Below are positions 1 through 64,000 of a stretch of 64,000 nt of DNA, in pieces. Within the stretch, counting starts at the first letter, position 1; every line of letters starts with the position of its first letter. The position numbers and the translations under genes are program-made. Source of the DNA: a virus; IMG/VR virus record IMGVR_UViG_3300032286_000547, positions 46,148 through 110,147 of that record. One strand, 5' to 3'. The notes beneath the pieces were generated by a model. That model ran no database searches. It saw only the letters and a list, made by a program, of their open reading frames with translations, and had not been told where the DNA came from.

Positions 1-1767
1 GTTAAAACAATTGAGACATTCAAAGATCACTTAAACACTAGTAGAACTGGTGATGTAGTGATTAAAGATGGTAAGCCTGAAGAACTTAAAGGTAATGAAG
101 AGAACACTAAGATATTTAATGATTTCTTACGTGCCCTACTTTACGAACAAAAATATCCTCTATCTGATTCTGATATTCCATTAGGCCTTGGTAAAGTTTC
201 TAACTTCATGAAAGAAGCAATTAATAAAGTGGCTGGTAGAGAAGTGTTTACAATAGATGACACTCCTAGTGCTACATCATTAGTTAAGACAATGGATGCT
301 GCTAATAGAGCATTCCAATTAAAGACACTTGGATTTGAATTCATATCAGGAGCTGTCAACTTATTTGGTGCTAATATCCAGGTGGCAACACAAGCTGGTA
401 ACTATTTCAAAGCTAGAGAGTTTGCTGCTAATGAAGGAAAACTTATAGGTAATAGATTCAAAAATGATGAGGAGAGAGAAATGTTCATTCAAATGATTAA
501 TAAATTCATGCCTCTTAAAGATGATCCTACATATGATAAGCTGAGACAAGCAGGGTTAACTGCTTTAACTAGACAAAACTTTTCTGATATGCTTATGGTC
601 TTTATGAGAGAACCTGAGCAACACGTAGAGAAATCTATATTCTTAACTCTTCTTCAAAACATGATGGTTGAAGATGGTAAGATAGTTAGTATTAGAGAGT
701 TTGTAAAAAACAAATACAAAGGTAGATTTGAGAATGCACAGACATATAGAGATACAAAAAAACAAATCGATGCTGAGATAGAAGAGCTTAAGAAAACAAG
801 ATCTATAGATGCTATCAAAACATTAGAAGATGGTAAACTTGTTATTCCTGGTCTTGATCTTAACAATGCTACTGAGTTACAACGTCTTACAAACTTAACT
901 AGACGTATATCTAGAAATGCTACAGGTGGTCTTTCTGATTCTGATATGAATAGAATGGGAATGAACATCTGGACCAAGAGTATGATGGTGTTCAAAAACT
1001 GGATACCTAAACTTGTTGATACACGTTTCTCTGAATTAAGAAGAGTGTCTGATGACTTCTCTGTAACAATTGATGAGGATGGTATATCTGAAGGAGATAA
1101 ATACGATATTGGTAGAGTGAGACTGTGGGCTTATGTAATGGGAACTTCTATTAGAGATAGAAGCTCTAACATCTACAACATCCTATCTATGAATGATAAA
1201 GGTCTTGCTGTATTAGATAAAATGTATGAAGAGTTTTCAGAGAAATATGAAAAGAGAACAGGTAAACCTTTCAACATGACTAAAGAAGATTTCATTGATA
1301 TGATTAAAAATAATCTACGTAATGAAGCAAAAGAACTTGCAATACTTCTTTCTTTATTTGGAATGATGTTCTCATTAGGATTTGTTGCTCCAGACGATGA
1401 TGATGATAAAGCAACTAAGAACTTCTATAGATATACTCAAAGAGTGATAGATAAATTCATTGGTGAGCTTTCGTTCTTCTATAATCCTGTAGAGTTTCAA
1501 AAGATATTAAGTGGTGGAATGTTCCCTGCTATTGGAATCTTCTCAGACATTGAAAGATTTGTAAGTCATACAACAATGGAAGTTACAGGATATGATATAA
1601 AAAATCCAGAACTTACAACAGATGAGGTTAGAAAGAAAGCACAACCAGTTAAGAATGCTGCTAAGATGTTTCCTTTTACTAAATCATTAATGACTTATGG
1701 AGCAATATTTGATGCTGAATTTGCTAAGGAATATGATATAACAATCCAAAAAGAAAGTAGAAGATAA
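1..1767 (+). CDS. C-terminal part of a large virion/ejection protein (position of the crAss-like virion RNA polymerase/cargo genes), 5'-truncated
   Basis: Frame 1 is open from base 1 to the stop at 1767; helical protein with a hydrophobic segment near the C-terminus; no catalytic motif visible in this fragment. Confidence 0.5.
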   Translation, partial: VKTIETFKDHLNTSRTGDVVIKDGKPEELKGNEENTKIFNDFLRALLYEQKYPLSDSDIPLGLGKVSNFMKEAINKVAGREVFTIDDTPSATSLVKTMDAANRAFQLKTLGFEFISGAVNLFGANIQVATQAGNYFKAREFAANEGKLIGNRFKNDEEREMFIQMINKFMPLKDDPTYDKLRQAGLTALTRQNFSDMLMVFMREPEQHVEKSIFLTLLQNMMVEDGKIVSIREFVKNKYKGRFENAQTYRDTKKQIDAEIEELKKTRSIDAIKTLEDGKLVIPGLDLNNATELQRLTNLTRRISRNATGGLSDSDMNRMGMNIWTKSMMVFKNWIPKLVDTRFSELRRVSDDFSVTIDEDGISEGDKYDIGRVRLWAYVMGTSIRDRSSNIYNILSMNDKGLAVLDKMYEEFSEKYEKRTGKPFNMTKEDFIDMIKNNLRNEAKELAILLSLFGMMFSLGFVAPDDDDDKATKNFYRYTQRVIDKFIGELSFFYNPVEFQKILSGGMFPAIGIFSDIERFVSHTTMEVTGYDIKNPELTTDEVRKKAQPVKNAAKMFPFTKSLMTYGAIFDAEFAKEYDITIQKESRR

Positions 1768-1771
1768 CAAC

Positions 1772-1834
1772 GCTATATTATATCAGATATTTGATATAAA
1801 CGCTTTTATAATACATAATTAATATATAAATTTG
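1772..1834 (+). promoter_or_regulatory. Putative late promoter: GCTATATTAT box plus Bacteroidota -7 element TAAATTTG
   Basis: GCTATATTAT 1772-1781, TAAATTTG 1827-1834; same pair with same 55-nt offset at 10450/10505. Confidence 0.55.
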
Positions 1835-1839
1835 CCTAC

Positions 1840-2229
1840 ATGAGAACAGCTGCAATTTGCCCAACGTGTGCCACATATGAAAATGCTTTATGCGTTATAT
1901 ACAATGGCCCTAGTCTTAATAACATAGATGTTGCTCCTTTAGAGGATCTTCAAACAGTGTTAGGTAAGATAAATACTAATTTAGTACCATTATCTGGTAC
2001 AACACCACCTCTTACATCTGCTACATACTTAGGACAGCTTTATGTAAATACAGCTACATCCATTTTGTATTTTGCTAAGTCAGTAGGTACAGGAGCTGCT
2101 GATTGGAATCTTGTATTAACAAGTCCACAAGTAGTTCCTCAATATGCTAATAATGCAGCAGCATTGTTTGCAGGTTTACCTCCAGGTAAAATATATCGTA
2201 CAGGAGATATTCTAAAAATTGTTCACTAA
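1840..2229 (+). CDS. Small tail/fibre-associated structural protein
   Basis: Cys-rich N-terminus (CP...CVIYNGPSL) shared with the next fibre gene. Confidence 0.5.
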   Translation: MRTAAICPTCATYENALCVIYNGPSLNNIDVAPLEDLQTVLGKINTNLVPLSGTTPPLTSATYLGQLYVNTATSILYFAKSVGTGAADWNLVLTSPQVVPQYANNAAALFAGLPPGKIYRTGDILKIVH

Positions 2230-2244
2230 TTAATACAAACCCTC

Positions 2245-4782
2245 ATGAGTATAATCTGTGCAGCTAATCCTTGCCCAATATTATTAAGTGCGTCCTGTGT
2301 ATTTTATGAAGGACCTAACTTAGTATGTATTGGTATAAATACTAATGAAACTATTGAATCTGCATTACAAAAGATAAACAATAGACTTTGTTCTGGTGCT
2401 GGTGCTGATGGAACTAGTGGTACTTCTGGTACCAGTGGTACGTCAGGCACAACAGGTACTAGTGGAACATCTGCCACTTCAGGAACTTCAGGTACCACAG
2501 GTACTAGTGGAAGTTCTGGAACCAGTGGCACATCTGCTACTAGTGGTACTACTGGGACTAGTGGTACATCCGCTACATCTGGAACAAGTGGAAGCTCAGG
2601 AGTACAAGGTGATCTTTATAGAACAACATCAACTAATTGTCTTACATTAGGTGACTCAGGAACATTTACTGTTGCTACAGGATTGTCATACACTCCTGGA
2701 CAGTCTATTGTTATTTCATATAATGCATTCAATTATCAAGAATGTATTGTTATTACATACAATCACATTACAGGAGAATTAGTTTTCAGTGTTCCTACAG
2801 TAGTTGTTGGTTCAGGTAATTATTGTTCATGGGATATAAACTTAGAAGGTGCAGTAGGAGGAAATGGTTCTAATGGTACATCTGGTACGTCTGGATCTGC
2901 AGGAACATCTGGTAGTACAGGTACAAGCGGTACTTCTGGAAGTAGTGGAACTACAGGAACCTCTGGAACTAGTGGTACAAGTGGCACCTCTGGTACTACA
3001 GGAACTAGTGGAACATCAGGTACTGCTGGTACAACAGGAACATCAGGAACTAGTGCTACTAGTGGAACAAGTGGATTGAATGGTTCTTCAGGAGCTGCTA
3101 TAGCTAACTGGTTTGCAAGTTATTCTAATAATGCAAATCAACCTATAATAGCTGCAAATACACCTACAGTAGTTACATATAATACAACAGAAATAGCAAA
3201 TGGTATTGTTCTAGACTTTGGTCAACAGATTAGATATGCACATGCTGGTGTATATGAATTTGGATATTCTTTACAAGTAGAAAAAACAGGTGGAATAAGT
3301 ACAGATTTAGAGATATGGGTTAGAAAGAATGGTAATAACATTGTTAGAACAGATTCATATTTAACTATTGCAACTAATGGTGTAATACAATTACCATATG
3401 TATCTTTTATATTAGACCTACAAGCTAATGATTATTTAGAGATTGTATTTTCTTCTTCAAATCCAAATGTTCAATTAACAGCTAAAGCTGCTAAAGTTGC
3501 TCCATACAGTGCACCTGCTGCACCTTCTGTTATTGTTGTAACAAAACAAATAGGTGTAAGTGTAGGAAGTACATCTGGTACAAGTGGAACTACTGGTACA
3601 AGTGGAACCACTGGAACATCAGGGACTTCTGGAACTAGTGGTACGTCTGCTACTAGTGGAACCACTGGTACTTCTGGTACCTCTGCAACAAGTGGTACTG
3701 CTGGAACTTCTGGAACTACAGGTACTGGAGGAACCTCTGGTACATCTGGAACTTCAGCCACTAGTGGAACTTCAGGAATATCAGGAAGCTCTGGAACATC
3801 TGCTACATCAGGAACATCAGGATATTCAGGAGATAAATACGCAACAACTTCTTCTACATGTTATACAATTCAAGCACCTGGTGGCACAGGTACTATTACT
3901 ATTGGTACAGCACTATCTTATACATTAGGACAAAGTATAATTATAACTTATTCAGGCGATGCTTTTAAACATAATGAAGCTATTGTTACAGCATATAACC
4001 CAGCCACTGGTGTTTTAAGTTTTGAAGTGACAGGTCAAACTGGTTCAGGATTTTATTGTTCATGGTTTGTTAACCTTGATGGTGCTACAGGAGGAGATGG
4101 ATCTCATGGTACATCAGGTACTAGTGGTTCATCATCTACTAGCGGATCTTCAGGAACTACAGGAACTTCTGGTACATCAGGTACAACTGGTACTTCAGGG
4201 ACTTCAGCAATTAATGGAACTAATGGAACATCAGGAACATCTGGCTCAAGTGGTACTTCAGGTACATCTGGAACAACAGGTACAAGTGGTACAAGTGGAA
4301 GCAGCGGATCTTCAGGCACCTCTGGCTCTAGTGGGACTACTGGTACTTCTGGTACAACTGGTACTAGCGGAACAAGTGGTTCTAGTGGCTCTAGTGGCTC
4401 TAGTGGTACGTCTGGAACATCAGGTACAACAGGTACATCAGGTACAAGTGCTGTAGATGGATCTAGTGGAACTTCAGGATCTAGTGGAGTATCTGGAGCA
4501 GGAGGATCAATTAAAAGTATAAACTTAGTTTCTACAAATACTAATGCAGGTTCTACAGCAAGTACAGATTATTTTTATTTTGGTTCAAACACAATAAACA
4601 TTACATTACCAACAGCAGTGGGTAATGATAATTATTACACAATAAAGAATGTAGGAACAGGTGTAATAACAATCAACACTACATCCTCACAAACAATAGA
4701 TGGAAGTTTAACAGCTCCAATAAAAGTTCAATATTTATCATTAACATTAATTAGCGATGGTGCTAATTGGAATATTATATAA
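2245..4782 (+). CDS. Collagen-like (G-T-S)n fibre protein with duplicated beta domains and a central C1q/TNF-like domain
   Basis: Four long G-X-Y tracts with X/Y almost all Thr/Ser; two copies of a GD.Y.TTS...GSG.YCSW..NL.GA.GG.G domain. Confidence 0.7.
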   Translation: MSIICAANPCPILLSASCVFYEGPNLVCIGINTNETIESALQKINNRLCSGAGADGTSGTSGTSGTSGTTGTSGTSATSGTSGTTGTSGSSGTSGTSATSGTTGTSGTSATSGTSGSSGVQGDLYRTTSTNCLTLGDSGTFTVATGLSYTPGQSIVISYNAFNYQECIVITYNHITGELVFSVPTVVVGSGNYCSWDINLEGAVGGNGSNGTSGTSGSAGTSGSTGTSGTSGSSGTTGTSGTSGTSGTSGTTGTSGTSGTAGTTGTSGTSATSGTSGLNGSSGAAIANWFASYSNNANQPIIAANTPTVVTYNTTEIANGIVLDFGQQIRYAHAGVYEFGYSLQVEKTGGISTDLEIWVRKNGNNIVRTDSYLTIATNGVIQLPYVSFILDLQANDYLEIVFSSSNPNVQLTAKAAKVAPYSAPAAPSVIVVTKQIGVSVGSTSGTSGTTGTSGTTGTSGTSGTSGTSATSGTTGTSGTSATSGTAGTSGTTGTGGTSGTSGTSATSGTSGISGSSGTSATSGTSGYSGDKYATTSSTCYTIQAPGGTGTITIGTALSYTLGQSIIITYSGDAFKHNEAIVTAYNPATGVLSFEVTGQTGSGFYCSWFVNLDGATGGDGSHGTSGTSGSSSTSGSSGTTGTSGTSGTTGTSGTSAINGTNGTSGTSGSSGTSGTSGTTGTSGTSGSSGSSGTSGSSGTTGTSGTTGTSGTSGSSGSSGSSGTSGTSGTTGTSGTSAVDGSSGTSGSSGVSGAGGSIKSINLVSTNTNAGSTASTDYFYFGSNTINITLPTAVGNDNYYTIKNVGTGVITINTTSSQTIDGSLTAPIKVQYLSLTLISDGANWNII

Positions 4783-4784
4783 TT

Positions 4785-5135
4785 ATGGCATATACACCAG
4801 TATCCCCTTCGTCTTATTTTGATTTAGTATCAGCAGCAAGTACAAATCCAACTGTTATTAAAGCAAGTGCTGGAACAGTAAATGGTTGGTACATTTATAA
4901 TTCAAATGGTTCACCAAGAAAAGTTGCTTTTCATAATATAGCTACAACACCAACAGCTGGTTCAGGAGTGGTAATAGCTTTAGTGATACCTCCTTTATCA
5001 GCAGCTAACGTTTCACTTCCTGATGGTATAACATTTACAACAGGAATTTCAATAACAACTGTGACAGGATTAGCTGAATCAGATGCAACAGCTGTTGCGG
5101 TAAATGATCTAATAATTAACATATTTTATAAATAA
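4785..5135 (+). CDS. Small beta-rich virion/fibre-associated protein
   Basis: ATG 4785 (MAYTPVS) just after the fibre stop; in fibre operon. Confidence 0.5.
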   Translation: MAYTPVSPSSYFDLVSAASTNPTVIKASAGTVNGWYIYNSNGSPRKVAFHNIATTPTAGSGVVIALVIPPLSAANVSLPDGITFTTGISITTVTGLAESDATAVAVNDLIINIFYK

Positions 5136-5139
5136 TATC

Positions 5140-5451
5140 ATGGCAAATTTAAACCCTACAAACGTAATTACTTATCCATTAAATTGGGAAGCAAAATCTA
5201 TAGAGATAACAGTTAATGCATTTCCATTATTTCCTCAAACAGTTGAGGTATTTTGGAAACTAATTGGAGATTCAAATTCATTCAGTGGCTCTACAACAAT
5301 ACCAAACAGTGTTGTATCTCAATGGGGTACAGATGACGCTGTGATACAATCTTATGTATTACAACAATTAGGATTGTCAGAAGCATTAGTGCCTACAGTT
5401 AATGAACCAGTTATTACAGAAGAACCGACAACAGAAGAACCTATAGTATAA
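5140..5451 (+). CDS. Hypothetical protein, possibly fibre chaperone/accessory
   Basis: 103 aa ORF tightly packed between fibre genes. Confidence 0.45.
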   Translation: MANLNPTNVITYPLNWEAKSIEITVNAFPLFPQTVEVFWKLIGDSNSFSGSTTIPNSVVSQWGTDDAVIQSYVLQQLGLSEALVPTVNEPVITEEPTTEEPIV

Positions 5452-5452
5452 T

Positions 5453-7417
5453 ATGGCACTAAAGTATTGGTATGTAGCAGGTAATGGAAGTTCAAACTTC
5501 AATACAGCAGGGGTGTGGTATAATGGACCTGGAGGCACAGGTGGCACTACAACTACGCCTACTGCTGCTGATGATGCTATTGTTAATGCTGCTTCAGGTA
5601 GTGGTACATTAACTATTACAGCTACTGCAACTATTAATAGTTTAAATACTAAGACTTTTACAGGGACATTAGCTGGAACAAACGCACTAAATATAACAAC
5701 TACAACTTTACCAAGTGATAATTATGTACTTCAATTAGGAGGAAATCATACATATAGTGGTACTATAACTTTTAATACTACACTTGATCTTGGTTCATAT
5801 ACTTTATATATAAATTGTAATGGTATATTCCATAAAGGAAATATGACATTTAATTCTACAACAGTAAATGCTGAATGGTATAGTTATGATGATATTAATA
5901 GTAATCTTGTACCATTAAGAATGACAGGTGCTTTTGGATTAACAAAAGGATATGTTGATTGCAATGAATTATATGCAGCAAGTATTTCTACATCTAATTC
6001 AAATTTTAGAGGAATTTATGTAGATGATATTTATTTATCAGGATCAGGAACATTATTAGTTGCAACAACTCAAACAGGATTAAGTTGGAATTTAACTAAT
6101 TCAATTCATCTTACAAATACAACAGCAACTGCTAAAGCAATTTCATTTTCAGGAGTTGCTTATGCTCCAAATTTATATATAGAAGGTTCAGGAGCAAGTT
6201 CTACAACTATAACTGTTGCAGTTGCAACAGATGATTATCCAAATGTAATAGTATCAAAAACACAGGGAACATTTCTTTTTGGTACAAGTTATATAAGAGA
6301 CCTTACATTTATAGAAGGATCTACAGTTACTTGGGCAGGAACATCAAATTTAACAGTTCATGGGAATGTTACTTTGTGTAATTCTATGTCTATAACAACA
6401 AGTAATGCTTTAATATTTCAAGGACCTAATTTAGGTGTTGATAATCAAACTTTAACTACTTTTGGAAAAACATTTACAGGAACTTTATCTATTAATGATA
6501 CAGGTTATAATTCTTTAAATCTTACTATAAATGGAAATTATTTAACTACAGGAACTATAACTATAACTGCAGCAAATATAGTAACTTTTAATAATTCTAT
6601 ATCATCAAGTAATTCAATAAGTATAAATGGTTCTTCAACAGGTGCATTTCCAACTGTTGATTTTAATGGTGGAATATTAACAGCTACAACTTTGTCTATA
6701 ACAGATGCATTTGTTTATTTAAATAACAGCTTTTTATCAGGTGGATTATCTTTATCTACAGGTTCATTACAGCTTCTTACTAATTCTGTACATAGTTTTT
6801 TCACATTTACATCATCTTCATCTACTAATGTTAGGTCAATTTTCTTAGGTAATAATACAACTATAAATATAAGAGGAAATGTTGCAAATAGTTGGAATAC
6901 TTCTCAAGGTTTAGCACAAGGTGTTTTACTTTTTAATGCAGGAACATCAACAATAAATATAATAGATAATACATCAAGTGCAGCTGTTAGTTTTCAAACA
7001 GGAGGAGTTAGTTTTTATAATATTCATTTAAATAGGTCAAATAATTCAATAAATCCTCCTCAAATTACTTTTACAGGAGGTTTGTATTGTGTAAATTTTA
7101 GAGACTTTACTGTAATGCCCGCAGGAGTTTTTAATTATATTGTTTTTGGTGGTGGAACTCCTATAGTTTTTTCTGATACATTTCAAGTTGGTAATGACAT
7201 TAATCCAACTTATATACTCTCGTCAAGTACAACTCCTGTTACTATAACTAAACTTAATCCAGGATTAGTTATATGTCCAAGATTATCACTTTATAATATA
7301 AATGCTTCTCAAACAAATACTTTTTATGCAATAAAAGGTTCTACTGATAATGGTGGGAATAATCAATGGATATTTAACACACCACCAAGAAGATTAAGTT
7401 CTCTTGGTGCAGGATAA
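5453..7417 (+). CDS. Beta-helix-like, Thr/Ser/Asn/Gly-rich adhesin or tail spike
   Basis: 654 aa, repeated short strands such as GTLTIT and GNLTING, very few charged residues; resembles autotransporter passenger repeats. Confidence 0.6.
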   Translation: MALKYWYVAGNGSSNFNTAGVWYNGPGGTGGTTTTPTAADDAIVNAASGSGTLTITATATINSLNTKTFTGTLAGTNALNITTTTLPSDNYVLQLGGNHTYSGTITFNTTLDLGSYTLYINCNGIFHKGNMTFNSTTVNAEWYSYDDINSNLVPLRMTGAFGLTKGYVDCNELYAASISTSNSNFRGIYVDDIYLSGSGTLLVATTQTGLSWNLTNSIHLTNTTATAKAISFSGVAYAPNLYIEGSGASSTTITVAVATDDYPNVIVSKTQGTFLFGTSYIRDLTFIEGSTVTWAGTSNLTVHGNVTLCNSMSITTSNALIFQGPNLGVDNQTLTTFGKTFTGTLSINDTGYNSLNLTINGNYLTTGTITITAANIVTFNNSISSSNSISINGSSTGAFPTVDFNGGILTATTLSITDAFVYLNNSFLSGGLSLSTGSLQLLTNSVHSFFTFTSSSSTNVRSIFLGNNTTINIRGNVANSWNTSQGLAQGVLLFNAGTSTINIIDNTSSAAVSFQTGGVSFYNIHLNRSNNSINPPQITFTGGLYCVNFRDFTVMPAGVFNYIVFGGGTPIVFSDTFQVGNDINPTYILSSSTTPVTITKLNPGLVICPRLSLYNINASQTNTFYAIKGSTDNGGNNQWIFNTPPRRLSSLGAG

Positions 7418-7421
7418 TAAT

Positions 7422-7455
7422 AAAAAAGAAGCTCCTAACTAAGGAGCTTTTTTAT
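7422..7455. terminator. Bidirectional intrinsic terminator
   Basis: AAGCTCCT-aacta-AGGAGCTT flanked by A and T runs between convergent genes. Confidence 0.75.
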
Positions 7456-10401
7456 TTCATCTATCACCATCTCTGGTGTTATGCTCTTCTGACATTCAAA
7501 CTGTCTCTCTGTTCCTTTATGAACAGGACACCAGTCCCAATCTCCTTTATCAAATTTATACTGTGGATCATTCCAACAACCGTGGCATACTCGGTTGTTT
7601 GTCACTCTATGGCATTTAAATTCGTGATCTGCATCAGTGAAGTTAGCAATCATTATCACTGGCACATCTAGTGCCCATGCTAACCAACTAAGCCCACTAG
7701 ATAGTCCTATAAAGAATCTACTATTGTATATAACACTCATGGTTGCTGACATACTTTTATCAGACAATGGTTGACAGTTATCAAATGGATTATCTTCTAG
7801 TGATGTATTGATAACTTTGTATCCTTCTCCATGTAAGTAGTTAATCACTTCTTGCCATGCTTCTCTGGTCCAGAACTTACATCCTGCTGTACTATTAGTA
7901 GCTATAGCAACTTGTCTCATTGCAAGATGCACTCTGCTGTTTACAATCCTTGGTTTGATTTCTTTATAAGGAAGACCTAGAATGTTTGTAGCTGTCTGCT
8001 GTAATGGTATAGTGTTTGGAAGAACAGGTTCTTTGTTTTCATTATAGAACCAACCAATCTTATACATTGCATAGATGTTATTCACTGTAGCACCTGGCTC
8101 AACAAACTCTAGCATTGGATATTCTTTTTCAAACAAGAAGTTCTTGAATGTACTAACAATCACTTCACAGTTGTGTGCACATCTAAACTCTTCTACGTAT
8201 GGTATCCAAGCTATTGTATCTCCTAAAGAAGAACTATCGAATGCAATATAAACTCTTCTACCATCTAGATTTAAAAGTTTATCATACACCTTCTCTCCAT
8301 CTTTATACACCACAGTCTTCCACTGTGTATAATACTCTCTGTTTAGTCTTATCCAGTGATTACATTTGATTGTGTCACTATGAACCAACACATCACCATC
8401 ATAAAACTCTACACGAAAGTCACTAGTAGATGTTCCTGTTATCTCCAAGAATGGTTGTCCAACGAAGTGTTGTGTTATATTCCAATCATTTACACTGTTT
8501 TTGTGTGGAATAACGGACATTGCTTTCTTATATAGATTCAAATTATTCTTAGCAAAGAATATAGATGGATTATCAAGTGGCATAGGATAATTGTTAGGAG
8601 ATGTTAACATATCTCTTATCTGTGGTACTATCATAATAGGGTTTAGGTTTCTTATATAATCAGTGAACATGTCATAATATTGAATAAGGTTTCTAGCTAG
8701 TATAGGTTTGCCATAACTAATGGCTTCTCTAAGAACAAGAGGATTACATTCCCATGTAGAGTTAAACATAAACAAGTCTGCAGCTTTCATAAATAAATCT
8801 GTATCATTTCTCTCTCCCCATACAGTAACATTATCAGGAACATTGTTCATTAATGGTTCCCAATAGTCTTTGAAGTTCCCAGCTTGGTTACCTACAAAGT
8901 GAAACTCTACATCTGGTATCTGTCTAGCTGCTTCTAATCCTTCTCCCTGGTTCTTTCCTCTGGTCCAAAGTCCTATGTTTACAACATGTTTCTTTGTTAC
9001 ATCCATTCCAAGAGTTATTTGTGCAGCAGTTTGTTCAGCTTTACTTACATGAGTATAATCTATAGGATATTCAATCACTTCTTTATATCCATCAAGGTTA
9101 GCAAATGTATCTACATGATAAGGTGTACAGAATGCATATGCATCTGGTGTAAACATCTTAGTCTCTGGTACAAAAGAAACATCATGACATGTCTCAACTA
9201 TTCTATATGTTCTATCATCAGCATACAGTCTAGTGATCATCTCTCTATCCATTCTCTCAGACATTTCATCTATATGAATGATGTCTGGTCTGAATTCATT
9301 TATGATGCAAAATAGTTCTGTTTTATCCTCATATAATGTGAATACAGGTACAATATCTAAGATTTGGTTCCTTTGTACAACAAAATCCACACTATAACAT
9401 TGATATTCCACTACAATTATTTCTACATCTGTATAATCTTTCAATGTTTGTATTCTTTTTAGAAGAAACTGAGGCATACCACCTGTTGACAGATGGGGAG
9501 CAAGGAACATTATTTTAATAGGTTTAGACATTTTAGACATTAGTTTAGACATTGCTACAGGATCTTTTTCTCCATGTAAGAAGAATAATTGATCCTCACT
9601 AGCTGGTAACTTAAACCATGATTCTAAATAACTTCCCCAGTTATCTTCATTATATATTCTATCAAACTTATCAAGGCTAGCATTAGTGTATATATAAGGA
9701 AGACTATCTAAGAACTTATGTTTCCATAACAACACATTCACTATTGTCTCTTCGTGATAGGGAGCATAGTATTGTGGATCTTTTAGTATCTTTGGATGAT
9801 TGCACATCCAACTCCACTCATTTAAGAATGGTATAGTGTTCTGACCAGCTACAAAATAACCAGTTTGTCTATACTTGTCTCTAATAGATTGATCTACATT
9901 AAACAATTCACATGCTGGAGCTTCAAGACTCTTGTGTAAGTTCTCTCTTCCAATTACAACACCTCTACCATTCATTAATAGATAATCATATATACCTTCT
10001 GTGAAATACGGAAACTCAGAATCTGTAGGATAGTAGTTGAATATTCTATCTACATACTTAGTTGCTACACTGTCAGAATCTACATAACAGATTGTCTCAG
10101 CAAATCTTTCAAGAGCATCTTTAACTATAAGAGGTCTTTGTATTAATAGATTGTATATTCTAGAATCATCTCTATCTATATAAGATGATTTTGGTACATC
10201 TTCTACATCACATTTCCAGTAGACAGTGTTAGCTCCAGGAACCTCACTATAATCATTTAACATGTACACTGTAATTGGTACATCACTAAACTGTTGAATA
10301 CTTTCTACAGCCATACATACAGTGCTGTAATAAGATGCATTTGCATATAAAACATACATTCTATCTGCTTTTCTATTTGTGTGTGTAAAACTAGAAGACA
10401 T
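7435..10401 (-). CDS. Three-domain glycosyltransferase: GT-A (DSD) + GT4-like GT-B + TibC/Aah-like protein O-glycosyltransferase
   Basis: YVDSD motif; STGG...KNQ...ADLF..S.WE.NPLVLREA..YGKP; SLGDTIAW plus CHGCWND...WCPVH...FEC iron-finger-like cysteines. Confidence 0.8.
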   Translation of the reverse strand: MSSSFTHTNRKADRMYVLYANASYYSTVCMAVESIQQFSDVPITVYMLNDYSEVPGANTVYWKCDVEDVPKSSYIDRDDSRIYNLLIQRPLIVKDALERFAETICYVDSDSVATKYVDRIFNYYPTDSEFPYFTEGIYDYLLMNGRGVVIGRENLHKSLEAPACELFNVDQSIRDKYRQTGYFVAGQNTIPFLNEWSWMCNHPKILKDPQYYAPYHEETIVNVLLWKHKFLDSLPYIYTNASLDKFDRIYNEDNWGSYLESWFKLPASEDQLFFLHGEKDPVAMSKLMSKMSKPIKIMFLAPHLSTGGMPQFLLKRIQTLKDYTDVEIIVVEYQCYSVDFVVQRNQILDIVPVFTLYEDKTELFCIINEFRPDIIHIDEMSERMDREMITRLYADDRTYRIVETCHDVSFVPETKMFTPDAYAFCTPYHVDTFANLDGYKEVIEYPIDYTHVSKAEQTAAQITLGMDVTKKHVVNIGLWTRGKNQGEGLEAARQIPDVEFHFVGNQAGNFKDYWEPLMNNVPDNVTVWGERNDTDLFMKAADLFMFNSTWECNPLVLREAISYGKPILARNLIQYYDMFTDYIRNLNPIMIVPQIRDMLTSPNNYPMPLDNPSIFFAKNNLNLYKKAMSVIPHKNSVNDWNITQHFVGQPFLEITGTSTSDFRVEFYDGDVLVHSDTIKCNHWIRLNREYYTQWKTVVYKDGEKVYDKLLNLDGRRVYIAFDSSSLGDTIAWIPYVEEFRCAHNCEVIVSTFKNFLFEKEYPMLEFVEPGATVNNIYAMYKIGWFYNENKEPVLPNTIPLQQTATNILGLPYKEIKPRIVNSRVHLAMRQVAIATNSTAGCKFWTREAWQEVINYLHGEGYKVINTSLEDNPFDNCQPLSDKSMSATMSVIYNSRFFIGLSSGLSWLAWALDVPVIMIANFTDADHEFKCHRVTNNRVCHGCWNDPQYKFDKGDWDWCPVHKGTERQFECQKSITPEMVIDEIKKLLS

Positions 10402-10420
10402 AGTGTTGATTTTTAAGAAT

Positions 10421-10428
10421 CAAAGGTA
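10421..10428 (-). promoter_or_regulatory. Bacteroidota -7 element (TACCTTTG) for the inverted glycosyltransferase
   Basis: TAnnTTTG about 20 nt upstream of ATG 10401. Confidence 0.55.
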
Positions 10429-10449
10429 TGAAAAATATATTTATCTTAT

Positions 10450-10512
10450 GCTATATTATGCTGAAAATATATTTTTACCTATTTATTATTCCAAATATAA
10501 ATTTTATATTTG
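10450..10512 (+). promoter_or_regulatory. Putative late promoter of the lysis operon
   Basis: GCTATATTAT 10450-10459 plus TATATTTG 10505-10512. Confidence 0.55.
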
Positions 10513-10583
10513 CTTGATATAATGGTATAATCATTGCATCGTTGCATCTATGCATTCGTGTGCTATACTAATCCTTAATCCTT

Positions 10584-10901
10584 ATGGAAAACGCATTTGA
10601 ATCACAAGTTGAAAAAGAATTGAAAAGCATGGATCAAAGACTTTACGATCTAGAGGAGAAAATGACTTCTATAGATAGCAAATTAACACAAGTAGTGGAT
10701 GCAATATTAGGAAATGCTCTTACTAAAACAGGAGGATTTGTTGCAGACATAACTGAGCTTAAAGAAAGAATCAAAGATTTAGAACACAAACTTGAAAAGC
10801 AAGAAGAGTTCAAGAAACGATTTACCTGGACTGTAGGTATAATCATAGGAATAGGTGTCTTATTACAATACGCATCTACACTATATAGAAACATTAGATA
10901 A
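10584..10901 (+). CDS. Coiled-coil membrane protein (holin/antiholin-like)
   Basis: Heptad-rich, single C-terminal TM segment; first gene of lysis cassette. Confidence 0.5.
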   Translation: MENAFESQVEKELKSMDQRLYDLEEKMTSIDSKLTQVVDAILGNALTKTGGFVADITELKERIKDLEHKLEKQEEFKKRFTWTVGIIIGIGVLLQYASTLYRNIR

Positions 10902-10902
10902 A

Positions 10903-11106
10903 ATGAGTAGAGGAGAAAAAATAGATATTTTTTTAAACAAATGGGTGAGCAGAAAACTCACTGTATTTGTTGTAGCATCTTTTGGCCTTTTTTCTGGAAA
11001 TCTAACTTCAGATAATTGGGTAATTTTAGCAACTGCTTATATATCTATAGAAGGTGCTACGAACATAGTTGAGCGTTTAATGAAAGCTAAAGGAACTACA
11101 GTATGA
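10903..11106 (+). CDS. Putative holin
   Basis: 67 aa from ATG 10903, SRKL followed by two hydrophobic segments, upstream of endolysin. Confidence 0.65.
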   Translation: MSRGEKIDIFLNKWVSRKLTVFVVASFGLFSGNLTSDNWVILATAYISIEGATNIVERLMKAKGTTV

Positions 11107-11429
11107 TCTTAGCAAAGTTTCTTGATAGTCTTGAAAAACAATGGCTTGCTGTAGTGGTAGCTGCATTGTGGCTATTCAGCTACACTGCTAACCAAGAGAA
11201 GAATAATGCTTTGCTTGAACAAACTAAGAATCTAGAGATACAGATTTTAGAACTTGAAAAGAAAGATGATGCATCTGCTAAGGTGATCGATAGCTTGTCT
11301 AAAATAGATACAGTGATTGTAAACAGAATCAAAACCATTAAACAAAAAGAATATGTACAGATTAAAGTTATTGATAGTCTTCCTATTAGTGGGCTTCAAC
11401 AGTATTTCACAGACAATTACAAAAGATAG
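11103..11429 (+). CDS. Putative inner-membrane spanin
   Basis: N-terminal TM then coiled coil; overlapped by next gene. Confidence 0.55.
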   Translation: MILAKFLDSLEKQWLAVVVAALWLFSYTANQEKNNALLEQTKNLEIQILELEKKDDASAKVIDSLSKIDTVIVNRIKTIKQKEYVQIKVIDSLPISGLQQYFTDNYKR

Positions 11430-11823
11430 CGTTGTTGTTTTAACAGAAAACCAAGCTAGAGCTGTTGTTACTGATCTTGTACGTTATGATTTTGCTAAAC
11501 AAATCATCAAAGAACAAGAAGCTAGAATCAAAAACTTTGAGAAGAAGGAGCTTGAATTCAAGAATCAATTAGATATAAAAGATTCTATCATCTTCCATCA
11601 AAAAGAAATGATTGATATCCATAAAGAGATCATCAAGAGTAAGAAACCTTTTGAATTTCATGGTTATGCTGGTGTTCAATCAACAAGATTTACATTAAGA
11701 GAACCTACATTATATACAAACCTAATGCTTGAATTCACAAGATTCAATGTAGGAGCTCAATACTTTGTACAACCTAATAACCCTCCAGGTTATAGTGTTG
11801 TTCTAGAATATAAATTATTTTAA
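11353..11823 (+). CDS. Putative outer-membrane spanin partner (non-lipoprotein)
   Basis: Signal peptide, coiled coil, C-terminal beta strands ending EYKLF; 77-nt overlap with previous gene. Confidence 0.5.
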   Translation: MYRLKLLIVFLLVGFNSISQTITKDSVVVLTENQARAVVTDLVRYDFAKQIIKEQEARIKNFEKKELEFKNQLDIKDSIIFHQKEMIDIHKEIIKSKKPFEFHGYAGVQSTRFTLREPTLYTNLMLEFTRFNVGAQYFVQPNNPPGYSVVLEYKLF

Positions 11824-11834
11824 ACCAAATAATA

Positions 11835-12263
11835 ATGGTAACAAGTGCACAGTGCTTAAAGAAGTGGGGTGATCCTGCTTTAACTGAGAACGAATTAAAA
11901 TATATGACTGTATGGGATGTACCTACTAATTTAGAGATAGGTGTTATTCCAAAAAAGTTATACTGTAATAAAATAATGGTAGCTCCTCTATCTCAAGCTT
12001 TCACAAATCTTATAGATAGAAACTTTGTTAAAGAGTTGAAAACATTCGATGGATGTTTCAATGTAAGAAGAAAGAGAGGACTAACTACAATGTCTTTACA
12101 TTCCTGGGGGATAGCAATTGATGTTAATGCTGCTTGGAATGGATTACATAAAACTCCACAACTATCTGCAGGATTTGTAAAATGTTTTACAGATGCTGGA
12201 TTTGAATGGGGAGGTACGTGGAAAAGAAAAGATGGAATGCACTTCCAATTAAAATCTATATAA
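11835..12263 (+). CDS. Endolysin, M15 family Zn peptidase
   Basis: R...SLHSWGIAIDVN, FEWGGTW, DGMHFQ motifs. Confidence 0.9.
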   Translation: MVTSAQCLKKWGDPALTENELKYMTVWDVPTNLEIGVIPKKLYCNKIMVAPLSQAFTNLIDRNFVKELKTFDGCFNVRRKRGLTTMSLHSWGIAIDVNAAWNGLHKTPQLSAGFVKCFTDAGFEWGGTWKRKDGMHFQLKSI

Positions 12264-12264
12264 C

Positions 12265-12402
12265 ATGGCAAAAGTAACCAACATAGTAGAGAAGATATCT
12301 AAACCTAAAATCAGTAGACCAGGTGTACATGCTAAATCTCAAACATCTAACTTGAAATCATCTAAAAACTATAAGAAATTATATAGAGGACAAGGTAAAT
12401 AA
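12265..12402 (+). CDS. 45-aa basic phage protein ending YRGQGK
   Basis: Translated by hand: MAKVTNIVEKISKPKISRPGVHAKSQTSNLKSSKNYKKLYRGQGK. Confidence 0.65.
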   Translation: MAKVTNIVEKISKPKISRPGVHAKSQTSNLKSSKNYKKLYRGQGK

Positions 12403-12465
12403 CTAAATTAGTTATTTTAATTTTGGTGAAAATCACTTACTTATGGTGAAAAACACTTATTTTTG
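12397..12465 (+). promoter_or_regulatory. Promoter with palindrome and tandem repeats
   Basis: AAATAACTAA-a-TTAGTTATTT 12397-12417; TGGTGAAAAwCACTTA at 12424 and 12444; TATTTTTG 12458-12465. Confidence 0.55.
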
Positions 12466-12488
12466 TATAATAAATAAAATTTAAAGAA

Positions 12489-13502
12489 ATGGCTATACCA
12501 TCTAGACAGATAGGCTGGGGAACAGAAGAAAATCTGTTATGGCAAATCTCTAAGCAATTAGAGAGATTAACACAGGTGACAGGAAATAGTGTAAGTGGAT
12601 CTCAAACACTTGCACAAACACTTGTTACTGGAAACAATACAGGTGGGAATGATATACTATTAAATAGTACTGATGCAATACAGTTAGAAAATAATTCATC
12701 ACTTAGAAAAGGAACTTATGATTTTGGTCAAGGTGGTGGTGTTTCACGTATATGTGGTGTAGACTATGAAGATATGTGGCAAGGTGGAATTAGACACGTA
12801 TTTGATTCCAATGGATTTATAAGAAATTCAACTAACTGCTTTAATATTATACCTAATTCAAGTTTTGATGATACTTTAAGATTTAAAATTGGTTCATTTT
12901 GGACTTTGGATGATGGTACTACTTATGAATGTACTAATGCAACAACAGGAGCTGCTGTTTGGCAATTATATTCTACACCTCCTAAGTATAAGGTGTTCAC
13001 AGCTTTATTAACACAGAGTGGAGGAAATAATCCTGACACTATACCAGGCAACGGTGGAACGCTTGATGCTGGATATACTTATTTAATAATAGACAATCCA
13101 GATAATTATGATTTAACATTATATGGTGCACCAAATAACTTACCTGGAACATATTTTATTTGTGCCAATTCTATTCTTAATCTTCCTTATACTAACAGTC
13201 TACAAATAGGAGTTAATTATGGTGCTCCAGTAGCAACTGTATTAGAGAACACTATTGGGAATGTTTGGTTTACTTATGATGGTGTTGGTAACTATTCAGT
13301 TAAATCTAGTAATTTATTTTTAGAAAATAAAACAACACTAAGTATTAATCTAATGGGTGATGATGTAGGTACTGGTTATATATGTTTAGGATATATTAAT
13401 ACTACAGAATCATTAGGTATTACAACAGGTACAGAAATAGGCGGCTCACAAGACAATGTTTTAACATGGAAAACACCAATAGAAATAAGAGTTTATAATT
13501 AA
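12489..13502 (+). CDS. Virion appendage protein with N-terminal module A
   Basis: MAIPSRQIGW...NLLWQISKQLE shared with 13513; beta-rich C-terminus. Confidence 0.55.
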   Translation: MAIPSRQIGWGTEENLLWQISKQLERLTQVTGNSVSGSQTLAQTLVTGNNTGGNDILLNSTDAIQLENNSSLRKGTYDFGQGGGVSRICGVDYEDMWQGGIRHVFDSNGFIRNSTNCFNIIPNSSFDDTLRFKIGSFWTLDDGTTYECTNATTGAAVWQLYSTPPKYKVFTALLTQSGGNNPDTIPGNGGTLDAGYTYLIIDNPDNYDLTLYGAPNNLPGTYFICANSILNLPYTNSLQIGVNYGAPVATVLENTIGNVWFTYDGVGNYSVKSSNLFLENKTTLSINLMGDDVGTGYICLGYINTTESLGITTGTEIGGSQDNVLTWKTPIEIRVYN

Positions 13503-13512
13503 TAAATAAAAC

Positions 13513-14295
13513 ATGGCAATACCTAGTAGACAAATAGGATGGAGTGGAAGAGCTAACTTACTTTGGCAGATATCTAAACAATTAGAATATCTAACATGTG
13601 TAGCAGCTGGTGGATGTACAACTACTACATCTACTACCACTATTGCTCCTACCACCACCACAACAACTACAATTTGTGTAGACTTTATTAATAGTATTGT
13701 TATTTCTGGTGGTTCATACACTGCTGCTAATGGAACTTATACAAGAGATACTCCTTCAGGATCTTTTACATTAACAGGTGGAGGTGGTGCTATATTCTTT
13801 GGTGGAGATGCTTGGTATATTTTTAATGCTACAATTGGAAATGTTGCAATAAATACATCTACACTAGGAACTGGAACATGGGAACCTTTTGCTCCTGGAA
13901 ATTCATCAGGAATTACTGCAGAGTATTTTTATTATACTTGTCCAACCACTACAACCACAACTAGTAGTAGTTCTTCAACAACTTCTACTACTAGCACTAC
14001 TACAACTGTAGCTCCAACTACTACTACAACAACTACAGTTATATATTCATTTAATGTTACGCAATGTTGTGGAGGAACTGGTATTACAGTATATTCAGCT
14101 TCACCATCAATAACAGTAGGTGCATATTTATATACAAACTCAGGACTAACTGTTCCGTTTGTTAATGAACAAGGTGACGGTGCTCCTAACAGAATTGGTT
14201 TTGAGAATACTTGTGATGTTTCTTTTAGTGACGCATTTTTTACATATAATACAGGATACGTTTATACCATTAATGGTGGCGGTGGTTGCGACTAA
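13513..14295 (+). CDS. Thr-rich (mucin-like) virion appendage protein, module A
   Basis: Same N-terminus as 12489; two poly-Thr/Ser tracts. Confidence 0.6.
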   Translation: MAIPSRQIGWSGRANLLWQISKQLEYLTCVAAGGCTTTTSTTTIAPTTTTTTTICVDFINSIVISGGSYTAANGTYTRDTPSGSFTLTGGGGAIFFGGDAWYIFNATIGNVAINTSTLGTGTWEPFAPGNSSGITAEYFYYTCPTTTTTTSSSSSTTSTTSTTTTVAPTTTTTTTVIYSFNVTQCCGGTGITVYSASPSITVGAYLYTNSGLTVPFVNEQGDGAPNRIGFENTCDVSFSDAFFTYNTGYVYTINGGGGCD

Positions 14296-14337
14296 TAACA
14301 AACAAAAAATAAATAATTATATTAAACCAACTACATT

Positions 14338-15354
14338 ATGAAAGATTTAAAATTTGTACAAGCTTGCCCAAGCGATATTTATTATACATGGCAAGTGAAC
14401 CTTTGGATGGAAAGCCTAAAAGAAATAGGACACTCTGACAAAGCAATCAATCTTATATTCACTCCTAAAGGAAGAGAGAATAGAGACAAATGGAAACAAA
14501 TAGAAGACCTATATCCAGAAGCTGAGTTTCATTACTACGAGGATGAGGATGATTTAAATCGATTAATTGGAATCTATATTCCTGTACTTAGACCATATGT
14601 TCTTTGGAAACATTTCAAGAAGCATCCAGAGCTAAGTGATAAAGCAATCTTCTATTGTGACTCTGACATTCTATTCATGAAAGATTTCAATGTAGATCAG
14701 TTCTTAGAAGATGAAGTGTGTTACTTATCAGATACAAATAGCTACATCAATGCTAAATATTTTGATAGTAAGGTGAATCAAGTGTTACCAGAGAAACTGG
14801 AAGAATATAAAGGTAGAGACATCCTTGCAGAGATTGCAAGTGTTGTAGGAATAAGCAGAGAAATAGCTGAGGCTAACAATGATCATTCAGGAGGAGCACA
14901 ATATCTATTAAAGAATGTAGATGGTGACTTCTGGAGTAAGGTGATGAATGATTGTATTCTTATTAGAACCTATTTACAAACAGTGAATAGAGAATTCTTT
15001 AAAGATGAAAATGCTGGATACCAAAGTTGGTGTGCTGATATGTGGGCTGTTCTTTGGAACCTATGGTTTAGAAACCAAGAAACAAAGGTGGTACCTGAAA
15101 TGGCATTTGCATGGGCTACAGATCCTATATCAAAGCTTGATACACATACAATCTTTCATAATGCAGGAATAGTTTCTGAAACAGGAAATGGTTACCCAGC
15201 CTTTTACAAAGGCAAATATCACATGGGTACTGATCCAACAAAAGATCCTAACCTAGATATGATTCTTAATGACGAACAATCAAAAAAATATTGTACTTGG
15301 TTCTATGCAACTAAACTGAATGAAATTAAAAACAAATATAACCTAAACTATTAA
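14338..15354 (+). CDS. GT-A fold glycosyltransferase resembling plant peptidyl-Ser/Hyp O-glycosyltransferases (GT96/GT95)
   Basis: YYTWQ, YIPVLRP, FYCDSDILF (DxD), GGAQY, WCADMWA in the order expected for that group. Confidence 0.65.
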   Translation: MKDLKFVQACPSDIYYTWQVNLWMESLKEIGHSDKAINLIFTPKGRENRDKWKQIEDLYPEAEFHYYEDEDDLNRLIGIYIPVLRPYVLWKHFKKHPELSDKAIFYCDSDILFMKDFNVDQFLEDEVCYLSDTNSYINAKYFDSKVNQVLPEKLEEYKGRDILAEIASVVGISREIAEANNDHSGGAQYLLKNVDGDFWSKVMNDCILIRTYLQTVNREFFKDENAGYQSWCADMWAVLWNLWFRNQETKVVPEMAFAWATDPISKLDTHTIFHNAGIVSETGNGYPAFYKGKYHMGTDPTKDPNLDMILNDEQSKKYCTWFYATKLNEIKNKYNLNY

Positions 15355-15370
15355 CCATAAATTTTAAACA

Positions 15371-15634
15371 ATGGGAAGCATTAATACAAGACCTTTAAAG
15401 GCTTATGTTAGATTCGATGGATCTGGCAGAATAGTTGCAGGAAGTTTAGTTCTGAGAAAGAACAAACCTAAAGTTGGTAAATGGAAAGAGATTCCAGCAT
15501 ATGAGTGCTGTAATCCTACAACCACTACTACCACTACAGCTGCACCAACAACAACAACAAGTACAACTGTAGCTCCAACTACCACAACCACAACAACTGC
15601 GAGAGCAACAACAACAACTACAACAACAAGATAA
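15371..15634 (+). CDS. Thr-tailed small protein, N-terminal module B
   Basis: LKAYVRFDGSGRIV...ECCN then about 38 aa of mostly Thr. Confidence 0.6.
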   Translation: MGSINTRPLKAYVRFDGSGRIVAGSLVLRKNKPKVGKWKEIPAYECCNPTTTTTTTAAPTTTTSTTVAPTTTTTTTARATTTTTTTR

Positions 15635-15636
15635 TC

Positions 15637-16113
15637 ATGGCTAGAAGTAATAACAATAATAAGCTTAAAGCTTTTGTACGTTTTGATGGTTCAGGACGTA
15701 TTGTACCAAGTAGTTTAATTGTACAAGCATTTAAACCGAAGGTAGGTAACTATCAAGAAATAGATGCTAAAGAGTGTTGTAATTACACAACAACTACAAC
15801 AACAACTTTAGCACCAACAACAACCACTAGTACTACGGTAGCCCCTACTACAACTACAACTACTACTGTAGCTTTAATTCCACTTACTTTTACAGTTTGT
15901 TGTGGAGAAGCTGAAGAAACTTTATATGCAACATCAAGTCCAGTAGTGCCTGGTGTTTATTTATATGAAAACGCGGCTGGTACAATTCCTGCTGTTTTAA
16001 GCGGAAATGTTGTGATCGGTGAAATCGATTGTCCTTTTGAAGAAAATATAGGAATATCTACAAATGAATCTGGATTAGTTTTGAGTATTACAAACCCTAT
16101 TAACTGTGCTTAA
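15637..16113 (+). CDS. Thr-stalk protein, module B plus head domain
   Basis: Paralogous N-terminus to 15371; C-terminal domain similar to that of 13513. Confidence 0.6.
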   Translation: MARSNNNNKLKAFVRFDGSGRIVPSSLIVQAFKPKVGNYQEIDAKECCNYTTTTTTTLAPTTTTSTTVAPTTTTTTTVALIPLTFTVCCGEAEETLYATSSPVVPGVYLYENAAGTIPAVLSGNVVIGEIDCPFEENIGISTNESGLVLSITNPINCA

Positions 16114-16132
16114 TAATTAAAAACTAAATAAC

Positions 16133-16546
16133 ATGGCAGTAAAATCCTTGTTTCCAGATGACATGATGAAATCATCATCTGAAGGCTTAACGTTAGACAG
16201 TATAGCTGCAAAGCTTACTTACTTTCATGAGCAATTACATCTGCTACATTGGCAAACAACTAGCTATGCAGAGCACCAAGCTCTAGGAGCATTGTATGAT
16301 TATGTACATGATTTCAAAGATGGTGTGGTAGAAAAGATTATGGGATATACAGGTAAAAGACCTGGTCTTTATAAGATAGAACCTTTAACTAATTGTACAC
16401 CTATGTCTTGTGTTGAAGATCTTTGTAACTTTGCAAGCAATTTAAAAAGATATGGTGATATGAATAGTTATCATGATATTGGAAATCTTGCAGATTCACT
16501 ATCTGGAGAAGCAGCTAAAACTAAATATCTATTAACATTGTCATAA
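16133..16546 (+). CDS. Ferritin/Dps-like four-helix protein (DUF5856-like)
   Basis: LHWQT.SYAEH.AL..LYD....D..VE..MG and terminal KYLLTL. Confidence 0.75.
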   Translation: MAVKSLFPDDMMKSSSEGLTLDSIAAKLTYFHEQLHLLHWQTTSYAEHQALGALYDYVHDFKDGVVEKIMGYTGKRPGLYKIEPLTNCTPMSCVEDLCNFASNLKRYGDMNSYHDIGNLADSLSGEAAKTKYLLTLS

Positions 16547-16831
16547 ATGGAGATAAACAGAAAACATTTTCCTAAAGTGATGCAAGATAACGATGAAGTC
16601 TTTCTTGCACACTTAGAAGGTGTAATAAGTTCTGTTGATGAATTATGTAGTCTAGAGATTACAAAGAATACAGATAGCTATAGATTCAGAATAGCAGCAA
16701 GTCATCCTATGTATAACAACATGCTTATAGAAGAGATTCTTAAGTTCTGCAACATGTTTAAGATAAGAGTGGACATGAGCAAATCAATAACAACATCAAG
16801 CGTTATTACGTTTGAAATAAACTTAGAATAA
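16547..16831 (+). CDS. Hypothetical protein
   Basis: 94 aa ORF abutting neighbours. Confidence 0.55.
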   Translation: MEINRKHFPKVMQDNDEVFLAHLEGVISSVDELCSLEITKNTDSYRFRIAASHPMYNNMLIEEILKFCNMFKIRVDMSKSITTSSVITFEINLE

Positions 16832-16832
16832 T

Positions 16833-17402
16833 ATGCCTACATTTATTAAACCCACTCTTTGGGAAAAAAGAACTAATCCTGCACAAGGATATAGAGGAGA
16901 ATTGAATCTTGATCAATTTGTAGAAAGCAAAATTCCTGCTCCTACAAGTCTTTATTCTGCTACATTTTTTGATACCACTACTCAAACTACTGGTGGAGTT
17001 ACAACAGCTAACCAAGTTGCAATCAATTCAACACAGTCAAATACTGGTTTTACATTAGCAAACAATACAATAACAGTTAATAACACTGGGATCTACTGTT
17101 TTATTGCTAACATGCAACTTTCATTTACTGGTGGATCTTCAAATCTTAATGTAACTGTATGGTATGCTGTAGACAATGTGATTGTTCCTAATTCAGCATT
17201 TACATTCACTACATCAACAGCCCAAAATGATCAAACATTAGCAGCTATAACAGATACAATAGCATTAACAGCTGGACAATCTTTAAAATTTTATTGGTGG
17301 TCTGGATCTGCAGGGATGAGACTTTTAACAACTGCTGCTGGAACTAATCCAACAAGACCTGCATCACCTTCTGTAAATATTTCCATCTTTAATGTTGGAT
17401 AA
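16833..17402 (+). CDS. C1q/TNF-like domain virion protein
   Basis: Similar to the central domain of the 2245 fibre (F...TQ...G.Y.F...Q...PA.PSV). Confidence 0.55.
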   Translation: MPTFIKPTLWEKRTNPAQGYRGELNLDQFVESKIPAPTSLYSATFFDTTTQTTGGVTTANQVAINSTQSNTGFTLANNTITVNNTGIYCFIANMQLSFTGGSSNLNVTVWYAVDNVIVPNSAFTFTTSTAQNDQTLAAITDTIALTAGQSLKFYWWSGSAGMRLLTTAAGTNPTRPASPSVNISIFNVG

Positions 17403-17453
17403 TTAAAAAACATTTTTTACTTTTACTGATTAATAATAAAAACCAATTACATT

Positions 17454-17684
17454 ATGGCACAGTATGATCCTTCAAAAAGGTACACATGGACTCCTGAAGA
17501 CACATTCACATTAACAGGACAACAGTTTGGATTATTTCTAAACACAGTTAGAGCTTACTTATCATCAGAAGAAGCTGCAAGGTTTCAATTAATGATGCAA
17601 GCTAATCAGGCAATTGAAGAATTAATGATTAAAGGTGTTGAAGCTGATATCATTAAAGAGGTAGAAGCTCCTACAGCAGAATAA
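17454..17684 (+). CDS. Hypothetical protein
   Basis: 76 aa, A-rich leader. Confidence 0.6.
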   Translation: MAQYDPSKRYTWTPEDTFTLTGQQFGLFLNTVRAYLSSEEAARFQLMMQANQAIEELMIKGVEADIIKEVEAPTAE

Positions 17685-17740
17685 TTAACATACCTGTTGG
17701 GTGACGAAAAACAGGTGTTCTCGAACAAAAGCACTTCTCT

Positions 17741-17947
17741 ATGAGAATATACGAACCAAAGAATCGAATAGATGTTATAACACCCAAGGGAGATGGGATG
17801 ATTTGGTTAGTGACTGATTATGGTCATGAAACTGATACCATCTATACAATTATAATTAATCAAACAGGTGAGATGTGGCAATACACTCACAAAGACATTA
17901 TTGTTAAACCTAATATAACATTTAAACGCTATGGCAAAAATGATTAA
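17741..17947 (+). CDS. Hypothetical phage protein (VxTPKG...DYG...D...GE.W pattern)
   Basis: 68 aa ORF. Confidence 0.55.
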   Translation: MRIYEPKNRIDVITPKGDGMIWLVTDYGHETDTIYTIIINQTGEMWQYTHKDIIVKPNITFKRYGKND

Positions 17948-18503
17948 AAGACCTATAAAAAAGGCACAGAATGGATCTAAAACAGATGCTAACACTAAAA
18001 TTCAAAAGCTTAAATTAGATAATAAGTATAATAAGATTTATGCTGCTATGAAGAAAGATTCAACAGATGTTTCTAATAAAATTACATTACCTATTACTTA
18101 TAAGTCACTTAGACAAGAAACTGGTAAATCTCCTAGTGCAGAAGAATTACGTAAAAGAACATCTGAATTAAATAAAAGCTTAGTTAAACAAGGAAAAAAA
18201 GATAAAGATATTAGAAAAACTTTTGGTAATTTAGATGCTAAAGGTAGAGCTGATAATGCAATGATGACAGATAAAATGAAGAACGGTAGTGCTGTTAAGA
18301 AAAAAATGAAGAACGGTGGTTCTTTATCTGGTCTTAAAGCTTCTACTAAAAGAGTTGGTCCTTCAGATGCTAAAGGTGCTTGGACTAAAGTGCAAGAGAA
18401 AACATTAAAAGGTGCTAAAGGTAAAGCTAAACTTACAGCAGACAAACAACTTGGTGCTACTAAGATGGCCAAGAGAGGCATGAAGATTTCTAAAAAGAAA
18501 TAA
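17931..18503 (+). CDS. Lys-rich basic protein
   Basis: Recurrent KKAQNG/KMKNG motifs. Confidence 0.65.
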   Translation: MAKMIKRPIKKAQNGSKTDANTKIQKLKLDNKYNKIYAAMKKDSTDVSNKITLPITYKSLRQETGKSPSAEELRKRTSELNKSLVKQGKKDKDIRKTFGNLDAKGRADNAMMTDKMKNGSAVKKKMKNGGSLSGLKASTKRVGPSDAKGAWTKVQEKTLKGAKGKAKLTADKQLGATKMAKRGMKISKKK

Positions 18504-18506
18504 GTC

Positions 18507-18953
18507 ATGAGAACTATTAAAAAAGGTCAAAAAGGAGCTATGTTAAAGCAAGCACCTAGGACAACAATAGAAGAAATCACTAGTACAAAACTAAAAGATG
18601 TTCCAAGAAGAGCAATTAATCTTGGTAAAAGATTAATTAATAATACTATTAATGATGTAAAGAATGCTACAGTGGGAGATGTTGCTAAATCATTAGTACC
18701 AACTGGTGTTAGTAAAGCTACTAAAAGATCTAATAAAAAACCAGATCGTGTATTAGCTGCTATGGCTAAAAAGAACGGTGGTAAAGTGGCTAAAGCTAAA
18801 GATGGTAAATGGATGCAGAAAGCTGCAGCTTCTATCAAACGTAGAGGAACTGCTGGTAAATGTACACCAATCACCAAACCTGGTTGTACTGGTAAGGCTA
18901 AGGCTCTTGCTAAAACATTCAAGAAGATTGCTAAATCTAATAAGAAGAAATAA
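18507..18953 (+). CDS. Lys-rich basic protein
   Basis: MRTIKKGQKG, KKNGG, AKDG motifs. Confidence 0.65.
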   Translation: MRTIKKGQKGAMLKQAPRTTIEEITSTKLKDVPRRAINLGKRLINNTINDVKNATVGDVAKSLVPTGVSKATKRSNKKPDRVLAAMAKKNGGKVAKAKDGKWMQKAAASIKRRGTAGKCTPITKPGCTGKAKALAKTFKKIAKSNKKK

Positions 18954-19621
18954 TGTCTAAGTTAAATCCTCAGAAAGCTACAGCTTATGTAGGCCCTGGT
19001 GTACTACGTAAAGGTGGTAAAATAACACCTGTTCCTAATGGTCCTCTTATTAAAAAGAAAGGTCCATATGCAGGAAGCACGTTAAAATCTGGTGGTAAGA
19101 TTAAGAAAGCTCAAGGTGGTGAATATCTTACAAAAGAAGGCAACACCTACACTTCTACTAAGAAAGTGAACACTAAGAATGGTCCTAGATACTATCAAGG
19201 AAAATCTCCTAACATGTCTTTTGCTACAGAAATAGCTTCTGAAAAAGCACGTAAAATTAATGATTCTATTCCTAAAGCAAAACTTAGTGCTAGAGCACTA
19301 GAAGTAATGAATAATAAAAATGGTGGCACTATGAGAAAGAAAGCTATGATGGGTAATAGTATATTTAAAAACAATCCTATCTATGAAAAAACTACCAAGG
19401 CTCGTGGTATGATTGGTAATATGATGGGTATACCAGGTAAACCAATTGTTAAGAATGGTGGTATGTTAAAACGTGCTGATGGTTCATATTCTAAGCGTGG
19501 ATTATGGGATAACATTCGTGCTGCAGCTAAAAAGAACAAAGCTGCTGGTAAGCCTGGTAAAAAACCTACAGCTGCTATGTTACAACAAGAACGTAAAATT
19601 AAAGCTAAATCTAAGAAATAA
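18953..19621 (+). CDS. Lys-rich basic protein
   Basis: LRKGG, LKSGG, AQGG, NKNGG, VKNGG; C-terminal GLWDNIR module; TAATG coupling at both ends. Confidence 0.65.
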   Translation: MSKLNPQKATAYVGPGVLRKGGKITPVPNGPLIKKKGPYAGSTLKSGGKIKKAQGGEYLTKEGNTYTSTKKVNTKNGPRYYQGKSPNMSFATEIASEKARKINDSIPKAKLSARALEVMNNKNGGTMRKKAMMGNSIFKNNPIYEKTTKARGMIGNMMGIPGKPIVKNGGMLKRADGSYSKRGLWDNIRAAAKKNKAAGKPGKKPTAAMLQQERKIKAKSKK

Positions 19622-19899
19622 TGGCAACTCCTGCATGGCAAAGAAAAGAAGGAAAGAATCCTTCTGGTGGTCTTAATAAGAAAGGCGTAGCATCTTACAG
19701 AAGAGCTAACCCTGGATCTAAACTTAAGACAGCTGTAACCACTAAACCTTCTAAGTTAAAACCTGGAAGTAAAGCTGCTGGTAGACGTAAGTCTTTCTGC
19801 AGTAGAATGTCAGGCATGAAGAAAAAACTTACTAGTGCTAAGACAGCAAATGATCCTAACTCAAGAATCAATAAATCTCTACGTAAGTGGAATTGTTAA
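19621..19899 (+). CDS. Basic phage protein, DUF6321-like
   Basis: GKNPSGGLN.KG..SY....PGS.LK, RRKSFC.RM, LRKWNC. Confidence 0.7.
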   Translation: MATPAWQRKEGKNPSGGLNKKGVASYRRANPGSKLKTAVTTKPSKLKPGSKAAGRRKSFCSRMSGMKKKLTSAKTANDPNSRINKSLRKWNC

Positions 19900-19917
19900 A
19901 CCTATAAATAGTAAACA

Positions 19918-20463
19918 ATGAGAACAATAAAAAAAGCTCAAACTGGAGCTAAAGTTAAAAAACCTGTAACTAAACCTAAAGAAGATAAGTATAAAGGTTT
20001 AGGTGGAGAAATTGGTAGACCTATCTTCTCTGATAAAGAACAAAGAGAAAGAAGAAAAAAATTAGGTCTTCCTACATCAAAAGCTGAAGAAAAAGCTTAT
20101 TACGAAAAAATGCGTAGAGAAGGTGCTAAGAATGGTAGAACCATGAGCAAAGCTAAAAATGGAACATCATTAGGAATGAAATCTGTTAAAGCTGGATTTG
20201 ATAAAAACCCTGGTGTAACAAGAGCTGATATTATTACAGCTGCCACAAAGAAGGCTCAAAATGGTAAAATATTACCTATTAAAAAAAGTAAAGTAAGAAG
20301 TAATCCAGCATTTGAGTTAGAATATCAAAAATTCAAACATAAACAAGATATGGATAGAATGAAACTTGATAAAGAAAGAAAAGCAAAAGAAGCATCTTAT
20401 CCAAAATCAAACAAAGCTAAATCTGGTTCTACAGTTAAAAAATGCAAATATGGCTGCAAGTAA
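19918..20463 (+). CDS. Lys-rich basic protein
   Basis: MRTIKKAQTG, AKNG x2, KKAQNG, AKSG, CKYG. Confidence 0.65.
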   Translation: MRTIKKAQTGAKVKKPVTKPKEDKYKGLGGEIGRPIFSDKEQRERRKKLGLPTSKAEEKAYYEKMRREGAKNGRTMSKAKNGTSLGMKSVKAGFDKNPGVTRADIITAATKKAQNGKILPIKKSKVRSNPAFELEYQKFKHKQDMDRMKLDKERKAKEASYPKSNKAKSGSTVKKCKYGCK

Positions 20464-20617
20464 ATCAATGACTTCTGGTAAAGCTAAGAAGAGTGGTAAG
20501 CCTAGAATGGCTCCTAAGGTTGCTCCTCCTAATCCAATCAATGGGAACTATATGAAGGAAGCTGGAGACTCTGGTACCAAAAGACCGTTATTCAAAAGAA
20601 AACGTATATCAAAATAA
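20450..20617 (+). CDS. Small basic protein (55 aa)
   Basis: ATG 20450 MAASKSMTSG...; last gene before terminator. Confidence 0.55.
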   Translation: MAASKSMTSGKAKKSGKPRMAPKVAPPNPINGNYMKEAGDSGTKRPLFKRKRISK

Positions 20618-20618
20618 G

Positions 20619-20645
20619 AAAGCCCCTTGATGGGGCTTTTTTTAT
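20619..20645. terminator. Bidirectional terminator at the convergence of the two gene blocks
   Basis: AAAGCCCC-ttgat-GGGGCTTT plus T run. Confidence 0.8.
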
Positions 20646-21193
20646 TTAACTATAATAAGAAGTTTGTTATGATGTGTCTGGTAGAATTCCTTACAAGGAT
20701 AGTTTAGAGCTTTGATCTCTTCCATCATTTTATGTTCATCTAACTGTGCAGCATGTAAATCTTCTATGATGTATATACCACCTTCTTTTAGATATGGATA
20801 CAGAGTTTTGAAACTTGTAACTATATGCTCACCATAATGTGATCCATCATCAACAATAAGATCATAATCTGCTCCATAAGTTTTGATGCATTCTTCTAAA
20901 TGCTCAGGATTGTTTTGATCTCCAATGAATACAGACACTCCTTCTGTCTCAAAACTCTTAGCTTCTGGATTGATATCATAACCTATTAGTTCAATATCAG
21001 GAAAGTATTCTTTCCACAACTTAAGTGATGCTCCAGGAAACCTAGGATCTGCTACACCTATCTCTAACATCTTCACATGTCCTTTAGATAGTTCATCTAA
21101 TAATTCATGGTAAAACACTGTATAACCATGACCATAATTCATTGTACCTTTATCTGTACCTATTCTATTTGCTATTTCTGTTAATCTGTCCAT
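20642..21193 (-). CDS. Class I SAM methyltransferase, sugar O-methyltransferase-like (MycE/TylE-type motifs)
   Basis: TDK....H.Y, LEIGV, SL..W..YFP, GDQ, DDGSH, GG.Y.IED. Confidence 0.75.
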   Translation of the reverse strand: MDRLTEIANRIGTDKGTMNYGHGYTVFYHELLDELSKGHVKMLEIGVADPRFPGASLKLWKEYFPDIELIGYDINPEAKSFETEGVSVFIGDQNNPEHLEECIKTYGADYDLIVDDGSHYGEHIVTSFKTLYPYLKEGGIYIIEDLHAAQLDEHKMMEEIKALNYPCKEFYQTHHNKLLIIVK

Positions 21194-21854
21194 AATAATC
21201 ATTTAAAAATTTAGGAGTTAATTCAATTGTTCCTATTCTATTATCTAATACTTTATCTGCCTGAGCTAATATAACTTCGTTAGGTTGATGACCCATTCCA
21301 GAAATATGAAGTGTTCCCATTCCCCATCTATATATCATTGTATGTTTAAGCTTTGATTCATATATCTTACCATTTTTATGGAATGTAATATCTGCATCTT
21401 CTCCAATACTTGTATCAGGCCATTCTATTCTATCTAAATAAGCTTTAGTATAAATGTTTCCATTGTTTATATTAGAATTTTCTCTTTCAAATATATTATT
21501 TACAAAGAAATACATTCCTTCACTTCTATAGACATCATATCCAGGATTGTTCTCTATATCTGTACTAGCATTCTTAAGGGCCCAAGGTGTTAATAGATCA
21601 TCATCATCTAATCTATAGATATATTCTCCTTTACACTGTTGGTATCCCCACTGAAGCTTAGCTGATATAGAAGGAAATCTTTCTTTGTGGTTGATTATTC
21701 TCACTCTTGGGTGATCAAATATATAGTCCACCTCAGCATTATCATTAATAATCACCATCTCACTCTCTGGTGGGTTTTCTTGTGCAAGAAAAGATTCTAT
21801 TGCCTCTTCTAATAGATGAGGTCTTTTATAGGTAAGAGTTAAAATTGATATCAT
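21165..21854 (-). CDS. GT2 family glycosyltransferase
   Basis: ISILTLTYKR..LL..AI.S.L.Q, IIND, RLDDDD. Confidence 0.85.
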   Translation of the reverse strand: MISILTLTYKRPHLLEEAIESFLAQENPPESEMVIINDNAEVDYIFDHPRVRIINHKERFPSISAKLQWGYQQCKGEYIYRLDDDDLLTPWALKNASTDIENNPGYDVYRSEGMYFFVNNIFERENSNINNGNIYTKAYLDRIEWPDTSIGEDADITFHKNGKIYESKLKHTMIYRWGMGTLHISGMGHQPNEVILAQADKVLDNRIGTIELTPKFLNDYYGQINRNSK

Positions 21855-22618
21855 TTTGGTTGTATTAGTCCGTTATCAAAATAAGTTGGTAAAATTGTCC
21901 ATTCTTTACAATACATATCTTCCCATGATGGTGGTCCTTCTGGACCAAACCATGTCTCTGGTGCAATAACAATCTTACCAGGGTGTCTAGATAGATAAGC
22001 TGCCCACCAACTGAATGATGAGTTTGAAATTATGAAGTGATGGCACATAGCCATTATCCACAATTGCTCATGTACTTTCCATCCTTCTAGATAGATTGCG
22101 TTAGGTATGTTTAAATTTTCTTTACACCATGGAATATCATCACTAGCAACAATGTATTGTTTCGAAGGAACCAAGGTTAATGCTTTGTGTATGTATTCTG
22201 GTGACACTGTAGGATGGTAGTTTGGATAATGAAGGTAATCTCCTCTTCGAACATTTATCACTGTCACTTCTGTATTAAATATGACAGGAATATCTGTACG
22301 TATTCTATCTATGAATTCTTTTGTAGGAGAGAATAAAGATTTAACTGCTTCGCTATATCTATCAAAATGATTTTCACTTTGAAAGTATCCATTATATACA
22401 GTTGCTTCACTATCTTTAACTTCATTAGGATGATCTATATATAAGTCTAGTTTTCTAAATACATTATCTACAAAATCAGCCATATGTCCCACTTGATTAG
22501 CAGGAACAATAAGTTGTCTATTCTGATCTAATGCTTTAGCATAAGCATTGGCTATCATGAACAGATTATTACCTAGTCTTCCTGCTAAAGCAGGCATTAT
22601 GAAATTCTTGTTTATCAT
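21851..22618 (-). CDS. GT11 alpha-1,2-fucosyltransferase-like protein
   Basis: GRLGN.LF, GYFQS, VRRGDY, SDD..WC, NSSFSWWAAYL. Confidence 0.85.
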   Translation of the reverse strand: MINKNFIMPALAGRLGNNLFMIANAYAKALDQNRQLIVPANQVGHMADFVDNVFRKLDLYIDHPNEVKDSEATVYNGYFQSENHFDRYSEAVKSLFSPTKEFIDRIRTDIPVIFNTEVTVINVRRGDYLHYPNYHPTVSPEYIHKALTLVPSKQYIVASDDIPWCKENLNIPNAIYLEGWKVHEQLWIMAMCHHFIISNSSFSWWAAYLSRHPGKIVIAPETWFGPEGPPSWEDMYCKEWTILPTYFDNGLIQPK

Positions 22619-22908
22619 TACCAAATATGAACAATGTCAAATATAGAAACTAACATCACCTCTTCATTCTCTGATAAAGGAATGATTAGAGTTTTATCTC
22701 TTAATGCTGTAGGATCTACTAACACTTCAACCCCTACCTTCAAGTCTGGATCTGTAATAGCTGTTCCTACACTGTGCACTTTTAGTCTACTCATTTTCTT
22801 AAGTAGTTCTTTCTGTAACGCTTCTTTTGTATTCTCATCTACAATAAGCTTACTCTCTTCTTTCTTTGGCATCTCTAAGTAGATGCGGTTTCCTAATAAT
22901 TTTGCCAT
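22618..22908 (-). CDS. GroES/Cpn10-like co-chaperonin
   Basis: LLGNRIYLE, V.SVG, LKVG.EVLV, DI; 96 aa. Confidence 0.65.
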   Translation of the reverse strand: MAKLLGNRIYLEMPKKEESKLIVDENTKEALQKELLKKMSRLKVHSVGTAITDPDLKVGVEVLVDPTALRDKTLIIPLSENEEVMLVSIFDIVHIW

Positions 22909-22911
22909 TTT

Positions 22912-23190
22912 TTATCCTTTGTATTCAGTTAGTTTAATAAATTTTAGTGCGTCATCAGCATTTAATTCGATTTCTGATTGTACAGTCTCACGAACTTTTT
23001 TGAATCCTTTCATCTTATTAGTCTTAAGATCAATGTCTGGTTGTTCTGTAACTCTTTCATTGAAATCATCTAAGATGATAATAAGTCCACCTGCATCATT
23101 AGCTAATGTTCTAATGATTTTGTTAATGTTTAAAGAAGCTAAATACTCCTTGTCGCCAATCTTGGCTGTGTAAAAAAATTGGTTTTTCAT
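22912..23190 (-). CDS. Hypothetical protein
   Basis: 92 aa ORF in operon. Confidence 0.55.
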   Translation of the reverse strand: MKNQFFYTAKIGDKEYLASLNINKIIRTLANDAGGLIIILDDFNERVTEQPDIDLKTNKMKGFKKVRETVQSEIELNADDALKFIKLTEYKG

Positions 23191-23202
23191 GTTTATTGTT
23201 TT

Positions 23203-23850
23203 TTAATTATACTCGTTATCTAATATTTTACCTACAAGATCACTTCTGTGATTAGCTTTAAGTTTGATCCATTCTATGCCTTCAATCTTCTTAGAGATGT
23301 CTATTGCATATGATAGACCTGTGTATGATTCCTTGATGTCTTTCTGTTCATTATCACCGTTGATGATGATTTTTCCAGTTTTACCAAGTCTAGTTAATAT
23401 GGCTAGCATTTCTCCTTTTGACAGGTTTTGTGCCTCTTCCACCACCAGAACATCATCAATGGTCTTACCACGTATAAACTGCACAGGATAAGCGACCACT
23501 TTTTTATTCTTAACCAGTTCTTGAATCTTGACTCTGTCATAACACTTCTCTAAATTTTCTTGAAAGGCTTCTAAATAAGGATTAAATTTATCTTCAAGAT
23601 CACCTGGTAAGAATCCTAATGATCCACCCACTTCGATTGTAGCTCTTGTAACATAGATATGATTACATTGCTTCTTCATTAAAAAATCTAATGCTGCTTG
23701 GGCACACACTAGTGACTTTCCACTTCCAGCTCTACCTGTTACAATAACTATTTGGTTATCAATAATTAGTTGTTTAGCAAGCTTCTGTTCTTCGTTAAGA
23801 GTGACATTATATTTAATATCATTCTTTCTTTCCCTATTAGGTTCTCTCAT
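23203..23850 (-). CDS. phoH: PhoH-like ATPase
   Basis: GRAGSGKS, LGFLPGDL..K..PY, RG.T, EAQN, TRLG, GD..Q.D, HR. Confidence 0.92.
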   Translation of the reverse strand: MREPNRERKNDIKYNVTLNEEQKLAKQLIIDNQIVIVTGRAGSGKSLVCAQAALDFLMKKQCNHIYVTRATIEVGGSLGFLPGDLEDKFNPYLEAFQENLEKCYDRVKIQELVKNKKVVAYPVQFIRGKTIDDVLVVEEAQNLSKGEMLAILTRLGKTGKIIINGDNEQKDIKESYTGLSYAIDISKKIEGIEWIKLKANHRSDLVGKILDNEYN

Positions 23851-24232
23851 ATTTGGTTAATAAATGATTACGTCTTTTGTTAACCTCCTCATATCTATAC
23901 ATGTCGTTCTCAACATTAGAATGCTCCTCAAGTGTCAAAAGTATAATATTTTCTTCATCTAGACAAGCTTCTTGGTATTTTTCTTTAGGTAGAATATGAT
24001 GGAAGTATGTAGACATAGGTTCTTTACCTAAATATGTTCCACTAATCTCTGATTTGTGTGGCTTCTTTTTCCATATATCAAGAAACATTTCTCTCATTTG
24101 ATGGGAAGTTCCATCACTAACCTTCTTTTTGGCAGTTAGTGATGGTTTTGTCCCACTTGATAATCCTTTTCTTGGTTTATGCTGAAAGCAATAATCACCA
24201 TCAGAGTTTTTTCCGCATGTCTTGCAAGCCAT
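23837..24232 (-). CDS. HNH-like nuclease with Cys/His zinc knuckle
   Basis: CKTCG...YCFQH; HHILPK..Y......ENI.LL...EH. Confidence 0.6.
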   Translation of the reverse strand: MACKTCGKNSDGDYCFQHKPRKGLSSGTKPSLTAKKKVSDGTSHQMREMFLDIWKKKPHKSEISGTYLGKEPMSTYFHHILPKEKYQEACLDEENIILLTLEEHSNVENDMYRYEEVNKRRNHLLTKYERT

Positions 24233-24383
24233 CTAATATCTTTTTTTGTAATTTAGTAAACTCAGGATCTTCTTTTGTGCAATGACACAGTCTCACTGTA
24301 GCTGATGTGCCAGAGCTGTAAGGAGCAAACTTGTACCCCTTACATTTCTGACATAGCTCATTTATAGATAGACTACTTACCAT
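24201..24383 (-). CDS. Small Cys-rich protein
   Basis: CQKC and CHC; overlaps neighbours. Confidence 0.4.
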   Translation of the reverse strand: MVSSLSINELCQKCKGYKFAPYSSGTSATVRLCHCTKEDPEFTKLQKKILDGLQDMRKKL

Positions 24384-25092
24384 CTTTCACAAATTGACCA
24401 TCAACCATCTTACCTGTACGTTGAGAGATTATATTGTATGCACTATCTAAACATTCTGTAAGCTTCAGTCCTTGCATCTCTGCTTGGATGATGATTGTAA
24501 CTAAGATGTCACCTAATGCATCAATCACTTCTTCTCTATTGTCATTCTCAATAGCTGTGATTAACTCATCTGTTTCTTCCCAGGTCTTCATTGCCTGAGC
24601 TCTTGGTGTTCCATTCTCTAGAATACCTTTCTGTGCAGCCCATGCTATAACAAGGGCCTCTAATTCACGATAACTTCTCATGTTATTCTTTTTTATAATT
24701 AATTTAAAACCTTTATCCGTAGGTTTGAAGTCTTCTATTATAGATCCTTTGAATCCAAAACTCTCCATAGACATACCTCTAGATAAATATGGTCCACCAC
24801 TAGGGTCAACCATATCTATTTCATTTCTTAGACAACTAACCATCTTAATGTACTTAGGATAGTCATAAGTGAGAGTCTCGTCATCATAATGATGTACAAC
24901 ATCTTTGAATTGAGCTAATGTCATTAATGATTGCTTACCCTCATTGTCTTTCAAATATGCATTATATGCATTTTGGTAGTCATTAGGCATACCTATCCTG
25001 CAGAATTCAAAGTTACCTTCCCATAGAATATTATGATCATCATCTTCAGTGAATGTAAATACATCACCATATCTATTTTTGTATTCTCTCAT
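24373..25092 (-). CDS. MazG-like NTP pyrophosphatase (C-terminal 102 aa) fused to an unknown domain
   Basis: WA...GI....Q..K..EE..EL...DALGD..V..II; AY..I..R.G.M..G.FVK. Confidence 0.8.
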   Translation of the reverse strand: MREYKNRYGDVFTFTEDDDHNILWEGNFEFCRIGMPNDYQNAYNAYLKDNEGKQSLMTLAQFKDVVHHYDDETLTYDYPKYIKMVSCLRNEIDMVDPSGGPYLSRGMSMESFGFKGSIIEDFKPTDKGFKLIIKKNNMRSYRELEALVIAWAAQKGILENGTPRAQAMKTWEETDELITAIENDNREEVIDALGDILVTIIIQAEMQGLKLTECLDSAYNIISQRTGKMVDGQFVKDGK

Positions 25093-25279
25093 TGTTCTCT
25101 AGTTCTATTATACATCGTTTTAAATAATTGGCCATATCTAAACACTCTTCGTATGAATGCTGTAACCAATCTTTGAGCTCCAAATCAGTTCTCTCAAGTG
25201 TAGTATTATACTTTTTAATACCCACTTGAGATCTCTGCAATAGATCAGCTCTTACTGCTTCAACTATTTTATCTTCCAT
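25073..25279 (-). CDS. Conserved small phage protein
   Basis: RS.VG.KKY.TTL...WL.H..EE..D..Y pattern. Confidence 0.6.
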   Translation of the reverse strand: MEDKIVEAVRADLLQRSQVGIKKYNTTLERTDLELKDWLQHSYEECLDMANYLKRCIIELENNERIQK

Positions 25280-26349
25280 TACATATCAAATAAGTCAGCT
25301 GGTGGAGGAGTAACTACTTCTTCTTCTTCCACTTCTATTTCCTCTACAGGAAGATCAGCTTCATTAATCTTAGCTATAATCTTCTCTCTTAGTTCATCAT
25401 AGAACTCTGGGTTATCTACAACCAACTGTTTGAATTCTTCTAAGTCATACTTAGTTCCATCAACAGTCATTGTCTTACCATACTTTCTACCTATCTCAAA
25501 CTCATTAAGAAGACTCATCATTTCATCAAGAACATCTATTCCTTTACCATATACAATCTCAAACTCTGATTTTCTATATGGAGGAGACATCTTGTTCTTG
25601 ATAGCTTTTAGTTTAGTGATATTACCATAGTTTACATCACCATCTTTTGCTAAAGTTCTAGACACTTCTATACGAACATCTGCATAGAATTTCAATGCAT
25701 GACCACCCTGAGTTGTTGTTGGGTTACCAAACATAACACCAATCTTCTCACGATACTGAGAGATAACAATCACACATGTATTATGTTGTGATAGAGCTCC
25801 CTTAAGTTTTGGATACGCATTACTGTTCAATAAAGCTTTTCTACCTATAGTAGAATCACCTACATCACCATCTAACATCTTCTTAGGAATCAATGAGCTA
25901 TCTGAATCGATGATAACTAGATCAATCTTTCCAGTGTTAATCATATCCATAGCAATGTTGAAACCTTCCTCACCACATGATGGTTGAGCAATCAACATCT
26001 TAGTTGTGTCCACTCCTAGTTTCTTGAAGTAGTTCTTATCAACAGCATGCTCACCATCGATATACAATACAGTTCCACCTTTCTTTTGACATTCTGCTGC
26101 AGCATGTCCACAGATTGTAGATTTACCTGTACCTTCCCATCCCATAAGCTCATATAGCTTACCTTTTACAAATCCTCCTACACCTAGAGTGATGTGATCA
26201 AAACCAATACTACCTGTACTGATTACATCATAGTCTCCTCCTGTTTTAGAGTCTAACGCTAATACTGAACCAACACCATACTTTTTGTTTAGGTTGTCGA
26301 TTACCTCTTGAAACTTATCATCAGTTTCTTTTACTGCTTTCTTTGCCAT
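25279..26349 (-). CDS. recA: RecA recombinase
   Basis: ISTGS...D..LGVGG, G.EG.GKST, ID.EHA, Q.REKIGVMFGNP.TT.GG.ALKFYA. Confidence 0.95.
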   Translation of the reverse strand: MAKKAVKETDDKFQEVIDNLNKKYGVGSVLALDSKTGGDYDVISTGSIGFDHITLGVGGFVKGKLYELMGWEGTGKSTICGHAAAECQKKGGTVLYIDGEHAVDKNYFKKLGVDTTKMLIAQPSCGEEGFNIAMDMINTGKIDLVIIDSDSSLIPKKMLDGDVGDSTIGRKALLNSNAYPKLKGALSQHNTCVIVISQYREKIGVMFGNPTTTQGGHALKFYADVRIEVSRTLAKDGDVNYGNITKLKAIKNKMSPPYRKSEFEIVYGKGIDVLDEMMSLLNEFEIGRKYGKTMTVDGTKYDLEEFKQLVVDNPEFYDELREKIIAKINEADLPVEEIEVEEEEVVTPPPADLFDM

Positions 26350-26410
26350 TATTTAATTGATTTTTAATTGTTTAAAGTTAGTGATTTTTCTGCTTTTCTG
26401 CAAGTGAAAT

Positions 26411-26520
26411 GTCAGGTTTTTTCCATCATTTACCTGACTTTTTGTGGTAAGAAATTCTTACATACCACTTAGAGTTTCTATTTAAGATTTGTAACAAATC
26501 TATTCTAAATTTGTTACAAA
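26411..26520. repeat. Three consecutive spaced inverted repeats upstream of recA
   Basis: GTCAGGT-N14-ACCTGAC; GTGGTA-N13-TACCAC; TTTGTAACAAAT-N9-ATTTGTTACAAA. Confidence 0.75.
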
Positions 26521-26533
26521 ATACGTTGAGGAT

Positions 26534-26562
26534 AAAAAAGCCCTAGATTTCTCCAGGGCCTT
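26534..26562 (-). terminator. Probable intrinsic terminator
   Basis: GCCCT...AGGGC stem with A run on the + side. Confidence 0.55.
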
Positions 26563-26590
26563 CCCAACAATTAAAAAACAGAACAGAAAT

Positions 26591-26773
26591 TTAATTAGTA
26601 TCACTCTGTCTTAGAGTGGTATTTCCTTTTATACGTTCATCGTATGGACAATGTCTACACTGTCCTCCGCAACATGGGCCTCTTTTTTCCAGGTATTCCT
26701 TCGTGAAGTGCACTCTCCCTTCTTCCAGGTAGTAGTCTATTCCCTCTGTAAACTTTCTTTTTTCTTTGTCCAT
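26591..26773 (-). CDS. Cys-rich protein, DUF5522-like
   Basis: DYY...G...FT..YL..RG.CCG..CRHCPY. Confidence 0.75.
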   Translation of the reverse strand: MDKEKRKFTEGIDYYLEEGRVHFTKEYLEKRGPCCGGQCRHCPYDERIKGNTTLRQSDTN

Positions 26774-26951
26774 GTTCTTTATTCATTTTTGAGGGTATCT
26801 CAATTTCACCCTCGTTAAATAACTTTTCTACAGATGCTATGTCTAAGTTAAAACTATCTGATATAAAATCTGCAGATAGCTGTGGAAACCTTTCTTTGCA
26901 TTCATATATCAAAAGCTTAGTTTTTAGTGACAGCTTTTTTATATAGGGCAT
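26655..26951 (-). CDS. Hypothetical protein
   Basis: ORF in operon; C-terminal 119 nt overlap the next gene. Confidence 0.45.
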   Translation of the reverse strand: MPYIKKLSLKTKLLIYECKERFPQLSADFISDSFNLDIASVEKLFNEGEIEIPSKMNKEHGQRKKKVYRGNRLLPGRRESALHEGIPGKKRPMLRRTV

Positions 26952-27177
26952 TTTTAGTTTGTTTTAATAGTTGCGACTCATCTGCAAACACATATCTGTA
27001 TTTTGTATCCTTGTATTCATCCATTATATATGGATTCTCTAATTTCCTAAAGAAGTTCTTAACATCATTGGTTTCCACAGCAACAATGAAATGAGCATCA
27101 TTATATCCACATACACGTCCTTGATACTTTGGATACACTACTAGCATATTCTTAAACTGTTGAAATAGCTTTTCCAT
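26917..27177 (-). CDS. Hypothetical protein
   Basis: 86 aa ORF in operon. Confidence 0.55.
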   Translation of the reverse strand: MEKLFQQFKNMLVVYPKYQGRVCGYNDAHFIVAVETNDVKNFFRKLENPYIMDEYKDTKYRYVFADESQLLKQTKNALYKKAVTKN

Positions 27178-27487
27178 CTTTATCTAGGTTTAAAGTTCTT
27201 AATCTATTCTCTAGTTCATATTCCACCTTCAGAATGAAATTAATCTTCTCTTCAAGTTCTTGTTCTAGAATTCTTCCTGCAAATGGCATAAGTTCTTGAA
27301 GATTTGTAATCACCTTTGCTAACCCATGTCGTGTAGTGATTTCTTCATACTTAAATCCAGGGATCCAAGTAATATCATTAAACACTTGATCTACATAAGC
27401 TAACACAGATGGTATCTCTAAAAGCATACCAGATTCACCATACAGATAATCTTTATACTTATCATTGAATTCTTTACTTGTTCTCAT
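27152..27487 (-). CDS. Hypothetical protein
   Basis: 111 aa ORF. Confidence 0.55.
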   Translation of the reverse strand: MRTSKEFNDKYKDYLYGESGMLLEIPSVLAYVDQVFNDITWIPGFKYEEITTRHGLAKVITNLQELMPFAGRILEQELEEKINFILKVEYELENRLRTLNLDKDGKAISTV

Positions 27488-27558
27488 TTCTTTTTCTTTT
27501 TATATTGTTAAATAAGTTTCTAATCTTCCGACCAAGTTCTTGATCATTTGGTGTGGAT

Positions 27559-27966
27559 TCAATTATCCTCACTATCTGCAGTAACATCGCTATCATCTGA
27601 CACAGGTTTAAGTTTGTTCTCTAATATGTCAAATGCAACATCTATAGAAGATAGCTCTGCTTCTTTTCTTGTTTTATAAAAAGATTGGTCATCTGCTTCT
27701 TCTACAGCCCAAGTGAATCCAAAGTTATCATGATATTTGATTATTATAATAACATCGTTTGCATCAAACACATCAAAGAGCATCCTTGGATTTGCATCAA
27801 TCATTATTCCTAATTTATCATTTTCTATTCCTTGTTCACGCATGAAATTTTTGAAGTCATCTGGTACACTTTCGTCTTTCAATGATTCAATCATTTGCTC
27901 AAGAAACCAAGCTTTAACCACTGCAGTTGCATGTGGGTAATTTTCTAAAAGTTGTAATCCTGTCAT
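27559..27966 (-). CDS. Hypothetical acidic protein
   Basis: 135 aa ORF. Confidence 0.6.
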   Translation of the reverse strand: MTGLQLLENYPHATAVVKAWFLEQMIESLKDESVPDDFKNFMREQGIENDKLGIMIDANPRMLFDVFDANDVIIIIKYHDNFGFTWAVEEADDQSFYKTRKEAELSSIDVAFDILENKLKPVSDDSDVTADSEDN

Positions 27967-27967
27967 A

Positions 27968-28171
27968 TTATTCTGATTTTATATTTTGTTTTAATTCTAT
28001 TTCTGCATCTTTCCACCAGTCTCTTTCATAATCAAGTTCACTTAATGGATCAAGGTCTTTGCAAGCATTGTATCTAATATCATACATAAGGCTTGCTAAT
28101 CTACAAAATTCAGCAGCATTCTTGCTACCTACTTCTTCTATAATAACTTCTAAGATTTCTCTATTGCACAT
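27968..28171 (-). CDS. Hypothetical protein
   Basis: 67 aa ORF. Confidence 0.5.
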   Translation of the reverse strand: MCNREILEVIIEEVGSKNAAEFCRLASLMYDIRYNACKDLDPLSELDYERDWWKDAEIELKQNIKSE

Positions 28172-28728
28172 AAGTCTTTTATTTTATCAAGTTCTAAAAT
28201 TTCTTTTTGTTCGTCCCAACCTTCCCACACTTCAAAATCATCTCCAATAATTTCAACCAAATCAATTCCTAGTTTGTCTTCCCAGAAGCTAACAAGGTCT
28301 TCAGCTTTATTGAAAATTCTATATTGTAGTGAGATCTCGTCTTTGTGTAATCCATTTCTGGTAATCTTAATCACCTTTGGAAACAGCTTTTGAAACTGAG
28401 CAGATGTTTTGGAATATTTACCTTGCTTAATAAGAGTAAAGTCTTTCTTATACTTGTCATCAAGTTGATATACCACTACAACAAATCCATCTTCATAATC
28501 ATAGTCTTCAATCACTGCTTTTGTTCTCTCATATTCATTGTCTAAGAACTCTCTGAACTTATCCAAGTTCTCAGGCTTAAACAATAAATAGATGCATTCA
28601 TCATAATGGTCTTCCTTTCTTGCATCTTTTACATATGCATTAATGAAACCATTTCCTCTAAGAGCGTCTTTAGGTACCTTGAGTGTAGGTACCATAAAGA
28701 TGCTAGTTATATTCTTTTTAATCTCCAT
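28150..28728 (-). CDS. Hypothetical protein following the PD-(D/E)xK nuclease
   Basis: 192 aa; GKYS motif. Confidence 0.6.
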   Translation of the reverse strand: MEIKKNITSIFMVPTLKVPKDALRGNGFINAYVKDARKEDHYDECIYLLFKPENLDKFREFLDNEYERTKAVIEDYDYEDGFVVVVYQLDDKYKKDFTLIKQGKYSKTSAQFQKLFPKVIKITRNGLHKDEISLQYRIFNKAEDLVSFWEDKLGIDLVEIIGDDFEVWEGWDEQKEILELDKIKDLCAIEKS

Positions 28729-28729
28729 A

Positions 28730-29782
28730 TCATCCTTTGATATTTACTATTCCATTAGACAAATAATTCTTGTGGCTTATATTCCATGTGTTGGTAGTGA
28801 TGCACCAAGTGAGAGCAGCAATAAGATCTTTTACACCAGGATAAGTTCTTCCTTTGTGTACAAATCCTTCATATGCATCTTCCATATCTTCTAAATCAAG
28901 AGTGTATATTAATGGTTGATAGTAATTTGTGCTATCGCACACAATGAATTTTAGAAACTCCACTCCATATCCATAATAAGGACTATCTTCATTTCTTACA
29001 AGATGTAACATTGCATGATAATAAAGATAGGCTTGGATGTATGCTCTTCTGTAAAGATAATATTCTTCATAGAAATTTTCAACACTCCATGTACATTTAA
29101 GATCATATGGCTGGATAATCTTTTCTTTGTGGTCAATCACCACTTTATCAATCATAGATTTAAATTGATGTCCATCAATTATATATCCTTCCACTTGCAT
29201 TTGATCAATCACTTCATATCTAGAACTATTAACTAAGTTTACAATTGGTGCTGTTGTACTATTGGTCCTAAGCTGTTCTACAATCTTCTCTGCAATAGAT
29301 ATCTCCATAGTGTTCACAACAGTTAGATTATTAGTTCTCACTCTTCTGATTTCATTATAATATATCTCTGCATCAGATCCAATAAACTTATTTACTACAG
29401 CTTCATATTTGATTTTGAATCCAGAATCTTTATATGCTGCTTCTAATAATTCATTCATTGGTGTTCCCACTACACCAAATTCATCTGTAGCATCTCTTGT
29501 ATGTTTATACAATGCTTCTACAAAATCTAACATAAGTCCTGTAGGTGTAGAAGCACAAGATGACATATAGAACTTCTCATCAAATAGATGTGGTTCCATA
29601 AGTAGGGTTTCAACTATTCTACCCATATTAGCTGCTAAGCTATCTTTGTCTTCTACCTTCTCTCCAAGGAAGTATTTCTTGTAATACTTCTTTCTATCTG
29701 TAGAGAAATCTTTTAAGCTACTGGATGAATCCATAACCACTGCTCTGTATTGAGCTTCTGTCTTTGTTGTTCCTTTTATCAT
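28730..29782 (-). CDS. PD-(D/E)xK exonuclease (RecB/ExoVIII-like)
   Basis: S.S.LK, G..VE.LL.EP, KSMID.V.ID...YDLK.T, Y.QA..Y. Confidence 0.8.
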   Translation of the reverse strand: MIKGTTKTEAQYRAVVMDSSSSLKDFSTDRKKYYKKYFLGEKVEDKDSLAANMGRIVETLLMEPHLFDEKFYMSSCASTPTGLMLDFVEALYKHTRDATDEFGVVGTPMNELLEAAYKDSGFKIKYEAVVNKFIGSDAEIYYNEIRRVRTNNLTVVNTMEISIAEKIVEQLRTNSTTAPIVNLVNSSRYEVIDQMQVEGYIIDGHQFKSMIDKVVIDHKEKIIQPYDLKCTWSVENFYEEYYLYRRAYIQAYLYYHAMLHLVRNEDSPYYGYGVEFLKFIVCDSTNYYQPLIYTLDLEDMEDAYEGFVHKGRTYPGVKDLIAALTWCITTNTWNISHKNYLSNGIVNIKG

Positions 29783-30009
29783 AATGTCTGTTTAAATGCT
29801 TCTATAATTTGTGGATACAATGCTCTCACTTCTCTTGGTACTCTACTGAAGAACCATCTAACCTCTAGTTCATACTGATCACCTTTGTCATCTAATCCTT
29901 GTGGATGTATTAACCAGAAATAGTGATACTTCCCTTCATGTTCTACATGTCCTTCATGCCATATTTCATTGAATGAAGGTGTCTTATTTATTGTTATTGC
30001 GTTTGTCAT
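29779..30009 (-). CDS. Hypothetical protein
   Basis: 76 aa, ATGA coupling. Confidence 0.55.
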   Translation of the reverse strand: MTNAITINKTPSFNEIWHEGHVEHEGKYHYFWLIHPQGLDDKGDQYELEVRWFFSRVPREVRALYPQIIEAFKQTL

Positions 30010-30338
30010 AATTCAAGTTTTTTTAAATCTTCATCAATTCTTTCTAAAAATATTTCTTCACCATCATCTCCTGATAGTAACCAATCTATTCTATGTATAT
30101 AAATTTGTGCTATCTTAACCATTGTTGATGCAGACTTAAACTGTTTAATTACTTCATCAGAATATTTATAATGATTTAGATCTTCAGGGTATTTCTCATA
30201 CCATTCATCATCATGCCATCTTTCATCTTTAAGTTGTTCTTCAGTTTTAGGCTGACCATTTTGTTGAATAAGCTTATCTATATCCTCTGCTATATCAGTA
30301 AATCTATACTGAATATATTCCCAATGTCCTCCACTCAT
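30006..30338 (-). CDS. Conserved phage hypothetical protein (MSGGH..Y / DWL.SGDDGE)
   Basis: 110 aa ORF. Confidence 0.6.
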   Translation of the reverse strand: MSGGHWEYIQYRFTDIAEDIDKLIQQNGQPKTEEQLKDERWHDDEWYEKYPEDLNHYKYSDEVIKQFKSASTMVKIAQIYIHRIDWLLSGDDGEEIFLERIDEDLKKLEL

Positions 30339-30495
30339 AATTAATATAATTTAATTCTATAGCCCCATCTTGATGCAGCCATAAATTGTTGAAAATAACA
30401 GTCTTGCCAATAATATATCATTTGGTCATCCACTTTATCATAAAATGGTGCTCTTGTAGTTTTGACCATGGTCCATCTACTTATAAGATTCTTTA

Positions 30496-30885
30496 TCATT
30501 TTGTTTTAGTTTTAGATTGTTTCTCTTTTAATGTTTTTGCATCATGACATGTTGTACATAACACCTGTAGATTATCTTGTTCACAGAATAAACGTTCTAC
30601 AAATAGAGGTAAGTCTTGTGCTGTGTTTAAACTTCCTGCAGGTATAATGTGATCTACATTAATCTGCTTCTCTGGAAACCATCTTTTACACTTCTTACAT
30701 TGGTATTCATATTTCTGACGTTTACTTGGTCCTTTATATAATCTACGTGCATTAAGTTTGCATATCGATATGGGCTTCCACCATCTACTCTTTTGTCTCA
30801 AAGCACTTCTTATGAAGCTCCAGAAGGCTGCCTCACTCATCGTACCATCACATCTTGTCTTTGGGACCAACACTCTCTTTGCCAT
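30496..30885 (-). CDS. HNH endonuclease
   Basis: Y.C..C..WF....VDHI.P...NLQVLC..CH..KT. Confidence 0.85.
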   Translation of the reverse strand: MAKRVLVPKTRCDGTMSEAAFWSFIRSALRQKSRWWKPISICKLNARRLYKGPSKRQKYEYQCKKCKRWFPEKQINVDHIIPAGSLNTAQDLPLFVERLFCEQDNLQVLCTTCHDAKTLKEKQSKTKTK

Positions 30886-30899
30886 GTAATTATAATTAA

Positions 30900-30936
30900 G
30901 TTATGTCACAAATATATACTAAATTTGTGACATAAC
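30900..30936. repeat. Perfect 14-bp inverted repeat with 9-nt spacer overlapping a - strand TATATTTG promoter element
   Basis: GTTATGTCACAAAT-atatactaa-ATTTGTGACATAAC. Confidence 0.8.
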
Positions 30937-30948
30937 AATAATTAATTA

Positions 30949-32490
30949 TTACTTAATTGTGCTAACACGTTTGCTTATTTTAGCTTTCATGTCACTAAGA
31001 GAATTAACAATATTAGTTATTTCTGTAGCAGAGATAGCTGGCATGTTGAATTGATACTTCTTAGATTCAGTAGCAAATCCTTCTTTAGCTCTCTCAGCAA
31101 GAGATTCTAATTCACGGATAGCATAGTCTTCATCTAATTGGATTGTATCAAACATTCCATCATGTAGAATTCTAGTAGCTTCTTCTCTTGGTACAGTCAT
31201 AATTGGAAGATACTCATAACATCTACCCTTGTGTTGACCAATACCAACCACTTTCATAGGATTGATAAGAACAATAACAGATTGATCACCACAACCTACA
31301 TAGTGAATCTGATCAGCTGTGAAGTGTAATCCTGCAGCAGCACAATCTTGTGTACTCCAGTTACATTCTTCCATAGGCATACTAGTCACTTGTCCAATAC
31401 GGATATCAAATGTTTTGGTCCAGTCATCTGTAAATCTGTTCTCTTCTCTATTAGGAAGATCTAGATATAGTTCAACTAATCCACCAATCTTCTGACCATG
31501 GTCTACAGGAACTGTTTGCTCATATTCATATTCTTCCACTTCTCCTGTTCCATTACAAGTATCACAGTCTTCCCAGTCATTATCATCTTCCCATGCATCA
31601 TTGTACCAACCACCTTCACCATCACAATCTGGACATGTTGCACTTTCTATAACTACAGTTTTAAACAACTTATCATCATGTACAAGTTTGTATTCACCAT
31701 TCTCTAAGAATATTGTATATTCATTTGGATTCTTCTTCCATACAGCTTTCACTTTATTGTATGCATTACTAATGAAATGTACAAGTTCTGGTGATCCATG
31801 TAATGTTACAACATTTCTCAATGCTACAACAAAACCTTGTCTTGTGATTCTGAAAGAATTCTCACTCAAGAATCTGTATAACTCATGTGCCACCTCAGCT
31901 CTTGGGTTTAGACAACACCACATAAAGAAGTTCTTCAATGCTACATATTCATCATCTTGATTCAATTGTACTTGAAACATTTCTTGAGATGGTTCATTAG
32001 CCACTCTATCCACTACACGAATAAATTCTTCTACTAATATCTGAGGAAGACTTCTAGATGTACCAGTTAGATAAACTGTACTTCCTTCTACAGTGAAATC
32101 ATTTAGACAACCAAGTATTTCTATACCCTGTTGTAGAGCTTTCATTCTAGCTGCTTCAGCTCTAACTTTCTCTACATCTTGTAACACTTCATGAGAAGCT
32201 ACAATAGCATGAATTTCATGCACACTTCTTGCATTTACAACAGCATGATAATCTTCTTCTGTTGCTGAAGGTTTATTCAAAATACTTCCATCATTCAACA
32301 CTACAGTGAGTGTATCATTAATCAGCTTAAGGCTGAAATATGGTTTCTCAAACACTTTTTTGTCAAGATCATAATCAGAACCTACTTGTTCTTGTTCCAT
32401 AATACTGTCTAACTTGTTAGCTATCACTTTAGCTATTGCGTTCTCTGCTGTTTGCTTGAACCAGTCAAGACTTAAAAATTTGTTACTCAT
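30949..32490 (-). CDS. rIIB-like protein with inserted CxxCxGxG zinc finger
   Basis: NP......LY.FL......IT..G..VA, C..GLH, V.INP..VV, KGRC.EY; follows rIIA-like gene. Confidence 0.75.
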   Translation of the reverse strand: MSNKFLSLDWFKQTAENAIAKVIANKLDSIMEQEQVGSDYDLDKKVFEKPYFSLKLINDTLTVVLNDGSILNKPSATEEDYHAVVNARSVHEIHAIVASHEVLQDVEKVRAEAARMKALQQGIEILGCLNDFTVEGSTVYLTGTSRSLPQILVEEFIRVVDRVANEPSQEMFQVQLNQDDEYVALKNFFMWCCLNPRAEVAHELYRFLSENSFRITRQGFVVALRNVVTLHGSPELVHFISNAYNKVKAVWKKNPNEYTIFLENGEYKLVHDDKLFKTVVIESATCPDCDGEGGWYNDAWEDDNDWEDCDTCNGTGEVEEYEYEQTVPVDHGQKIGGLVELYLDLPNREENRFTDDWTKTFDIRIGQVTSMPMEECNWSTQDCAAAGLHFTADQIHYVGCGDQSVIVLINPMKVVGIGQHKGRCYEYLPIMTVPREEATRILHDGMFDTIQLDEDYAIRELESLAERAKEGFATESKKYQFNMPAISATEITNIVNSLSDMKAKISKRVSTIK

Positions 32491-32527
32491 GATTTTTATT
32501 TATTAATTAATTGTTACACTTTTTAAA

Positions 32528-32554
32528 CTTGAGGTCACAATTTGCGACCTCAAG
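32528..32554. repeat. 27-bp near-perfect intergenic palindrome
   Basis: CTTGAGGTCACAA-T-TTGCGACCTCAAG. Confidence 0.8.
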
Positions 32555-32560
32555 ATTTTA

Positions 32561-32668
32561 TTATTCTTCATCATCCCAAAACTCACAATGTTCCATACAT
32601 GATGGACATAAATCTATGTCATCTGCATATTCTGAATATGCACCACAACAGTCACTTACTAAAGCCAT
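32561..32668 (-). CDS. 35-aa Cys-rich microprotein
   Basis: MALVSDCCGAYSEYADDIDLCPSCMEHCEFWDDEE, translated by hand. Confidence 0.6.
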   Translation of the reverse strand: MALVSDCCGAYSEYADDIDLCPSCMEHCEFWDDEE

Positions 32669-32670
32669 AA

Positions 32671-34998
32671 TTAGTCTATTAATTGTTCAACGGTTTCTTC
32701 TGTCAACACTTCTTCATTAATTCTAATGTTGTAGTGTTTTAGGTTCACTCTGTGCTTGTAATACTTAAATAAGTCAGTCATCACATTAATGATTGGATCT
32801 TGTTCATTATAAAATCCAATTTTTTGACACAAAGGATTTAAGAACACTAATTTAGTCAATAATTCTCTCATTTCCAAGGCTTCAGGATACATATTCATAT
32901 CGAATAAGTTATTTTCTTCAGCTATGGATAACATAGATTCTAAGAATTCTTTTGCTGGACCACTTCCTCCAGAATATCCAGGGATAACATAATTATCACT
33001 AACATATTTAGCTAAAGCATTTAACTTCTGACTAAGTTCTGTAGATACATATCCTACTTGAGTACTTCTTTCAAATATAGGTTTGTATTCGTCCATCAAT
33101 TTTCTAATGTAGCATGCTGTGGCCATTCTTTTGAATGGTGCTGTATTTCCTTCCATAAATGTTTCTAATGATATTAAATTATGAATCTCTGAATCTTTCA
33201 ATATAGTTAACTCTCTTTGAGAGAATGTAACCACTTCCATTTTTTGTTTGCTTATAAGACCATACAATGCATCTATCTTTAGATAGTCATCATGGTGAGC
33301 ATACACTCTCAACATGTTGTGAGTATGCATCTCTTCTAACTTATAAGTAATAGGAACGAATTTACAGTTTCTACCATCACTCCATTTCATAAGTTCTTCA
33401 GCACGTTTACCAATCACTTCTCCTTTAAGTTTAGGACCTCTTGCTACTGATTGACCAGTACCACTTACAATTGCTCTCACTTTCTTTCTAGAATCAATAA
33501 ATGCTTGTGGCACTTGTAGTTCATCTAGATTTATAAAAGATTCAGACAACATGGCTACAATAGATTGATATTCTTTAATAACATCTCTCCATTGATCTTT
33601 AGGATAGTTCTTCAAGTCTAATAGGTGATAATATGTTCTAACGTCAAACTTAGCAGGAATTCCTAATGTCATAGGCTTGCTTGGTTTTACAACAAACACT
33701 TTATCACTGTTACTATAGATACTTCTCAAATAATCTTTCTTGATTCCTGGCACCTTATCTTCATAGATGTACACTTTCACATCATTAGAAGCTAAAGATT
33801 GAGGTTTCCAATACCAATTGTATCCTTTTGTAGCGTCCATCATTCTCTTGTTGTTCAAATAGAACTTAGGAGAGAAGTCTTCTAATAGATAATTCTTTTT
33901 GTTAGAAGAATAGAGTGCTGCAAAATCAATAAGAGAAAGTCCTTCCAGCTGTGGAGTTTTGATTTGAACAGTTGCATATTGTTCAAGATCATCAATTTTA
34001 ACAGATGAACCATTGAACTCGATATAATTTCCTGATTTCTCTAGGTGATTAATCATAGATCTAATATCACATCCACTCTCTACATTTTCGTTGTATTTAT
34101 TTATAAAATAATTAGCAACGTCTGCAAGTTTAGATTTAATAATCTCTTTTGCCTCTTGAGTATATCTGATAGACTCTCTGTTTGGTGTTGGATAGATTCC
34201 ATCTGTTAGAGAAAATCTAAGACCAATAGGGAAAATTATTCTATCTACACCTATCTTATCAAAGTCTAATGGATAGTACACATTGTCTAAACATATGTGT
34301 AACTCTCTTGATTCACATAATTCAGAAAACTGAAAATCAGGATGTCTAGAGATGATGAACTCATTATGGATACTGCTATCAGATGGTACATCAAAATACA
34401 CATCTTCGAAATAACAAAGCTGTTCTTTGATCTTTTGTCTGAACTGATACTGATGTTGATACTTAACTGGTACAATCACCTTAACACCGTTTCTCTCTGT
34501 TGTAGGAGTTTCATGAAGAAGATCGATAGTATTTACATCTTCTCCTTCATACATCATATACTTACGTTCCATACCATCTTTTCTACATACAAAGTAGAAA
34601 CTAGATGAATAAGCAAGAGGTGCTTTGAAACCAAGACCCATCATACCAAGCTCAGTGTTACTTTCACGCTTAGTAGACTTACCATACTTACTAATAATGT
34701 TCTTTACATCATCAGCATCAAGACCAATACCAAAATCTTCTACACAAAATTCATAATTGTAGCTAGAACTTTCCTTAAAGGAAACAATAATTGGATCTTT
34801 CACTCCAGCTCTTCTATGACTATCTAGAGCATTACTTGCACACTCTCTGATAGTAGAGCCTATATCATCTGAATACAGATTCTTACTTAACATCTGCATC
34901 AATATCTGAGCAGAATCTAAGTCTAGTGACATTCCAATTGATTCTTGTGCTTGTCCATCAACTAGGACATTTGCTTCTTTCTGTTTTTCTAAAATCAT
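32671..34998 (-). CDS. rIIA-like protein with N-terminal GHKL (Hsp90-like) ATPase
   Basis: LS..LYS....IRE..SNA.DSH, D.G.G, YG.STK, G..GLG.K, PNRE. Confidence 0.85.
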   Translation of the reverse strand: MILEKQKEANVLVDGQAQESIGMSLDLDSAQILMQMLSKNLYSDDIGSTIRECASNALDSHRRAGVKDPIIVSFKESSSYNYEFCVEDFGIGLDADDVKNIISKYGKSTKRESNTELGMMGLGFKAPLAYSSSFYFVCRKDGMERKYMMYEGEDVNTIDLLHETPTTERNGVKVIVPVKYQHQYQFRQKIKEQLCYFEDVYFDVPSDSSIHNEFIISRHPDFQFSELCESRELHICLDNVYYPLDFDKIGVDRIIFPIGLRFSLTDGIYPTPNRESIRYTQEAKEIIKSKLADVANYFINKYNENVESGCDIRSMINHLEKSGNYIEFNGSSVKIDDLEQYATVQIKTPQLEGLSLIDFAALYSSNKKNYLLEDFSPKFYLNNKRMMDATKGYNWYWKPQSLASNDVKVYIYEDKVPGIKKDYLRSIYSNSDKVFVVKPSKPMTLGIPAKFDVRTYYHLLDLKNYPKDQWRDVIKEYQSIVAMLSESFINLDELQVPQAFIDSRKKVRAIVSGTGQSVARGPKLKGEVIGKRAEELMKWSDGRNCKFVPITYKLEEMHTHNMLRVYAHHDDYLKIDALYGLISKQKMEVVTFSQRELTILKDSEIHNLISLETFMEGNTAPFKRMATACYIRKLMDEYKPIFERSTQVGYVSTELSQKLNALAKYVSDNYVIPGYSGGSGPAKEFLESMLSIAEENNLFDMNMYPEALEMRELLTKLVFLNPLCQKIGFYNEQDPIINVMTDLFKYYKHRVNLKHYNIRINEEVLTEETVEQLID

Positions 34999-35009
34999 CT
35001 TGCTTTAAT

Positions 35010-35336
35010 TTAAATTGTTTCTCTTTTTACTAACCAAATTTGTCTCTCGTTAAGATCTTGTGAGATTCTCATATTATGATCCTCACCTGACACTCCCCAA
35101 ACTTTTGTTGTTCTGGTATATGAATTTCCATTCCAAGTATAAGTGTTTGTTATCACATTTTGTTTAGCACTACATCTTACATTTGCATACATTGGTTGTT
35201 TTGTATGCCAATGCACTTTAGTTTTACTTAACGCTGGTGGTGTTAACACCTTTAAATATTTAAAGAATGACTGACAAGATATCATTATCTCATCACCTAC
35301 TTGTAAATCTTGAATTTCAATTAATTGATTTTCCAT
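35010..35336 (-). CDS. Hypothetical protein
   Basis: 108 aa ORF. Confidence 0.55.
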   Translation of the reverse strand: MENQLIEIQDLQVGDEIMISCQSFFKYLKVLTPPALSKTKVHWHTKQPMYANVRCSAKQNVITNTYTWNGNSYTRTTKVWGVSGEDHNMRISQDLNERQIWLVKRETI

Positions 35337-35347
35337 GTTTTCTAATT

Positions 35348-36067
35348 TTAAAAGGGCAGGTCAACATCTAACCATTGAACACTAAACCCATTGTTTTCTT
35401 CTAATAATCTATTCACCTTTGCAAACACACCTTCTGTATCCCAATCTATTGATTTATAGGAAGCACTTGCTGGATGAGACACTTCAAATACATGGGTAAA
35501 TATACCTGTGTATTTTTTGTATTTTGCAGCATCTTTCCCTAAGAATATAATAGGAACACCTAAGTGGTTTATAATTTCCTCAAAAAGATATTTTACAAGT
35601 GGTTCCCATATTTCCATATGACTACCAGCTTTGTTCATCTCTGTTGTTAATGCTGCATTGAACATTAGAACACCCTGTTTAGCTAAGAAGCTAACATCTG
35701 GATTCTCTATAATATTCAAGTTTAGCCCATCGTAAAATTCTCTCTCCATAGCTCCATAGAATTGAGCTAATGAAGGTTGAACTTGTTCTGTAATAGAACA
35801 ACCCATAAGTAATCCATCTGCTACTGGAGCATCATTCTTGAATGTGTGATATGGACACATACCAACCATTACCACTTTAAGATCATCAAGTGATGTTTCT
35901 TTAAAGCATCTCCATACATGCATAGATAGAGGAGCAACTTTCTTACCTCTCTTACTCTCTGCTTTTAGAAATGCATAAATCTTATCACATTCTTCACTCT
36001 CAATAAATGGCTTCATTTTACCATGCCAGCTTTCATGAAACTGATGTTTAAAATTTTCCCAATTCAT
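35348..36067 (-). CDS. ung: Family-1 uracil-DNA glycosylase-like protein (atypical GMCPY motif)
   Basis: KVV..GMCPYH, ADGL, PSL, A.QGVL.FN.ALT, GSH...W, SHPA. Confidence 0.8.
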   Translation of the reverse strand: MNWENFKHQFHESWHGKMKPFIESEECDKIYAFLKAESKRGKKVAPLSMHVWRCFKETSLDDLKVVMVGMCPYHTFKNDAPVADGLLMGCSITEQVQPSLAQFYGAMEREFYDGLNLNIIENPDVSFLAKQGVLMFNAALTTEMNKAGSHMEIWEPLVKYLFEEIINHLGVPIIFLGKDAAKYKKYTGIFTHVFEVSHPASASYKSIDWDTEGVFAKVNRLLEENNGFSVQWLDVDLPF

Positions 36068-37065
36068 ATTATTTCTTTTTGTGTTAAATATTTCTCTATA
36101 GTCTTTAGTCCATGTATGCGTGCTAGATCAGCCCAATCTTTAATTCCTTCATCTAGATAGATTCTAGGTACATTGCAATACTCAAATCCAAACTTATCAG
36201 TTATCATTTGAGAATTCTTTACACCAGTCTCGTCAGAATCAAAACTTAAGATTTGTCTATCAGAATTTTCCTTGATGTATTCAACGTTCTCTTCAGAGAA
36301 ACATCCCATACCTTCATTCTGTACAGCACAACAACATGGATAGATCTTTTTCATTACCATGTAATCCTTCTTACTCTTATTGATAAATGCAACATCACAA
36401 TCTTTTATATCTTGCAATCCATCCATCATTGTAATAGGCACATTATTAGGCATCCACTTATTCTTCTTATCAGCAAATGGTCTGTAGATTTTCCAATGTC
36501 CTTCATATAGATAACCAAATCTAAGCTCAGAGTCCTTTATAGGGAACTTCTGTTTGTTTAGATATACAGTGTCTATTGAATATACATTGTTAGCTCTAAG
36601 ATCATCTATGTCTTGATAATATGCATTCCAATATGCTAGTTCTTCGTGTGTGAACTTTCTTGTCTTCACTTGAATAAAATACTCACGTTTGGATGTAGCT
36701 GTTGGTTGTGCATAATCAGAAATAATCCTCTCATATTGTTTTGTAGAGGACCCACTGATAATCCCTAGGTCAAAATCTCTATCAATCATTAGTAAGGCAT
36801 CATTAAGATTTACATTGAATAACATCATTACAAAATTGAAACATCCACCTTTCTTGCTGGAATCTCCAAAATCTACATATCTCAATGCTCCTCCTCTATA
36901 TCCTATAATGAATGATGGATTCTTTTCATTTCTAAAGGGAGAATAAGTAACTACATTAATTTTCCAGTTCTGATGTGGCATATAGAATTTATAAATATCA
37001 TATTCAGATATCTTGTCTAGTATGCTATCAGGTGTCAATTTTACTCTCTTTTTCCCTTGTATCAT
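36064..37065 (-). CDS. DNA primase (crAss-type, TOPRIM)
   Basis: SPFR.E.NPSF, DFG....G.CF.FV, KS.KD, FDSDETG, KDW.D. Confidence 0.8.
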   Translation of the reverse strand: MIQGKKRVKLTPDSILDKISEYDIYKFYMPHQNWKINVVTYSPFRNEKNPSFIIGYRGGALRYVDFGDSSKKGGCFNFVMMLFNVNLNDALLMIDRDFDLGIISGSSTKQYERIISDYAQPTATSKREYFIQVKTRKFTHEELAYWNAYYQDIDDLRANNVYSIDTVYLNKQKFPIKDSELRFGYLYEGHWKIYRPFADKKNKWMPNNVPITMMDGLQDIKDCDVAFINKSKKDYMVMKKIYPCCCAVQNEGMGCFSEENVEYIKENSDRQILSFDSDETGVKNSQMITDKFGFEYCNVPRIYLDEGIKDWADLARIHGLKTIEKYLTQKEII

Positions 37066-37075
37066 AGTTTTAAAA

Positions 37076-37106
37076 TAAAAAAGCCTCACCATTTCTGATG
37101 AGGCCT
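37076..37106 (-). terminator. Probable intrinsic terminator
   Basis: GCCTCA...TGAGGC stem with A run on the + side. Confidence 0.55.
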
Positions 37107-37126
37107 CTTATCAACAATTAATTTAA

Positions 37127-37999
37127 TTAATAATCATCTCCTTCATCAGATATAAATGCATCAGAGGCAACTAAGTTATCATCTGCATTATAGTCTTGAA
37201 GGTCTTTAAATGTGTAATAGTCTTTACAACCATACTCACCTATAACGTTTACAACAAATTTTTCATAAGCTTTCAAATCACGAGGTTTCTTATTCTTAAG
37301 ACTCTCTTGCACCTTCTTACTTCCGTAATCTACAAGTCTGAATTGCTTCAATGCATATCCACTTAAGAATGCTTTATTATAGATACCTTGGTATTCTTTA
37401 GACTCTCCATCTTTCTCTTTAACTATTACAGTTGCAAGAGCTACAACAGATTTAGCCCACTCACCATCAATTTGGTCTTTCAAATCTTTTACATTACCAC
37501 GCATCAACTTCTTCCATTCTAATTGTAGAACAGTTTCTGAATCACGATAGTCAAGATCAGCTAACCATGTACGCATGAAATTGTAAAGATCTTCTTCACC
37601 TGTATATGCCACTCTGAAATCTCTTCCTTTGGTAAACCATTCAGCAAGATCATTTTCATCTGCAGCCCAAGAACACATACCAATAGAATTGATATATTGT
37701 TTCTTAGTACCATCTTTATTTTCTCTCTCCTTGTCTTCTAAAAAGAATGACACCTTGAATTTGTCTTGATTCTTAACTTCTTCTAACCAGAAGTCAACAC
37801 GTAGATAGATGTTACCATCTTTTGTCTCACCTAAATACTCAGCAGCTTTGCTGTCTTCTTTAAGTTCCATACCCAGAATGTCTTTAAACTCTTCTGCTGT
37901 TGGATTAATTGCAACCACGTTTGCTTCAAACAAACCTACTTTCTTTCCATACTCTACACTACCTGTGCTTTCTCTCTTTTTTCCTCCGATACTACTCAT
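37127..37999 (-). CDS. Putative ssDNA-binding protein
   Basis: Between AAA ATPase and primase; acidic C-tail ending DEGDDY. Confidence 0.55.
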   Translation of the reverse strand: MSSIGGKKRESTGSVEYGKKVGLFEANVVAINPTAEEFKDILGMELKEDSKAAEYLGETKDGNIYLRVDFWLEEVKNQDKFKVSFFLEDKERENKDGTKKQYINSIGMCSWAADENDLAEWFTKGRDFRVAYTGEEDLYNFMRTWLADLDYRDSETVLQLEWKKLMRGNVKDLKDQIDGEWAKSVVALATVIVKEKDGESKEYQGIYNKAFLSGYALKQFRLVDYGSKKVQESLKNKKPRDLKAYEKFVVNVIGEYGCKDYYTFKDLQDYNADDNLVASDAFISDEGDDY

Positions 38000-38011
38000 C
38001 TTAATTTAATT

Positions 38012-38683
38012 TTAGTTATAATATTCATTTAATGTGTCAACTACTAATTGTAAGTTGTTTGGTATTTTTGTTTCTGTAAACATACCATCAGGACTTTTAG
38101 CTGGAATCTTTTTGTAACGATTTGTTACAAATTCATAATTCACACTTCCATCTTTGTTTTCTTCTACATTAGTATATAATACCACTGTAAATAATCCTTC
38201 GAGATTGATTTGGTTATCAATAAGTTTACCTGATGTTTTCATTTTGTATCCTATGATATCTCCACCATCTTCAACAGTGTCTGGGTGAGAAAAATAAAAT
38301 ACAGTTAAATCATCTCTTAAATGTCTAGCAGTTTTAATCATTGCAACAGTGTCTCTAGCCATAACACTGAACTTTTCATAACCTTTTTCCATTGCTTTAT
38401 CAAGCATTGTGAATCCCATTACATAATTACTATCCTCAAGGATTATTTGTTTAATGTGAGGAGCTTTCTCTGAGATAGTCTTTAACAAACGAGTGATCTC
38501 GTTAGCATCATCTATCTCTTTGTAATTCTTGTTTTCTACATTGTAAAGTTTCTCACTTCCCTTGAAAGGAAGCTCTTTCTTTGCAACATTAATGATGTAC
38601 GTTTCTTCTGGATTTAGATGTTTAATACTGGTTGATTTACCTGTACCTGTAGCACCAACAATCCCTACTAATTTACTTGCCAT
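38012..38683 (-). CDS. AAA_24/Sak4-like ATPase
   Basis: G.TGTGKSTS, K.LPF, KT.GK.ID, EGLFT.VL, AKSP.GMF, PN.L. Confidence 0.85.
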   Translation of the reverse strand: MASKLVGIVGATGTGKSTSIKHLNPEETYIINVAKKELPFKGSEKLYNVENKNYKEIDDANEITRLLKTISEKAPHIKQIILEDSNYVMGFTMLDKAMEKGYEKFSVMARDTVAMIKTARHLRDDLTVFYFSHPDTVEDGGDIIGYKMKTSGKLIDNQINLEGLFTVVLYTNVEENKDGSVNYEFVTNRYKKIPAKSPDGMFTETKIPNNLQLVVDTLNEYYN

Positions 38684-38751
38684 TGTTTTACTTGCTTTAA
38701 TTATTAATATTTAGTTTTAAGTTATAAAGATACGAATAATTTTTTTAATTA

Positions 38752-39828
38752 TCAAACATATTTTATCTTATTTGTGTCAAAAAATTCTAGTGCTTTTGAT
38801 AACCACTTTAGCTCTGTAGGTTCAGTGGTGCTTACAATATAGATGTGTGCTTTCTTATCAGGAGTGTTATACTCCATGGCCATACATCTATTTATCTTCT
38901 GTGCTAGATTCTCTGCATTACTATCAAAATAGTTTATGATCACTTTATCAAGAGGCTTATACGTTACACCTGTATTACCAATCTTCACAACAGCCAGGTG
39001 ATTACCTTTACCTTCAGCAAAGTCTTCAAAGAGTTGTTTCTCACTTGATTTGCTATGATAGGAAGGAATTCCTAAGTTGTCAGCTATCTTGGTAACACCA
39101 CAGAACACTAACACTCTCTCATCAGCATGTTTCTCTAGCAACGCTTTGGTTGCTTTAACCTTGGCCAATGATGATTGTATCAGTCTCATTCTAGCAAGAC
39201 GCATAAACATTGTATCAGATCCACTGTTCTGCAGTTTATTAATCACCCAGGTTAAAGCATCAAACTGTTTCTTTTCAGTCTTTTGCTTTCCCTTGTAATC
39301 CTGCAGCGTAACATTGTCTAATGGTACTCTGATAACATGTATCTCATAATCTACAATAACACCTTCCTCAATTGCTTTTTCAATTGGATAGGTTGCTATT
39401 ACATGAAGATCTAATTCTTCTTCAAGGGTTCTTTCTGTCCAACTGGATAATGTACCAGTGAGACCAAGGATCTGTCCATTAACATCAAACAGGTCCTTAC
39501 ACACTTCTATTTGAGCCTCGCTCAATAGATGTATCTCATCGATGATTACAACATCAAAGCTCTGATCAGCATACTTCTTTAATGATAGATGTGTAGTGTA
39601 TGTGACAATGCTGTCATCAAATCCTAGCTCTTCAAAATCAGCTTGCCAAGCATCTTTAATCTTGTTATCTGGATAAGCAATCAATATGCTTTCAGGTTTT
39701 AGTTTGTTTAGAGCATGTATACTAGTTCTAATCTTACCAAACCTAGGACATAGATTTAGAATTCCATACTTACCATGCTTTAACCATGTGTCAGCAAACT
39801 CTTTCTGTCTTTTATCTCTTATTGTCAT
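38752..39828 (-). CDS. SF2 helicase
   Basis: PRFGK, IIDEIH, GLTGT, Q.I.R motifs. Confidence 0.8.
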   Translation of the reverse strand: MTIRDKRQKEFADTWLKHGKYGILNLCPRFGKIRTSIHALNKLKPESILIAYPDNKIKDAWQADFEELGFDDSIVTYTTHLSLKKYADQSFDVVIIDEIHLLSEAQIEVCKDLFDVNGQILGLTGTLSSWTERTLEEELDLHVIATYPIEKAIEEGVIVDYEIHVIRVPLDNVTLQDYKGKQKTEKKQFDALTWVINKLQNSGSDTMFMRLARMRLIQSSLAKVKATKALLEKHADERVLVFCGVTKIADNLGIPSYHSKSSEKQLFEDFAEGKGNHLAVVKIGNTGVTYKPLDKVIINYFDSNAENLAQKINRCMAMEYNTPDKKAHIYIVSTTEPTELKWLSKALEFFDTNKIKYV

Positions 39829-39916
39829 TTTTGTCCTTTGCTAATTAAATAATCAAACAGCCAGATTGCTTTGGGTCTTATGAATTCATAAGCTACCCAT
39901 ATTAATATATACTTTA

Positions 39917-40981
39917 TCATCTTAAGAAATATGATTTGTTAGTAATAGCTTCATAATCACTGTCTGTGATGTCTCTCTTTCTTGGGAGCTCTTTGAACAT
40001 ACCAATCTGGCCTAAGAAACCAAGACCAATACGCACATCATCTTCTCCATAAGAATTCTTGATTAGTCTAAGACTTCTGAAGTATTTAGCTCCATAATCA
40101 TCTTTTAACTTATCAAGATTATAACCTGATGGGTCTGCCACTTTATACCTCATAGGATCAAATAATGCCATAACAATATCAGCATCATTCTGTGTTGCTG
40201 AACTGTCTGCAAAATCTTCTAGTTGAGGTTCTACATCTCCATTCTTTATCCTAGAAGGATTAGAGATGTCACGATTAAACTGACTAACCACTACAGGACT
40301 ATATCCATAGAAGTCTCTAGCATATCTCAGCTCATCAGACATCTTATCAATGGCCTGCTTCTTTGTAGGTTGTGTAGTAGTAAGTTTTAGAAGACCAATG
40401 TGATCAATAACCACCATAGTTATTTCATTTGGATCCTCAGGAACATAAATCTTATTGTATTCATCTAGCTGTTCAATAGAACCTCTCTCTAATGCATACT
40501 TCTTAAGATCTTTAGCTATACCTACAGGGTTCTCTGGTCCATCAATGATTGTAACTATATCACTAAGATGATTGACATAGTCTTCATAATACAAGAATAG
40601 ATCATGTTCATCTTTAGTCATCTTCTCAGTCCAACCTAATAGCTTACCTACAGGAATGATAATTCCTTGGTCCAAAAATATCTTACGAGCTACCCACTTG
40701 GCCATCTTGTAAGTTCTACTACGCTCCATAGATCTATACCAAACCTTCACCTTCACTCCTGAAGCTATTCCTTCTTTAGACATAGCCCAATCAACAGGAT
40801 TAAGAACAAATGCATCATCAATAAAGGATGTCTTACCAGAACCTGTAAGTCCACCTACTAGATAGTACATACCCTTACGGATACCTACATATCTATTCAG
40901 TCTATCGAATCCCATAGGAATTCCACCGTTCTTACCTTGAAGGCCTTTATCAACCTCTGCTTTTAATAGTTCAAAACTCAT
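39917..40981 (-). CDS. DnaB-like replicative helicase
   Basis: GG.TGSGKT, SME, IDHIGL, VSQFNR, P.L.D...S....DAD, KN. Confidence 0.85.
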   Translation of the reverse strand: MSFELLKAEVDKGLQGKNGGIPMGFDRLNRYVGIRKGMYYLVGGLTGSGKTSFIDDAFVLNPVDWAMSKEGIASGVKVKVWYRSMERSRTYKMAKWVARKIFLDQGIIIPVGKLLGWTEKMTKDEHDLFLYYEDYVNHLSDIVTIIDGPENPVGIAKDLKKYALERGSIEQLDEYNKIYVPEDPNEITMVVIDHIGLLKLTTTQPTKKQAIDKMSDELRYARDFYGYSPVVVSQFNRDISNPSRIKNGDVEPQLEDFADSSATQNDADIVMALFDPMRYKVADPSGYNLDKLKDDYGAKYFRSLRLIKNSYGEDDVRIGLGFLGQIGMFKELPRKRDITDSDYEAITNKSYFLR

Positions 40982-41146
40982 GTTCTATTTTTTTAGATGG
41001 GTAACGATGTACCTTTGATGTAGGATTTTCTTCAATTGCTTCTTTCAACGAATCATATGATTTATATGGTGGATGTGGTATGTATCCACAACCTTCTTCA
41101 TAAAGATAAATATCAGGCATGCAATTAAATATAACAATTGTTTGTT

Positions 41147-41344
41147 TCATAACTTTTCTATTTCTTGTTTAACTTCTTCCCAAAATGGTTTCATTACTTC
41201 ATAACAGTGTTTTAATATCTTATCAACTGCCATTATAGCACATACTTTAGCATCTTCCCAAGCTTCTTCATCATTCATTAAATTAGCCTTTAAATAACTA
41301 TAGTATTCATTAAATAACTCCTCTGCTTCTGCTTTACTGTTCAT
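41147..41344 (-). CDS. Small phage protein (KA.EL...AK.CA..AVD.I...W.EVKQEIEKL pattern)
   Basis: 65 aa ORF. Confidence 0.6.
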   Translation of the reverse strand: MNSKAEAEELFNEYYSYLKANLMNDEEAWEDAKVCAIMAVDKILKHCYEVMKPFWEEVKQEIEKL

Positions 41345-41973
41345 TATATATCTGTACCTCCTGTTGGTTTTTGTGGTGCTATGTCTATTTTAGCTCCATC
41401 ATTAATTAGTTCAATGAATGGTTCAAATGATCTCTGGTTTAGATATACAGAAGATCCCTGCATGAATGTTAGTCTATTACTATTTGTAGTGATAGAATTC
41501 TCTTTCTTTTGTGTGATTTCAAAATTCAAAGCAGCTATAAGCTGTGTAGCTGTATATTCTCCTTCTAGTATTATCTTGTCAAACTTCAGTCTGCAGTCTT
41601 CTTTGTATAGTCTAAGTGCTCTAGTGCCTTTAAATGTCTTACCCTTATACTCAAATGAATCAGTACCTGGGTAAGTCTTCCACCATTCCTCAAAATCTGT
41701 ACTGGCTGGCTTTCTTCTTATTATTCTTCCTGTGCTCTTGGCATTCATGAAATCTAATAAGTCTCTACCTAATGTTGTGATCTTCTCATCATCTGGTGTT
41801 ATAAGTCCTTTCCTTATCAAAGAATGATAGACAGATGCAATCTTCATACTTCCATCACATAGTGGTGAAACATCAAACCTATCGTCTATCAACTTTAATA
41901 AGAATATTACATCAAGATTATAACCTCGTTTGATGAGCTCCTCGAACTGTTCTGGTGTTACGTTCAGCTTCAT
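41344..41973 (-). CDS. Putative replication initiation/helicase-loader-like protein
   Basis: wHTH-like N-terminus, FEEWW..YP and ..YLNQ..FE; upstream of helicase. Confidence 0.5.
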   Translation of the reverse strand: MKLNVTPEQFEELIKRGYNLDVIFLLKLIDDRFDVSPLCDGSMKIASVYHSLIRKGLITPDDEKITTLGRDLLDFMNAKSTGRIIRRKPASTDFEEWWKTYPGTDSFEYKGKTFKGTRALRLYKEDCRLKFDKIILEGEYTATQLIAALNFEITQKKENSITTNSNRLTFMQGSSVYLNQRSFEPFIELINDGAKIDIAPQKPTGGTDI

Positions 41974-42133
41974 CTGTTAAAATTGGTGTTACTACTTTAA
42001 TTAATGCAGGCAAACGTTTTTTACGTTCCTGCTCCTCTTCCCATTGTTGCCATTCTAATTGCATATCATGGTGTCTTTCCATAGCATAGATATGGTCATT
42101 AGGATATTCCCAATCTTCCAATACCCAATCCAT
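41918..42133 (-). CDS. Hypothetical protein
   Basis: 71 aa ORF. Confidence 0.45.
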   Translation of the reverse strand: MDWVLEDWEYPNDHIYAMERHHDMQLEWQQWEEEQERKKRLPALIKVVTPILTDEAERNTRTVRGAHQTRL

Positions 42134-42399
42134 TATTCAACTTTTCTAGGTCTTCCAACAGATCTTTTCTCAACTTGTGCATTATTTGCAACAGTTGGTT
42201 TCTTCTTGTTGTAATACCTTTTCTTCTTTCTTTTAGGTGCTTCTGTTGTAGAAAGATCAGTCACTTTTCTAGGTTGAAACTTTGGGCGTACATATGTATC
42301 TGTTTCTTGTTCTTTACTTGATATTTTCATCATAAAATAAGAAAAGATTGATAAAAATACTAATATGCATACTAATGCAATAATGTTAGGTGTTTCCAT
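42133..42399 (-). CDS. Membrane-anchored basic protein
   Basis: N-terminal TM; C-terminal GRPRK AT-hook-like motif. Confidence 0.55.
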   Translation of the reverse strand: METPNIIALVCILVFLSIFSYFMMKISSKEQETDTYVRPKFQPRKVTDLSTTEAPKRKKKRYYNKKKPTVANNAQVEKRSVGRPRKVE

Positions 42400-42404
42400 A
42401 ATTT

Positions 42405-42662
42405 TTAATTTTTAATGCGAAGACCAAACTGTAAATTGAACCAGTCAAAAGTTTGTTCAGCCCTGCTTTTGTTACATTTAAAGATTTTCTTTATTAGAGG
42501 AATAGCATAACGCTTGAATTCCTCGTGTTGTTCTTGATTCATGGTCCAATTGAAGTACCACATATCATCATCTAGTGTGTCCACTAGTCTTTTACCAACC
42601 ATATCAAGTTGATACTCGATTAAATGTCTGGTAATGTTTGCTCTGTTCACTTTAGCTTTCAT
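42405..42662 (-). CDS. Hypothetical protein
   Basis: 85 aa, coupled to polB. Confidence 0.55.
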   Translation of the reverse strand: MKAKVNRANITRHLIEYQLDMVGKRLVDTLDDDMWYFNWTMNQEQHEEFKRYAIPLIKKIFKCNKSRAEQTFDWFNLQFGLRIKN

Positions 42663-44623
42663 TCAAATAAATTTAATTGGTTTGGAATAAAGACTGTTTT
42701 GATTCTCTTACCTTCAGTTTTTATCTTTGTTACTATCCTGTTTGCTTTCTCAATATAGTAATCATAATTGACATTGTCAACTGATGCATTCTTTGGTAAG
42801 AAGTTACACACTTTACATACCCATTCACCAGCTTCCACTTGACTAACAGCAGCTGCTCTAGTCTGACATTCAGGGTTCTTCACCTTGAATATCTTCTCAC
42901 CAGTGTTGGATACATAGTATCTGATTAGTTTGTTATACACAGTCTTTTCACCTGTAGATCTATTAGTTCCTTCATAATGGAAACTTCTACTGGCCTTCTG
43001 TCTTATGCAAAAATCATATAGATTCTTGTGATTACGAATTGTAGTATCAACAGGTACACCATGAACAAAATACTGCTCAAGAGCAATCGGAACCACTCTT
43101 GCTGATTTATTTTTGTGTAATTCAAAGTCAGTAAGGAAATCACCCTTCTTTTTAATTTCTCCATTAGTCATAATTGCTAAGTAATCATTCACCGTACTAA
43201 AGATAATCTTGGAATAGTCAGTTCTCTCTAACTCATATTGAGTTATGCTACACCACCAGTCATTAAGTTTATGCATCAAAGGAATCAACTCTTTCTTAAT
43301 CCTGATAGTTACACCATCTGTGTTTGCAGAGATCACCTGTATGCCATTCAATTCATATTGTTCTATAAGCATCATTAGACTAAGCTCACCAGTAATCGTG
43401 GTGAACATAGTTAACTGCCTATCAAATATCCATGATTGCATATCAGATGACTTACCATACACAGAGTTAACTGCAAGTTTAAGTGCTCCTACAATTCCTT
43501 TAATCTTCTTGTCTTTCTTTGCTAGCGGTTTAAGCTCCAATCTCTTATCAAACATCTGTTTGTATCCCCTAAGGAATTCTTTACCCAAATGAGCAGGAAA
43601 CTGCCCATTATTGATGATGATTGCTGGATAATAAGAACTAACATCCCAATCGATTATCTCGTACTCTTCATCAGCCTCAAACACATGAGGTTTGTTCTCT
43701 GTATGAAGACCTCCTTTCATAAACGAATATACATTCCCATAGAAATGTAACTCCTCTTTGAAATCATCTTGAAGACCTAATTGAGTCTTCTTTATTCTTT
43801 TTAAGAAATCACTAAGTTCTGGTGTCTGGAAGACAACATATTTAGAAATGCAATTTTTAAGATGTATATTCTTTCTAAAGTATCCTTTTCTAGGAAGTTC
43901 TTTATACTCAATACCTTTCTCTTGGCAATAGTACTTCTTGATCATTTCATCACCTATCTTACTGTCTGAATAATTCAAACAAGGAATACCAAACTCTTCA
44001 TAGATATCTTGTCTAAGTTCTATTTGGTTGTTTCCTTTGTATAATGGGTGATCAGTCTCACCTAGTGTCACTTTATAGAATTCATAAGTTGCATCAACAT
44101 CATTGAAACAATAGTCTATGGTGAGATCTATCTCTTCCTTAGTCATGTTTGTTTTGCTGTGATGAATAGGCATCTCTTCAATGTTCTCTAGGTCCATCTC
44201 AAACTCTAGTCTTTTAAGAGAGACCATACGATTCTTATTATCGTAGTGATGTATCTTAAATAGATCTATTTGTTTGAGTGTTAGTTCGTGCTCTCTGTAT
44301 TCTGGAAACACATCATAATTGGCATCATGAATAACATCAGCAGCTTTCTGTGCTATCTTAGCACATATTTCTAAATTAGATAGTTCATGCCAATTTTCAT
44401 AGTTTCTCAAGACCCATTCAACAACCTGACTGTCAAAGCGTAGATTATTATATCCTACCCAATAAGCACTAGGATTAGCTTCTGTGTATCTAACAAACTT
44501 ATCTAGTTCGTTTTTCCATCTAGAAACTTGAAAGCTCTTACCAGCTTTACCAGGCACCATACAAACTATTAAGAATAGTTCTTGCATGGTTTCTATGTCA
44601 TATATTATTACGTTATCTTTCAT
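42659..44623 (-). CDS. Family B DNA polymerase with 3'-5' exonuclease
   Basis: YDIE, GYN...FD, DVSSYYP, KLAVNSVYGK, NTDG; likely start ATG 44623. Confidence 0.92.
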   Translation of the reverse strand: MKDNVIIYDIETMQELFLIVCMVPGKAGKSFQVSRWKNELDKFVRYTEANPSAYWVGYNNLRFDSQVVEWVLRNYENWHELSNLEICAKIAQKAADVIHDANYDVFPEYREHELTLKQIDLFKIHHYDNKNRMVSLKRLEFEMDLENIEEMPIHHSKTNMTKEEIDLTIDYCFNDVDATYEFYKVTLGETDHPLYKGNNQIELRQDIYEEFGIPCLNYSDSKIGDEMIKKYYCQEKGIEYKELPRKGYFRKNIHLKNCISKYVVFQTPELSDFLKRIKKTQLGLQDDFKEELHFYGNVYSFMKGGLHTENKPHVFEADEEYEIIDWDVSSYYPAIIINNGQFPAHLGKEFLRGYKQMFDKRLELKPLAKKDKKIKGIVGALKLAVNSVYGKSSDMQSWIFDRQLTMFTTITGELSLMMLIEQYELNGIQVISANTDGVTIRIKKELIPLMHKLNDWWCSITQYELERTDYSKIIFSTVNDYLAIMTNGEIKKKGDFLTDFELHKNKSARVVPIALEQYFVHGVPVDTTIRNHKNLYDFCIRQKASRSFHYEGTNRSTGEKTVYNKLIRYYVSNTGEKIFKVKNPECQTRAAAVSQVEAGEWVCKVCNFLPKNASVDNVNYDYYIEKANRIVTKIKTEGKRIKTVFIPNQLNLFE

Positions 44624-44817
44624 TCTCTTGTTGATTTTTTGTGATCTTTCCAATCTAGCCAAAAGCCAATTGCTACAATGATGTTCATTCCAAATGAAGC
44701 TATGATTTCATATATGTCTTCATATACATTAGTGGTAAGATGAATATGCCCTACCATCCAAAAAGGTATGGCAAGGTTATTTGATATCCATCTTACTAAA
44801 TAATTTATAAACTTCAT
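44620..44817 (-). CDS. Small membrane protein
   Basis: 65 aa, hydrophobic; - strand TATCTTTG just upstream. Confidence 0.5.
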   Translation of the reverse strand: MKFINYLVRWISNNLAIPFWMVGHIHLTTNVYEDIYEIIASFGMNIIVAIGFWLDWKDHKKSTRE

Positions 44818-44860
44818 AGCCTACAAAGATAATGAAAAATATTATATTATTCTAATAATT

Positions 44861-45358
44861 TTAGTTATCAAAGTAATATCTAACGTGATCAGAGTATACA
44901 ACAATTCTACTTGGTACACCAGTGAAGGCCATAACACCTACAGGTACTTCAATACCTATTTCTGCAGGCTGTCTTTCAATTGGTTTCTCAACAATCTCTT
45001 CACAGATCTCTTTAAAAGATTGTGCTGCTTCAGTTGCTTCGATGTCTTCAATTATCTCTACAATTCTTTTGTCAAAGTTATCCATTAAAGAACCTGGTAA
45101 TGGTTCAAAATCAATCACTTCTTGAACTGTAGCTGGTCTAATAGCTTTAGGTTTTCTACCTCTTGATTTTCTAGTAGGACCTGTCCATGTGTTATGGATC
45201 TTTCTAGTTTGTCTAGCAAGTAATACTATTTTAGTGTAAAGACCAGATAGTGGTCTTTCAAACTCCTCTGATAATTCATCAGCAATGATAGGTAATGGTT
45301 TACCTGTTCTAATCTCTTGTTTAATTCGATTAACTTCCTTGGGTGTGTAATGTTTCAT
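44861..45358 (-). CDS. Putative DNA-binding protein
   Basis: HTH-like N-terminus, basic linker. Confidence 0.5.
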   Translation of the reverse strand: MKHYTPKEVNRIKQEIRTGKPLPIIADELSEEFERPLSGLYTKIVLLARQTRKIHNTWTGPTRKSRGRKPKAIRPATVQEVIDFEPLPGSLMDNFDKRIVEIIEDIEATEAAQSFKEICEEIVEKPIERQPAEIGIEVPVGVMAFTGVPSRIVVYSDHVRYYFDN

Positions 45359-45381
45359 AATTTTAAAATTTAGTTGTTTAT

Positions 45382-45828
45382 TTATTCTTCTTCTAATCCT
45401 TCGTCTAGTGTTGTATCCCAGTCTTCAAAATCATCTGGTACAACTGTCAATACTACTTTCCCATCATAAATAACTGGTCCATAGTCTTCATCTACCTCAA
45501 TATCAACATATCCATCAAGCTCTCTTAATAGATAGTTAACATCATCTAGTGTAATGTCTCTAAGTTCATCTGTGTCTTCTCCATCATCCCACCAACCTAT
45601 TTCATCATGTGTAGCAAGTAATTCTTCATCTTCATCAATGATGACTAGTTCTACAGGTGCACCATGTTTGGCCATAAATGCATCAGGATCTTCTGGTATC
45701 TCTTCAAGCTCAAACAGCTCAATGTATGGATCAATAACACCAACAGATATTCTGTTAATGAAAAGCATTCCTACCTCCAATTCAGAAGGTAGGTAGCTTG
45801 ACAATGATATTTCTGCAGGCAACCACAT
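45382..45828 (-). CDS. Highly acidic hypothetical protein
   Basis: 148 aa, Asp/Glu-rich. Confidence 0.6.
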   Translation of the reverse strand: MWLPAEISLSSYLPSELEVGMLFINRISVGVIDPYIELFELEEIPEDPDAFMAKHGAPVELVIIDEDEELLATHDEIGWWDDGEDTDELRDITLDDVNYLLRELDGYVDIEVDEDYGPVIYDGKVVLTVVPDDFEDWDTTLDEGLEEE

Positions 45829-46184
45829 TAGAACTCTTTTTTATGTGCTGGTTCAGAAATCTGGTATACACTGTGTGTACTAGATAGTCTTAACAATATA
45901 TGAAGTTGTTCTGCTTCTAGATAGTTTAGATTCTTCTTAGTGCATGCACCAATGATTTCTATACCATCACCATTATCCACTAGCTGCATAGCAACTTGCT
46001 TCTTGATATTGTCTGCCCATGAATCATCTTCACTGAAATACAGTGTGTGAACTTCTACATCTGGTGTAGCTTGTAGCTTGTGATAATCATATTCATGTCT
46101 ATCATTGATATAGATCTCTTCTCTGTATAACACTTCACTAGCGTTATCAATCATTTTTTGAATTTCTTCTTTTAGTTTTGCCAT
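45828..46184 (-). CDS. Hypothetical protein
   Basis: 118 aa ORF. Confidence 0.55.
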   Translation of the reverse strand: MAKLKEEIQKMIDNASEVLYREEIYINDRHEYDYHKLQATPDVEVHTLYFSEDDSWADNIKKQVAMQLVDNGDGIEIIGACTKKNLNYLEAEQLHILLRLSSTHSVYQISEPAHKKEF

Positions 46185-46195
46185 GTTATTGTTTT

Positions 46196-46432
46196 TTAAA
46201 ATCCTGCTAATTTAGAGAAATTAACATCATCTCTATTTAATAGATGAGCTAGACTTCTTTCTTCTTTCTCTGATAGGTTAATAATAGATGATACTAATTC
46301 TATTCTACTAGATGTGATGTCTTCACCATACACTGCTTTCACCTTCTGACCTATTTCCATAAGTTGTGGTGCATTAAAATGATTGATAGGCTCACCATGT
46401 TGGTCTTGCCATTTTCCGTTCACTACTTTCAT
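46196..46432 (-). CDS. Hypothetical protein
   Basis: 78 aa ORF. Confidence 0.55.
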   Translation of the reverse strand: MKVVNGKWQDQHGEPINHFNAPQLMEIGQKVKAVYGEDITSSRIELVSSIINLSEKEERSLAHLLNRDDVNFSKLAGF

Positions 46433-46437
46433 AATTT

Positions 46438-46677
46438 CTAATTTTCTTGATTTTCGATTACTATTTCTATAATTTTTTCATACACTTCATCACTAACTAA
46501 TTCAGTGATGTTTATTCCTTCTAAATTTATTGAGTCTATTTCAAACTCAGCATAACTACCTGGATAACCTTCCATATTACCATCATACATTTGTGATGGT
46601 TCTTCTGGATAATATGTACCAGACACTTCTAATCTAACATCATAGATGTTAACTTCCATTGTTATATCTTTATGCAT
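46438..46677 (-). CDS. Acidic hypothetical protein
   Basis: 79 aa ORF. Confidence 0.55.
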   Translation of the reverse strand: MHKDITMEVNIYDVRLEVSGTYYPEEPSQMYDGNMEGYPGSYAEFEIDSINLEGINITELVSDEVYEKIIEIVIENQEN

Positions 46678-46835
46678 ACGTCAGTTCTGTTATAGTGGTT
46701 ATTGATTGATGTTGTTTCACTTCTTTCTTGAATGTCTTAAGTGCTTGTTCCATATCATCAGCTTTAATAATGATCTCTAGTTCTGTATATTGATCATTTG
46801 TTTCTGTAAAATAATATACTAAAAATCTTCTCATG

Positions 46836-47096
46836 TTATGTTAGTATTTGTTCGTAATTCTTTCTTATCACTGTATCTACCTTGTGAGATACATCTGTCA
46901 GGTATGTACCTGATCTCACCTGTTCACTGTCATATGCTGCTACTAGAAATGGTTCTAGTGCTTCAGTAAACTCTTTAGCCTTCTGATGCATAGTTGCACC
47001 AATTGCTGCTGTAGGTTTCATCTCATCTAATTCAATTAGTAATAGATTAGTTAGCACAGCTAGTTTGTGATAGAGCACTCTTTCTTTCTTTGTCAT
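46836..47096 (-). CDS. Hypothetical protein
   Basis: 86 aa ORF. Confidence 0.55.
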   Translation of the reverse strand: MTKKERVLYHKLAVLTNLLLIELDEMKPTAAIGATMHQKAKEFTEALEPFLVAAYDSEQVRSGTYLTDVSHKVDTVIRKNYEQILT

Positions 47097-47212
47097 TTGT
47101 TTACAGGTTTAGGTGTACACACATGTCCATCACTCCATTTGATTCCTGGAGGTGGTGTTGTTTCTGGTGAGCTGTATTTTGTACCACACTCACTACATAT
47201 GAATTTGTTCAT
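47093..47212 (-). CDS. 39-aa Cys/His microprotein
   Basis: MNKFICSECGTKYSSPETTPPPGIKWSDGHVCTPKPVNK; ATGA coupling to next gene. Confidence 0.55.
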   Translation of the reverse strand: MNKFICSECGTKYSSPETTPPPGIKWSDGHVCTPKPVNK

Positions 47213-47217
47213 AATTC

Positions 47218-47400
47218 TTATTTGTTTTTAAATGTAGGGTCATAATTCTCAATACCTTTTAAATACATTTCTTTTAATTGTTTCTGTTCCATTTCTTTAG
47301 CTTCGTCAATAGCTTTGTTTACTTTATCCCATTTAGTACTAAATAAAACTAATAATTCATTTAGTTCTTTTTCTAAAAATTCTACTGCTGTCTGTTTCAT
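47218..47400 (-). CDS. Small phage protein (MKQTAVE...AKEME...TFKNK pattern)
   Basis: Start reassigned to ATG 47400 behind the repeat. Confidence 0.6.
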   Translation of the reverse strand: MKQTAVEFLEKELNELLVLFSTKWDKVNKAIDEAKEMEQKQLKEMYLKGIENYDPTFKNK

Positions 47401-47419
47401 AATCTTATTTGTTTTTAAA

Positions 47420-47626
47420 TTAACATGCCTGATATTGTTCTCCATTTTGAGCAATTGCATCTAACACTCTAAATAAAGGAACTAATATAACACCGTTAGT
47501 ATAAACCTCTTTTTTATCTTTAAAACTGTAATTAATTATAAAATCAATAATTTTTAGCTGTTCATCTGTTATCCCAACTAATCTGCTTTTTACAGATATA
47601 TCATTTTTTATTTCTTCTATTGTCAT
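47420..47626 (-). CDS. Hypothetical protein
   Basis: 68 aa between two repeat copies. Confidence 0.55.
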   Translation of the reverse strand: MTIEEIKNDISVKSRLVGITDEQLKIIDFIINYSFKDKKEVYTNGVILVPLFRVLDAIAQNGEQYQAC

Positions 47627-47659
47627 ATCTTATTTGTTTTTAAATTAAACATAAGAAAT

Positions 47660-47683
47660 AAGGGCTCCACTACAGAGCCCTTT
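47660..47683. terminator. Hairpin, probable terminator
   Basis: AAGGGCTC-cactaca-GAGCCCTT. Confidence 0.6.
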
Positions 47684-47694
47684 AATTTCCCTCC

Positions 47695-47841
47695 TTAATA
47701 ACCCAACTGTTCAAGTTGGTCTATATTGGCCTCTACAATATACACACCATGTGCTATTGTACATCCGAATGCAAGACTCATTGCAAACGCTAATTTTCTG
47801 AAGTGATAGAACTCTGTTGGTTCCATTTCGATTTTTTTCAT
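47695..47841 (-). CDS. 48-aa hypothetical protein
   Basis: ATG 47841 (MKKIEMEP) with AATCCTTAAT leader. Confidence 0.5.
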   Translation of the reverse strand: MKKIEMEPTEFYHFRKLAFAMSLAFGCTIAHGVYIVEANIDQLEQLGY

Positions 47842-47867
47842 GTTTTTAATTATTAAGGATTTATAAA

Positions 47868-47893
47868 TAAAAAAGCCTCTACAATAGAGGCTT
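47868..47893 (-). terminator. Terminator immediately after tmRNA
   Basis: AAGCCTCT-acaat-AGAGGCTT with T run on the - strand. Confidence 0.75.
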
Positions 47894-47895
47894 AG

Positions 47896-48216
47896 TGGAG
47901 GTGGGGAGATTCGAACTCCCGTCCAAACTACGTTCATTAATACAATTTATACAGCTTATAGGGTCAAGCTAGGCTTGAGATAATCCACCACTCTGTTTAA
48001 TCTAACAGAGAAATCTTTGAATGTTTAGGCTGCTACAGCAACTTCTTCTCTCAATAGAGAGAATACTTTGTTCATGTTAGCTTCGATTTGTGCGTTGTCT
48101 CCTAGAGATACTACACGTGTGTTTGATTTGCCATTTAAATAATTCACCTTAGTTTACAGTTATCTCTCTGGCTGATTGTATTAATTATTGGTAACCTGTC
48201 AAAACCAGTCACCCCC
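47896..48216 (-). ncRNA. ssrA: tmRNA (321 nt; 3' CCA not encoded)
   Basis: 5' GGGGGTGACTGGTTTTGACAGG; 3' GACGGGAGTTCGAATCTCCCCACCTCCA; G3-U70; helix TTAATACAAT/ATTGTATTAA; tag frame 48132-48025 ending AVAA-stop. Confidence 0.93.
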
Positions 48217-48228
48217 AAAAAATCCCTG

Positions 48229-48236
48229 CAAATATA
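48229..48236 (-). promoter_or_regulatory. -7 element (TATATTTG) of tmRNA promoter
   Basis: 12 nt upstream of the mature 5' end, inside an ATCCCTG/CAGGGAT hairpin. Confidence 0.6.
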
Positions 48237-48262
48237 CATTACAGGGATAAATAAAACAAACT

Positions 48263-49666
48263 TTATGCTTTTAATTGTTGTCTACCTGCTTCTTTAGAAT
48301 AAGCAAATGTCTCAAGATCATATGTAATCTCAATTTGTTTACCTTCTGTAGCAAGACAAAGATCTTTTAGTTCATCACTAAATGACATCAATGAGATAGC
48401 ATTAACCTTGTATGGAAATGCATCTGTACCAACAGAGTCTTGACCATCATTAATGATTAATATCTCAGGCTTCTCTTCTGATAGATTTACATCTAGATTG
48501 TGTAATCTACCATTAGTCACTTCATTAGCAACATATTCTACTATATCACCAATTGCTGTACCACCACCATTAGGTTCATTAGAGAATGTTTGCCAAAACT
48601 TAATGACATCATCTCTATCCTTGATATGTTGGAATTCAAGATCTTCACAGTCATAAACGAAATAACTGAAGAACACTTCTGCTTCTCCTCGCATAACATA
48701 TCTGAACCTGTCGATTAATATAGCATTAACCCATACCTGTTTCTCATCTTCATGCATAGATCCTGAGTAATCAAGAAGAATAATAATCTTCTGAATCTGC
48801 TCTTTTCTATCAACAGGTACATTCACTATCAAATCTTTAGTTAAGAACTTACTTCTGAAGTTTGGATACACTCTCTGCATTAGATTCATCATATGAATCT
48901 GAGAATAGTCTCTCATAATCATAGTGGCATACTGATCAGAATTAGCTACAATCTTCTCACTGATTTCTTTCTCAACCTTGAACTCAGATCCAAACTGACC
49001 TACAAGAGACAGATGATTCATAATCTCCATCTTTCTCTCTTTACTAAGCTCATTAAGATCTAGTTGTTCATTGATGTTAGGATCAGAATATACATTTCTA
49101 TCAAAGTCAAGTCTTTTAGTAAGATCTACCTCTTCATCATCATCACCATCTTCTCTATCTTCTTTACTTGATTGACCTTTCAATTTCAAATAAATAGAAA
49201 TAGCTTGTTCTAATGGTGAGAATCCAGGAATGAATTGCTCAAATATACTATCGTACAAAGCTTTCTTCTGTTGGTATTCACCTTGTTCAGATTCAGATAA
49301 AGAATCATAGTCTGCATACTTCTCAGCTACATATTCTCTATCATCAATCATCTTGAAATAGCATATACGTGCTAGTTCTTTGATTGTGTCAATAGATGTT
49401 TGCTTTGGAGCGTGCACTTTCTTTCTGATCTCTGCAGCTGTTGGTGTTAGATAATTGATTGGATCTTTAACAAACAGATCATCATTGTTATCAGAACTAC
49501 CATAGTCCCATGTATACGAGAATGATGACCAGCCTGATTTAGACCAACCACCACCTCCATACTTACTCTTCCAACCTCCGCTACTCTTCTTAGGAGTATA
49601 GGTTGGAGCATAATAACTACCGTAGTAGTCATCATACTCATCATCCCATAAACTTCTTTGTACCAT
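48263..49666 (-). CDS. vWA (MIDAS) domain protein, partner of MoxR ATPase
   Basis: LLDYSGSM, GGGT, INDG; low-complexity G/S/W/Y N-terminus. Confidence 0.85.
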   Translation of the reverse strand: MVQRSLWDDEYDDYYGSYYAPTYTPKKSSGGWKSKYGGGGWSKSGWSSFSYTWDYGSSDNNDDLFVKDPINYLTPTAAEIRKKVHAPKQTSIDTIKELARICYFKMIDDREYVAEKYADYDSLSESEQGEYQQKKALYDSIFEQFIPGFSPLEQAISIYLKLKGQSSKEDREDGDDDEEVDLTKRLDFDRNVYSDPNINEQLDLNELSKERKMEIMNHLSLVGQFGSEFKVEKEISEKIVANSDQYATMIMRDYSQIHMMNLMQRVYPNFRSKFLTKDLIVNVPVDRKEQIQKIIILLDYSGSMHEDEKQVWVNAILIDRFRYVMRGEAEVFFSYFVYDCEDLEFQHIKDRDDVIKFWQTFSNEPNGGGTAIGDIVEYVANEVTNGRLHNLDVNLSEEKPEILIINDGQDSVGTDAFPYKVNAISLMSFSDELKDLCLATEGKQIEITYDLETFAYSKEAGRQQLKA

Positions 49667-51000
49667 TAGATAAATGAAGCAATAGTTAAGTTCTTCTCAA
49701 ATTTCTCAAGAGCAGATGTAGCTGCTTTAACAAGCTGTGAGTGTACATGCACAACATCATCACCTACAGTTAAGCCTTTCATATCAGCCAATTGTTTCTT
49801 AAGGTCTGAAATAGCACCTTTATGTAACTTCTCATCTTCTCTAGTTACTAATGGTAGAGTGTTTAATGTTTCAATGCTATATGTAATAGCTGAAGACAAC
49901 TCTCTAAACTTAACTGTAGATTCAAATTTCTTGATTGCTTCAGAGATCAAAGATGGTTTCTTTGCAAACTCTGCAATGAATGATAATGATTCTGGACCAC
50001 ATTCATCATACACTTGATATGCTGTAACAGCAACACGAGGACTAATAGTAATACCATTCTTAGCATACTCTTGTAATAGATAAGGAATCACTGGATCCAC
50101 TTCTCCTTCACCAAACTTACTCTCAAGTAATTTGTTGTAGCTGATTTCTGTGTAGTTGTCCCATATTACATTAAGCTCAAGAGGAAATCTTTCCATCAAT
50201 GCTTTCAATGACATATTCTTAGAGAATTCATCACGAGTTCTGTTAGTACAACAGATGATGAATTTAGTGTTGATAGGAAATATCTGTGTACCATTTCTAA
50301 ATACACCACTAGATAGAATATCTTTTAATTGCTCTAGAATAAAATCAGGTGCATCGAATAACTCTTCGAAGATAACATATTCATGATTCATGAATGAATT
50401 CTCAACTAAGTATTCTATCTTACCTGTTTGTTCGAATGTAGGAATGTTAAGACCACCAAACAATCTGTCTGTAGTCATACCTGTACCCATAGTTTGGATG
50501 AAAGGATTAATACCTTTTGCTTTTAAGAAATCCAATGTGATTTCTGATTTACCATGTCCACCTGGACCATACAATACAACATTCTTAGCTGTAGAAAATC
50601 CTACGTTTAGAATACTAACTGTTTTATCCATGAATACAAATTTCTCTGCTACTGGATTCTTTACTGCGTTCTTTGTTTTTGTTGTCATTTTTTTCTTTGT
50701 TTTTAAGGAGTTTTGATTTAATTGCTTTACTTGTTCTATTACTTCTGTAATGTCTACTATTTCTTCTTCTTTAAGAATACATTCATCTGGTTCAAATGTC
50801 CAACCGTCCATTCCAAATTGTTCTTCTTTTTCTATTCGACGATTGTATTTATTAGGAACATCCATTCCTAGATACTTATTCATATCACCACTGTCACACC
50901 ATTGTTGTGGATAACCATCAAGTGATGATGAATATGAATCATCAATCCATTTACCAACTTCTTCGAACTCTTCTTTAGTTTTGAATCTATATTTACTCAT
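49666..51000 (-). CDS. MoxR/RavA-like AAA+ ATPase with N-terminal extension
   Basis: LYGPGGHGKS, IFEE, CCTN, ALMERF, ISPR; internal start at 50688. Confidence 0.85.
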   Translation of the reverse strand: MSKYRFKTKEEFEEVGKWIDDSYSSSLDGYPQQWCDSGDMNKYLGMDVPNKYNRRIEKEEQFGMDGWTFEPDECILKEEEIVDITEVIEQVKQLNQNSLKTKKKMTTKTKNAVKNPVAEKFVFMDKTVSILNVGFSTAKNVVLYGPGGHGKSEITLDFLKAKGINPFIQTMGTGMTTDRLFGGLNIPTFEQTGKIEYLVENSFMNHEYVIFEELFDAPDFILEQLKDILSSGVFRNGTQIFPINTKFIICCTNRTRDEFSKNMSLKALMERFPLELNVIWDNYTEISYNKLLESKFGEGEVDPVIPYLLQEYAKNGITISPRVAVTAYQVYDECGPESLSFIAEFAKKPSLISEAIKKFESTVKFRELSSAITYSIETLNTLPLVTREDEKLHKGAISDLKKQLADMKGLTVGDDVVHVHSQLVKAATSALEKFEKNLTIASFI

Positions 51001-51010
51001 AGCTTTAATA

Positions 51011-51037
51011 TAAAAAGAGAGCCATTACAGCTCTCTT
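51011..51037 (-). terminator. Probable intrinsic terminator
   Basis: AAGAGAGC-cattaca-GCTCTCTT with A run on the + side. Confidence 0.6.
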
Positions 51038-51043
51038 GTTAAT

Positions 51044-51529
51044 TTAATCATCATCACCTGCATCTTCTGATCTACGAGCGATGTTATCAAGGAAATCCTT
51101 AATGTGTTGTGGAAGATCATCACCATTGATTGCACTTCCTTTAGTATCTCCATGCCCATCTTGAGCAAGTTTGAGAAGAAAGTCTCTAATCTCTTCTGGC
51201 ATATCTTCTGCATCTAATGCAATTTTCTTCACTACACCTCTCATTTTATGTTCCATCATCTGAGCAAAGCCATCTAATTTCTCTTGTAAAAACATTCCTG
51301 CTATTACAACTAATTGATTATAACTAAACTCGTGAAGTGCTAGTTCTACTAACATACTTGCACAATGATCATCTTTGATGTTTTTGTCTTCATCAAATAG
51401 ATGATTCTTCAATAGATCTGATATTTGTTGTTGAATATCATTCATGTAGACTTCTTCTACACCAATAGCTTTGTGAAATTTCTTTTGACCATGATCAAAA
51501 GTAAAAATACTTGTTGTTGTACTACTCAT
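51044..51529 (-). CDS. Hypothetical protein
   Basis: 161 aa ORF. Confidence 0.6.
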   Translation of the reverse strand: MSSTTTSIFTFDHGQKKFHKAIGVEEVYMNDIQQQISDLLKNHLFDEDKNIKDDHCASMLVELALHEFSYNQLVVIAGMFLQEKLDGFAQMMEHKMRGVVKKIALDAEDMPEEIRDFLLKLAQDGHGDTKGSAINGDDLPQHIKDFLDNIARRSEDAGDDD

Positions 51530-51708
51530 TTTTTCTGTTATTAAGGATTTATTGTTCTATTCTATCACGAACACCTAATGTTCGTTCTTTTACCACTCCA
51601 TTTCTGAAGTTGTATAACACTTCTACGATTAAACGTTTAGCCTTGATGCGATTTAAAGGATTAGTTGATCCAACTAATGTACCTCTTGCTATCCTAGGTC
51701 TCATTGTA

Positions 51709-51960
51709 TTAACTAAATAAACGTATTAGATTTAATGTAGCTAAAACTGCAAAGATGATTCCTGAGATGATTAGAGAGTTTATTAATCTCTTGTTCTCTC
51801 TTCTATGGAGTTCTATTTCTAGTTCACATAGTTCAATGATTCTATTCTTACCATCGATTATTTCATTAGCTATTGTTAGCAATTTTTGTTGTCTTTCTAT
51901 TAGTTCTTCTAATAGCTGAACCTTATAGACAATTGGTTCTTCTTGATTTTCTAGTTTCAT
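51709..51960 (-). CDS. Coiled-coil protein with C-terminal TM
   Basis: 83 aa. Confidence 0.55.
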   Translation of the reverse strand: MKLENQEEPIVYKVQLLEELIERQQKLLTIANEIIDGKNRIIELCELEIELHRRENKRLINSLIISGIIFAVLATLNLIRLFS

Positions 51961-52244
51961 GTTTATTAGTAATTAATTAGTCTTTAAATATCTTCTTGCC
52001 AAAGTATAAGAATACTCTAGCAACCAGTAGCCACAAGACTATGCTTATGACTACCTTCGCTAAAAACTCCACCAACATTACTCCTTCTTATCTGCTATTT
52101 CCATTCCTATAATGACTGGAAACGTGATTGGACTTAATAACCAAATGAACCAAGCCTCTGTTGGAACATCGCTATTCTTTCTAAAAGATTCGATCAACAT
52201 ACCTAACATAATTAAGTATGTGATCATTACATATAATAATATCA

Positions 52245-52436
52245 TCATAATCCTATTATTTGATCAAAACAACTATCTAATAGCTGTTGTAGGTTAAACT
52301 TTTCTGTTTGTAACTCTGTTATTCTATCTTCAATGATATGAACATTCACATCATCGTAACCATCTTTAAGACTATCTAATGAAAAGACTTCCATATGGAT
52401 ATCTTGTAACCTCTGTTGGATATCTTCTATTCTCAT
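52245..52436 (-). CDS. Small helical protein
   Basis: 63 aa ORF. Confidence 0.5.
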   Translation of the reverse strand: MRIEDIQQRLQDIHMEVFSLDSLKDGYDDVNVHIIEDRITELQTEKFNLQQLLDSCFDQIIGL

Positions 52437-52577
52437 AGCTATTGTCTTTTTCTATGTGTATCCCACTTACCACTGTGAGCTTTACATGTTCTACAGCTCT
52501 GTAATGAAATACTGATTAATACTAATGCTGTAATAATATACAGCACACCTAATGTTGTGTAAGGACGTTTTTTCATG

Positions 52578-52940
52578 TTATTTGTTGTTAAGGAGATTAT
52601 TTAATTCTTTTAGTTCAGAGAGTATATCATCTACACTCTTGTATTGTGGATTGTAGTCTTCAGCTAATAGCTCAAACTCTTCTATTGAAACAATGTTAAG
52701 ATCATCATCTTGATCATCATCTAGAGTATCTATATAGAACCCTATACGATCTTTATCATCAGCATTATTACAATACTTTAGATATTGATCTTCTTGATCA
52801 TCTAAGTATTCAAATGCAAGATCTATATCCTTCCATATAGGAAGGTTATATCTCTCACATAGATCTTTTAGCTCATCAGAGTGTTCTTGACTATAAACTT
52901 CTACAGCAGATTTGAATATTGAATGCTTTGTATTCATCAC
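52578..52940 (-). CDS. Acidic hypothetical protein
   Basis: 120 aa ORF. Confidence 0.55.
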   Translation of the reverse strand: MMNTKHSIFKSAVEVYSQEHSDELKDLCERYNLPIWKDIDLAFEYLDDQEDQYLKYCNNADDKDRIGFYIDTLDDDQDDDLNIVSIEEFELLAEDYNPQYKSVDDILSELKELNNLLNNK

Positions 52941-53137
52941 TCAAGAGATTTATCTAGATCATCACCTAAAATAATAGCTGGCATCCAACCAAATATTAAC
53001 ATAAGCATTAATGTTGCACCATGTGTCATACATTGTTTGTATGATAGATCAGATAGTAAATATCCAATTAGTCCCATTACACACCATGTAAGGAGAATTG
53101 TAGCTATTACAGCTAACATAATTTTTGTTGATTTCAT
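52937..53137 (-). CDS. Small two-TM membrane protein
   Basis: 66 aa. Confidence 0.55.
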   Translation of the reverse strand: MKSTKIMLAVIATILLTWCVMGLIGYLLSDLSYKQCMTHGATLMLMLIFGWMPAIILGDDLDKSLE

Positions 53138-53911
53138 TGTTATTAAGGATTAAATTTTATTGTTGTCTTATCTATTAACCATCTCACTTTATATCTACCA
53201 AGTTTATCTTGTTTAATAGTTTGTAATGATCTATCACCAAGCTTAGCTTTGAAATGTTCAGCGTGTTTAAGAGAATAAAATACTCTTGTAGCATATTTCT
53301 GTTCAGCGTTCTTCATATCTTATTCTTCTTTATGTATTTAAAATTAAATAGTAAGAGTGTGTTAGCTGATCAAGCATATTTATCCACACTCTTCAAATGT
53401 CTTCTGTCTTCCATATTGACAACCTATTATATTAAGCAGATTGTTATTCGTAATATGATTGCACATTGATAAAAGCTGTTTATTGGACCACGATGGGTAA
53501 GCAAATATCATTTACACATTACTATCCTCATTTATCATAGCTGAGAACACTATATTGTAAAGAGCCCGTAAGAGAGCTAATAATTATTCTATATATAGAA
53601 AGATATAATAGATATAGAATAATAGATCTTTCATAAGAGATCTACTATATGAAGATTCTTTGACTATCTCTTGTTCTATGTCTTTAAGCTTTGCTTCTAT
53701 GTATTCTTTCATTGTTATTGCTATATATATTTACTTATGTTCTAATGTTAGTCACTTGATTATCAGACATGTTTTTAGTGGCTATGTGTACACTGCTAAA
53801 CAATTACACTCAAGAAAAAGTTTTTTTCTCCCTCGTAAAAAGTTTTATTCTATATATAGGAGAAAGTTTTTAATAGAACCCACCCATATTTACAAAACCC
53901 ACCCTATATAT

Positions 53912-53937
53912 AAAAAGAAAGAGCCCCGAAGGGGCTC
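53912..53937 (-). terminator. Intrinsic terminator
   Basis: GAGCCCC-gaa-GGGGCTC followed on the - strand by TTTCTTTTT. Confidence 0.8.
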
Positions 53938-53947
53938 AATCAACTTA

Positions 53948-54343
53948 TTAGAACGCAACAAGTTCATCAGCATTGAAAGTGCTAACAGGCTCGTAAGCAG
54001 TTGCTTTCACTTCGTCAATGTTAATCTCAATCATTGTACCGCCTGTTGGCATAGTGATAACGTTAATCATTTCACCGCTAACACTCAACTGTTCAGTAAC
54101 AGTGAAACCAATTAAGTTAGACAAAGTAATTTCTTTGCTACGTAATCTTTTGCTCAATTCAGCAGAGCAGATAACCATATCGCTTGCACCATTTGCTTGT
54201 TCAAGCACAACAGCAACACGCTTGCTTTCATCAGCAAAGTTTCTTGGTGATAATTTAATTTTACCGCCTTTTCCAATCAGTTCAGCAACTGTTCCTAATT
54301 CAGTTCTTTCTGCTCTCTCGTAATTCTTAAAATTTAGTGCCAT
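53948..54343 (-). CDS. First gene of the leftward block, 131 aa, unknown function
   Basis: ATG 54343 (MALNFK) with A-rich leader; own terminator. Confidence 0.7.
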   Translation of the reverse strand: MALNFKNYERAERTELGTVAELIGKGGKIKLSPRNFADESKRVAVVLEQANGASDMVICSAELSKRLRSKEITLSNLIGFTVTEQLSVSGEMINVITMPTGGTMIEINIDEVKATAYEPVSTFNADELVAF

Positions 54344-54624
54344 TTTTTTTCTGTTTTTAATTGTTAATATTATGATTGGGGGGGCTACCCCAACCTTCCA
54401 AATCATGCGTGGGGTTGTGACTGGGAGGGGTCTAAATTGTTACACACATGATAGGTTTCCAACTTCCTAAAAAAAATTTTGAAAAAAATTTGGTGGATAT
54501 ATATTTTATGTTCTACCTTTGGCTGGGTGGGTGGGTATGTCTATATAGATAGATTCTATTACATAATATAGCATAGGAATGTAAATATTTCTTCTTAATG
54601 TATTGATTATAAATATTTATTCTA

Positions 54625-54632
54625 TATCTTTG
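54625..54632 (+). promoter_or_regulatory. -7 element (TATCTTTG) of the head/packaging operon
   Basis: 24 nt upstream of ATG 54657. Confidence 0.55.
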
Positions 54633-54656
54633 TCCATAGAATGTCAAAACTAAATT

Positions 54657-55088
54657 ATGGAACCAACAAAGATTGTAGTACAAAGATTGAAGAAAGAGGT
54701 TAATAGTGATATGGAATTAGCTACTAAGTATTATTCTATTCTATCTGCTATAAACAATCTACATCTAACTGAAAGAGAAATACAACTCATATCCTTTACA
54801 GCTATAAAAGGTAACATTACATATGCTAATGTGAGAGAAGAGTTTTGTAAAACATACAACAGTACATCTCCTTCTATTAATAACATCATTTCTAAACTTA
54901 AGAAGGTGGGTATATTTATTAAGGAGAATGGTAAGGTGAAGGTGAATCCTGTTATAGTGATTGATTTCAAAAAAGATTTAATGTTAGATATAAAACTAGT
55001 ACATGGAGAAACCAATATCAATGTCAGTGAAAGAATGGATCATCAAGAAGATGTCCATCAACATGGTGATATCAGAAAAGATAATTGA
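54657..55088 (+). CDS. Winged-HTH DNA-binding protein
   Basis: LTERE.QL...S.....N.ISKLKK.G...K. Confidence 0.6.
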   Translation: MEPTKIVVQRLKKEVNSDMELATKYYSILSAINNLHLTEREIQLISFTAIKGNITYANVREEFCKTYNSTSPSINNIISKLKKVGIFIKENGKVKVNPVIVIDFKKDLMLDIKLVHGETNINVSERMDHQEDVHQHGDIRKDN

Positions 55089-55365
55089 TTCTGTTGTAAC
55101 ACATCAGTTTGATTCAGCTAATGATGCTCTTAATGTTAATAAGAGTGTAGAGATATCTGGGTTCGGTAAGTTTTTCTTTAATCACAAGAAAGCTATTACA
55201 CAATATAAGAAGCTATTGAACATCAAACGTACGTATGAGAATGCACTAGCTGATGAGAACATTACAGATACAAAGAGAAATGCTCTTGAACTTAAGATGC
55301 AGATTGTTGAATCCAGTATTAAAACTTTAAAACCAAAAATAGATGAGCCTGGGACAAATTTATGA
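55003..55365 (+). CDS. HU/IHF-like DNA-binding protein
   Basis: SVEISGFGKF signature. Confidence 0.65.
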   Translation: MEKPISMSVKEWIIKKMSINMVISEKIIDSVVTHQFDSANDALNVNKSVEISGFGKFFFNHKKAITQYKKLLNIKRTYENALADENITDTKRNALELKMQIVESSIKTLKPKIDEPGTNL

Positions 55366-55627
55366 GGGATGGAAGAATCACCTTCTTCCTGAGGAGAGAA
55401 ATAAAGCTTTCATAGAACATGTTAGTCAAGAAAGACTGGCTATATGTAAAGCTTGCGAAGAGCACTCTTCTAATAAGAAAGATTATAAGAGTCTTAGAAT
55501 GGATGCACATTGCACAAACTGTGGATGTACATTGTCTGCTAAGACAAAATGTTTAACTTGTGACTGTCCATTAAAGAAATGGCTTTCACAACCAATGCCA
55601 GAAGACAATGATACACCCTCTACGTAA
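55343..55627 (+). CDS. Cys-rich zinc-binding protein
   Basis: R..IC..C, C..CGC.L.AKT.C..C.CP..KW. Confidence 0.65.
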   Translation: MSLGQIYEGWKNHLLPEERNKAFIEHVSQERLAICKACEEHSSNKKDYKSLRMDAHCTNCGCTLSAKTKCLTCDCPLKKWLSQPMPEDNDTPST

Positions 55628-55886
55628 AATTCCTTTAGAAATGCTTATTCAAATTCTTCAAGATCTATATGATGGTGGAGCTGATTATGTTGATATATCA
55701 GGAGACACTGATAAAGATGGAGCTCCAAGAGATACTATCAAGCTTACAGTGAAGCCTGAATACCTATCTGATTTTGATGAAGAGAATGAACTAAACTTAG
55801 AACAGGAATTGGACTTAGAATGGTCAGAAGAAGATGAAGATCTTCCTTCAAGTCTTTCTGATGAAGATATAAATGATTTAATATAA
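55608..55886 (+). CDS. Acidic hypothetical protein
   Basis: 92 aa ORF. Confidence 0.55.
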   Translation: MIHPLRKIPLEMLIQILQDLYDGGADYVDISGDTDKDGAPRDTIKLTVKPEYLSDFDEENELNLEQELDLEWSEEDEDLPSSLSDEDINDLI

Positions 55887-56161
55887 TGGCAAAACAACCA
55901 AACTATTACCGCCAGATTATAAGAACACTTCAACGTTTAGAGAAGAGTCATCCAACATACAATATTGGAAGACATCTATCTACAGCATTGTACGAATACA
56001 ATGATTTGTGGGGTGTGAGCGATAAAGAACTCCTATATGCTTTAGAGAAGTACGAAGTGGAACTGAATATAGACTATCCACATGTAGATGAAGAGGAACT
56101 TAAGGAGATTATAAAAGGTGGCATGAATTTGGAGAGAATGTTTGATGAAGAGGAGGACTAA
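55886..56161 (+). CDS. Hypothetical protein
   Basis: 91 aa ORF. Confidence 0.55.
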   Translation: MAKQPNYYRQIIRTLQRLEKSHPTYNIGRHLSTALYEYNDLWGVSDKELLYALEKYEVELNIDYPHVDEEELKEIIKGGMNLERMFDEEED

Positions 56162-56174
56162 TAAATAAAACACA

Positions 56175-56507
56175 ATGGCAGTAACAAAAACTACATACGT
56201 TAATACAGAGCTCGATTGGGCAGAACAACAACTTTCTTCTTGGAAGGAATACGTTGATGCTAATCCACTACATCTATTGAAGGATAGAATAGAATGGAAG
56301 CCTACAGCTAAAGGAGGAATGTTACCTATGGTGATAGCCTCTATTGAAGCTCAGGGTAAGTTTGTCCAAGAGACGATGAAAAACTATCTAGCTCTTCTAG
56401 AACAAGTAGATAAACTACGTGAGAAAGAAGAAGCTAAGAAAATAGAGACTAGAGGTGGCCAAGAACTTGGTTCTATGGCAGAAGACTTCTTAAAAGGTAG
56501 AGGATAA
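56175..56507 (+). CDS. Helical protein coupled to TerL, candidate small terminase
   Basis: TAATG coupling to terL; position only. Confidence 0.4.
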   Translation: MAVTKTTYVNTELDWAEQQLSSWKEYVDANPLHLLKDRIEWKPTAKGGMLPMVIASIEAQGKFVQETMKNYLALLEQVDKLREKEEAKKIETRGGQELGSMAEDFLKGRG

Positions 56508-58528
56508 TGCAACTACATAATATAGAATACAAGGATTGGTTTATCAATCAAGGTAGAATTCCAGATGAGAGTTCAGCAGAGTATAAAGCATTCTTTAATT
56601 TTCATAAAGAGCTTTGTATGAATGGCTGTATGATGGATGGACAATATATTAATCCATTTCTATATTGGCATTTAAACATATGGCATACAGAGGTGGACAC
56701 CATAGATGAATATGGTAGGATAAACCAGAAGTATGCTAACCCTCTTCTTAGAGATAACGAGTGGTTGGTAACAAATGAAATAGATAGAGCTCACAAAGAA
56801 AAAAAAGGCCTAGTTATACTAGGTATTCGTCGTTTTGCTAAGTCTGTTATTGAGGCATCATACATTGGCCAAGGAGCTACGTTTGATGAGAATAGTCAGA
56901 ACATTATTGCAGGACTGAATGCTCCCGATATAAAGCTTATTACAGATAAGATTGACAAAGGATTGAACTTTCTACCTAAAGCCTGGAGATGGCAGAGAGT
57001 AGAAGACAATTGGAAAAACCAAGTTACATTAGGGATCAAGACAAAAGCAGGAGAGAGAATCCCCTTTTCTCAGATCCTTATTCGTAACTTAGATGGTGGT
57101 AACAATGAAGAGGCTATTGCAGGTACTAAGCCTAGAAGGCTTATTATTGATGAGATAGGTAAAGGCTCATTCCTTAGAGGATTACAAGCTGCTATTCCTG
57201 GTTTCACAACACCATTTGGTTGGGGATGTTCGCCTATACTTACAGGTACAGGTGGAGATATGAAGATGTTCATGGATGCAAAGAGCTTAATGTTTGATGT
57301 TGAGAATTTCAACTTCTTAGAATACAACAATGCAAAGGATGATAAGAGAGTGCACGGACTCTTTATATCACATAAATATAGAATGGAGGCCAAAGAAGAA
57401 TCTTCTCTTGGTGCATTCTTAGATAAACCAGCAGATTCTTCTTTATATCAAGTGAAGATGATGGTGTCTAATGAAGATAAAGCTACAGAGATTACTAATA
57501 CCAATCTAGAGAAGCTTAAAAAAGCTGGTGATAGAATGGCCTATCTAAAAGAGAAAATGTACTACCCACAAGAAGTGGATGACATATTCTTGAATGAAGA
57601 TACAAACATATTTGATATTGATGCAGCTAAGCGTCAGAAGACTAGACTGTTAGCTCAAGAAAGAACAGGAACACCTGTATTCTTATATGATGATGGAAAT
57701 GGTGTGAAGCATGAGTTTACAGATAAGCTTCCTATATCAAACTTTCCATTGAAGAATTCAGATCAAAAAGATGCACCTGTAGTGATATATGAGTTTCCTG
57801 TATCAGATCCTCCATATGGATTATATGTTGCAGGGGTTGACCCCTACAGACAAGGTAAGTCTGCATATTCAAGTTCATTAGGATCTGTGTACATATATAA
57901 ACGTATGCATGCTATATCAGGAGAGAAGTATCAAGACATGTTTGTAGCTAGCTATTGTGCTAGACCAGATAAGAAAGAAACGTGGGAAGAACAAGCTCGC
58001 TACCTCATCAAGTATTACAATGCTAGAACGCTATGTGAGAATGATGAGATTTCGTTCATAGACTACATGATAGCCAAAGGAGACTCTCATTATTTAGAGA
58101 GACAACCAGACTGGTTAAAAGAAATAGTTCCTAACACTACAGTGAGAAGGGACTTTGGTATACATAGATCTTCTGAGAAAATACGAGACTTTCTACATGG
58201 ATGTCTTAAGAAGTATACAGAAGAAGCTGTACATGTAGAGAAAGATGAAGATGGTAACATTATATCAGAAATAAAAGGTATGTCAAAGATATTTGATCCT
58301 GTCCTATTAGAGGAGATGATCCAGTATAATGAACAAGGTAACTTTGACCGTATCATTGCTGCAGAGCTTGCAATATCTCTTGCTATGAAGTTAGATCCCA
58401 TCATGGGAAAAATAGGTGGAGAGGAAGATGTAAGAATCAAATCAATGTTTACAAAGAATAAAAAGAATGTACTGTTCACAGAGAGCAGAACAATGTTTAA
58501 CACACCAAAAAATAAATTGTTTAGATAA
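56507..58528 (+). CDS. terL: Terminase large subunit
   Basis: RRFAKS Walker A, IIDEIG Walker B, TGTGG, VAGVDPY nuclease, NFDR. Confidence 0.92.
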   Translation: MQLHNIEYKDWFINQGRIPDESSAEYKAFFNFHKELCMNGCMMDGQYINPFLYWHLNIWHTEVDTIDEYGRINQKYANPLLRDNEWLVTNEIDRAHKEKKGLVILGIRRFAKSVIEASYIGQGATFDENSQNIIAGLNAPDIKLITDKIDKGLNFLPKAWRWQRVEDNWKNQVTLGIKTKAGERIPFSQILIRNLDGGNNEEAIAGTKPRRLIIDEIGKGSFLRGLQAAIPGFTTPFGWGCSPILTGTGGDMKMFMDAKSLMFDVENFNFLEYNNAKDDKRVHGLFISHKYRMEAKEESSLGAFLDKPADSSLYQVKMMVSNEDKATEITNTNLEKLKKAGDRMAYLKEKMYYPQEVDDIFLNEDTNIFDIDAAKRQKTRLLAQERTGTPVFLYDDGNGVKHEFTDKLPISNFPLKNSDQKDAPVVIYEFPVSDPPYGLYVAGVDPYRQGKSAYSSSLGSVYIYKRMHAISGEKYQDMFVASYCARPDKKETWEEQARYLIKYYNARTLCENDEISFIDYMIAKGDSHYLERQPDWLKEIVPNTTVRRDFGIHRSSEKIRDFLHGCLKKYTEEAVHVEKDEDGNIISEIKGMSKIFDPVLLEEMIQYNEQGNFDRIIAAELAISLAMKLDPIMGKIGGEEDVRIKSMFTKNKKNVLFTESRTMFNTPKNKLFR

Positions 58529-61113
58529 TGGCAATAATTAGATATACAAAAGACGCTACCATTAGGTATGCTTATTTAAACATCTTCCCTGATCAGTTCA
58601 AAACTGAGAAGGAAAAACAAGATGAGAGTTGGATCAAGAATACAATGGACTATTTTTCCAACAAAGCATATGCTGAGTATGTGAAGAACAGAGATACGTT
58701 TGTTAAGAACTACGATCTTATGAAAGGAATCTTACGTATGGAAGATTTCTATCAAGAACCAGAGGTGAGAAGTTTTACAGATGTGCTTACAGCAGATCTA
58801 GAACTTCCTGCTTATGTAAAGATGTATTCTATTATTACCACTCCTGTTAATGAATTAGTAGGAGAGATTTCTAAACGTCCAGACACTTACAGAGTTAAAG
58901 CATTTGATGATGACAGTAGAGCAGAAGAGCTACAGTTCAAAACAGATACATTACAAAATTATGTATTGAGTCAAGCTAAACAACAAATCTTAGCAAAAGC
59001 TGCAATGCAAGGTACTGAGATTGATGATGAACAATTAGAGCAAATGACAATGCAACAAGTTCAGGATGAGCTAGATAGTTATACATCTATTGCTGAGAAA
59101 TGGGCTAATCATGTGTTAACTTGTCAAAAAGCTGAGTTTAATATTAAAGAAAAATCTGAAGATGCCTTCAGAGACATGCTTATTTCTGCAAGAGAATTTT
59201 ACCATATATATGAAGACAACTCAAAACTTGGTTTCAACATCGAAGTTGCTAACCCAAAGAACACTTGGTTTCTTACTACTCCTGATAGAAAGTGGATATC
59301 AGATCCCACAGGGAGAGCTCAGGGAGCCTATGCTGCTGGTACAGTACAAGTTATGGAGCTATCGGAGATCATTGAAAGCATTCCAGATCTTACTAAAGAG
59401 GAAATTGATCACTTACGAAGCTCTCTCCAAGACTATGGATTGATCAATGTACGTGAATCAAATCTTGGTAATCCAGATGCTATTCCTGGACAAGACTCTG
59501 TAATGTATGATACATTTGACCCATTAGTGTTACAAACACGTATGATCATTGAATCAGAGATGAAAGAGAACAATGATGGACTTAAAGACTTCTTAGGGCT
59601 AACTAATAATGTTAGTTCATTTGGATATAAGTATGTTGTTGTGCGTAGCTATTGGATCTCTAAAAGAAAGATAGGTAAGCTTATCTATATTGATGAGATG
59701 GGTAACGAGCAATCAATGCTTGTAGATGAGAATTACAAATCAGGAACTATTCCTACACAACAATCATTAGAGTGGGGATGGATTAATGAATGGTATCAAG
59801 GAACAAAGATTGGTCCAGATATCTATCATATCAAACCATACAAATTATTAAACTATTGTCCTATTATAGGAACAACATATGAGGTGAAGAACACAGAGGC
59901 TAAATCTCTTGTAGATCTTATGAAACCTTTTCAAGTGTTATATAACGTATGTATGAACCAATTGTACAAACTTCTTGAGAAAGAGGTAGGTAAGGTTCAA
60001 CTTATGTCAATAAGACATATTCCTATTCCTAAAGATGGAGATGCACAAGATGCTCTTGACATGTGGGAAATGGAAGCACGTAACAGAGGAGTGGTATTTA
60101 TTGATGACTCTCCAGAGAATTTAAAATCTCCAAGCTCATTCAATCAGTTTACATCTCTTGATCTTACACGTACGCAAGAAATACAAGCTAGATATACATT
60201 AGCACAACAACTTAAAGCTGAGTGTTGGGAACTTATAGGTATGTCCAGACAACGTATGGGATCTGTATCAGCATCAGAAAGTGCTACAGGTACTAACACT
60301 GCTATACAACAAAGTTATTCTCAGACAGAGCCTCTATTCGTAGCACATGAATATGTTATGGGTCAATTATACCAAGCTATTATTGATGCTGCATTATATG
60401 TAGAGAGTTCTAAACCAGAGAGCACGCTTTCATATATTACTTCTGAAGGAGAATCTGCATTCGTACAAGTGAATGGATCAGATCTTAAATTCCGTGACTT
60501 AAAAGTATTCTTAACTAACAGACCTGAGGATACACAGATGTTTAATGAACTTAGACAACTTTCTCAAGCTCTTATTCAGAATGGTGGCACACTTTATGAT
60601 GTAGTAGAATTATACACTACTAAGTCTATGAGAGACATGAAGAAAACATTCAAAGATCTTAGAGATAGACAAGTTGCTCAACAAGATCAAGCTCAACAAC
60701 TTGAACAACAAAAACTTGAACAACAATCTCAACAAGCACAAGCTGCATTACAACAAGCTGCTCAAATGGCTCAAGAGAAACAAGCTAATGATGATTATCA
60801 AAAAGAACTTGACAGACAATCTAAAGAGAAGATTGCTATTATTCAAGCTACAGGATTTGGTAAAGTGGAATCAGAAGATATTAATGAGAATACTATTCCA
60901 GATGTATTAGAGATGAGTAAGTTGACACAAGCTGAGAATAAAGCTTCTAAAGATTATGTAACAAAAATGGCTGATATACAGTCTAAGAATAAACAAGCTA
61001 ACGATAAGATGAGTATCGAAAAAGAAAAAATCAAAGTGGCTAGAGAAAATATGGTTAATGATCTTGCAGTGGCTAAAGAAAATGCTAAGGGCAGAAATAA
61101 CAAAAAAGGTTAA
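58528..61113 (+). CDS. Portal protein
   Basis: 861 aa directly after TerL; SLVD.MKP.Q.LYN, G.SRQR.G; Gln-rich helical C-terminus. Confidence 0.85.
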   Translation: MAIIRYTKDATIRYAYLNIFPDQFKTEKEKQDESWIKNTMDYFSNKAYAEYVKNRDTFVKNYDLMKGILRMEDFYQEPEVRSFTDVLTADLELPAYVKMYSIITTPVNELVGEISKRPDTYRVKAFDDDSRAEELQFKTDTLQNYVLSQAKQQILAKAAMQGTEIDDEQLEQMTMQQVQDELDSYTSIAEKWANHVLTCQKAEFNIKEKSEDAFRDMLISAREFYHIYEDNSKLGFNIEVANPKNTWFLTTPDRKWISDPTGRAQGAYAAGTVQVMELSEIIESIPDLTKEEIDHLRSSLQDYGLINVRESNLGNPDAIPGQDSVMYDTFDPLVLQTRMIIESEMKENNDGLKDFLGLTNNVSSFGYKYVVVRSYWISKRKIGKLIYIDEMGNEQSMLVDENYKSGTIPTQQSLEWGWINEWYQGTKIGPDIYHIKPYKLLNYCPIIGTTYEVKNTEAKSLVDLMKPFQVLYNVCMNQLYKLLEKEVGKVQLMSIRHIPIPKDGDAQDALDMWEMEARNRGVVFIDDSPENLKSPSSFNQFTSLDLTRTQEIQARYTLAQQLKAECWELIGMSRQRMGSVSASESATGTNTAIQQSYSQTEPLFVAHEYVMGQLYQAIIDAALYVESSKPESTLSYITSEGESAFVQVNGSDLKFRDLKVFLTNRPEDTQMFNELRQLSQALIQNGGTLYDVVELYTTKSMRDMKKTFKDLRDRQVAQQDQAQQLEQQKLEQQSQQAQAALQQAAQMAQEKQANDDYQKELDRQSKEKIAIIQATGFGKVESEDINENTIPDVLEMSKLTQAENKASKDYVTKMADIQSKNKQANDKMSIEKEKIKVARENMVNDLAVAKENAKGRNNKKG

Positions 61114-61118
61114 AAAAC

Positions 61119-61138
61119 TTCTCCTCTTCGGAGGAGAA
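61119..61138. terminator. Stable hairpin (cUUCGg loop) after portal; possible terminator or processing site
   Basis: TTCTCCTC-TTCG-GAGGAGAA; no T tract on the + strand. Confidence 0.5.
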
Positions 61139-61150
61139 AAAAATATTAAT

Positions 61151-61223
61151 GCTATATTATCTGAAAAATTGAACTACATTGGTTCATAACACTTTGATAT
61201 TAAATAGTGTTGTTATACTTTTA
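61151..61223 (+). promoter_or_regulatory. Putative late promoter of scaffold/capsid operon
   Basis: GCTATATTAT 61151-61160 plus TACTTTTA 61216-61223. Confidence 0.5.
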
Positions 61224-61256
61224 CATTAAATAAACCAAACATAAATACAACTACAT

Positions 61257-62519
61257 ATGGCTGATAATTTAGAAACTATGGGTAACTTTAGTATCCAAGA
61301 TACTATGGAAATGGGTATGGGTAACCAAGAACTGTTAAATGACTTGTTTTCTCCTGAGACAGCATCTTCTAATCCTGATGATGTTACACCTATTATTAAA
61401 GACGCAGAACCTGCAACTCCTCCTGCTAAACCAGCAGTACCAAAAGGTAAAGAGGTAACACCAGTTGAAGATGATGCTGATGATAAAGAAAAAGGACAAT
61501 CTCTAATATCAAACTTCTTAGGTGATAACACTGATGAAGAAGATGAAGATAGTGATGATACACCTGCTCCAGCAACAAAAGCAAAAGCACCAGATGCTGA
61601 TGTAGATGCTGATGATGATGAACCACAAGGTACACAATTCACTGCTCTTGCAAATGATCTTTATAAATTAGGAGTGTTCACTTCTGATGATGATGAAGAT
61701 CAACAACCAATCTCCACTGCAGAAGAGTTCTTAGAACGATTCAATGAAGAGAAGAAAAAAGGTGCAATTGAGACAGTTAACAATTTCATAGGACAATTTG
61801 GAGAAGATTACCAAGAAGCTTTTGAAGCCATATTTGTGAAAGGAGTTAATCCAAAAGATTACTTTGGTGTTTATAATCAAGTAGTTAGCTTTGCTGAGAT
61901 GGATCTTTCATCGGAAGATAATCAAACCAGAGTGATAAGACAAGCTTTAGCTGATCAAGGATTTGATCCTGAAGATGTAGATACAGAAGTTGAAAGACTT
62001 AAAAACTACGGTGATCTTGAAACAGTGGCAGCTAAACATCACAAGGTGTTAGTTAAAAAAGAAGCAGCTAAGTTACATCAGTTAGAACAAAGATCTGAAG
62101 CTGAGTTACAACAAAAAGCTCAAATCAGAAATCAATATATTAAGAATGTTCAAGATATTCTTAATGATAAAGTAAAAGCAAAAGAGTTTGATGGTATTCC
62201 TATCAATCCAAAATTAGCAACAGAACTACAAGACTTCTTATTAGTTGATAAGTGGAAAACTCCTACAGGAGAAACCCTTACAGACTTTGATCGTGCTATT
62301 CTGGATATGAAGAGACCAGAGAATCATGCAATGAAAGTTAAAGTGGGTCTTATTATGAAAATGTTAGAAAAAGATCCTACATTATCAACTATACAAAAAA
62401 CAGGTGTGACTAAAAAGTCTAATGAACTGTTTGGAGAAGTTGCAAGACAAGTAACTAAAGGTAAATCATCTTCAGCTACTGGTAGTTCAAAAGCTAACCC
62501 TAATTCATGGTTCTTATAA
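61257..62519 (+). CDS. Acidic scaffold-like protein between portal and capsid
   Basis: Disordered acidic N-terminus, helical C-terminus; crAss-like synteny. Confidence 0.65.
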   Translation: MADNLETMGNFSIQDTMEMGMGNQELLNDLFSPETASSNPDDVTPIIKDAEPATPPAKPAVPKGKEVTPVEDDADDKEKGQSLISNFLGDNTDEEDEDSDDTPAPATKAKAPDADVDADDDEPQGTQFTALANDLYKLGVFTSDDDEDQQPISTAEEFLERFNEEKKKGAIETVNNFIGQFGEDYQEAFEAIFVKGVNPKDYFGVYNQVVSFAEMDLSSEDNQTRVIRQALADQGFDPEDVDTEVERLKNYGDLETVAAKHHKVLVKKEAAKLHQLEQRSEAELQQKAQIRNQYIKNVQDILNDKVKAKEFDGIPINPKLATELQDFLLVDKWKTPTGETLTDFDRAILDMKRPENHAMKVKVGLIMKMLEKDPTLSTIQKTGVTKKSNELFGEVARQVTKGKSSSATGSSKANPNSWFL

Positions 62520-62554
62520 CAAAATAATTAATAATTAACAAAAAACAAATAACA

Positions 62555-64000
62555 ATGGCAATTCAAACAATCCCAGGGTTAACAGGTTTTACTTATGCTC
62601 GTGTAGCGTCCATGGACAAACGTGCTGTTGGAAAACTTACAGACTCAAATCACTTGGAAAGTTTTCACTCGACTGAGCCTGCTGATTATGATAAGAAAAT
62701 CATTTCTTTATATACTCAAAGCTCATTGTACAGTAATGACTTTTTAGACATGATCAACAAAAGCACACCTTATTACATCGATAATAATAGTGATGCTTGG
62801 AAATGGCAAGTAGCTGTTCCTTACAAGTTCCCAAAAATTATTGACATCCCTGCTACCACGCAAGAATTAATTGCATCTGGTAAAACAGGTATTGATGGTC
62901 AAGAATTTCAATTAGTATTAGATACTAACGAGTTCTCTAAAAATGCAATCATTTCTGTAGGTACTCGTCAGTATGGTCCTAGATTCTACGTAATCAAAGA
63001 TCCAGTGCCTTGGAATATGGGATTCTTGTATTCATTTACATTAGTAACTGACAACCCAGTTGTTGACTTTGTAAATCCTATCTTCTTACAATATGGTGTT
63101 GAACTAGAATTAGTTGATGCTGCTATTGGTGAGTTTGATCAAGACTTATTAGGTCTTCCTAGATTAGGTGAGCAAATCACTATGTTCGAATCTTTAGGTT
63201 CTGCATATGGATATGAGCACAAAATCACTGAATGGGCTGATGACAAAATGATGAGAGATGCTTCTGGTAAACCATTAGACATTTTAGTGTATGCTCCACA
63301 AAGACGTAACCAATTACCTTTAACTCGTAATGATGTTAAATGGGAACCGTTCATCGAGTTCTGGATGCGTAAATCTATGTTAGAATTAAAAGTTAAACGT
63401 ATGATCTGGGCTAAACCAGGTACAGTTAAAACTAACGGTTCTAAACAAGAATTGAAAAGAACATCTGCTGGTGTTTACCACAGAATGAGAAACAATGGTA
63501 ACTTAGTACAATACAACAGAGGTGAATTCTCTGCTAACTTAATCCGTTCTGTATTTGGAGATTTATTCTACAGACGTGTGGACGTAAAAGATAGAAGTGT
63601 TAAAATGTATACTAATGAAGCTGGTTTTGACGTGTTCCAACAAGCTCTTAAAACAGATGCATTAAACTCTGGATTAACTTTCATGGCAGATTCTGGAAAC
63701 AGATATATGCAAGGTGAAGGACAACATATCACTTACAACTTTGCATTTGATGCAATGGTAACACGTGAGACTGGTCGTGTTGAATTGATCCACTTAAAAG
63801 AATTAGATTTACCACAAACTAACTTAGAGTTTGGACAAAACAAAAAATCTACTCCAGTATTTATGGTGTTTGATGTTTCTCCAATGTCTGATGGTTCAAT
63901 GGTAAACAACATTAGAGAAGTACGTATGAAAGGTGCTCCTTCTATGACATGGGGTTATATTGATGGTACTCGTCACCACTTAGGTTTTGCTAAGTCTCAA
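62555..64000 (+). CDS. Major capsid protein, 3'-truncated
   Basis: ATG 62555 (MAIQTIPGLTG...) with no stop seen to the window end; absent from the ORF track; TerL-portal-scaffold-MCP order. Confidence 0.8.
   Translation, partial: MAIQTIPGLTGFTYARVASMDKRAVGKLTDSNHLESFHSTEPADYDKKIISLYTQSSLYSNDFLDMINKSTPYYIDNNSDAWKWQVAVPYKFPKIIDIPATTQELIASGKTGIDGQEFQLVLDTNEFSKNAIISVGTRQYGPRFYVIKDPVPWNMGFLYSFTLVTDNPVVDFVNPIFLQYGVELELVDAAIGEFDQDLLGLPRLGEQITMFESLGSAYGYEHKITEWADDKMMRDASGKPLDILVYAPQRRNQLPLTRNDVKWEPFIEFWMRKSMLELKVKRMIWAKPGTVKTNGSKQELKRTSAGVYHRMRNNGNLVQYNRGEFSANLIRSVFGDLFYRRVDVKDRSVKMYTNEAGFDVFQQALKTDALNSGLTFMADSGNRYMQGEGQHITYNFAFDAMVTRETGRVELIHLKELDLPQTNLEFGQNKKSTPVFMVFDVSPMSDGSMVNNIREVRMKGAPSMTWGYIDGTRHHLGFAKSQ

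Follow-up and report, generated by a model that had tools for sequence, protein, structure and literature searches.

The collagen-like GXT repeats of BclA, the exosporium glycoprotein of Bacillus anthracis, are O-glycosylated, and the glycan is capped by a methylated anthrose. TibC and Aah are cytoplasmic glycosyltransferases that modify serine residues of proteins (PMC4358343), and virion O-glycosylation has been described for the mycobacteriophages Che8, Corndog and Myrna (Freeman et al. 2023, Cell Host Microbe 31:1216, cited in PMC11256854 and PMC12582341). We have analyzed a stretch of 64,000 nucleotides (the window) from the ~110 kb genome of an environmental phage, in which an earlier note made from the sequence alone had recognized a candidate system of this kind. 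The genes listed in that note were all found at the coordinates given (Table 1) and the observation was confirmed overall, while our search of the literature returned no account of such phage glycosylation. We consider it likely that two phage modules O-glycosylate the phage's own late, presumably virion, proteins in the cytoplasm.

The glycosyltransferase (GT) content was as claimed, with six domains in four genes according to family, profile and fold matches, and the gene thought to encode a sugar O-methyltransferase indeed specifies a member of the MycE/TylE family. Family searches detected no nucleotide-sugar synthesis gene in the window, in agreement with the original statement, and none in the whole genome either, so that donors must come from the host. 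In contrast, the designation of the phage as crAss-like is only loosely supported: its terminase is 27% identical to those of crAss-like phages and it encodes giant virion proteins, but the sole match of its capsid protein is a Leptolyngbya cyanophage.

Table 1. Features of the two predicted glycosylation modules (positions within the window)
Feature	Position	Strand	Characteristics
129-aa protein	1840..2229	+	Cys-containing N-terminal domain common to the fibre downstream (sequence comparison)
845-aa collagen-like tail fibre	2245..4782	+	G-T-S-type triplets; Ser+Thr 0.38, Gly 0.19
654-aa beta-solenoid protein	5453..7417	+	Ser+Thr 0.27; Atlas structure model
988-aa GT	7435..10401	-	GT-A (residues 1-306), GT4 (about 340-600) and TibC/Aah-type (663-988) domains
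TibC/Aah-family (BAHT) domain with iron-finger motif	7435..8415	-	PDB and TIGR04414 matches
N-terminal GT-A domain of the 988-aa protein	9484..10401	-	Invariant Y-x-D-S-D motif (alignment)
337-aa protein	12489..13502	+	N-terminal 'anchor' (MAIPSRQIGW...) common to the poly-Thr protein after it
260-aa poly-Thr protein	13513..14295	+	Four poly-Thr/Ser tracts; Ser+Thr 0.33
338-aa GT-A glycosyltransferase	14338..15354	+	phrog_4417 at 5e-55; Y106, D108 and D110 invariant
87-aa protein	15371..15634	+	Conserved N-terminal anchor, then four T7 tracts; Ser+Thr 0.37
158-aa protein	15637..16113	+	Anchor as in the 87-aa protein, three T7 tracts, C-terminal domain; Ser+Thr 0.24
186-aa SAM-dependent sugar O-methyltransferase, MycE/TylE family	20642..21202	-	PDB sequence matches
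229-aa GT2 glycosyltransferase	21165..21854	-	Pfam 2e-14
257-aa GT11 (alpha-1,2-fucosyltransferase family)	21851..22624	-	Pfam PF01531 2e-27, 96.6 bits (cut-off 23.9)

Runs of at least seven Ser/Thr occur in 10 of the 114 ORFs of the genome, versus a background of one in 853 ORFs (0.12%) from 67 unrelated viral loci, an abundance that exceeds chance. Synonymous codons are mixed within the tracts, which are located in the late structural region of the genome, including a 2030-aa giant protein. The Ser/Thr-dominated late proteins singled out by the earlier note do exist, but that set was incomplete, as at least six more proteins with such tracts are encoded outside the window. The poly-Thr proteins matched no structural protein in PHROG or Pfam, and their late-region position suggests a location in the virion.

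The 338-aa GT encoded among these proteins showed no sequence match in Pfam or the PDB. Its structure model (pLDDT 96.8) adopts a GT-A fold matching glycogenin, Skp1 AgtA, UGGT and GlyE with Z 13-14 (12.9-14.2 over 219-229 residues for glycogenin, AgtA and GlyE), and most of these act on proteins or protein-borne glycans; as modelled, it is a GT8-like retaining GT-A enzyme. The likeness to plant GT95/GT96 enzymes invoked earlier could not be established, with the solved structures placing the fold nearest to GT8 and no solved GT95 or GT96 structure among its fold-search matches. The HPAT model hit one of 52 phrog_4417 family members, at a noise-level E of 0.013, and the window protein gave no HPAT match at E up to 10, while in one Atlas neighbour cluster 10% of the members carry PF23452 HPAT. 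The phrog_4417 family is nearly exclusively viral, two of its loci coming from contigs labelled as giant-virus MAGs. Within a clade set of 21 near-complete genomes, picked irrespective of their GTs, the gene is kept in 21/21, two of which have no T7 tract, and homologues of the 337-aa and 87-aa proteins are found in relatives upstream and downstream of it, respectively. In 9/12 distant viral lineages the gene directly adjoins one whose product has seven or more consecutive Ser/Thr (three lineages lack such a neighbour), and so it does in five of seven isolates (two lack it), compared with the background of 0.12% of ORFs. We propose that the 338-aa GT is a poly-Thr O-glycosyltransferase with the 260-aa protein as a substrate.

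In four of the isolates (Enterococcus phiFL1A, Lactococcus 1706, Arcanobacterium TPWB06 and Staphylococcus DH5) the neighbour of the GT is a major tail or major structural protein ending in T9-T23; the poly-Thr C-terminal end belongs in phiFL1A to the major tail protein, whose gene adjoins that of the GT, and in siphoviruses of Gram-positive bacteria the phrog_4417 gene is flanked by the genes for the major tail protein and the tail chaperones. These arrangements bear on the notion that the enzymes glycosylate proteins other than those of the virion, either of the host or non-structural proteins of the phage, for instance inactivating a host factor or a defence system. Such targets would be in keeping with glycogenin and AgtA, structural relatives of the 338-aa GT that modify cytoplasmic proteins, and it is late-region position alone that puts the poly-Thr proteins of this phage in the virion. 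Nevertheless, the annotated or proven structural nature of the adjacent protein in the four isolates, together with the occurrence of tracts in the late structural region of the present genome, the 2030-aa protein included, makes non-virion targets improbable.

The GT11, GT2 and methyltransferase genes form a trio that closes the early/replication operon, with no substrate gene beside it, and a GT11-GT2 unit, with or without the methyltransferase, is conserved at the early operon end in about 10 relatives. The 186-aa protein matches MycE (3SSM, E 5.2e-24) and demethylmacrocin O-methyltransferase (8IA9, E 1.9e-21), and weakly Methyltransf_24 in Pfam. GT2 enzymes of this type occur in 17/21 clade genomes; the window GT2 shares 38% identity (E 6e-38) with the central domain of a 904-aa protein that has a phrog_4417 GT at its N-terminus, and phrog_4417 GTs elsewhere appear fused to GT2, GT6, Methyltransf_24 and Gly_transf_sug domains. 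Close relatives of the GT11 (at least 41% identity) were found in 13 viral contigs only. We propose the GT2 as chain extender of the poly-Thr pathway and the GT11 as its capping step. The early location of the trio could also be read as a sign that the GTs alter glycans of the host envelope (LPS, capsule, S-layer or host glycoproteins) during infection, for example as a superinfection block, leaving the Ser/Thr tracts as ordinary unglycosylated flexible linkers. Phage enzymes of the families GT2, GT4 and GT11 typically belong to polysaccharide pathways, NCBIfam yielded weak matches to WcaA, PglI, EpsE and TuaG, and GT9, which also includes LPS heptosyltransferases, is represented by a domain of the 988-aa enzyme that weakly matches them. 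That same domain, however, is specifically of the TibC/Aah type with an iron finger, scoring 258 bits versus 27 for LPS heptosyltransferase I, and action on the envelope gives no account of a GT gene flanked by those for major tail protein and tail chaperones in siphoviruses of Gram-positive bacteria.

The gene for the 988-aa enzyme is convergent with the fibre genes, and in relatives it is likewise always convergent with the fibre module. In Pfam, residues 467-581 match Glycos_transf_1 (1e-10) and residues 830-927 Glyco_transf_9 (7e-6), whereas the 258-bit match spans residues 663-986 and corresponds to TIGR04414 (hepto_Aah_TibC, cut-off 200). Compared with TibC in PDB 4RAP (E 1.4e-52), the domain keeps D110, T226, K230, W305 and the four iron-finger Cys. 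In 62 phage homologues the catalytic Asp, three of the four sugar-binding residues and the four Cys are all invariant, while P300 is replaced by Ser in 61 and the sugar-binding Arg286 by Thr in 61, so that ADP-heptose may not be the donor. Judging from these alignments, the C-terminal third is a true member of the TibC/Aah family of protein-serine O-glycosyltransferases. Residues 1-306 matched no sequence family; their AF2 model (pLDDT 88.5) shows a GT-A fold with GT6 enzymes (GTA/GTB and alpha-1,3-GalT) as best Foldseek matches (E 4e-8, TM about 0.45-0.5), so that the fold is of a retaining GT6/GT8-like type; a profile comparison with the 338-aa family gave a weak match (probability 37%, E 3.5e-4). 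In relatives the gene is modular, and its locus may additionally hold methyltransferase, GT25 or GT9 domains or a sulfotransferase cassette.

The fibre facing this gene matches Pfam Collagen (3.8e-38) and PHROG tail-fibre families (best 2.5e-44), and we propose it as substrate of the TibC-like enzyme. The 129-aa protein, kept upstream of the fibre in relatives, is probably a fibre-attachment module. The model of the 654-aa protein (pTM 0.74) resembles TPS/FHA proteins (TM 0.58-0.63) and the passengers of pertactin and SPATEs (TM 0.46-0.50). This protein is hypervariable, with a sequence homologue in only 1/80 related loci, and its Ser/Thr composition is ordinary for a beta-helix; it probably serves as a distal fibre or in receptor binding, and may be a second substrate of the 988-aa enzyme. 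Phages without GTs commonly have collagen-like fibres and Ser/Thr-rich beta-helices.

The comparison across genomes proposed beforehand in the earlier note revealed that each of the two enzymes presumed to initiate glycosylation co-varies with Ser/Thr-repeat proteins and that the system splits into a poly-Thr module and a collagen-like fibre module. The TibC-like gene and a (G-[ST]-[ST])x5 collagen pattern occur in the identical nine of the 21 clade genomes (9/9 versus 0/12), a coincidence with a Fisher p of about 3e-6 (by hand, 1/C(21,9)) among genomes that are mutually related, and the pattern could partly reflect inheritance as one cassette, the fibre and the TibC-like gene being adjacent. 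The supposed pairing of this GT with its Ser/Thr-rich neighbours is thus borne out for the collagen-like G-(S/T)-(S/T) fibre, but not for the hypervariable beta-helix neighbour. In the unrelated cyanophage Mel-JY01 of Microcystis, a methyltransferase-GT-TibC fusion adjoins a collagen-like gene (Ser+Thr 0.40); nothing Ser/Thr-rich is encoded next to the TibC-like gene of the huge phage LR756504, and the nearest isolate, Leptolyngbya phage Lbo-JY46, taken as negative control, has neither GT and no T7 tract. Why the GT genes of unrelated viruses co-vary with genes for collagen-like and poly-Thr proteins is left unexplained by remodelling of the host envelope, which we regard as unlikely.

Phage GTs that add glycans to DNA are known (bioRxiv 10.1101/2023.12.21.572611), which raises hypermodification of phage DNA, as T4-type glucosylation or glycan addition to 5hmC, as another role for these enzymes. 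Nonetheless, a search of 46 non-structural proteins detected no hydroxymethylase, TET/5mYOX or DNA methyltransferase family, no DNA glycosyltransferases are known among TibC/Aah and GT8-like enzymes, and the co-variation with substrate genes would again go unexplained, making this role very improbable. The enzymes are, as anticipated, of kinds directed to proteins or protein-borne glycans: one TibC/Aah member, one GT8-like enzyme and one MycE/TylE-type sugar O-methyltransferase.

Virion glycosylation by two modules, both using host nucleotide sugars as donors, might proceed as follows; the modified residues, the sugars, the step order and the virion location of the targets are those that we infer. 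In the first module, the 338-aa GT8-like enzyme would add the first sugar to Thr/Ser of the poly-Thr stalks that small anchored appendage proteins, as well as further mucin-like structural proteins encoded in the genome, possess, after which the GT2, the GT11 and the O-methyltransferase would extend, cap (presumably by fucosylation) and methylate the chain. In the second, the TibC/Aah-type domain would attach sugar to Ser/Thr in the collagen-like G-T-S fibre, and perhaps in the neighbouring beta-helix protein too, with the GT4 and GT-A domains of the same polypeptide extending the glycan. The fibres would thereby acquire a coat of mucin-like or collagen-glycoprotein character. The presence of each enzyme set with its presumed target in many other viruses points to a widespread, undescribed glycosylation of phage particles.

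With the E. coli BAHT systems TibC/TibA and Aah/AIDA-I, the phage domain shares family membership, the catalytic Asp, Thr226, Lys230, Trp305 and the four-Cys iron finger, as well as the lack, by inspection, of a signal sequence or membrane domain and a gene adjoining a repetitive Ser/Thr-rich substrate candidate. It differs in being encoded by a phage as part of a fusion with GT4 and GT-A domains (and, in relatives, with methyltransferase or GT25 domains as well), in a match that starts at residue 62, so that it lacks most of the N-terminal beta-barrel, and in co-varying with collagen-like fibres rather than with autotransporter beta-helices. BclA offers an analogy only, with a collagen-like triple helix whose triplet Thr is the proposed O-glycan carrier and a sugar methyltransferase in the system, but its initiating enzymes are unrelated and it coats a spore, not a virion. 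Glycogenin, Skp1 AgtA and GlyE of pneumococcal PsrP, the best structural matches of the 338-aa GT, have DxD and GT-A in common with it, and GlyE acts on a Ser-rich repeat adhesin; however, the phage protein is 8-13% identical to these GT8 enzymes, has no Pfam GT8 match and belongs to an almost exclusively viral family, and GlyE extends an existing glycan instead of starting one. Plant extensin HPAT (GT95) and SGT1 (GT96) would resemble the enzyme in acting on repetitive hydroxy-amino-acid tracts. Chloroviruses and mimiviruses also encode cytoplasmic GTs that make the glycans of capsid or fibril proteins, PBCV-1 A64R matching the 338-aa model with Z 10.8, yet these are eukaryotic viruses whose glycan linkages are N-linked or atypical, and close homology is lacking. 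In Che8, the modified sites are reportedly C-terminal, on capsid and tail-tube. The likeness to these mycobacteriophages is that a phage glycosylates structural proteins of its own with GTs that it encodes, as is predicted here, and the phiFL1A-type phrog_4417 gene similarly adjoins a major tail protein with a C-terminal Ser/Thr tail; in the present case, unlike in those phages, the enzymes are of the TibC type and of a GT8-like family without Pfam model, the hosts and phage lineages are others, and the proposed substrates are long mucin-like poly-Thr stalks and collagen-like fibres.

Our results argue that this phage probably O-glycosylates its own late proteins bearing Ser/Thr repeats by means of enzymes that it encodes itself. 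All genes named in the earlier note were found in the window (see table), and its proposal of a virion O-glycosylation system appeared partly supported by the enzyme families and by co-variation, being refined here into two modules, one joining a 338-aa glycosyltransferase (GT) to poly-Thr proteins and the other a 988-aa multi-domain GT to a collagen-like fibre.

Features discussed in the text (window positions, unless another contig is named)
Feature	Position	Strand
Structural region, its end	1-20.5 kb	+
Collagen-like G-T-S fibre, 845 aa	2245-4782	
Beta-solenoid protein, 654 aa	5453-7417	
Three-domain GT, 988 aa	7435-10401	-
Region with promoter-like motif and element	10402-10583	
First anchor-sharing pair	12489-13502 and 13513-14295	
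338-aa GT (phrog_4417)	14338-15354	+
Second anchor-sharing pair	15371-15634 and 15637-16113	
Five or six small, very basic Lys-rich proteins	17931-20463	+
Replication/early block: RecA, PhoH, DnaB-like helicase, DNA polymerase, rIIA/rIIB	20.6-54 kb	-
Methyltransferase, 186 aa	20642-21202	-
GT2	21165-21854	-
GT11	21851-22624	-
tmRNA gene	47895-48216	-
Terminase, portal and capsid genes	after the 54-kb end of the early block	
Six more proteins with mucin-like S/T tracts	source contig 2310-11097, outside the window	
Giant protein, 2030 aa	source contig 14690-20782, outside the window	
Four-gene insert: APS-kinase-like, cytidylyltransferase-like, unknown 288-aa, sulfotransferase (Sulfotransfer_3, 3e-18)	related locus L057, 8972-11464	

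The source contig comprises 110,147 bp with direct terminal repeats, of which the window spans bases 46148-110147, and giant proteins of 2030, 1569, 940, 4273 and 1669 aa are encoded upstream of the window. Megablast with window 7000-23000 gave no match among phage records. In its terminase the phage shares 39% identity with Leptolyngbya phage Lbo-JY46 and 33% with Cellulophaga phi17:2/phi4:1, against about 27% with crAss-like phages (cr118_1, cr10_1 and others). Giant virion RNA polymerase proteins are a further mark of Crassvirales, and the proteins of 4273, 2030, 1669 and 1569 aa are putative counterparts. Since the terminase is closer to Lbo-JY46, and the capsid protein found its only match in that phage, 'crAss-like' is, judging from these two proteins, a loose label for the source phage. 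The tmRNA gene detected by ARAGORN in the early region specifies a tag peptide that is unusually long, with 24 residues and AA at its end. The genes of the small Lys-rich proteins separate the poly-Thr cluster from the minus-strand block, and these proteins may be internal or associated with DNA.

The 338-aa protein is a member of phrog_4417, an almost entirely viral family of 2713 proteins at E<1e-5, forming 778 clusters at 50% identity. Up to an E value of 10 it had no match in Pfam, Glyco_transf_8 included, and PDB sequence and profile searches returned noise only. The AF2 model of the 338-aa protein, built with 52 diverse homologues, is a very confident GT-A fold (pLDDT 96.8), with Y106 and the DxD residues D108 and D110 invariant in the family. 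Its best structural matches are retaining enzymes of the GT8 type, namely glycogenin (Z score, VIA, 14.2), Skp1 AgtA (14.1), LgtC (13.8), UGGT and GlyE (12.9), all within Z 12.9-14.2. Because no Pfam family was matched, the protein is described from its model as a fold relative of GT8, a likeness short of demonstrated membership in CAZy GT8. As for the plant enzymes HPAT (GT95, PF23452) and SGT1 (GT96), the window protein gave no match and one of 52 family members matched HPAT at E 0.013, a noise-level value; one Atlas neighbour cluster contains 10% HPAT members.

The genomic neighbourhood of this family points to poly-Thr tracts as its likely targets. In its own clade, in which a related portal gene occurs on 485 IMG/VR contigs, the 338-aa GT is a core gene present in 21/21 near-complete genomes, with homologues of the anchor-plus-stalk proteins on either side. 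In distant metagenomic lineages, collected with two divergent phrog_4417 members as queries, an adjoining gene carries a run of at least seven Ser/Thr in 9/12 groups, contigs of 300 kb and more among them, versus 1/853 ORFs in the background of 67 unrelated viral loci (binomial probability <1e-12, for lineages that are not strictly independent); the co-occurrence whose test the earlier note had proposed was observed for this family. Isolate phages show similar arrangements. In Enterococcus phage phiFL1A the phrog_4417 gene, gp51, sits between the tail chaperones and the major tail protein gp50, whose C-terminus is a 23-residue Thr/Ser tail; upstream of the gene, a major structural or tail protein ending in T9-T10 is encoded in Lactococcus phage 1706, Arcanobacterium TPWB06 and Staphylococcus DH5, and in Chryseobacterium phage MA9V-3 both upstream ORFs have long S/T tracts. 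Enterococcus nattely shows no more than a T6 run at a distance of two genes, and no S/T tract lies near the gene in Lactobacillus SAC12B. The coupling to poly-Thr tracts is strong and not absolute, because two of the 21 clade genomes carry the 338-aa GT but no run of seven Thr (T7), their anchor protein holding only a short Thr-rich segment. Homologues of 422-428 aa also occur on contigs labelled GVMAG, for giant-virus metagenome-assembled genomes (L221, L223), where long poly-S/T neighbours are absent.

T7-type tracts occur in three window genes, and runs of at least seven Ser/Thr, some up to 46 residues, in 10/114 ORFs of the source genome, where they are written in mixed synonymous codons. 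Outside the window, six more proteins carry mucin-like tracts of up to 46 residues, one of them, of 390 aa, ends in a Thr-rich tail, and the 2030-aa giant protein contains six T7-8 tracts. The two adjacent pairs flanking the 338-aa GT each have a common N-terminal 'anchor' with differing stalk and head, a layout that resembles appendage proteins assembled by mix and match.

Turning to the second module, the 988-aa protein consists of three domains, of which the GT4 part matches Glycos_transf_1 at 1e-10 and another is of the GT9 type. The latter is, on profile evidence, specifically TibC/Aah: residues 663-986 scored 258.3 bits on TIGR04414 (BAHT, TibC/Aah; cut-off 200, E 1.1e-76), the sequence of crystallised TibC (PDB 4RAP) matched at E 1.4e-52, and the LPS heptosyltransferase I model reached 27 bits, compared with 258 for TIGR04414. 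The alignment starts at TibC residue 62 and NCBIfam model position 30; TibC itself forms a dodecameric ring, and its N-terminal beta-barrel comprises residues 1-97. When the functional residues defined in the structure paper (catalytic base, sugar-binding residues and iron-finger cysteines; PMC4358343) were compared, the catalytic base Asp110 and sugar-binding Thr226, Lys230 and Trp305 were retained in the window protein and invariant in 62 phage homologues, across which the four aligned cysteines of the iron finger (C339, C342, C358, C370) were likewise invariant. Pro300 is replaced by Ser, as in Aah, and sugar-binding Arg286 by Thr in 61/62 homologues; from this systematic substitution of Arg286 one may suspect that the phage enzymes do not use ADP-heptose as donor. 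A GmhA-type SIS_2 gene was not found in the phage genome.

The N-terminal 306 residues gave no Pfam match, no PDB sequence match and no isolate-phage tblastn match; modelled with 41 homologues, they adopt a confident GT-A fold (pLDDT 88.5) with an invariant Y-x-D-S-D motif, and a structure search with the model placed retaining GT6 enzymes nearest. BLASTP of this domain against the GT6 domain fused in the protein P0229 found no match. The 988-aa GT gene and the convergent beta-helix gene end 17 bp apart (window 7417-7435). A TACCTTTG element precedes the GT start codon by about 20 nt; the promoter-like TANNTTTG motif upstream of the 988-aa gene was discarded as a promoter signal, showing no clear enrichment in the window (103 matches vs 84±10 expected).

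The 845-aa neighbour is a collagen-like fibre (Pfam Collagen at 4e-38, plus PHROG tail-fibre families), and the 654-aa protein gave a beta-solenoid model like TPS/FHA and autotransporter passengers. At least 183 viral contigs encode TibC-like domains (57-86% identity), and the gene is found without exception at the fibre module's distal end, in convergent orientation. The GT-A domain is missing from forms of about 700 aa, and others, of 1150-1260 aa, bear an added N-terminal methyltransferase (Methyltransf_23 or FkbM) or GT25; a further GT9 gene stands at the locus in one relative. In L057, and likewise in the related loci L062 and L106, the four-gene insert separates the multi-domain GT from the fibre genes, suggesting from its content that the same glycan, or the protein itself, is sulfated in these relatives.

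Among the 21 near-complete genomes, which were picked via the portal gene or the upstream giant protein and are so unbiased as to GTs, nine carry the TibC-like gene. A DNA pattern of five consecutive G-(S/T)-(S/T) triplets was found in the same nine and in 0/12 others (Fisher p ~3e-6), and its reversed control gave zero matches. The gene tracks collagen-like repeats specifically, since genomes lacking both can still have large Ser/Thr-rich, triplet-free fibres, such as one of 1153 aa with a Ser+Thr fraction of 0.29 in G012. Co-variation was with the fibre (9/9 vs 0/12); the beta-helix neighbour with which the earlier note had paired the enzyme is hypervariable, a homologue being seen in only 1/80 loci. 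Fibre and GT are adjacent and possibly form one inherited cassette, and the association persists to 50% enzyme identity and across domain architectures. In the unrelated cyanophage Mel-JY01 of Microcystis, a 1227-aa FkbM-GT-TibC fusion adjoins a collagen-like region (Ser+Thr 0.40, Gly 0.25); a standalone TibC-like gene without a collagen-like neighbour occurs in a huge phage. Two other correlates were rejected: T7 tract counts, with widely overlapping medians of ~21 and 10, and a threshold of Ser+Thr >=0.28 for nearby ORFs (37/59 loci, many others incomplete), replaced by the collagen-pattern test. Remodelling of the host envelope would in general be compatible with GT2, GT4 and GT11, but it is at odds with the TibC/Aah-type domain and with the repeated adjacency to structural proteins bearing poly-Thr or collagen repeats. 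It is also possible that in this phage the GTs act on non-virion proteins.

Glycosylation of the phage's own repeat proteins would also engage the three smaller enzymes. GT2 is a clear Pfam member. GT11 matched PF01531 with 96.6 bits against a gathering score of 23.9 (E 2e-27, profile positions 98-295 of 298) and had no relative among PDB sequences; it is on this basis a member of the alpha-1,2-fucosyltransferase family, and fucosyl transfer is predicted. The methyltransferase is weak in Pfam; its residues 7-152 matched the catalytic domain of the sugar O-methyltransferase MycE (3SSM, 184-328) at E 5.2e-24, and it also matched the sugar enzyme demethylmacrocin O-methyltransferase (8IA9) at E 1.9e-21, which places it in the MycE/TylE family. 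We infer that the three belong to the poly-Thr pathway, because phrog_4417 members are elsewhere fused to Methyltransf_24, GT2, GT6 and Gly_transf_sug domains, the window GT2 resembles, over its full length, the central domain of a fusion protein of this kind (38% identity, E 6e-38), and the GT11-GT2(-MT) trio, kept as a unit in about ten relatives, occurs in G005, a genome without TibC-like gene yet with 26 T7 tracts. GT2 of this type is present in 17/21 clade genomes. The short motif match of the methyltransferase to the Methyltransf_24 fused in P0137 (E 0.004) was not used as a Rosetta-stone link. As the earlier note had reported for the window, donor-synthesis genes are lacking; none for nucleotide sugars was found in the whole genome, and the sugar donors must therefore be host-derived. 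Phage DNA is an unlikely substrate of these GTs, given that 46 non-structural proteins included no member of a hydroxymethylase, TET-like or DNA-methylase family.

Whether these modules represent two unrecognised, widespread viral protein-glycosylation systems seems to us an evenly balanced question. In the first, phrog_4417, with its about 780 clusters, would be a dedicated poly-threonine O-glycosyltransferase that gives structural proteins mucin-like stalks or tails, in environmental crAss-like phages, in jumbo phages, possibly in giant viruses, and on the major tail proteins of Gram-positive siphoviruses (phiFL1A, 1706 and Sextaecvirus-type phages). In the second, a TibC/Aah-type enzyme would have been retargeted from adhesins to phage collagen-like fibres within modular multi-enzyme polypeptides, whose domain content, and hence glycan structure, may vary between close relatives like an O-antigen locus. 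If this reading holds, self-glycosylation would be common among phages: a large freshwater clade has the 338-aa GT among its core genes, and in cultivable phages of Enterococcus, Lactococcus and Staphylococcus a phrog_4417 gene again adjoins that of a tail protein with a poly-Thr tail. Glycan-coated fibres and tails would be relevant to host recognition, protease resistance, adhesion to mucus or particles, and antibody recognition of therapeutic phages. A sequence rule would also follow, by which a GT gene adjoining a poly-Thr or G-S/T-S/T gene predicts glycosylated virion proteins from genomes, and both rule and claim are testable in existing cultivable phage-host pairs.

To our knowledge, phage virions are usually regarded as unglycosylated, a group of mycobacteriophages being the only well-studied exception. 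Virion glycosylation by virus-encoded enzymes is also known in giant viruses. For mycobacteriophages, phage-encoded virion glycosylation is known according to the passages of PMC11256854 and PMC12582341 that cite Freeman et al. 2023. The enzyme families, substrate types and phage lineages are new here; the earlier note knew of no such system in crAss-like phages, and a full-text literature search of incomplete coverage likewise found no description of a GT/poly-Thr or TibC/collagen-fibre association. The 186-aa methyltransferase differs from MycE in missing its N-terminal tetramerisation domain. We know of TibC/Aah-type enzymes only from autotransporter adhesins, and our reading, if true, extends the family to collagen-like viral fibres. 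TibC and Aah, which are established to glycosylate autotransporters (PMC4358343), transfer heptose from ADP-heptose to Ser of the autotransporter beta-helix, whereas the phage has no autotransporter and its gene co-varies with a collagen-like fibre.

Follow-up and report, generated by a model that had tools for sequence, protein, structure and literature searches.

A soluble GT-A glycosyltransferase of a crAss-like phage is genetically tied to poly-threonine tracts and is a candidate enzyme of virion glycosylation

We propose that a crAss-like phage encodes a glycosyltransferase that attaches sugar to the Thr and Ser residues of poly-Thr tracts on the phage's own structural and appendage proteins, resulting in glycosylation of the virion. 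We consider this reading likely. The computational evidence for it comprises the GT-A fold of the enzyme model, a conserved catalytic-type motif, the lack of a transmembrane segment, and a statistical and co-variational link between the gene and Thr tracts.

The gene lies within the window, the 64-kb stretch of DNA that was analysed (G000:C1:46148-110147), and ORF coordinates are window positions unless prefixed G000:C1 (Table 1). The source record is a complete IMG/VR virus genome of 110,147 bp with direct terminal repeats, and the phage is a crAss-like phage of 110 kb. Its portal is 25-27% identical to the portals of crAss-like, Flavobacterium and Cellulophaga phages, and the nearest cultured carrier of the glycosyltransferase is a Chryseobacterium phage; a Bacteroidota host is therefore likely. 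The end of the window falls in the gene of the major head protein.

Table 1. Positions of the glycosyltransferase genes and of the genes bearing, or related to those bearing, poly-Thr tracts.
Feature	Position	Strand	Length (aa)	Remarks
Soluble GT-A glycosyltransferase, phrog_4417	14338-15354	+	338	ATG start
Multidomain glycosyltransferase	7435-10401	-	987	GT1-group (GT4-like) region at about 445-580; Aah/TibC-type O-heptosyltransferase region at 662-985
Paralogue of the 260-aa protein (context only)	12489-13502	+	337	first ~30 residues as in 13513-14295; no Thr tracts
Candidate acceptor	13513-14295	+	260	four tracts, in poly-Thr/Ser pairs at 13618-13671 and 13945-14037
Mini-protein	15371-15634	+	87	47-aa conserved basic anchor, then just four T7 blocks with xAP spacers
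Mini-protein paralogue	15637-16113	+	158	same anchor, three Thr blocks, CCG head module
Second block of eight poly-Thr/Ser ORFs	G000:C1:2310-20782			outside the window, directly past the terminal repeat

An earlier note on this DNA had delimited the ORF of the glycosyltransferase and listed a series of motifs in it. The coordinates, strand, start codon and length agreed exactly with those of our ORF, and every motif was recovered in the protein: YYTWQ at residue 15, YIPVLRP at 80, YCDSDILF at 106, GGAQY at 185 and WCADMW at 231. Across 54 homologues of 30-49% identity, Y80, D108, D110, Y136, F257, H274 and K291 are invariant, and G185, G186, Q188, W199, Q229 and W231 are nearly so; the motifs are thus not a product of chance. 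The same note had read the protein as lacking a signal peptide, which our analysis bore out: the N-terminus is not signal-like, and a search for hydrophobic segments (19-residue Kyte-Doolittle hydropathy) detected no transmembrane segment, with a maximum of 0.89.

By sequence, the protein belongs to a large family without a name. It matched the PHROG family phrog_4417, annotated as "unknown function", with an E value of 5.2e-55 (residues 5-321 against profile positions 2-287 of 293), and an exhaustive HMMER search collected 778 family clusters at the 50% identity level at E<=0.001, 271 of them at E<=1e-30. Searches of Pfam and NCBIfam at lenient thresholds matched it to no family, sequence and profile searches against the PDB found no glycosyltransferase, and Pfam Glyco_transf_8 gave no match at E<=1 for the enzyme or for 54 + 41 + 20 homologues. 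The AlphaFold2 model built with the homologue alignment was very confident (mean pLDDT 96.8, pTM 0.93) and shows one compact, globular domain of the Rossmann-like alpha/beta/alpha type, which matched solved GT-A enzymes in structure comparison. As modelled, the protein is a GT-A fold glycosyltransferase, with the D108-S-D110 motif, invariant in alignments A1-A4, placed after beta-strand 103-107.

The closest solved folds are those of GT8 and GT24, the top matches being GT8 or GT8-like; LgtC and WbbM were among the top structural matches, and GlyE (5gvv) was matched as well. When a viral structure library was searched, the first ranks were taken by uncharacterised members of the family itself, an uncultured phage protein (TM 0.81) and Orf49 of Lactobacillus phage LP65 (TM 0.72), followed by GT8-type enzymes of giant viruses. 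Identity to solved or characterised relatives is at most 15%, too distant for donor or acceptor specificity to be transferred. The GT8 and GT24 enzymes to which we compared it (glycogenin, Skp1 alpha-galactosyltransferase, LgtC, the catalytic domain of UGGT and GlyE) are 8-13% identical to the phage enzyme, which carries about 80 extra residues. GT8 and GT24 relatives are retaining enzymes that bind metal through the DxD motif and a His residue, and several of them act on proteins. In the phage enzyme, H274 and K291 follow in the order expected for the C-terminal metal-ligand His and the diphosphate-contacting Lys of GT8, a correspondence of sequence order. Since D108, D110, H274 and K291 are invariant and stand in the expected order, we assign them putative roles in binding metal and nucleotide sugar, and the mechanism is probably metal-dependent and of the retaining type, with retention presumed. 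Longer members of the family are fused to GT2, GT6, GT25, a DXD sugar-binding region or methyltransferases, an architecture expected of enzymes that build glycans.

The earlier note had placed the enzyme, by the order of its motifs, with the plant extensin glycosyltransferases of GT95 (hydroxyproline arabinosyltransferase, HPAT) and GT96 (SGT1). This assignment was not confirmed. The HPAT profile PF23452 (curated cut-off 23.9 bits) did not match the enzyme at E<=1, and its cut-off was never reached; at E<=10 neither the phage genome nor any of 50 further viral records with homologues gave a match, and on 42 bacterial genomes it returned only noise with in-frame stops. Among 125 family members scanned, 123 had no HPAT match and two had sub-threshold matches (E 0.013 and E 0.0024). 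A stepping-stone search from a Myxococcales member gathered 1,658 relatives, the best 120 of which carry no Pfam label, and the DUF7164 profile (PF23741) did not match the phage genome. GT95 HPAT enzymes are Golgi proteins with a type II membrane anchor that transfer from UDP-L-arabinofuranose to hydroxyproline, and the anchor is absent from the phage protein. There are nevertheless hints in favour of kinship: HPAT, alone among glycosyltransferase families, came up in each of two independent scans of members; of the 30 nearest named ESM-Atlas clusters, 21 have the HPAT label on 10-58% of their members, one of them a bacterial cluster of 282 aa; and the motif order pointed out in the earlier note is present in the enzyme and conserved. 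From these sequence comparisons we consider a remote relationship possible, as distinct from membership. It is conceivable but doubtful that the enzyme belongs, as a divergent branch, to the plant and algal HPAT or SGT1 lineage and stands nearer to it than to GT8; the acceptor would still be a peptidyl hydroxyl, and such kinship is compatible with the same peptide-glycosylating function. The likeness to HPAT and SGT1 would extend to the substrate, as these enzymes modify hydroxyls of the repetitive, extended peptide tracts of extensins and the motif order given in the earlier note is similar. The plant enzymes, however, are Golgi membrane proteins acting on hydroxyproline or Ser, whereas the phage enzyme is soluble and its acceptor would be Thr.

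The link to Thr tracts begins with the immediate neighbours of the gene, both of which, as the earlier note had observed, are poly-Thr proteins; each has four tracts. All 11 Thr tracts of the window (runs of >=7 Thr) lie in the three ORFs that flank the glycosyltransferase gene. The tracts are not confined to these neighbours, as the second poly-Thr/Ser block shows; two of its proteins measure 768 and 2,030 aa, and several of the eight matched PHROGs for tail proteins, tail fibres and virion structure. In total, the phage encodes eleven Thr-tract proteins, mostly in its structural block.

We then asked how the tracts are distributed around homologues of the gene, and found the neighbourhood linkage to Ser/Thr-rich genes in distance decay, in co-variation and in cultured phages. 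The distance analysis covered 160 IMG/VR loci, of which 80 belong to the lineage of the phage itself, at 65-95% identity, and the other 80 to a distant branch with identities of about 35-45%; a tract was defined as [TS]>=6. At up to 1 kb from the gene there are 1.0-2.0 tracts per kb, as against 0.04-0.17 per kb at 3-10 kb, a 10-40-fold difference, and tracts within 2 kb lie on the strand of the glycosyltransferase gene by 548 to 1. A tract-bearing ORF occurs within 2 kb at 76 of the 80 own-lineage loci and at 45 of the 80 distant-branch loci; in the distant branch 41 tract ORFs are directly adjacent to the gene, and all 45 are upstream. The upstream tract proteins at these loci are typically 400-2,600 aa long and combine windows of pure T/S with small modules that contain Cys. 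At the other 35 distant-branch loci no Thr tract was found within 2 kb, and most chromosomal copies in Bacteroidota likewise have none within 2 kb, so that adjacency is not obligatory and other acceptors are probable for some members of the family. Two complete genomes without an adjacent tract encode Thr runs elsewhere, and two incomplete genomes have no Thr runs at all.

Distance decay could partly reflect the location of the gene in structural modules that are rich in Thr linkers, a bias that is controlled for by a co-variation test on tail proteins. For this test, 27 Enterococcus-phage loci were fetched by homology to the major tail protein of phiFL1A and not by the glycosyltransferase. 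In 12 of them the tail protein has a C-terminal Thr tail and the glycosyltransferase gene follows 0-10 bp downstream; 15 have neither the tail nor, within 4 kb, the gene; and discordant cases are absent (0/27). Fisher's exact probability is 1/C(27,12), or about 6e-8, calculated by hand and ignoring phylogeny. Tail and gene occur together at tail-protein identities of 100, 96, 83 and 66%, and neither occurs at 87-79% and 67-65%; this interleaving points to several independent events. The difference between the two states is a clean insertion of ~1 kb between the core of the tail protein and the chaperone gene, so that no gene other than the glycosyltransferase comes in along with the Thr tail. 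The major tail protein of another Enterococcus phage, phiEf11, runs at 28-30 kDa against a predicted 21.5, for which its authors suspected a modification (PMC5221750). We considered this mass anomaly as a possible case of the family and rejected it as unrelated, as phiEf11 has neither the Thr tail nor the glycosyltransferase.

Cultured phages from different genera display the same arrangement, with a Thr tract on the ORF directly upstream of the glycosyltransferase gene in all nine that were inspected. Enterococcus phage phiFL1A has the Thr tail on its tail protein, while the tail proteins of Staphylococcus phage vB-SscS-F1 and Arcanobacterium phage TPWB06 end in T9-P. In Lactococcus phage 1706, the "major structural protein" orf13 ends in T10 and the capsid protein orf10 in T9, and in Lacticaseibacillus phage R9.1 a 349-aa upstream protein ends in T7S, with a further T9 tract about 2 kb downstream. 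The upstream ORF consists of (TTTTTSTTTVKP)n repeats in Lactiplantibacillus phage Semele and of (TTVxP)n in L. brevis phage SAC12B; Chryseobacterium phage MA9V-3 has Thr linker tracts in two upstream ORFs, and Enterococcus phage nattely has Thr runs in unannotated sequence just upstream of the gene. Copies in genomes of Bacillota bacteria show the same Thr tail 30-60 bp before the gene and are probably prophages. The ORFs that bear tracts either carry an annotation as major tail or structural proteins or have matches among the PHROGs for tail, fibre and virion, and the glycosyltransferase is in this way genetically tied to virion proteins by both adjacency and co-variation.

These observations bear on a different reading, in which the acceptor is not a protein but a wall polysaccharide, teichoic acid, lipopolysaccharide or the phage DNA, and the link to Thr tracts is incidental. 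DNA modification and serotype conversion are the roles for which the glycosyltransferases of phages are best known (review PMC12619734), and the top folds include LgtC and WbbM, enzymes of lipo-oligosaccharide and O-antigen. Perfect gain and loss together with an adjacent Thr tail, however, is unexpected of an enzyme that modifies DNA or the envelope. The location in late structural blocks, on a strand almost invariably shared with the tract genes, and the lack of a membrane segment also speak against this reading; we judge a non-protein acceptor very unlikely.

The tract-bearing proteins beside the gene in our phage are candidates for a peptide acceptor. The 260-aa protein upstream shares its N-terminal module with the preceding ORF and ends in a C-terminal module with a Cys pair ("CCG"). 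A similar CCG module is found in the 158-aa paralogue of the mini-protein, and such modules recur after Thr linkers in distant phages. The 87-aa mini-protein is the simplest candidate acceptor. Its basic anchor of ~47 aa is conserved downstream of the glycosyltransferase gene across the lineage, with 18 invariant positions, and in proteins of 58-90 aa all that comes after it is a series of 1-4 units, each made up of T7-8 and an xAP spacer; other anchor proteins of the lineage have variable heads that reach 660 aa. In the AlphaFold model the anchor forms a small beta-sheet (pLDDT about 85), and the Thr tail, which lacks secondary structure (pLDDT 45-59), is predicted to be disordered. Loci fetched by way of the anchor module hold the glycosyltransferase in 70 of 71 cases, the exception being a short fragment, which is consistent with the link but does not discriminate between readings.

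The composition of these proteins also speaks to whether the tracts might be plain flexible linkers that stay unmodified, with the glycosyltransferase and the tract genes travelling together as a mobile module. Modular fibre proteins often contain Thr-rich linkers, and a modular build is indeed seen in many of the tract-bearing proteins. The mini-proteins, though, are an anchor and a Thr tail with nothing to link, and the tail therefore appears to be the payload; the C-terminal Thr tails of tail-tube and capsid proteins link nothing either, and the Enterococcus tail is an addition to an otherwise conserved gene, present solely when the glycosyltransferase is. We hold the linker reading to be hardly probable at all. 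The Thr tracts are written in a mixture of ACA, ACT and ACC codons like that of other genes, and are therefore maintained at the level of the protein and not as slippage-prone DNA repeats; their length varies by whole T7-xAP units behind the invariant anchor.

A second glycosyltransferase is encoded 4 kb from the GT-A gene. The multidomain ORF 7435-10401 matched Pfam Glycos_transf_1 (1e-10) and Glyco_transf_9 (7e-6), and over residues 662-985 it matched the NCBIfam model TIGR04414 with 258.3 bits (E 1.1e-76, profile positions 30-374 of 374), above the curated equivalog cut-off of 200 bits; the genome search gave 261 bits. It is probably the second component of a glycosylation toolkit. A TibC-like gene is found less than 10 kb away from the GT-A gene at no fewer than 26 of the 80 own-lineage loci and at 13 of the 80 distant-branch loci. 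TibC heptosylates the autotransporters TibA and AIDA-I (PMC4358343), and the Aah/TibC enzymes (BAHT; PMC4358343) O-glycosylate repetitive passenger domains in the cytoplasm before export, much as we suppose here, with a true member of that family encoded 4 kb from the GT-A gene. Unlike the GT-A enzyme, however, Aah/TibC is GT-B and GT9-like and is the product of a different gene, which makes it a partner and a precedent and not a relative. When gmhA, rfaE domain II and NTP_transferase were sought in the phage genome, none was found; with no nucleotide-sugar synthesis genes among those sought, the sugar donors would be made by the host.

The presence of this enzyme raises the alternative that the GT-A protein extends a glycan whose first sugar is placed on Thr by the TibC-like or GT4-like enzyme or by one of the host. 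Pneumococcal GlyE, like other GT8 enzymes in the serine-rich-repeat pathway, acts in elongation, and it is among the structural matches; a TibC-like enzyme is present near the gene here and at the distant loci counted above, and many fused forms combine several glycosyltransferase domains. Against extension, small Enterococcus phages gain the Thr tail with the GT-A gene alone as a clean cassette, at most loci a TibC-like gene is missing within 10 kb, and the tracts co-vary with this gene and not with another enzyme. We therefore regard a purely extending role as unlikely and favour one in which the GT-A enzyme would prime the Thr tracts. The function claimed in the earlier note, that of a cytoplasmic peptidyl-Thr glycosyltransferase, thus receives strong support from the GT-A fold, the DxD motif, the missing transmembrane segment and the tract link, separately from the GT95/GT96 membership that came with it and that was not confirmed.

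In the mechanism that we propose, the soluble GT-A enzyme would act late in infection in the cytoplasm of the host, where it would bind a host-made nucleotide sugar through its DxD motif and a metal ion. It would transfer the first sugar, probably with retention, to Thr and Ser hydroxyls in the disordered poly-Thr tracts, so that the virion would bear glycosylated stalks or brushes of a mucin-like kind. Candidates for the acceptor in this phage are the three proteins that flank the gene and the eight tail, fibre and virion proteins encoded elsewhere in the genome. The GT4-like/TibC-like ORF may extend the glycan, add heptose or make a parallel modification. The sugars could stiffen or protect the stalks, provide a hydrophilic shield or mediate adhesion.

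Mycobacteriophages are the only experimental precedent that we found for glycosylation of phage virion proteins. Their capsid and tail-tube subunits bear C-terminal glycans, according to Freeman et al. 2023 as cited in PMC12619734, PMC12894461 and PMC12691614. As there, phage-encoded glycosyltransferases would modify the phage's own proteins in the host cytoplasm, and the layout is the same in phiFL1A, 1706, R9.1 and the Staphylococcus phages, where C-terminal Thr tails stand beside the glycosyltransferase gene. The present carriers differ in being phages of Bacteroidota and Bacillota, ranging from crAss-like phages to Herelleviridae; the enzyme differs in coming from an unnamed family without a Pfam model, and the candidate acceptor in being a recognisable homopolymeric Thr tag. 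Another viral comparison is PBCV-1 A064R of the chloroviruses and the capsid enzymes of giant viruses, which make atypical N-linked glycans in viruses of eukaryotes and to which the structural match is weaker than to GT8. The literature that we found on phage poly-threonine tracts and glycosylated tail proteins holds no description of this glycosyltransferase family and no link between tracts and a glycosyltransferase. A study of ten phages saw no glycoprotein staining (PMC12894461), which has no bearing either way on the present proposal.

What appears to be new here is an enzyme family, very widely distributed, together with an acceptor tag that is encoded in the genes and can be recognised there. 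If the proposal is correct, glycosylation of virions would be common, since the family comprises hundreds of sequence clusters, and it would span crAss-like phages of gut and environment, dairy phages of Lactococcus and Lactobacillus, and the Enterococcus and Staphylococcus phages considered for therapy. The code would be simple and portable, consisting of a poly-Thr tag and one enzyme, and its two parts could make a compact tool for directing O-glycosylation to chosen sites in bacteria. It would bear on phage stability, adherence to mucus and polysaccharide, immune recognition and pharmacokinetics; virion glycosylation in mycobacteriophages reportedly alters recognition by antibodies. The hypothesis is directly testable with the 87-aa anchor-plus-tail protein and with the cultured carriers.

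With confidence only a little above even, we extend this proposal to a widespread and hitherto unrecognised "mucin-type" O-glycosylation of phages, in which a peptidyl-Thr glycosyltransferase family, possibly of HPAT/SGT1 ancestry, would read poly-Thr tags on capsid, tail-tube, fibre and tiny anchor proteins and build a sugar brush on the virions of phages of Bacteroidota, Bacillota and other hosts, with the family also present in bacterial RiPP-like clusters. The bacterial side of this distribution is seen in chromosomal copies of Chitinophaga, Pedobacter and Sphingobacterium, which have no Thr tract and are fused to a second glycosyltransferase domain. Several of these copies, in Chitinophaga and Pedobacter, adjoin radical-SAM and LanC-like peptide-maturation genes, a context that again suggests peptide acceptors, yet one in which the family is not restricted to Thr tags.

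The genes flanking the glycosyltransferase (GT) gene encode modular proteins. Upstream, the adjacent genes 12489-13502 and 13513-14295 share their first ~30 residues (MAIPSRQIGW...LLWQISKQLE) and diverge completely beyond them, and Thr tracts occur in 13513-14295 but not in 12489-13502; this shared N-terminus also stands, in relatives, at the head of proteins of at least 550 aa. Downstream, the conserved anchor of the two Thr-tract proteins is predicted to form a small beta-sheet. In related phages the anchor carries either 1-4 T7-xAP units and nothing more, or a variable head that can reach 660 aa. The two copies of the CCG module, 37% identical over 41 aa, are also similar to modules found at the C-terminus of large Thr-linker proteins, which are encoded upstream of the GT homologues in distant-branch phages (L086-L140). 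Directly past the mini-proteins lies the DUF5856 gene, whose position is kept throughout the window phage's lineage.

Features in and beyond the window (window coordinates unless stated)
Position	Strand	Feature	Family
7435-10401	-	Multidomain protein, 987 aa: GT1-group domain and C-terminal Aah/TibC-type protein O-heptosyltransferase domain	TIGR04414
14038-14292 and 15868-16110		Small Cys-pair module (CCG...Y...G.YLY.N) behind Thr linkers in both GT neighbours	
15371-15634 and 15637-16113		Mix-and-match anchor family; basic 47-aa conserved anchor	
16133-16546		'Starvation-inducible regulator' (Dps/ferritin-like) protein	DUF5856
17931-19621		Tandem array of three ORFs (190, 148 and 222 aa), extremely Lys/Gly/Ala-rich	
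G000:C1:2310-20782 (whole record)		Second block, eight poly-Thr/Ser ORFs, beyond terminal repeat, outside window	

The window contains a second glycosyltransferase gene. The C-terminal domain of its product scores 258 bits against TIGR04414 (cut-off 200), and the N-terminal ~440 residues gave no family match; to our knowledge, a phage-borne homologue of the bacterial autotransporter heptosyltransferases is unusual in itself. The three Lys/Gly/Ala-rich ORFs matched no family; they possibly encode basic proteins, either internal or DNA-binding. Outside the window, the second poly-Thr/Ser block includes proteins of 768 and 2,030 aa, and several of its ORFs matched tail-protein, tail-fibre or virion-structural PHROGs.

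In Chitinophaga niastensis (L177:2562-10107) and ~20 other Bacteroidota chromosomal loci, the GT homologues are fused to a second, Glyco_transf_7C-type domain and adjoin radical-SAM, LanC-like and GT1 genes. This arrangement resembles a RiPP-like cluster for the biosynthesis of a glycosylated peptide; a precursor peptide was not found.

In Lactobacillus phage SAC12B (L355, 1686-2303), an annotated holin/lysis protein also ends in Thr-rich (TTVxP)n repeats, and the tags are therefore not limited to virion proteins.
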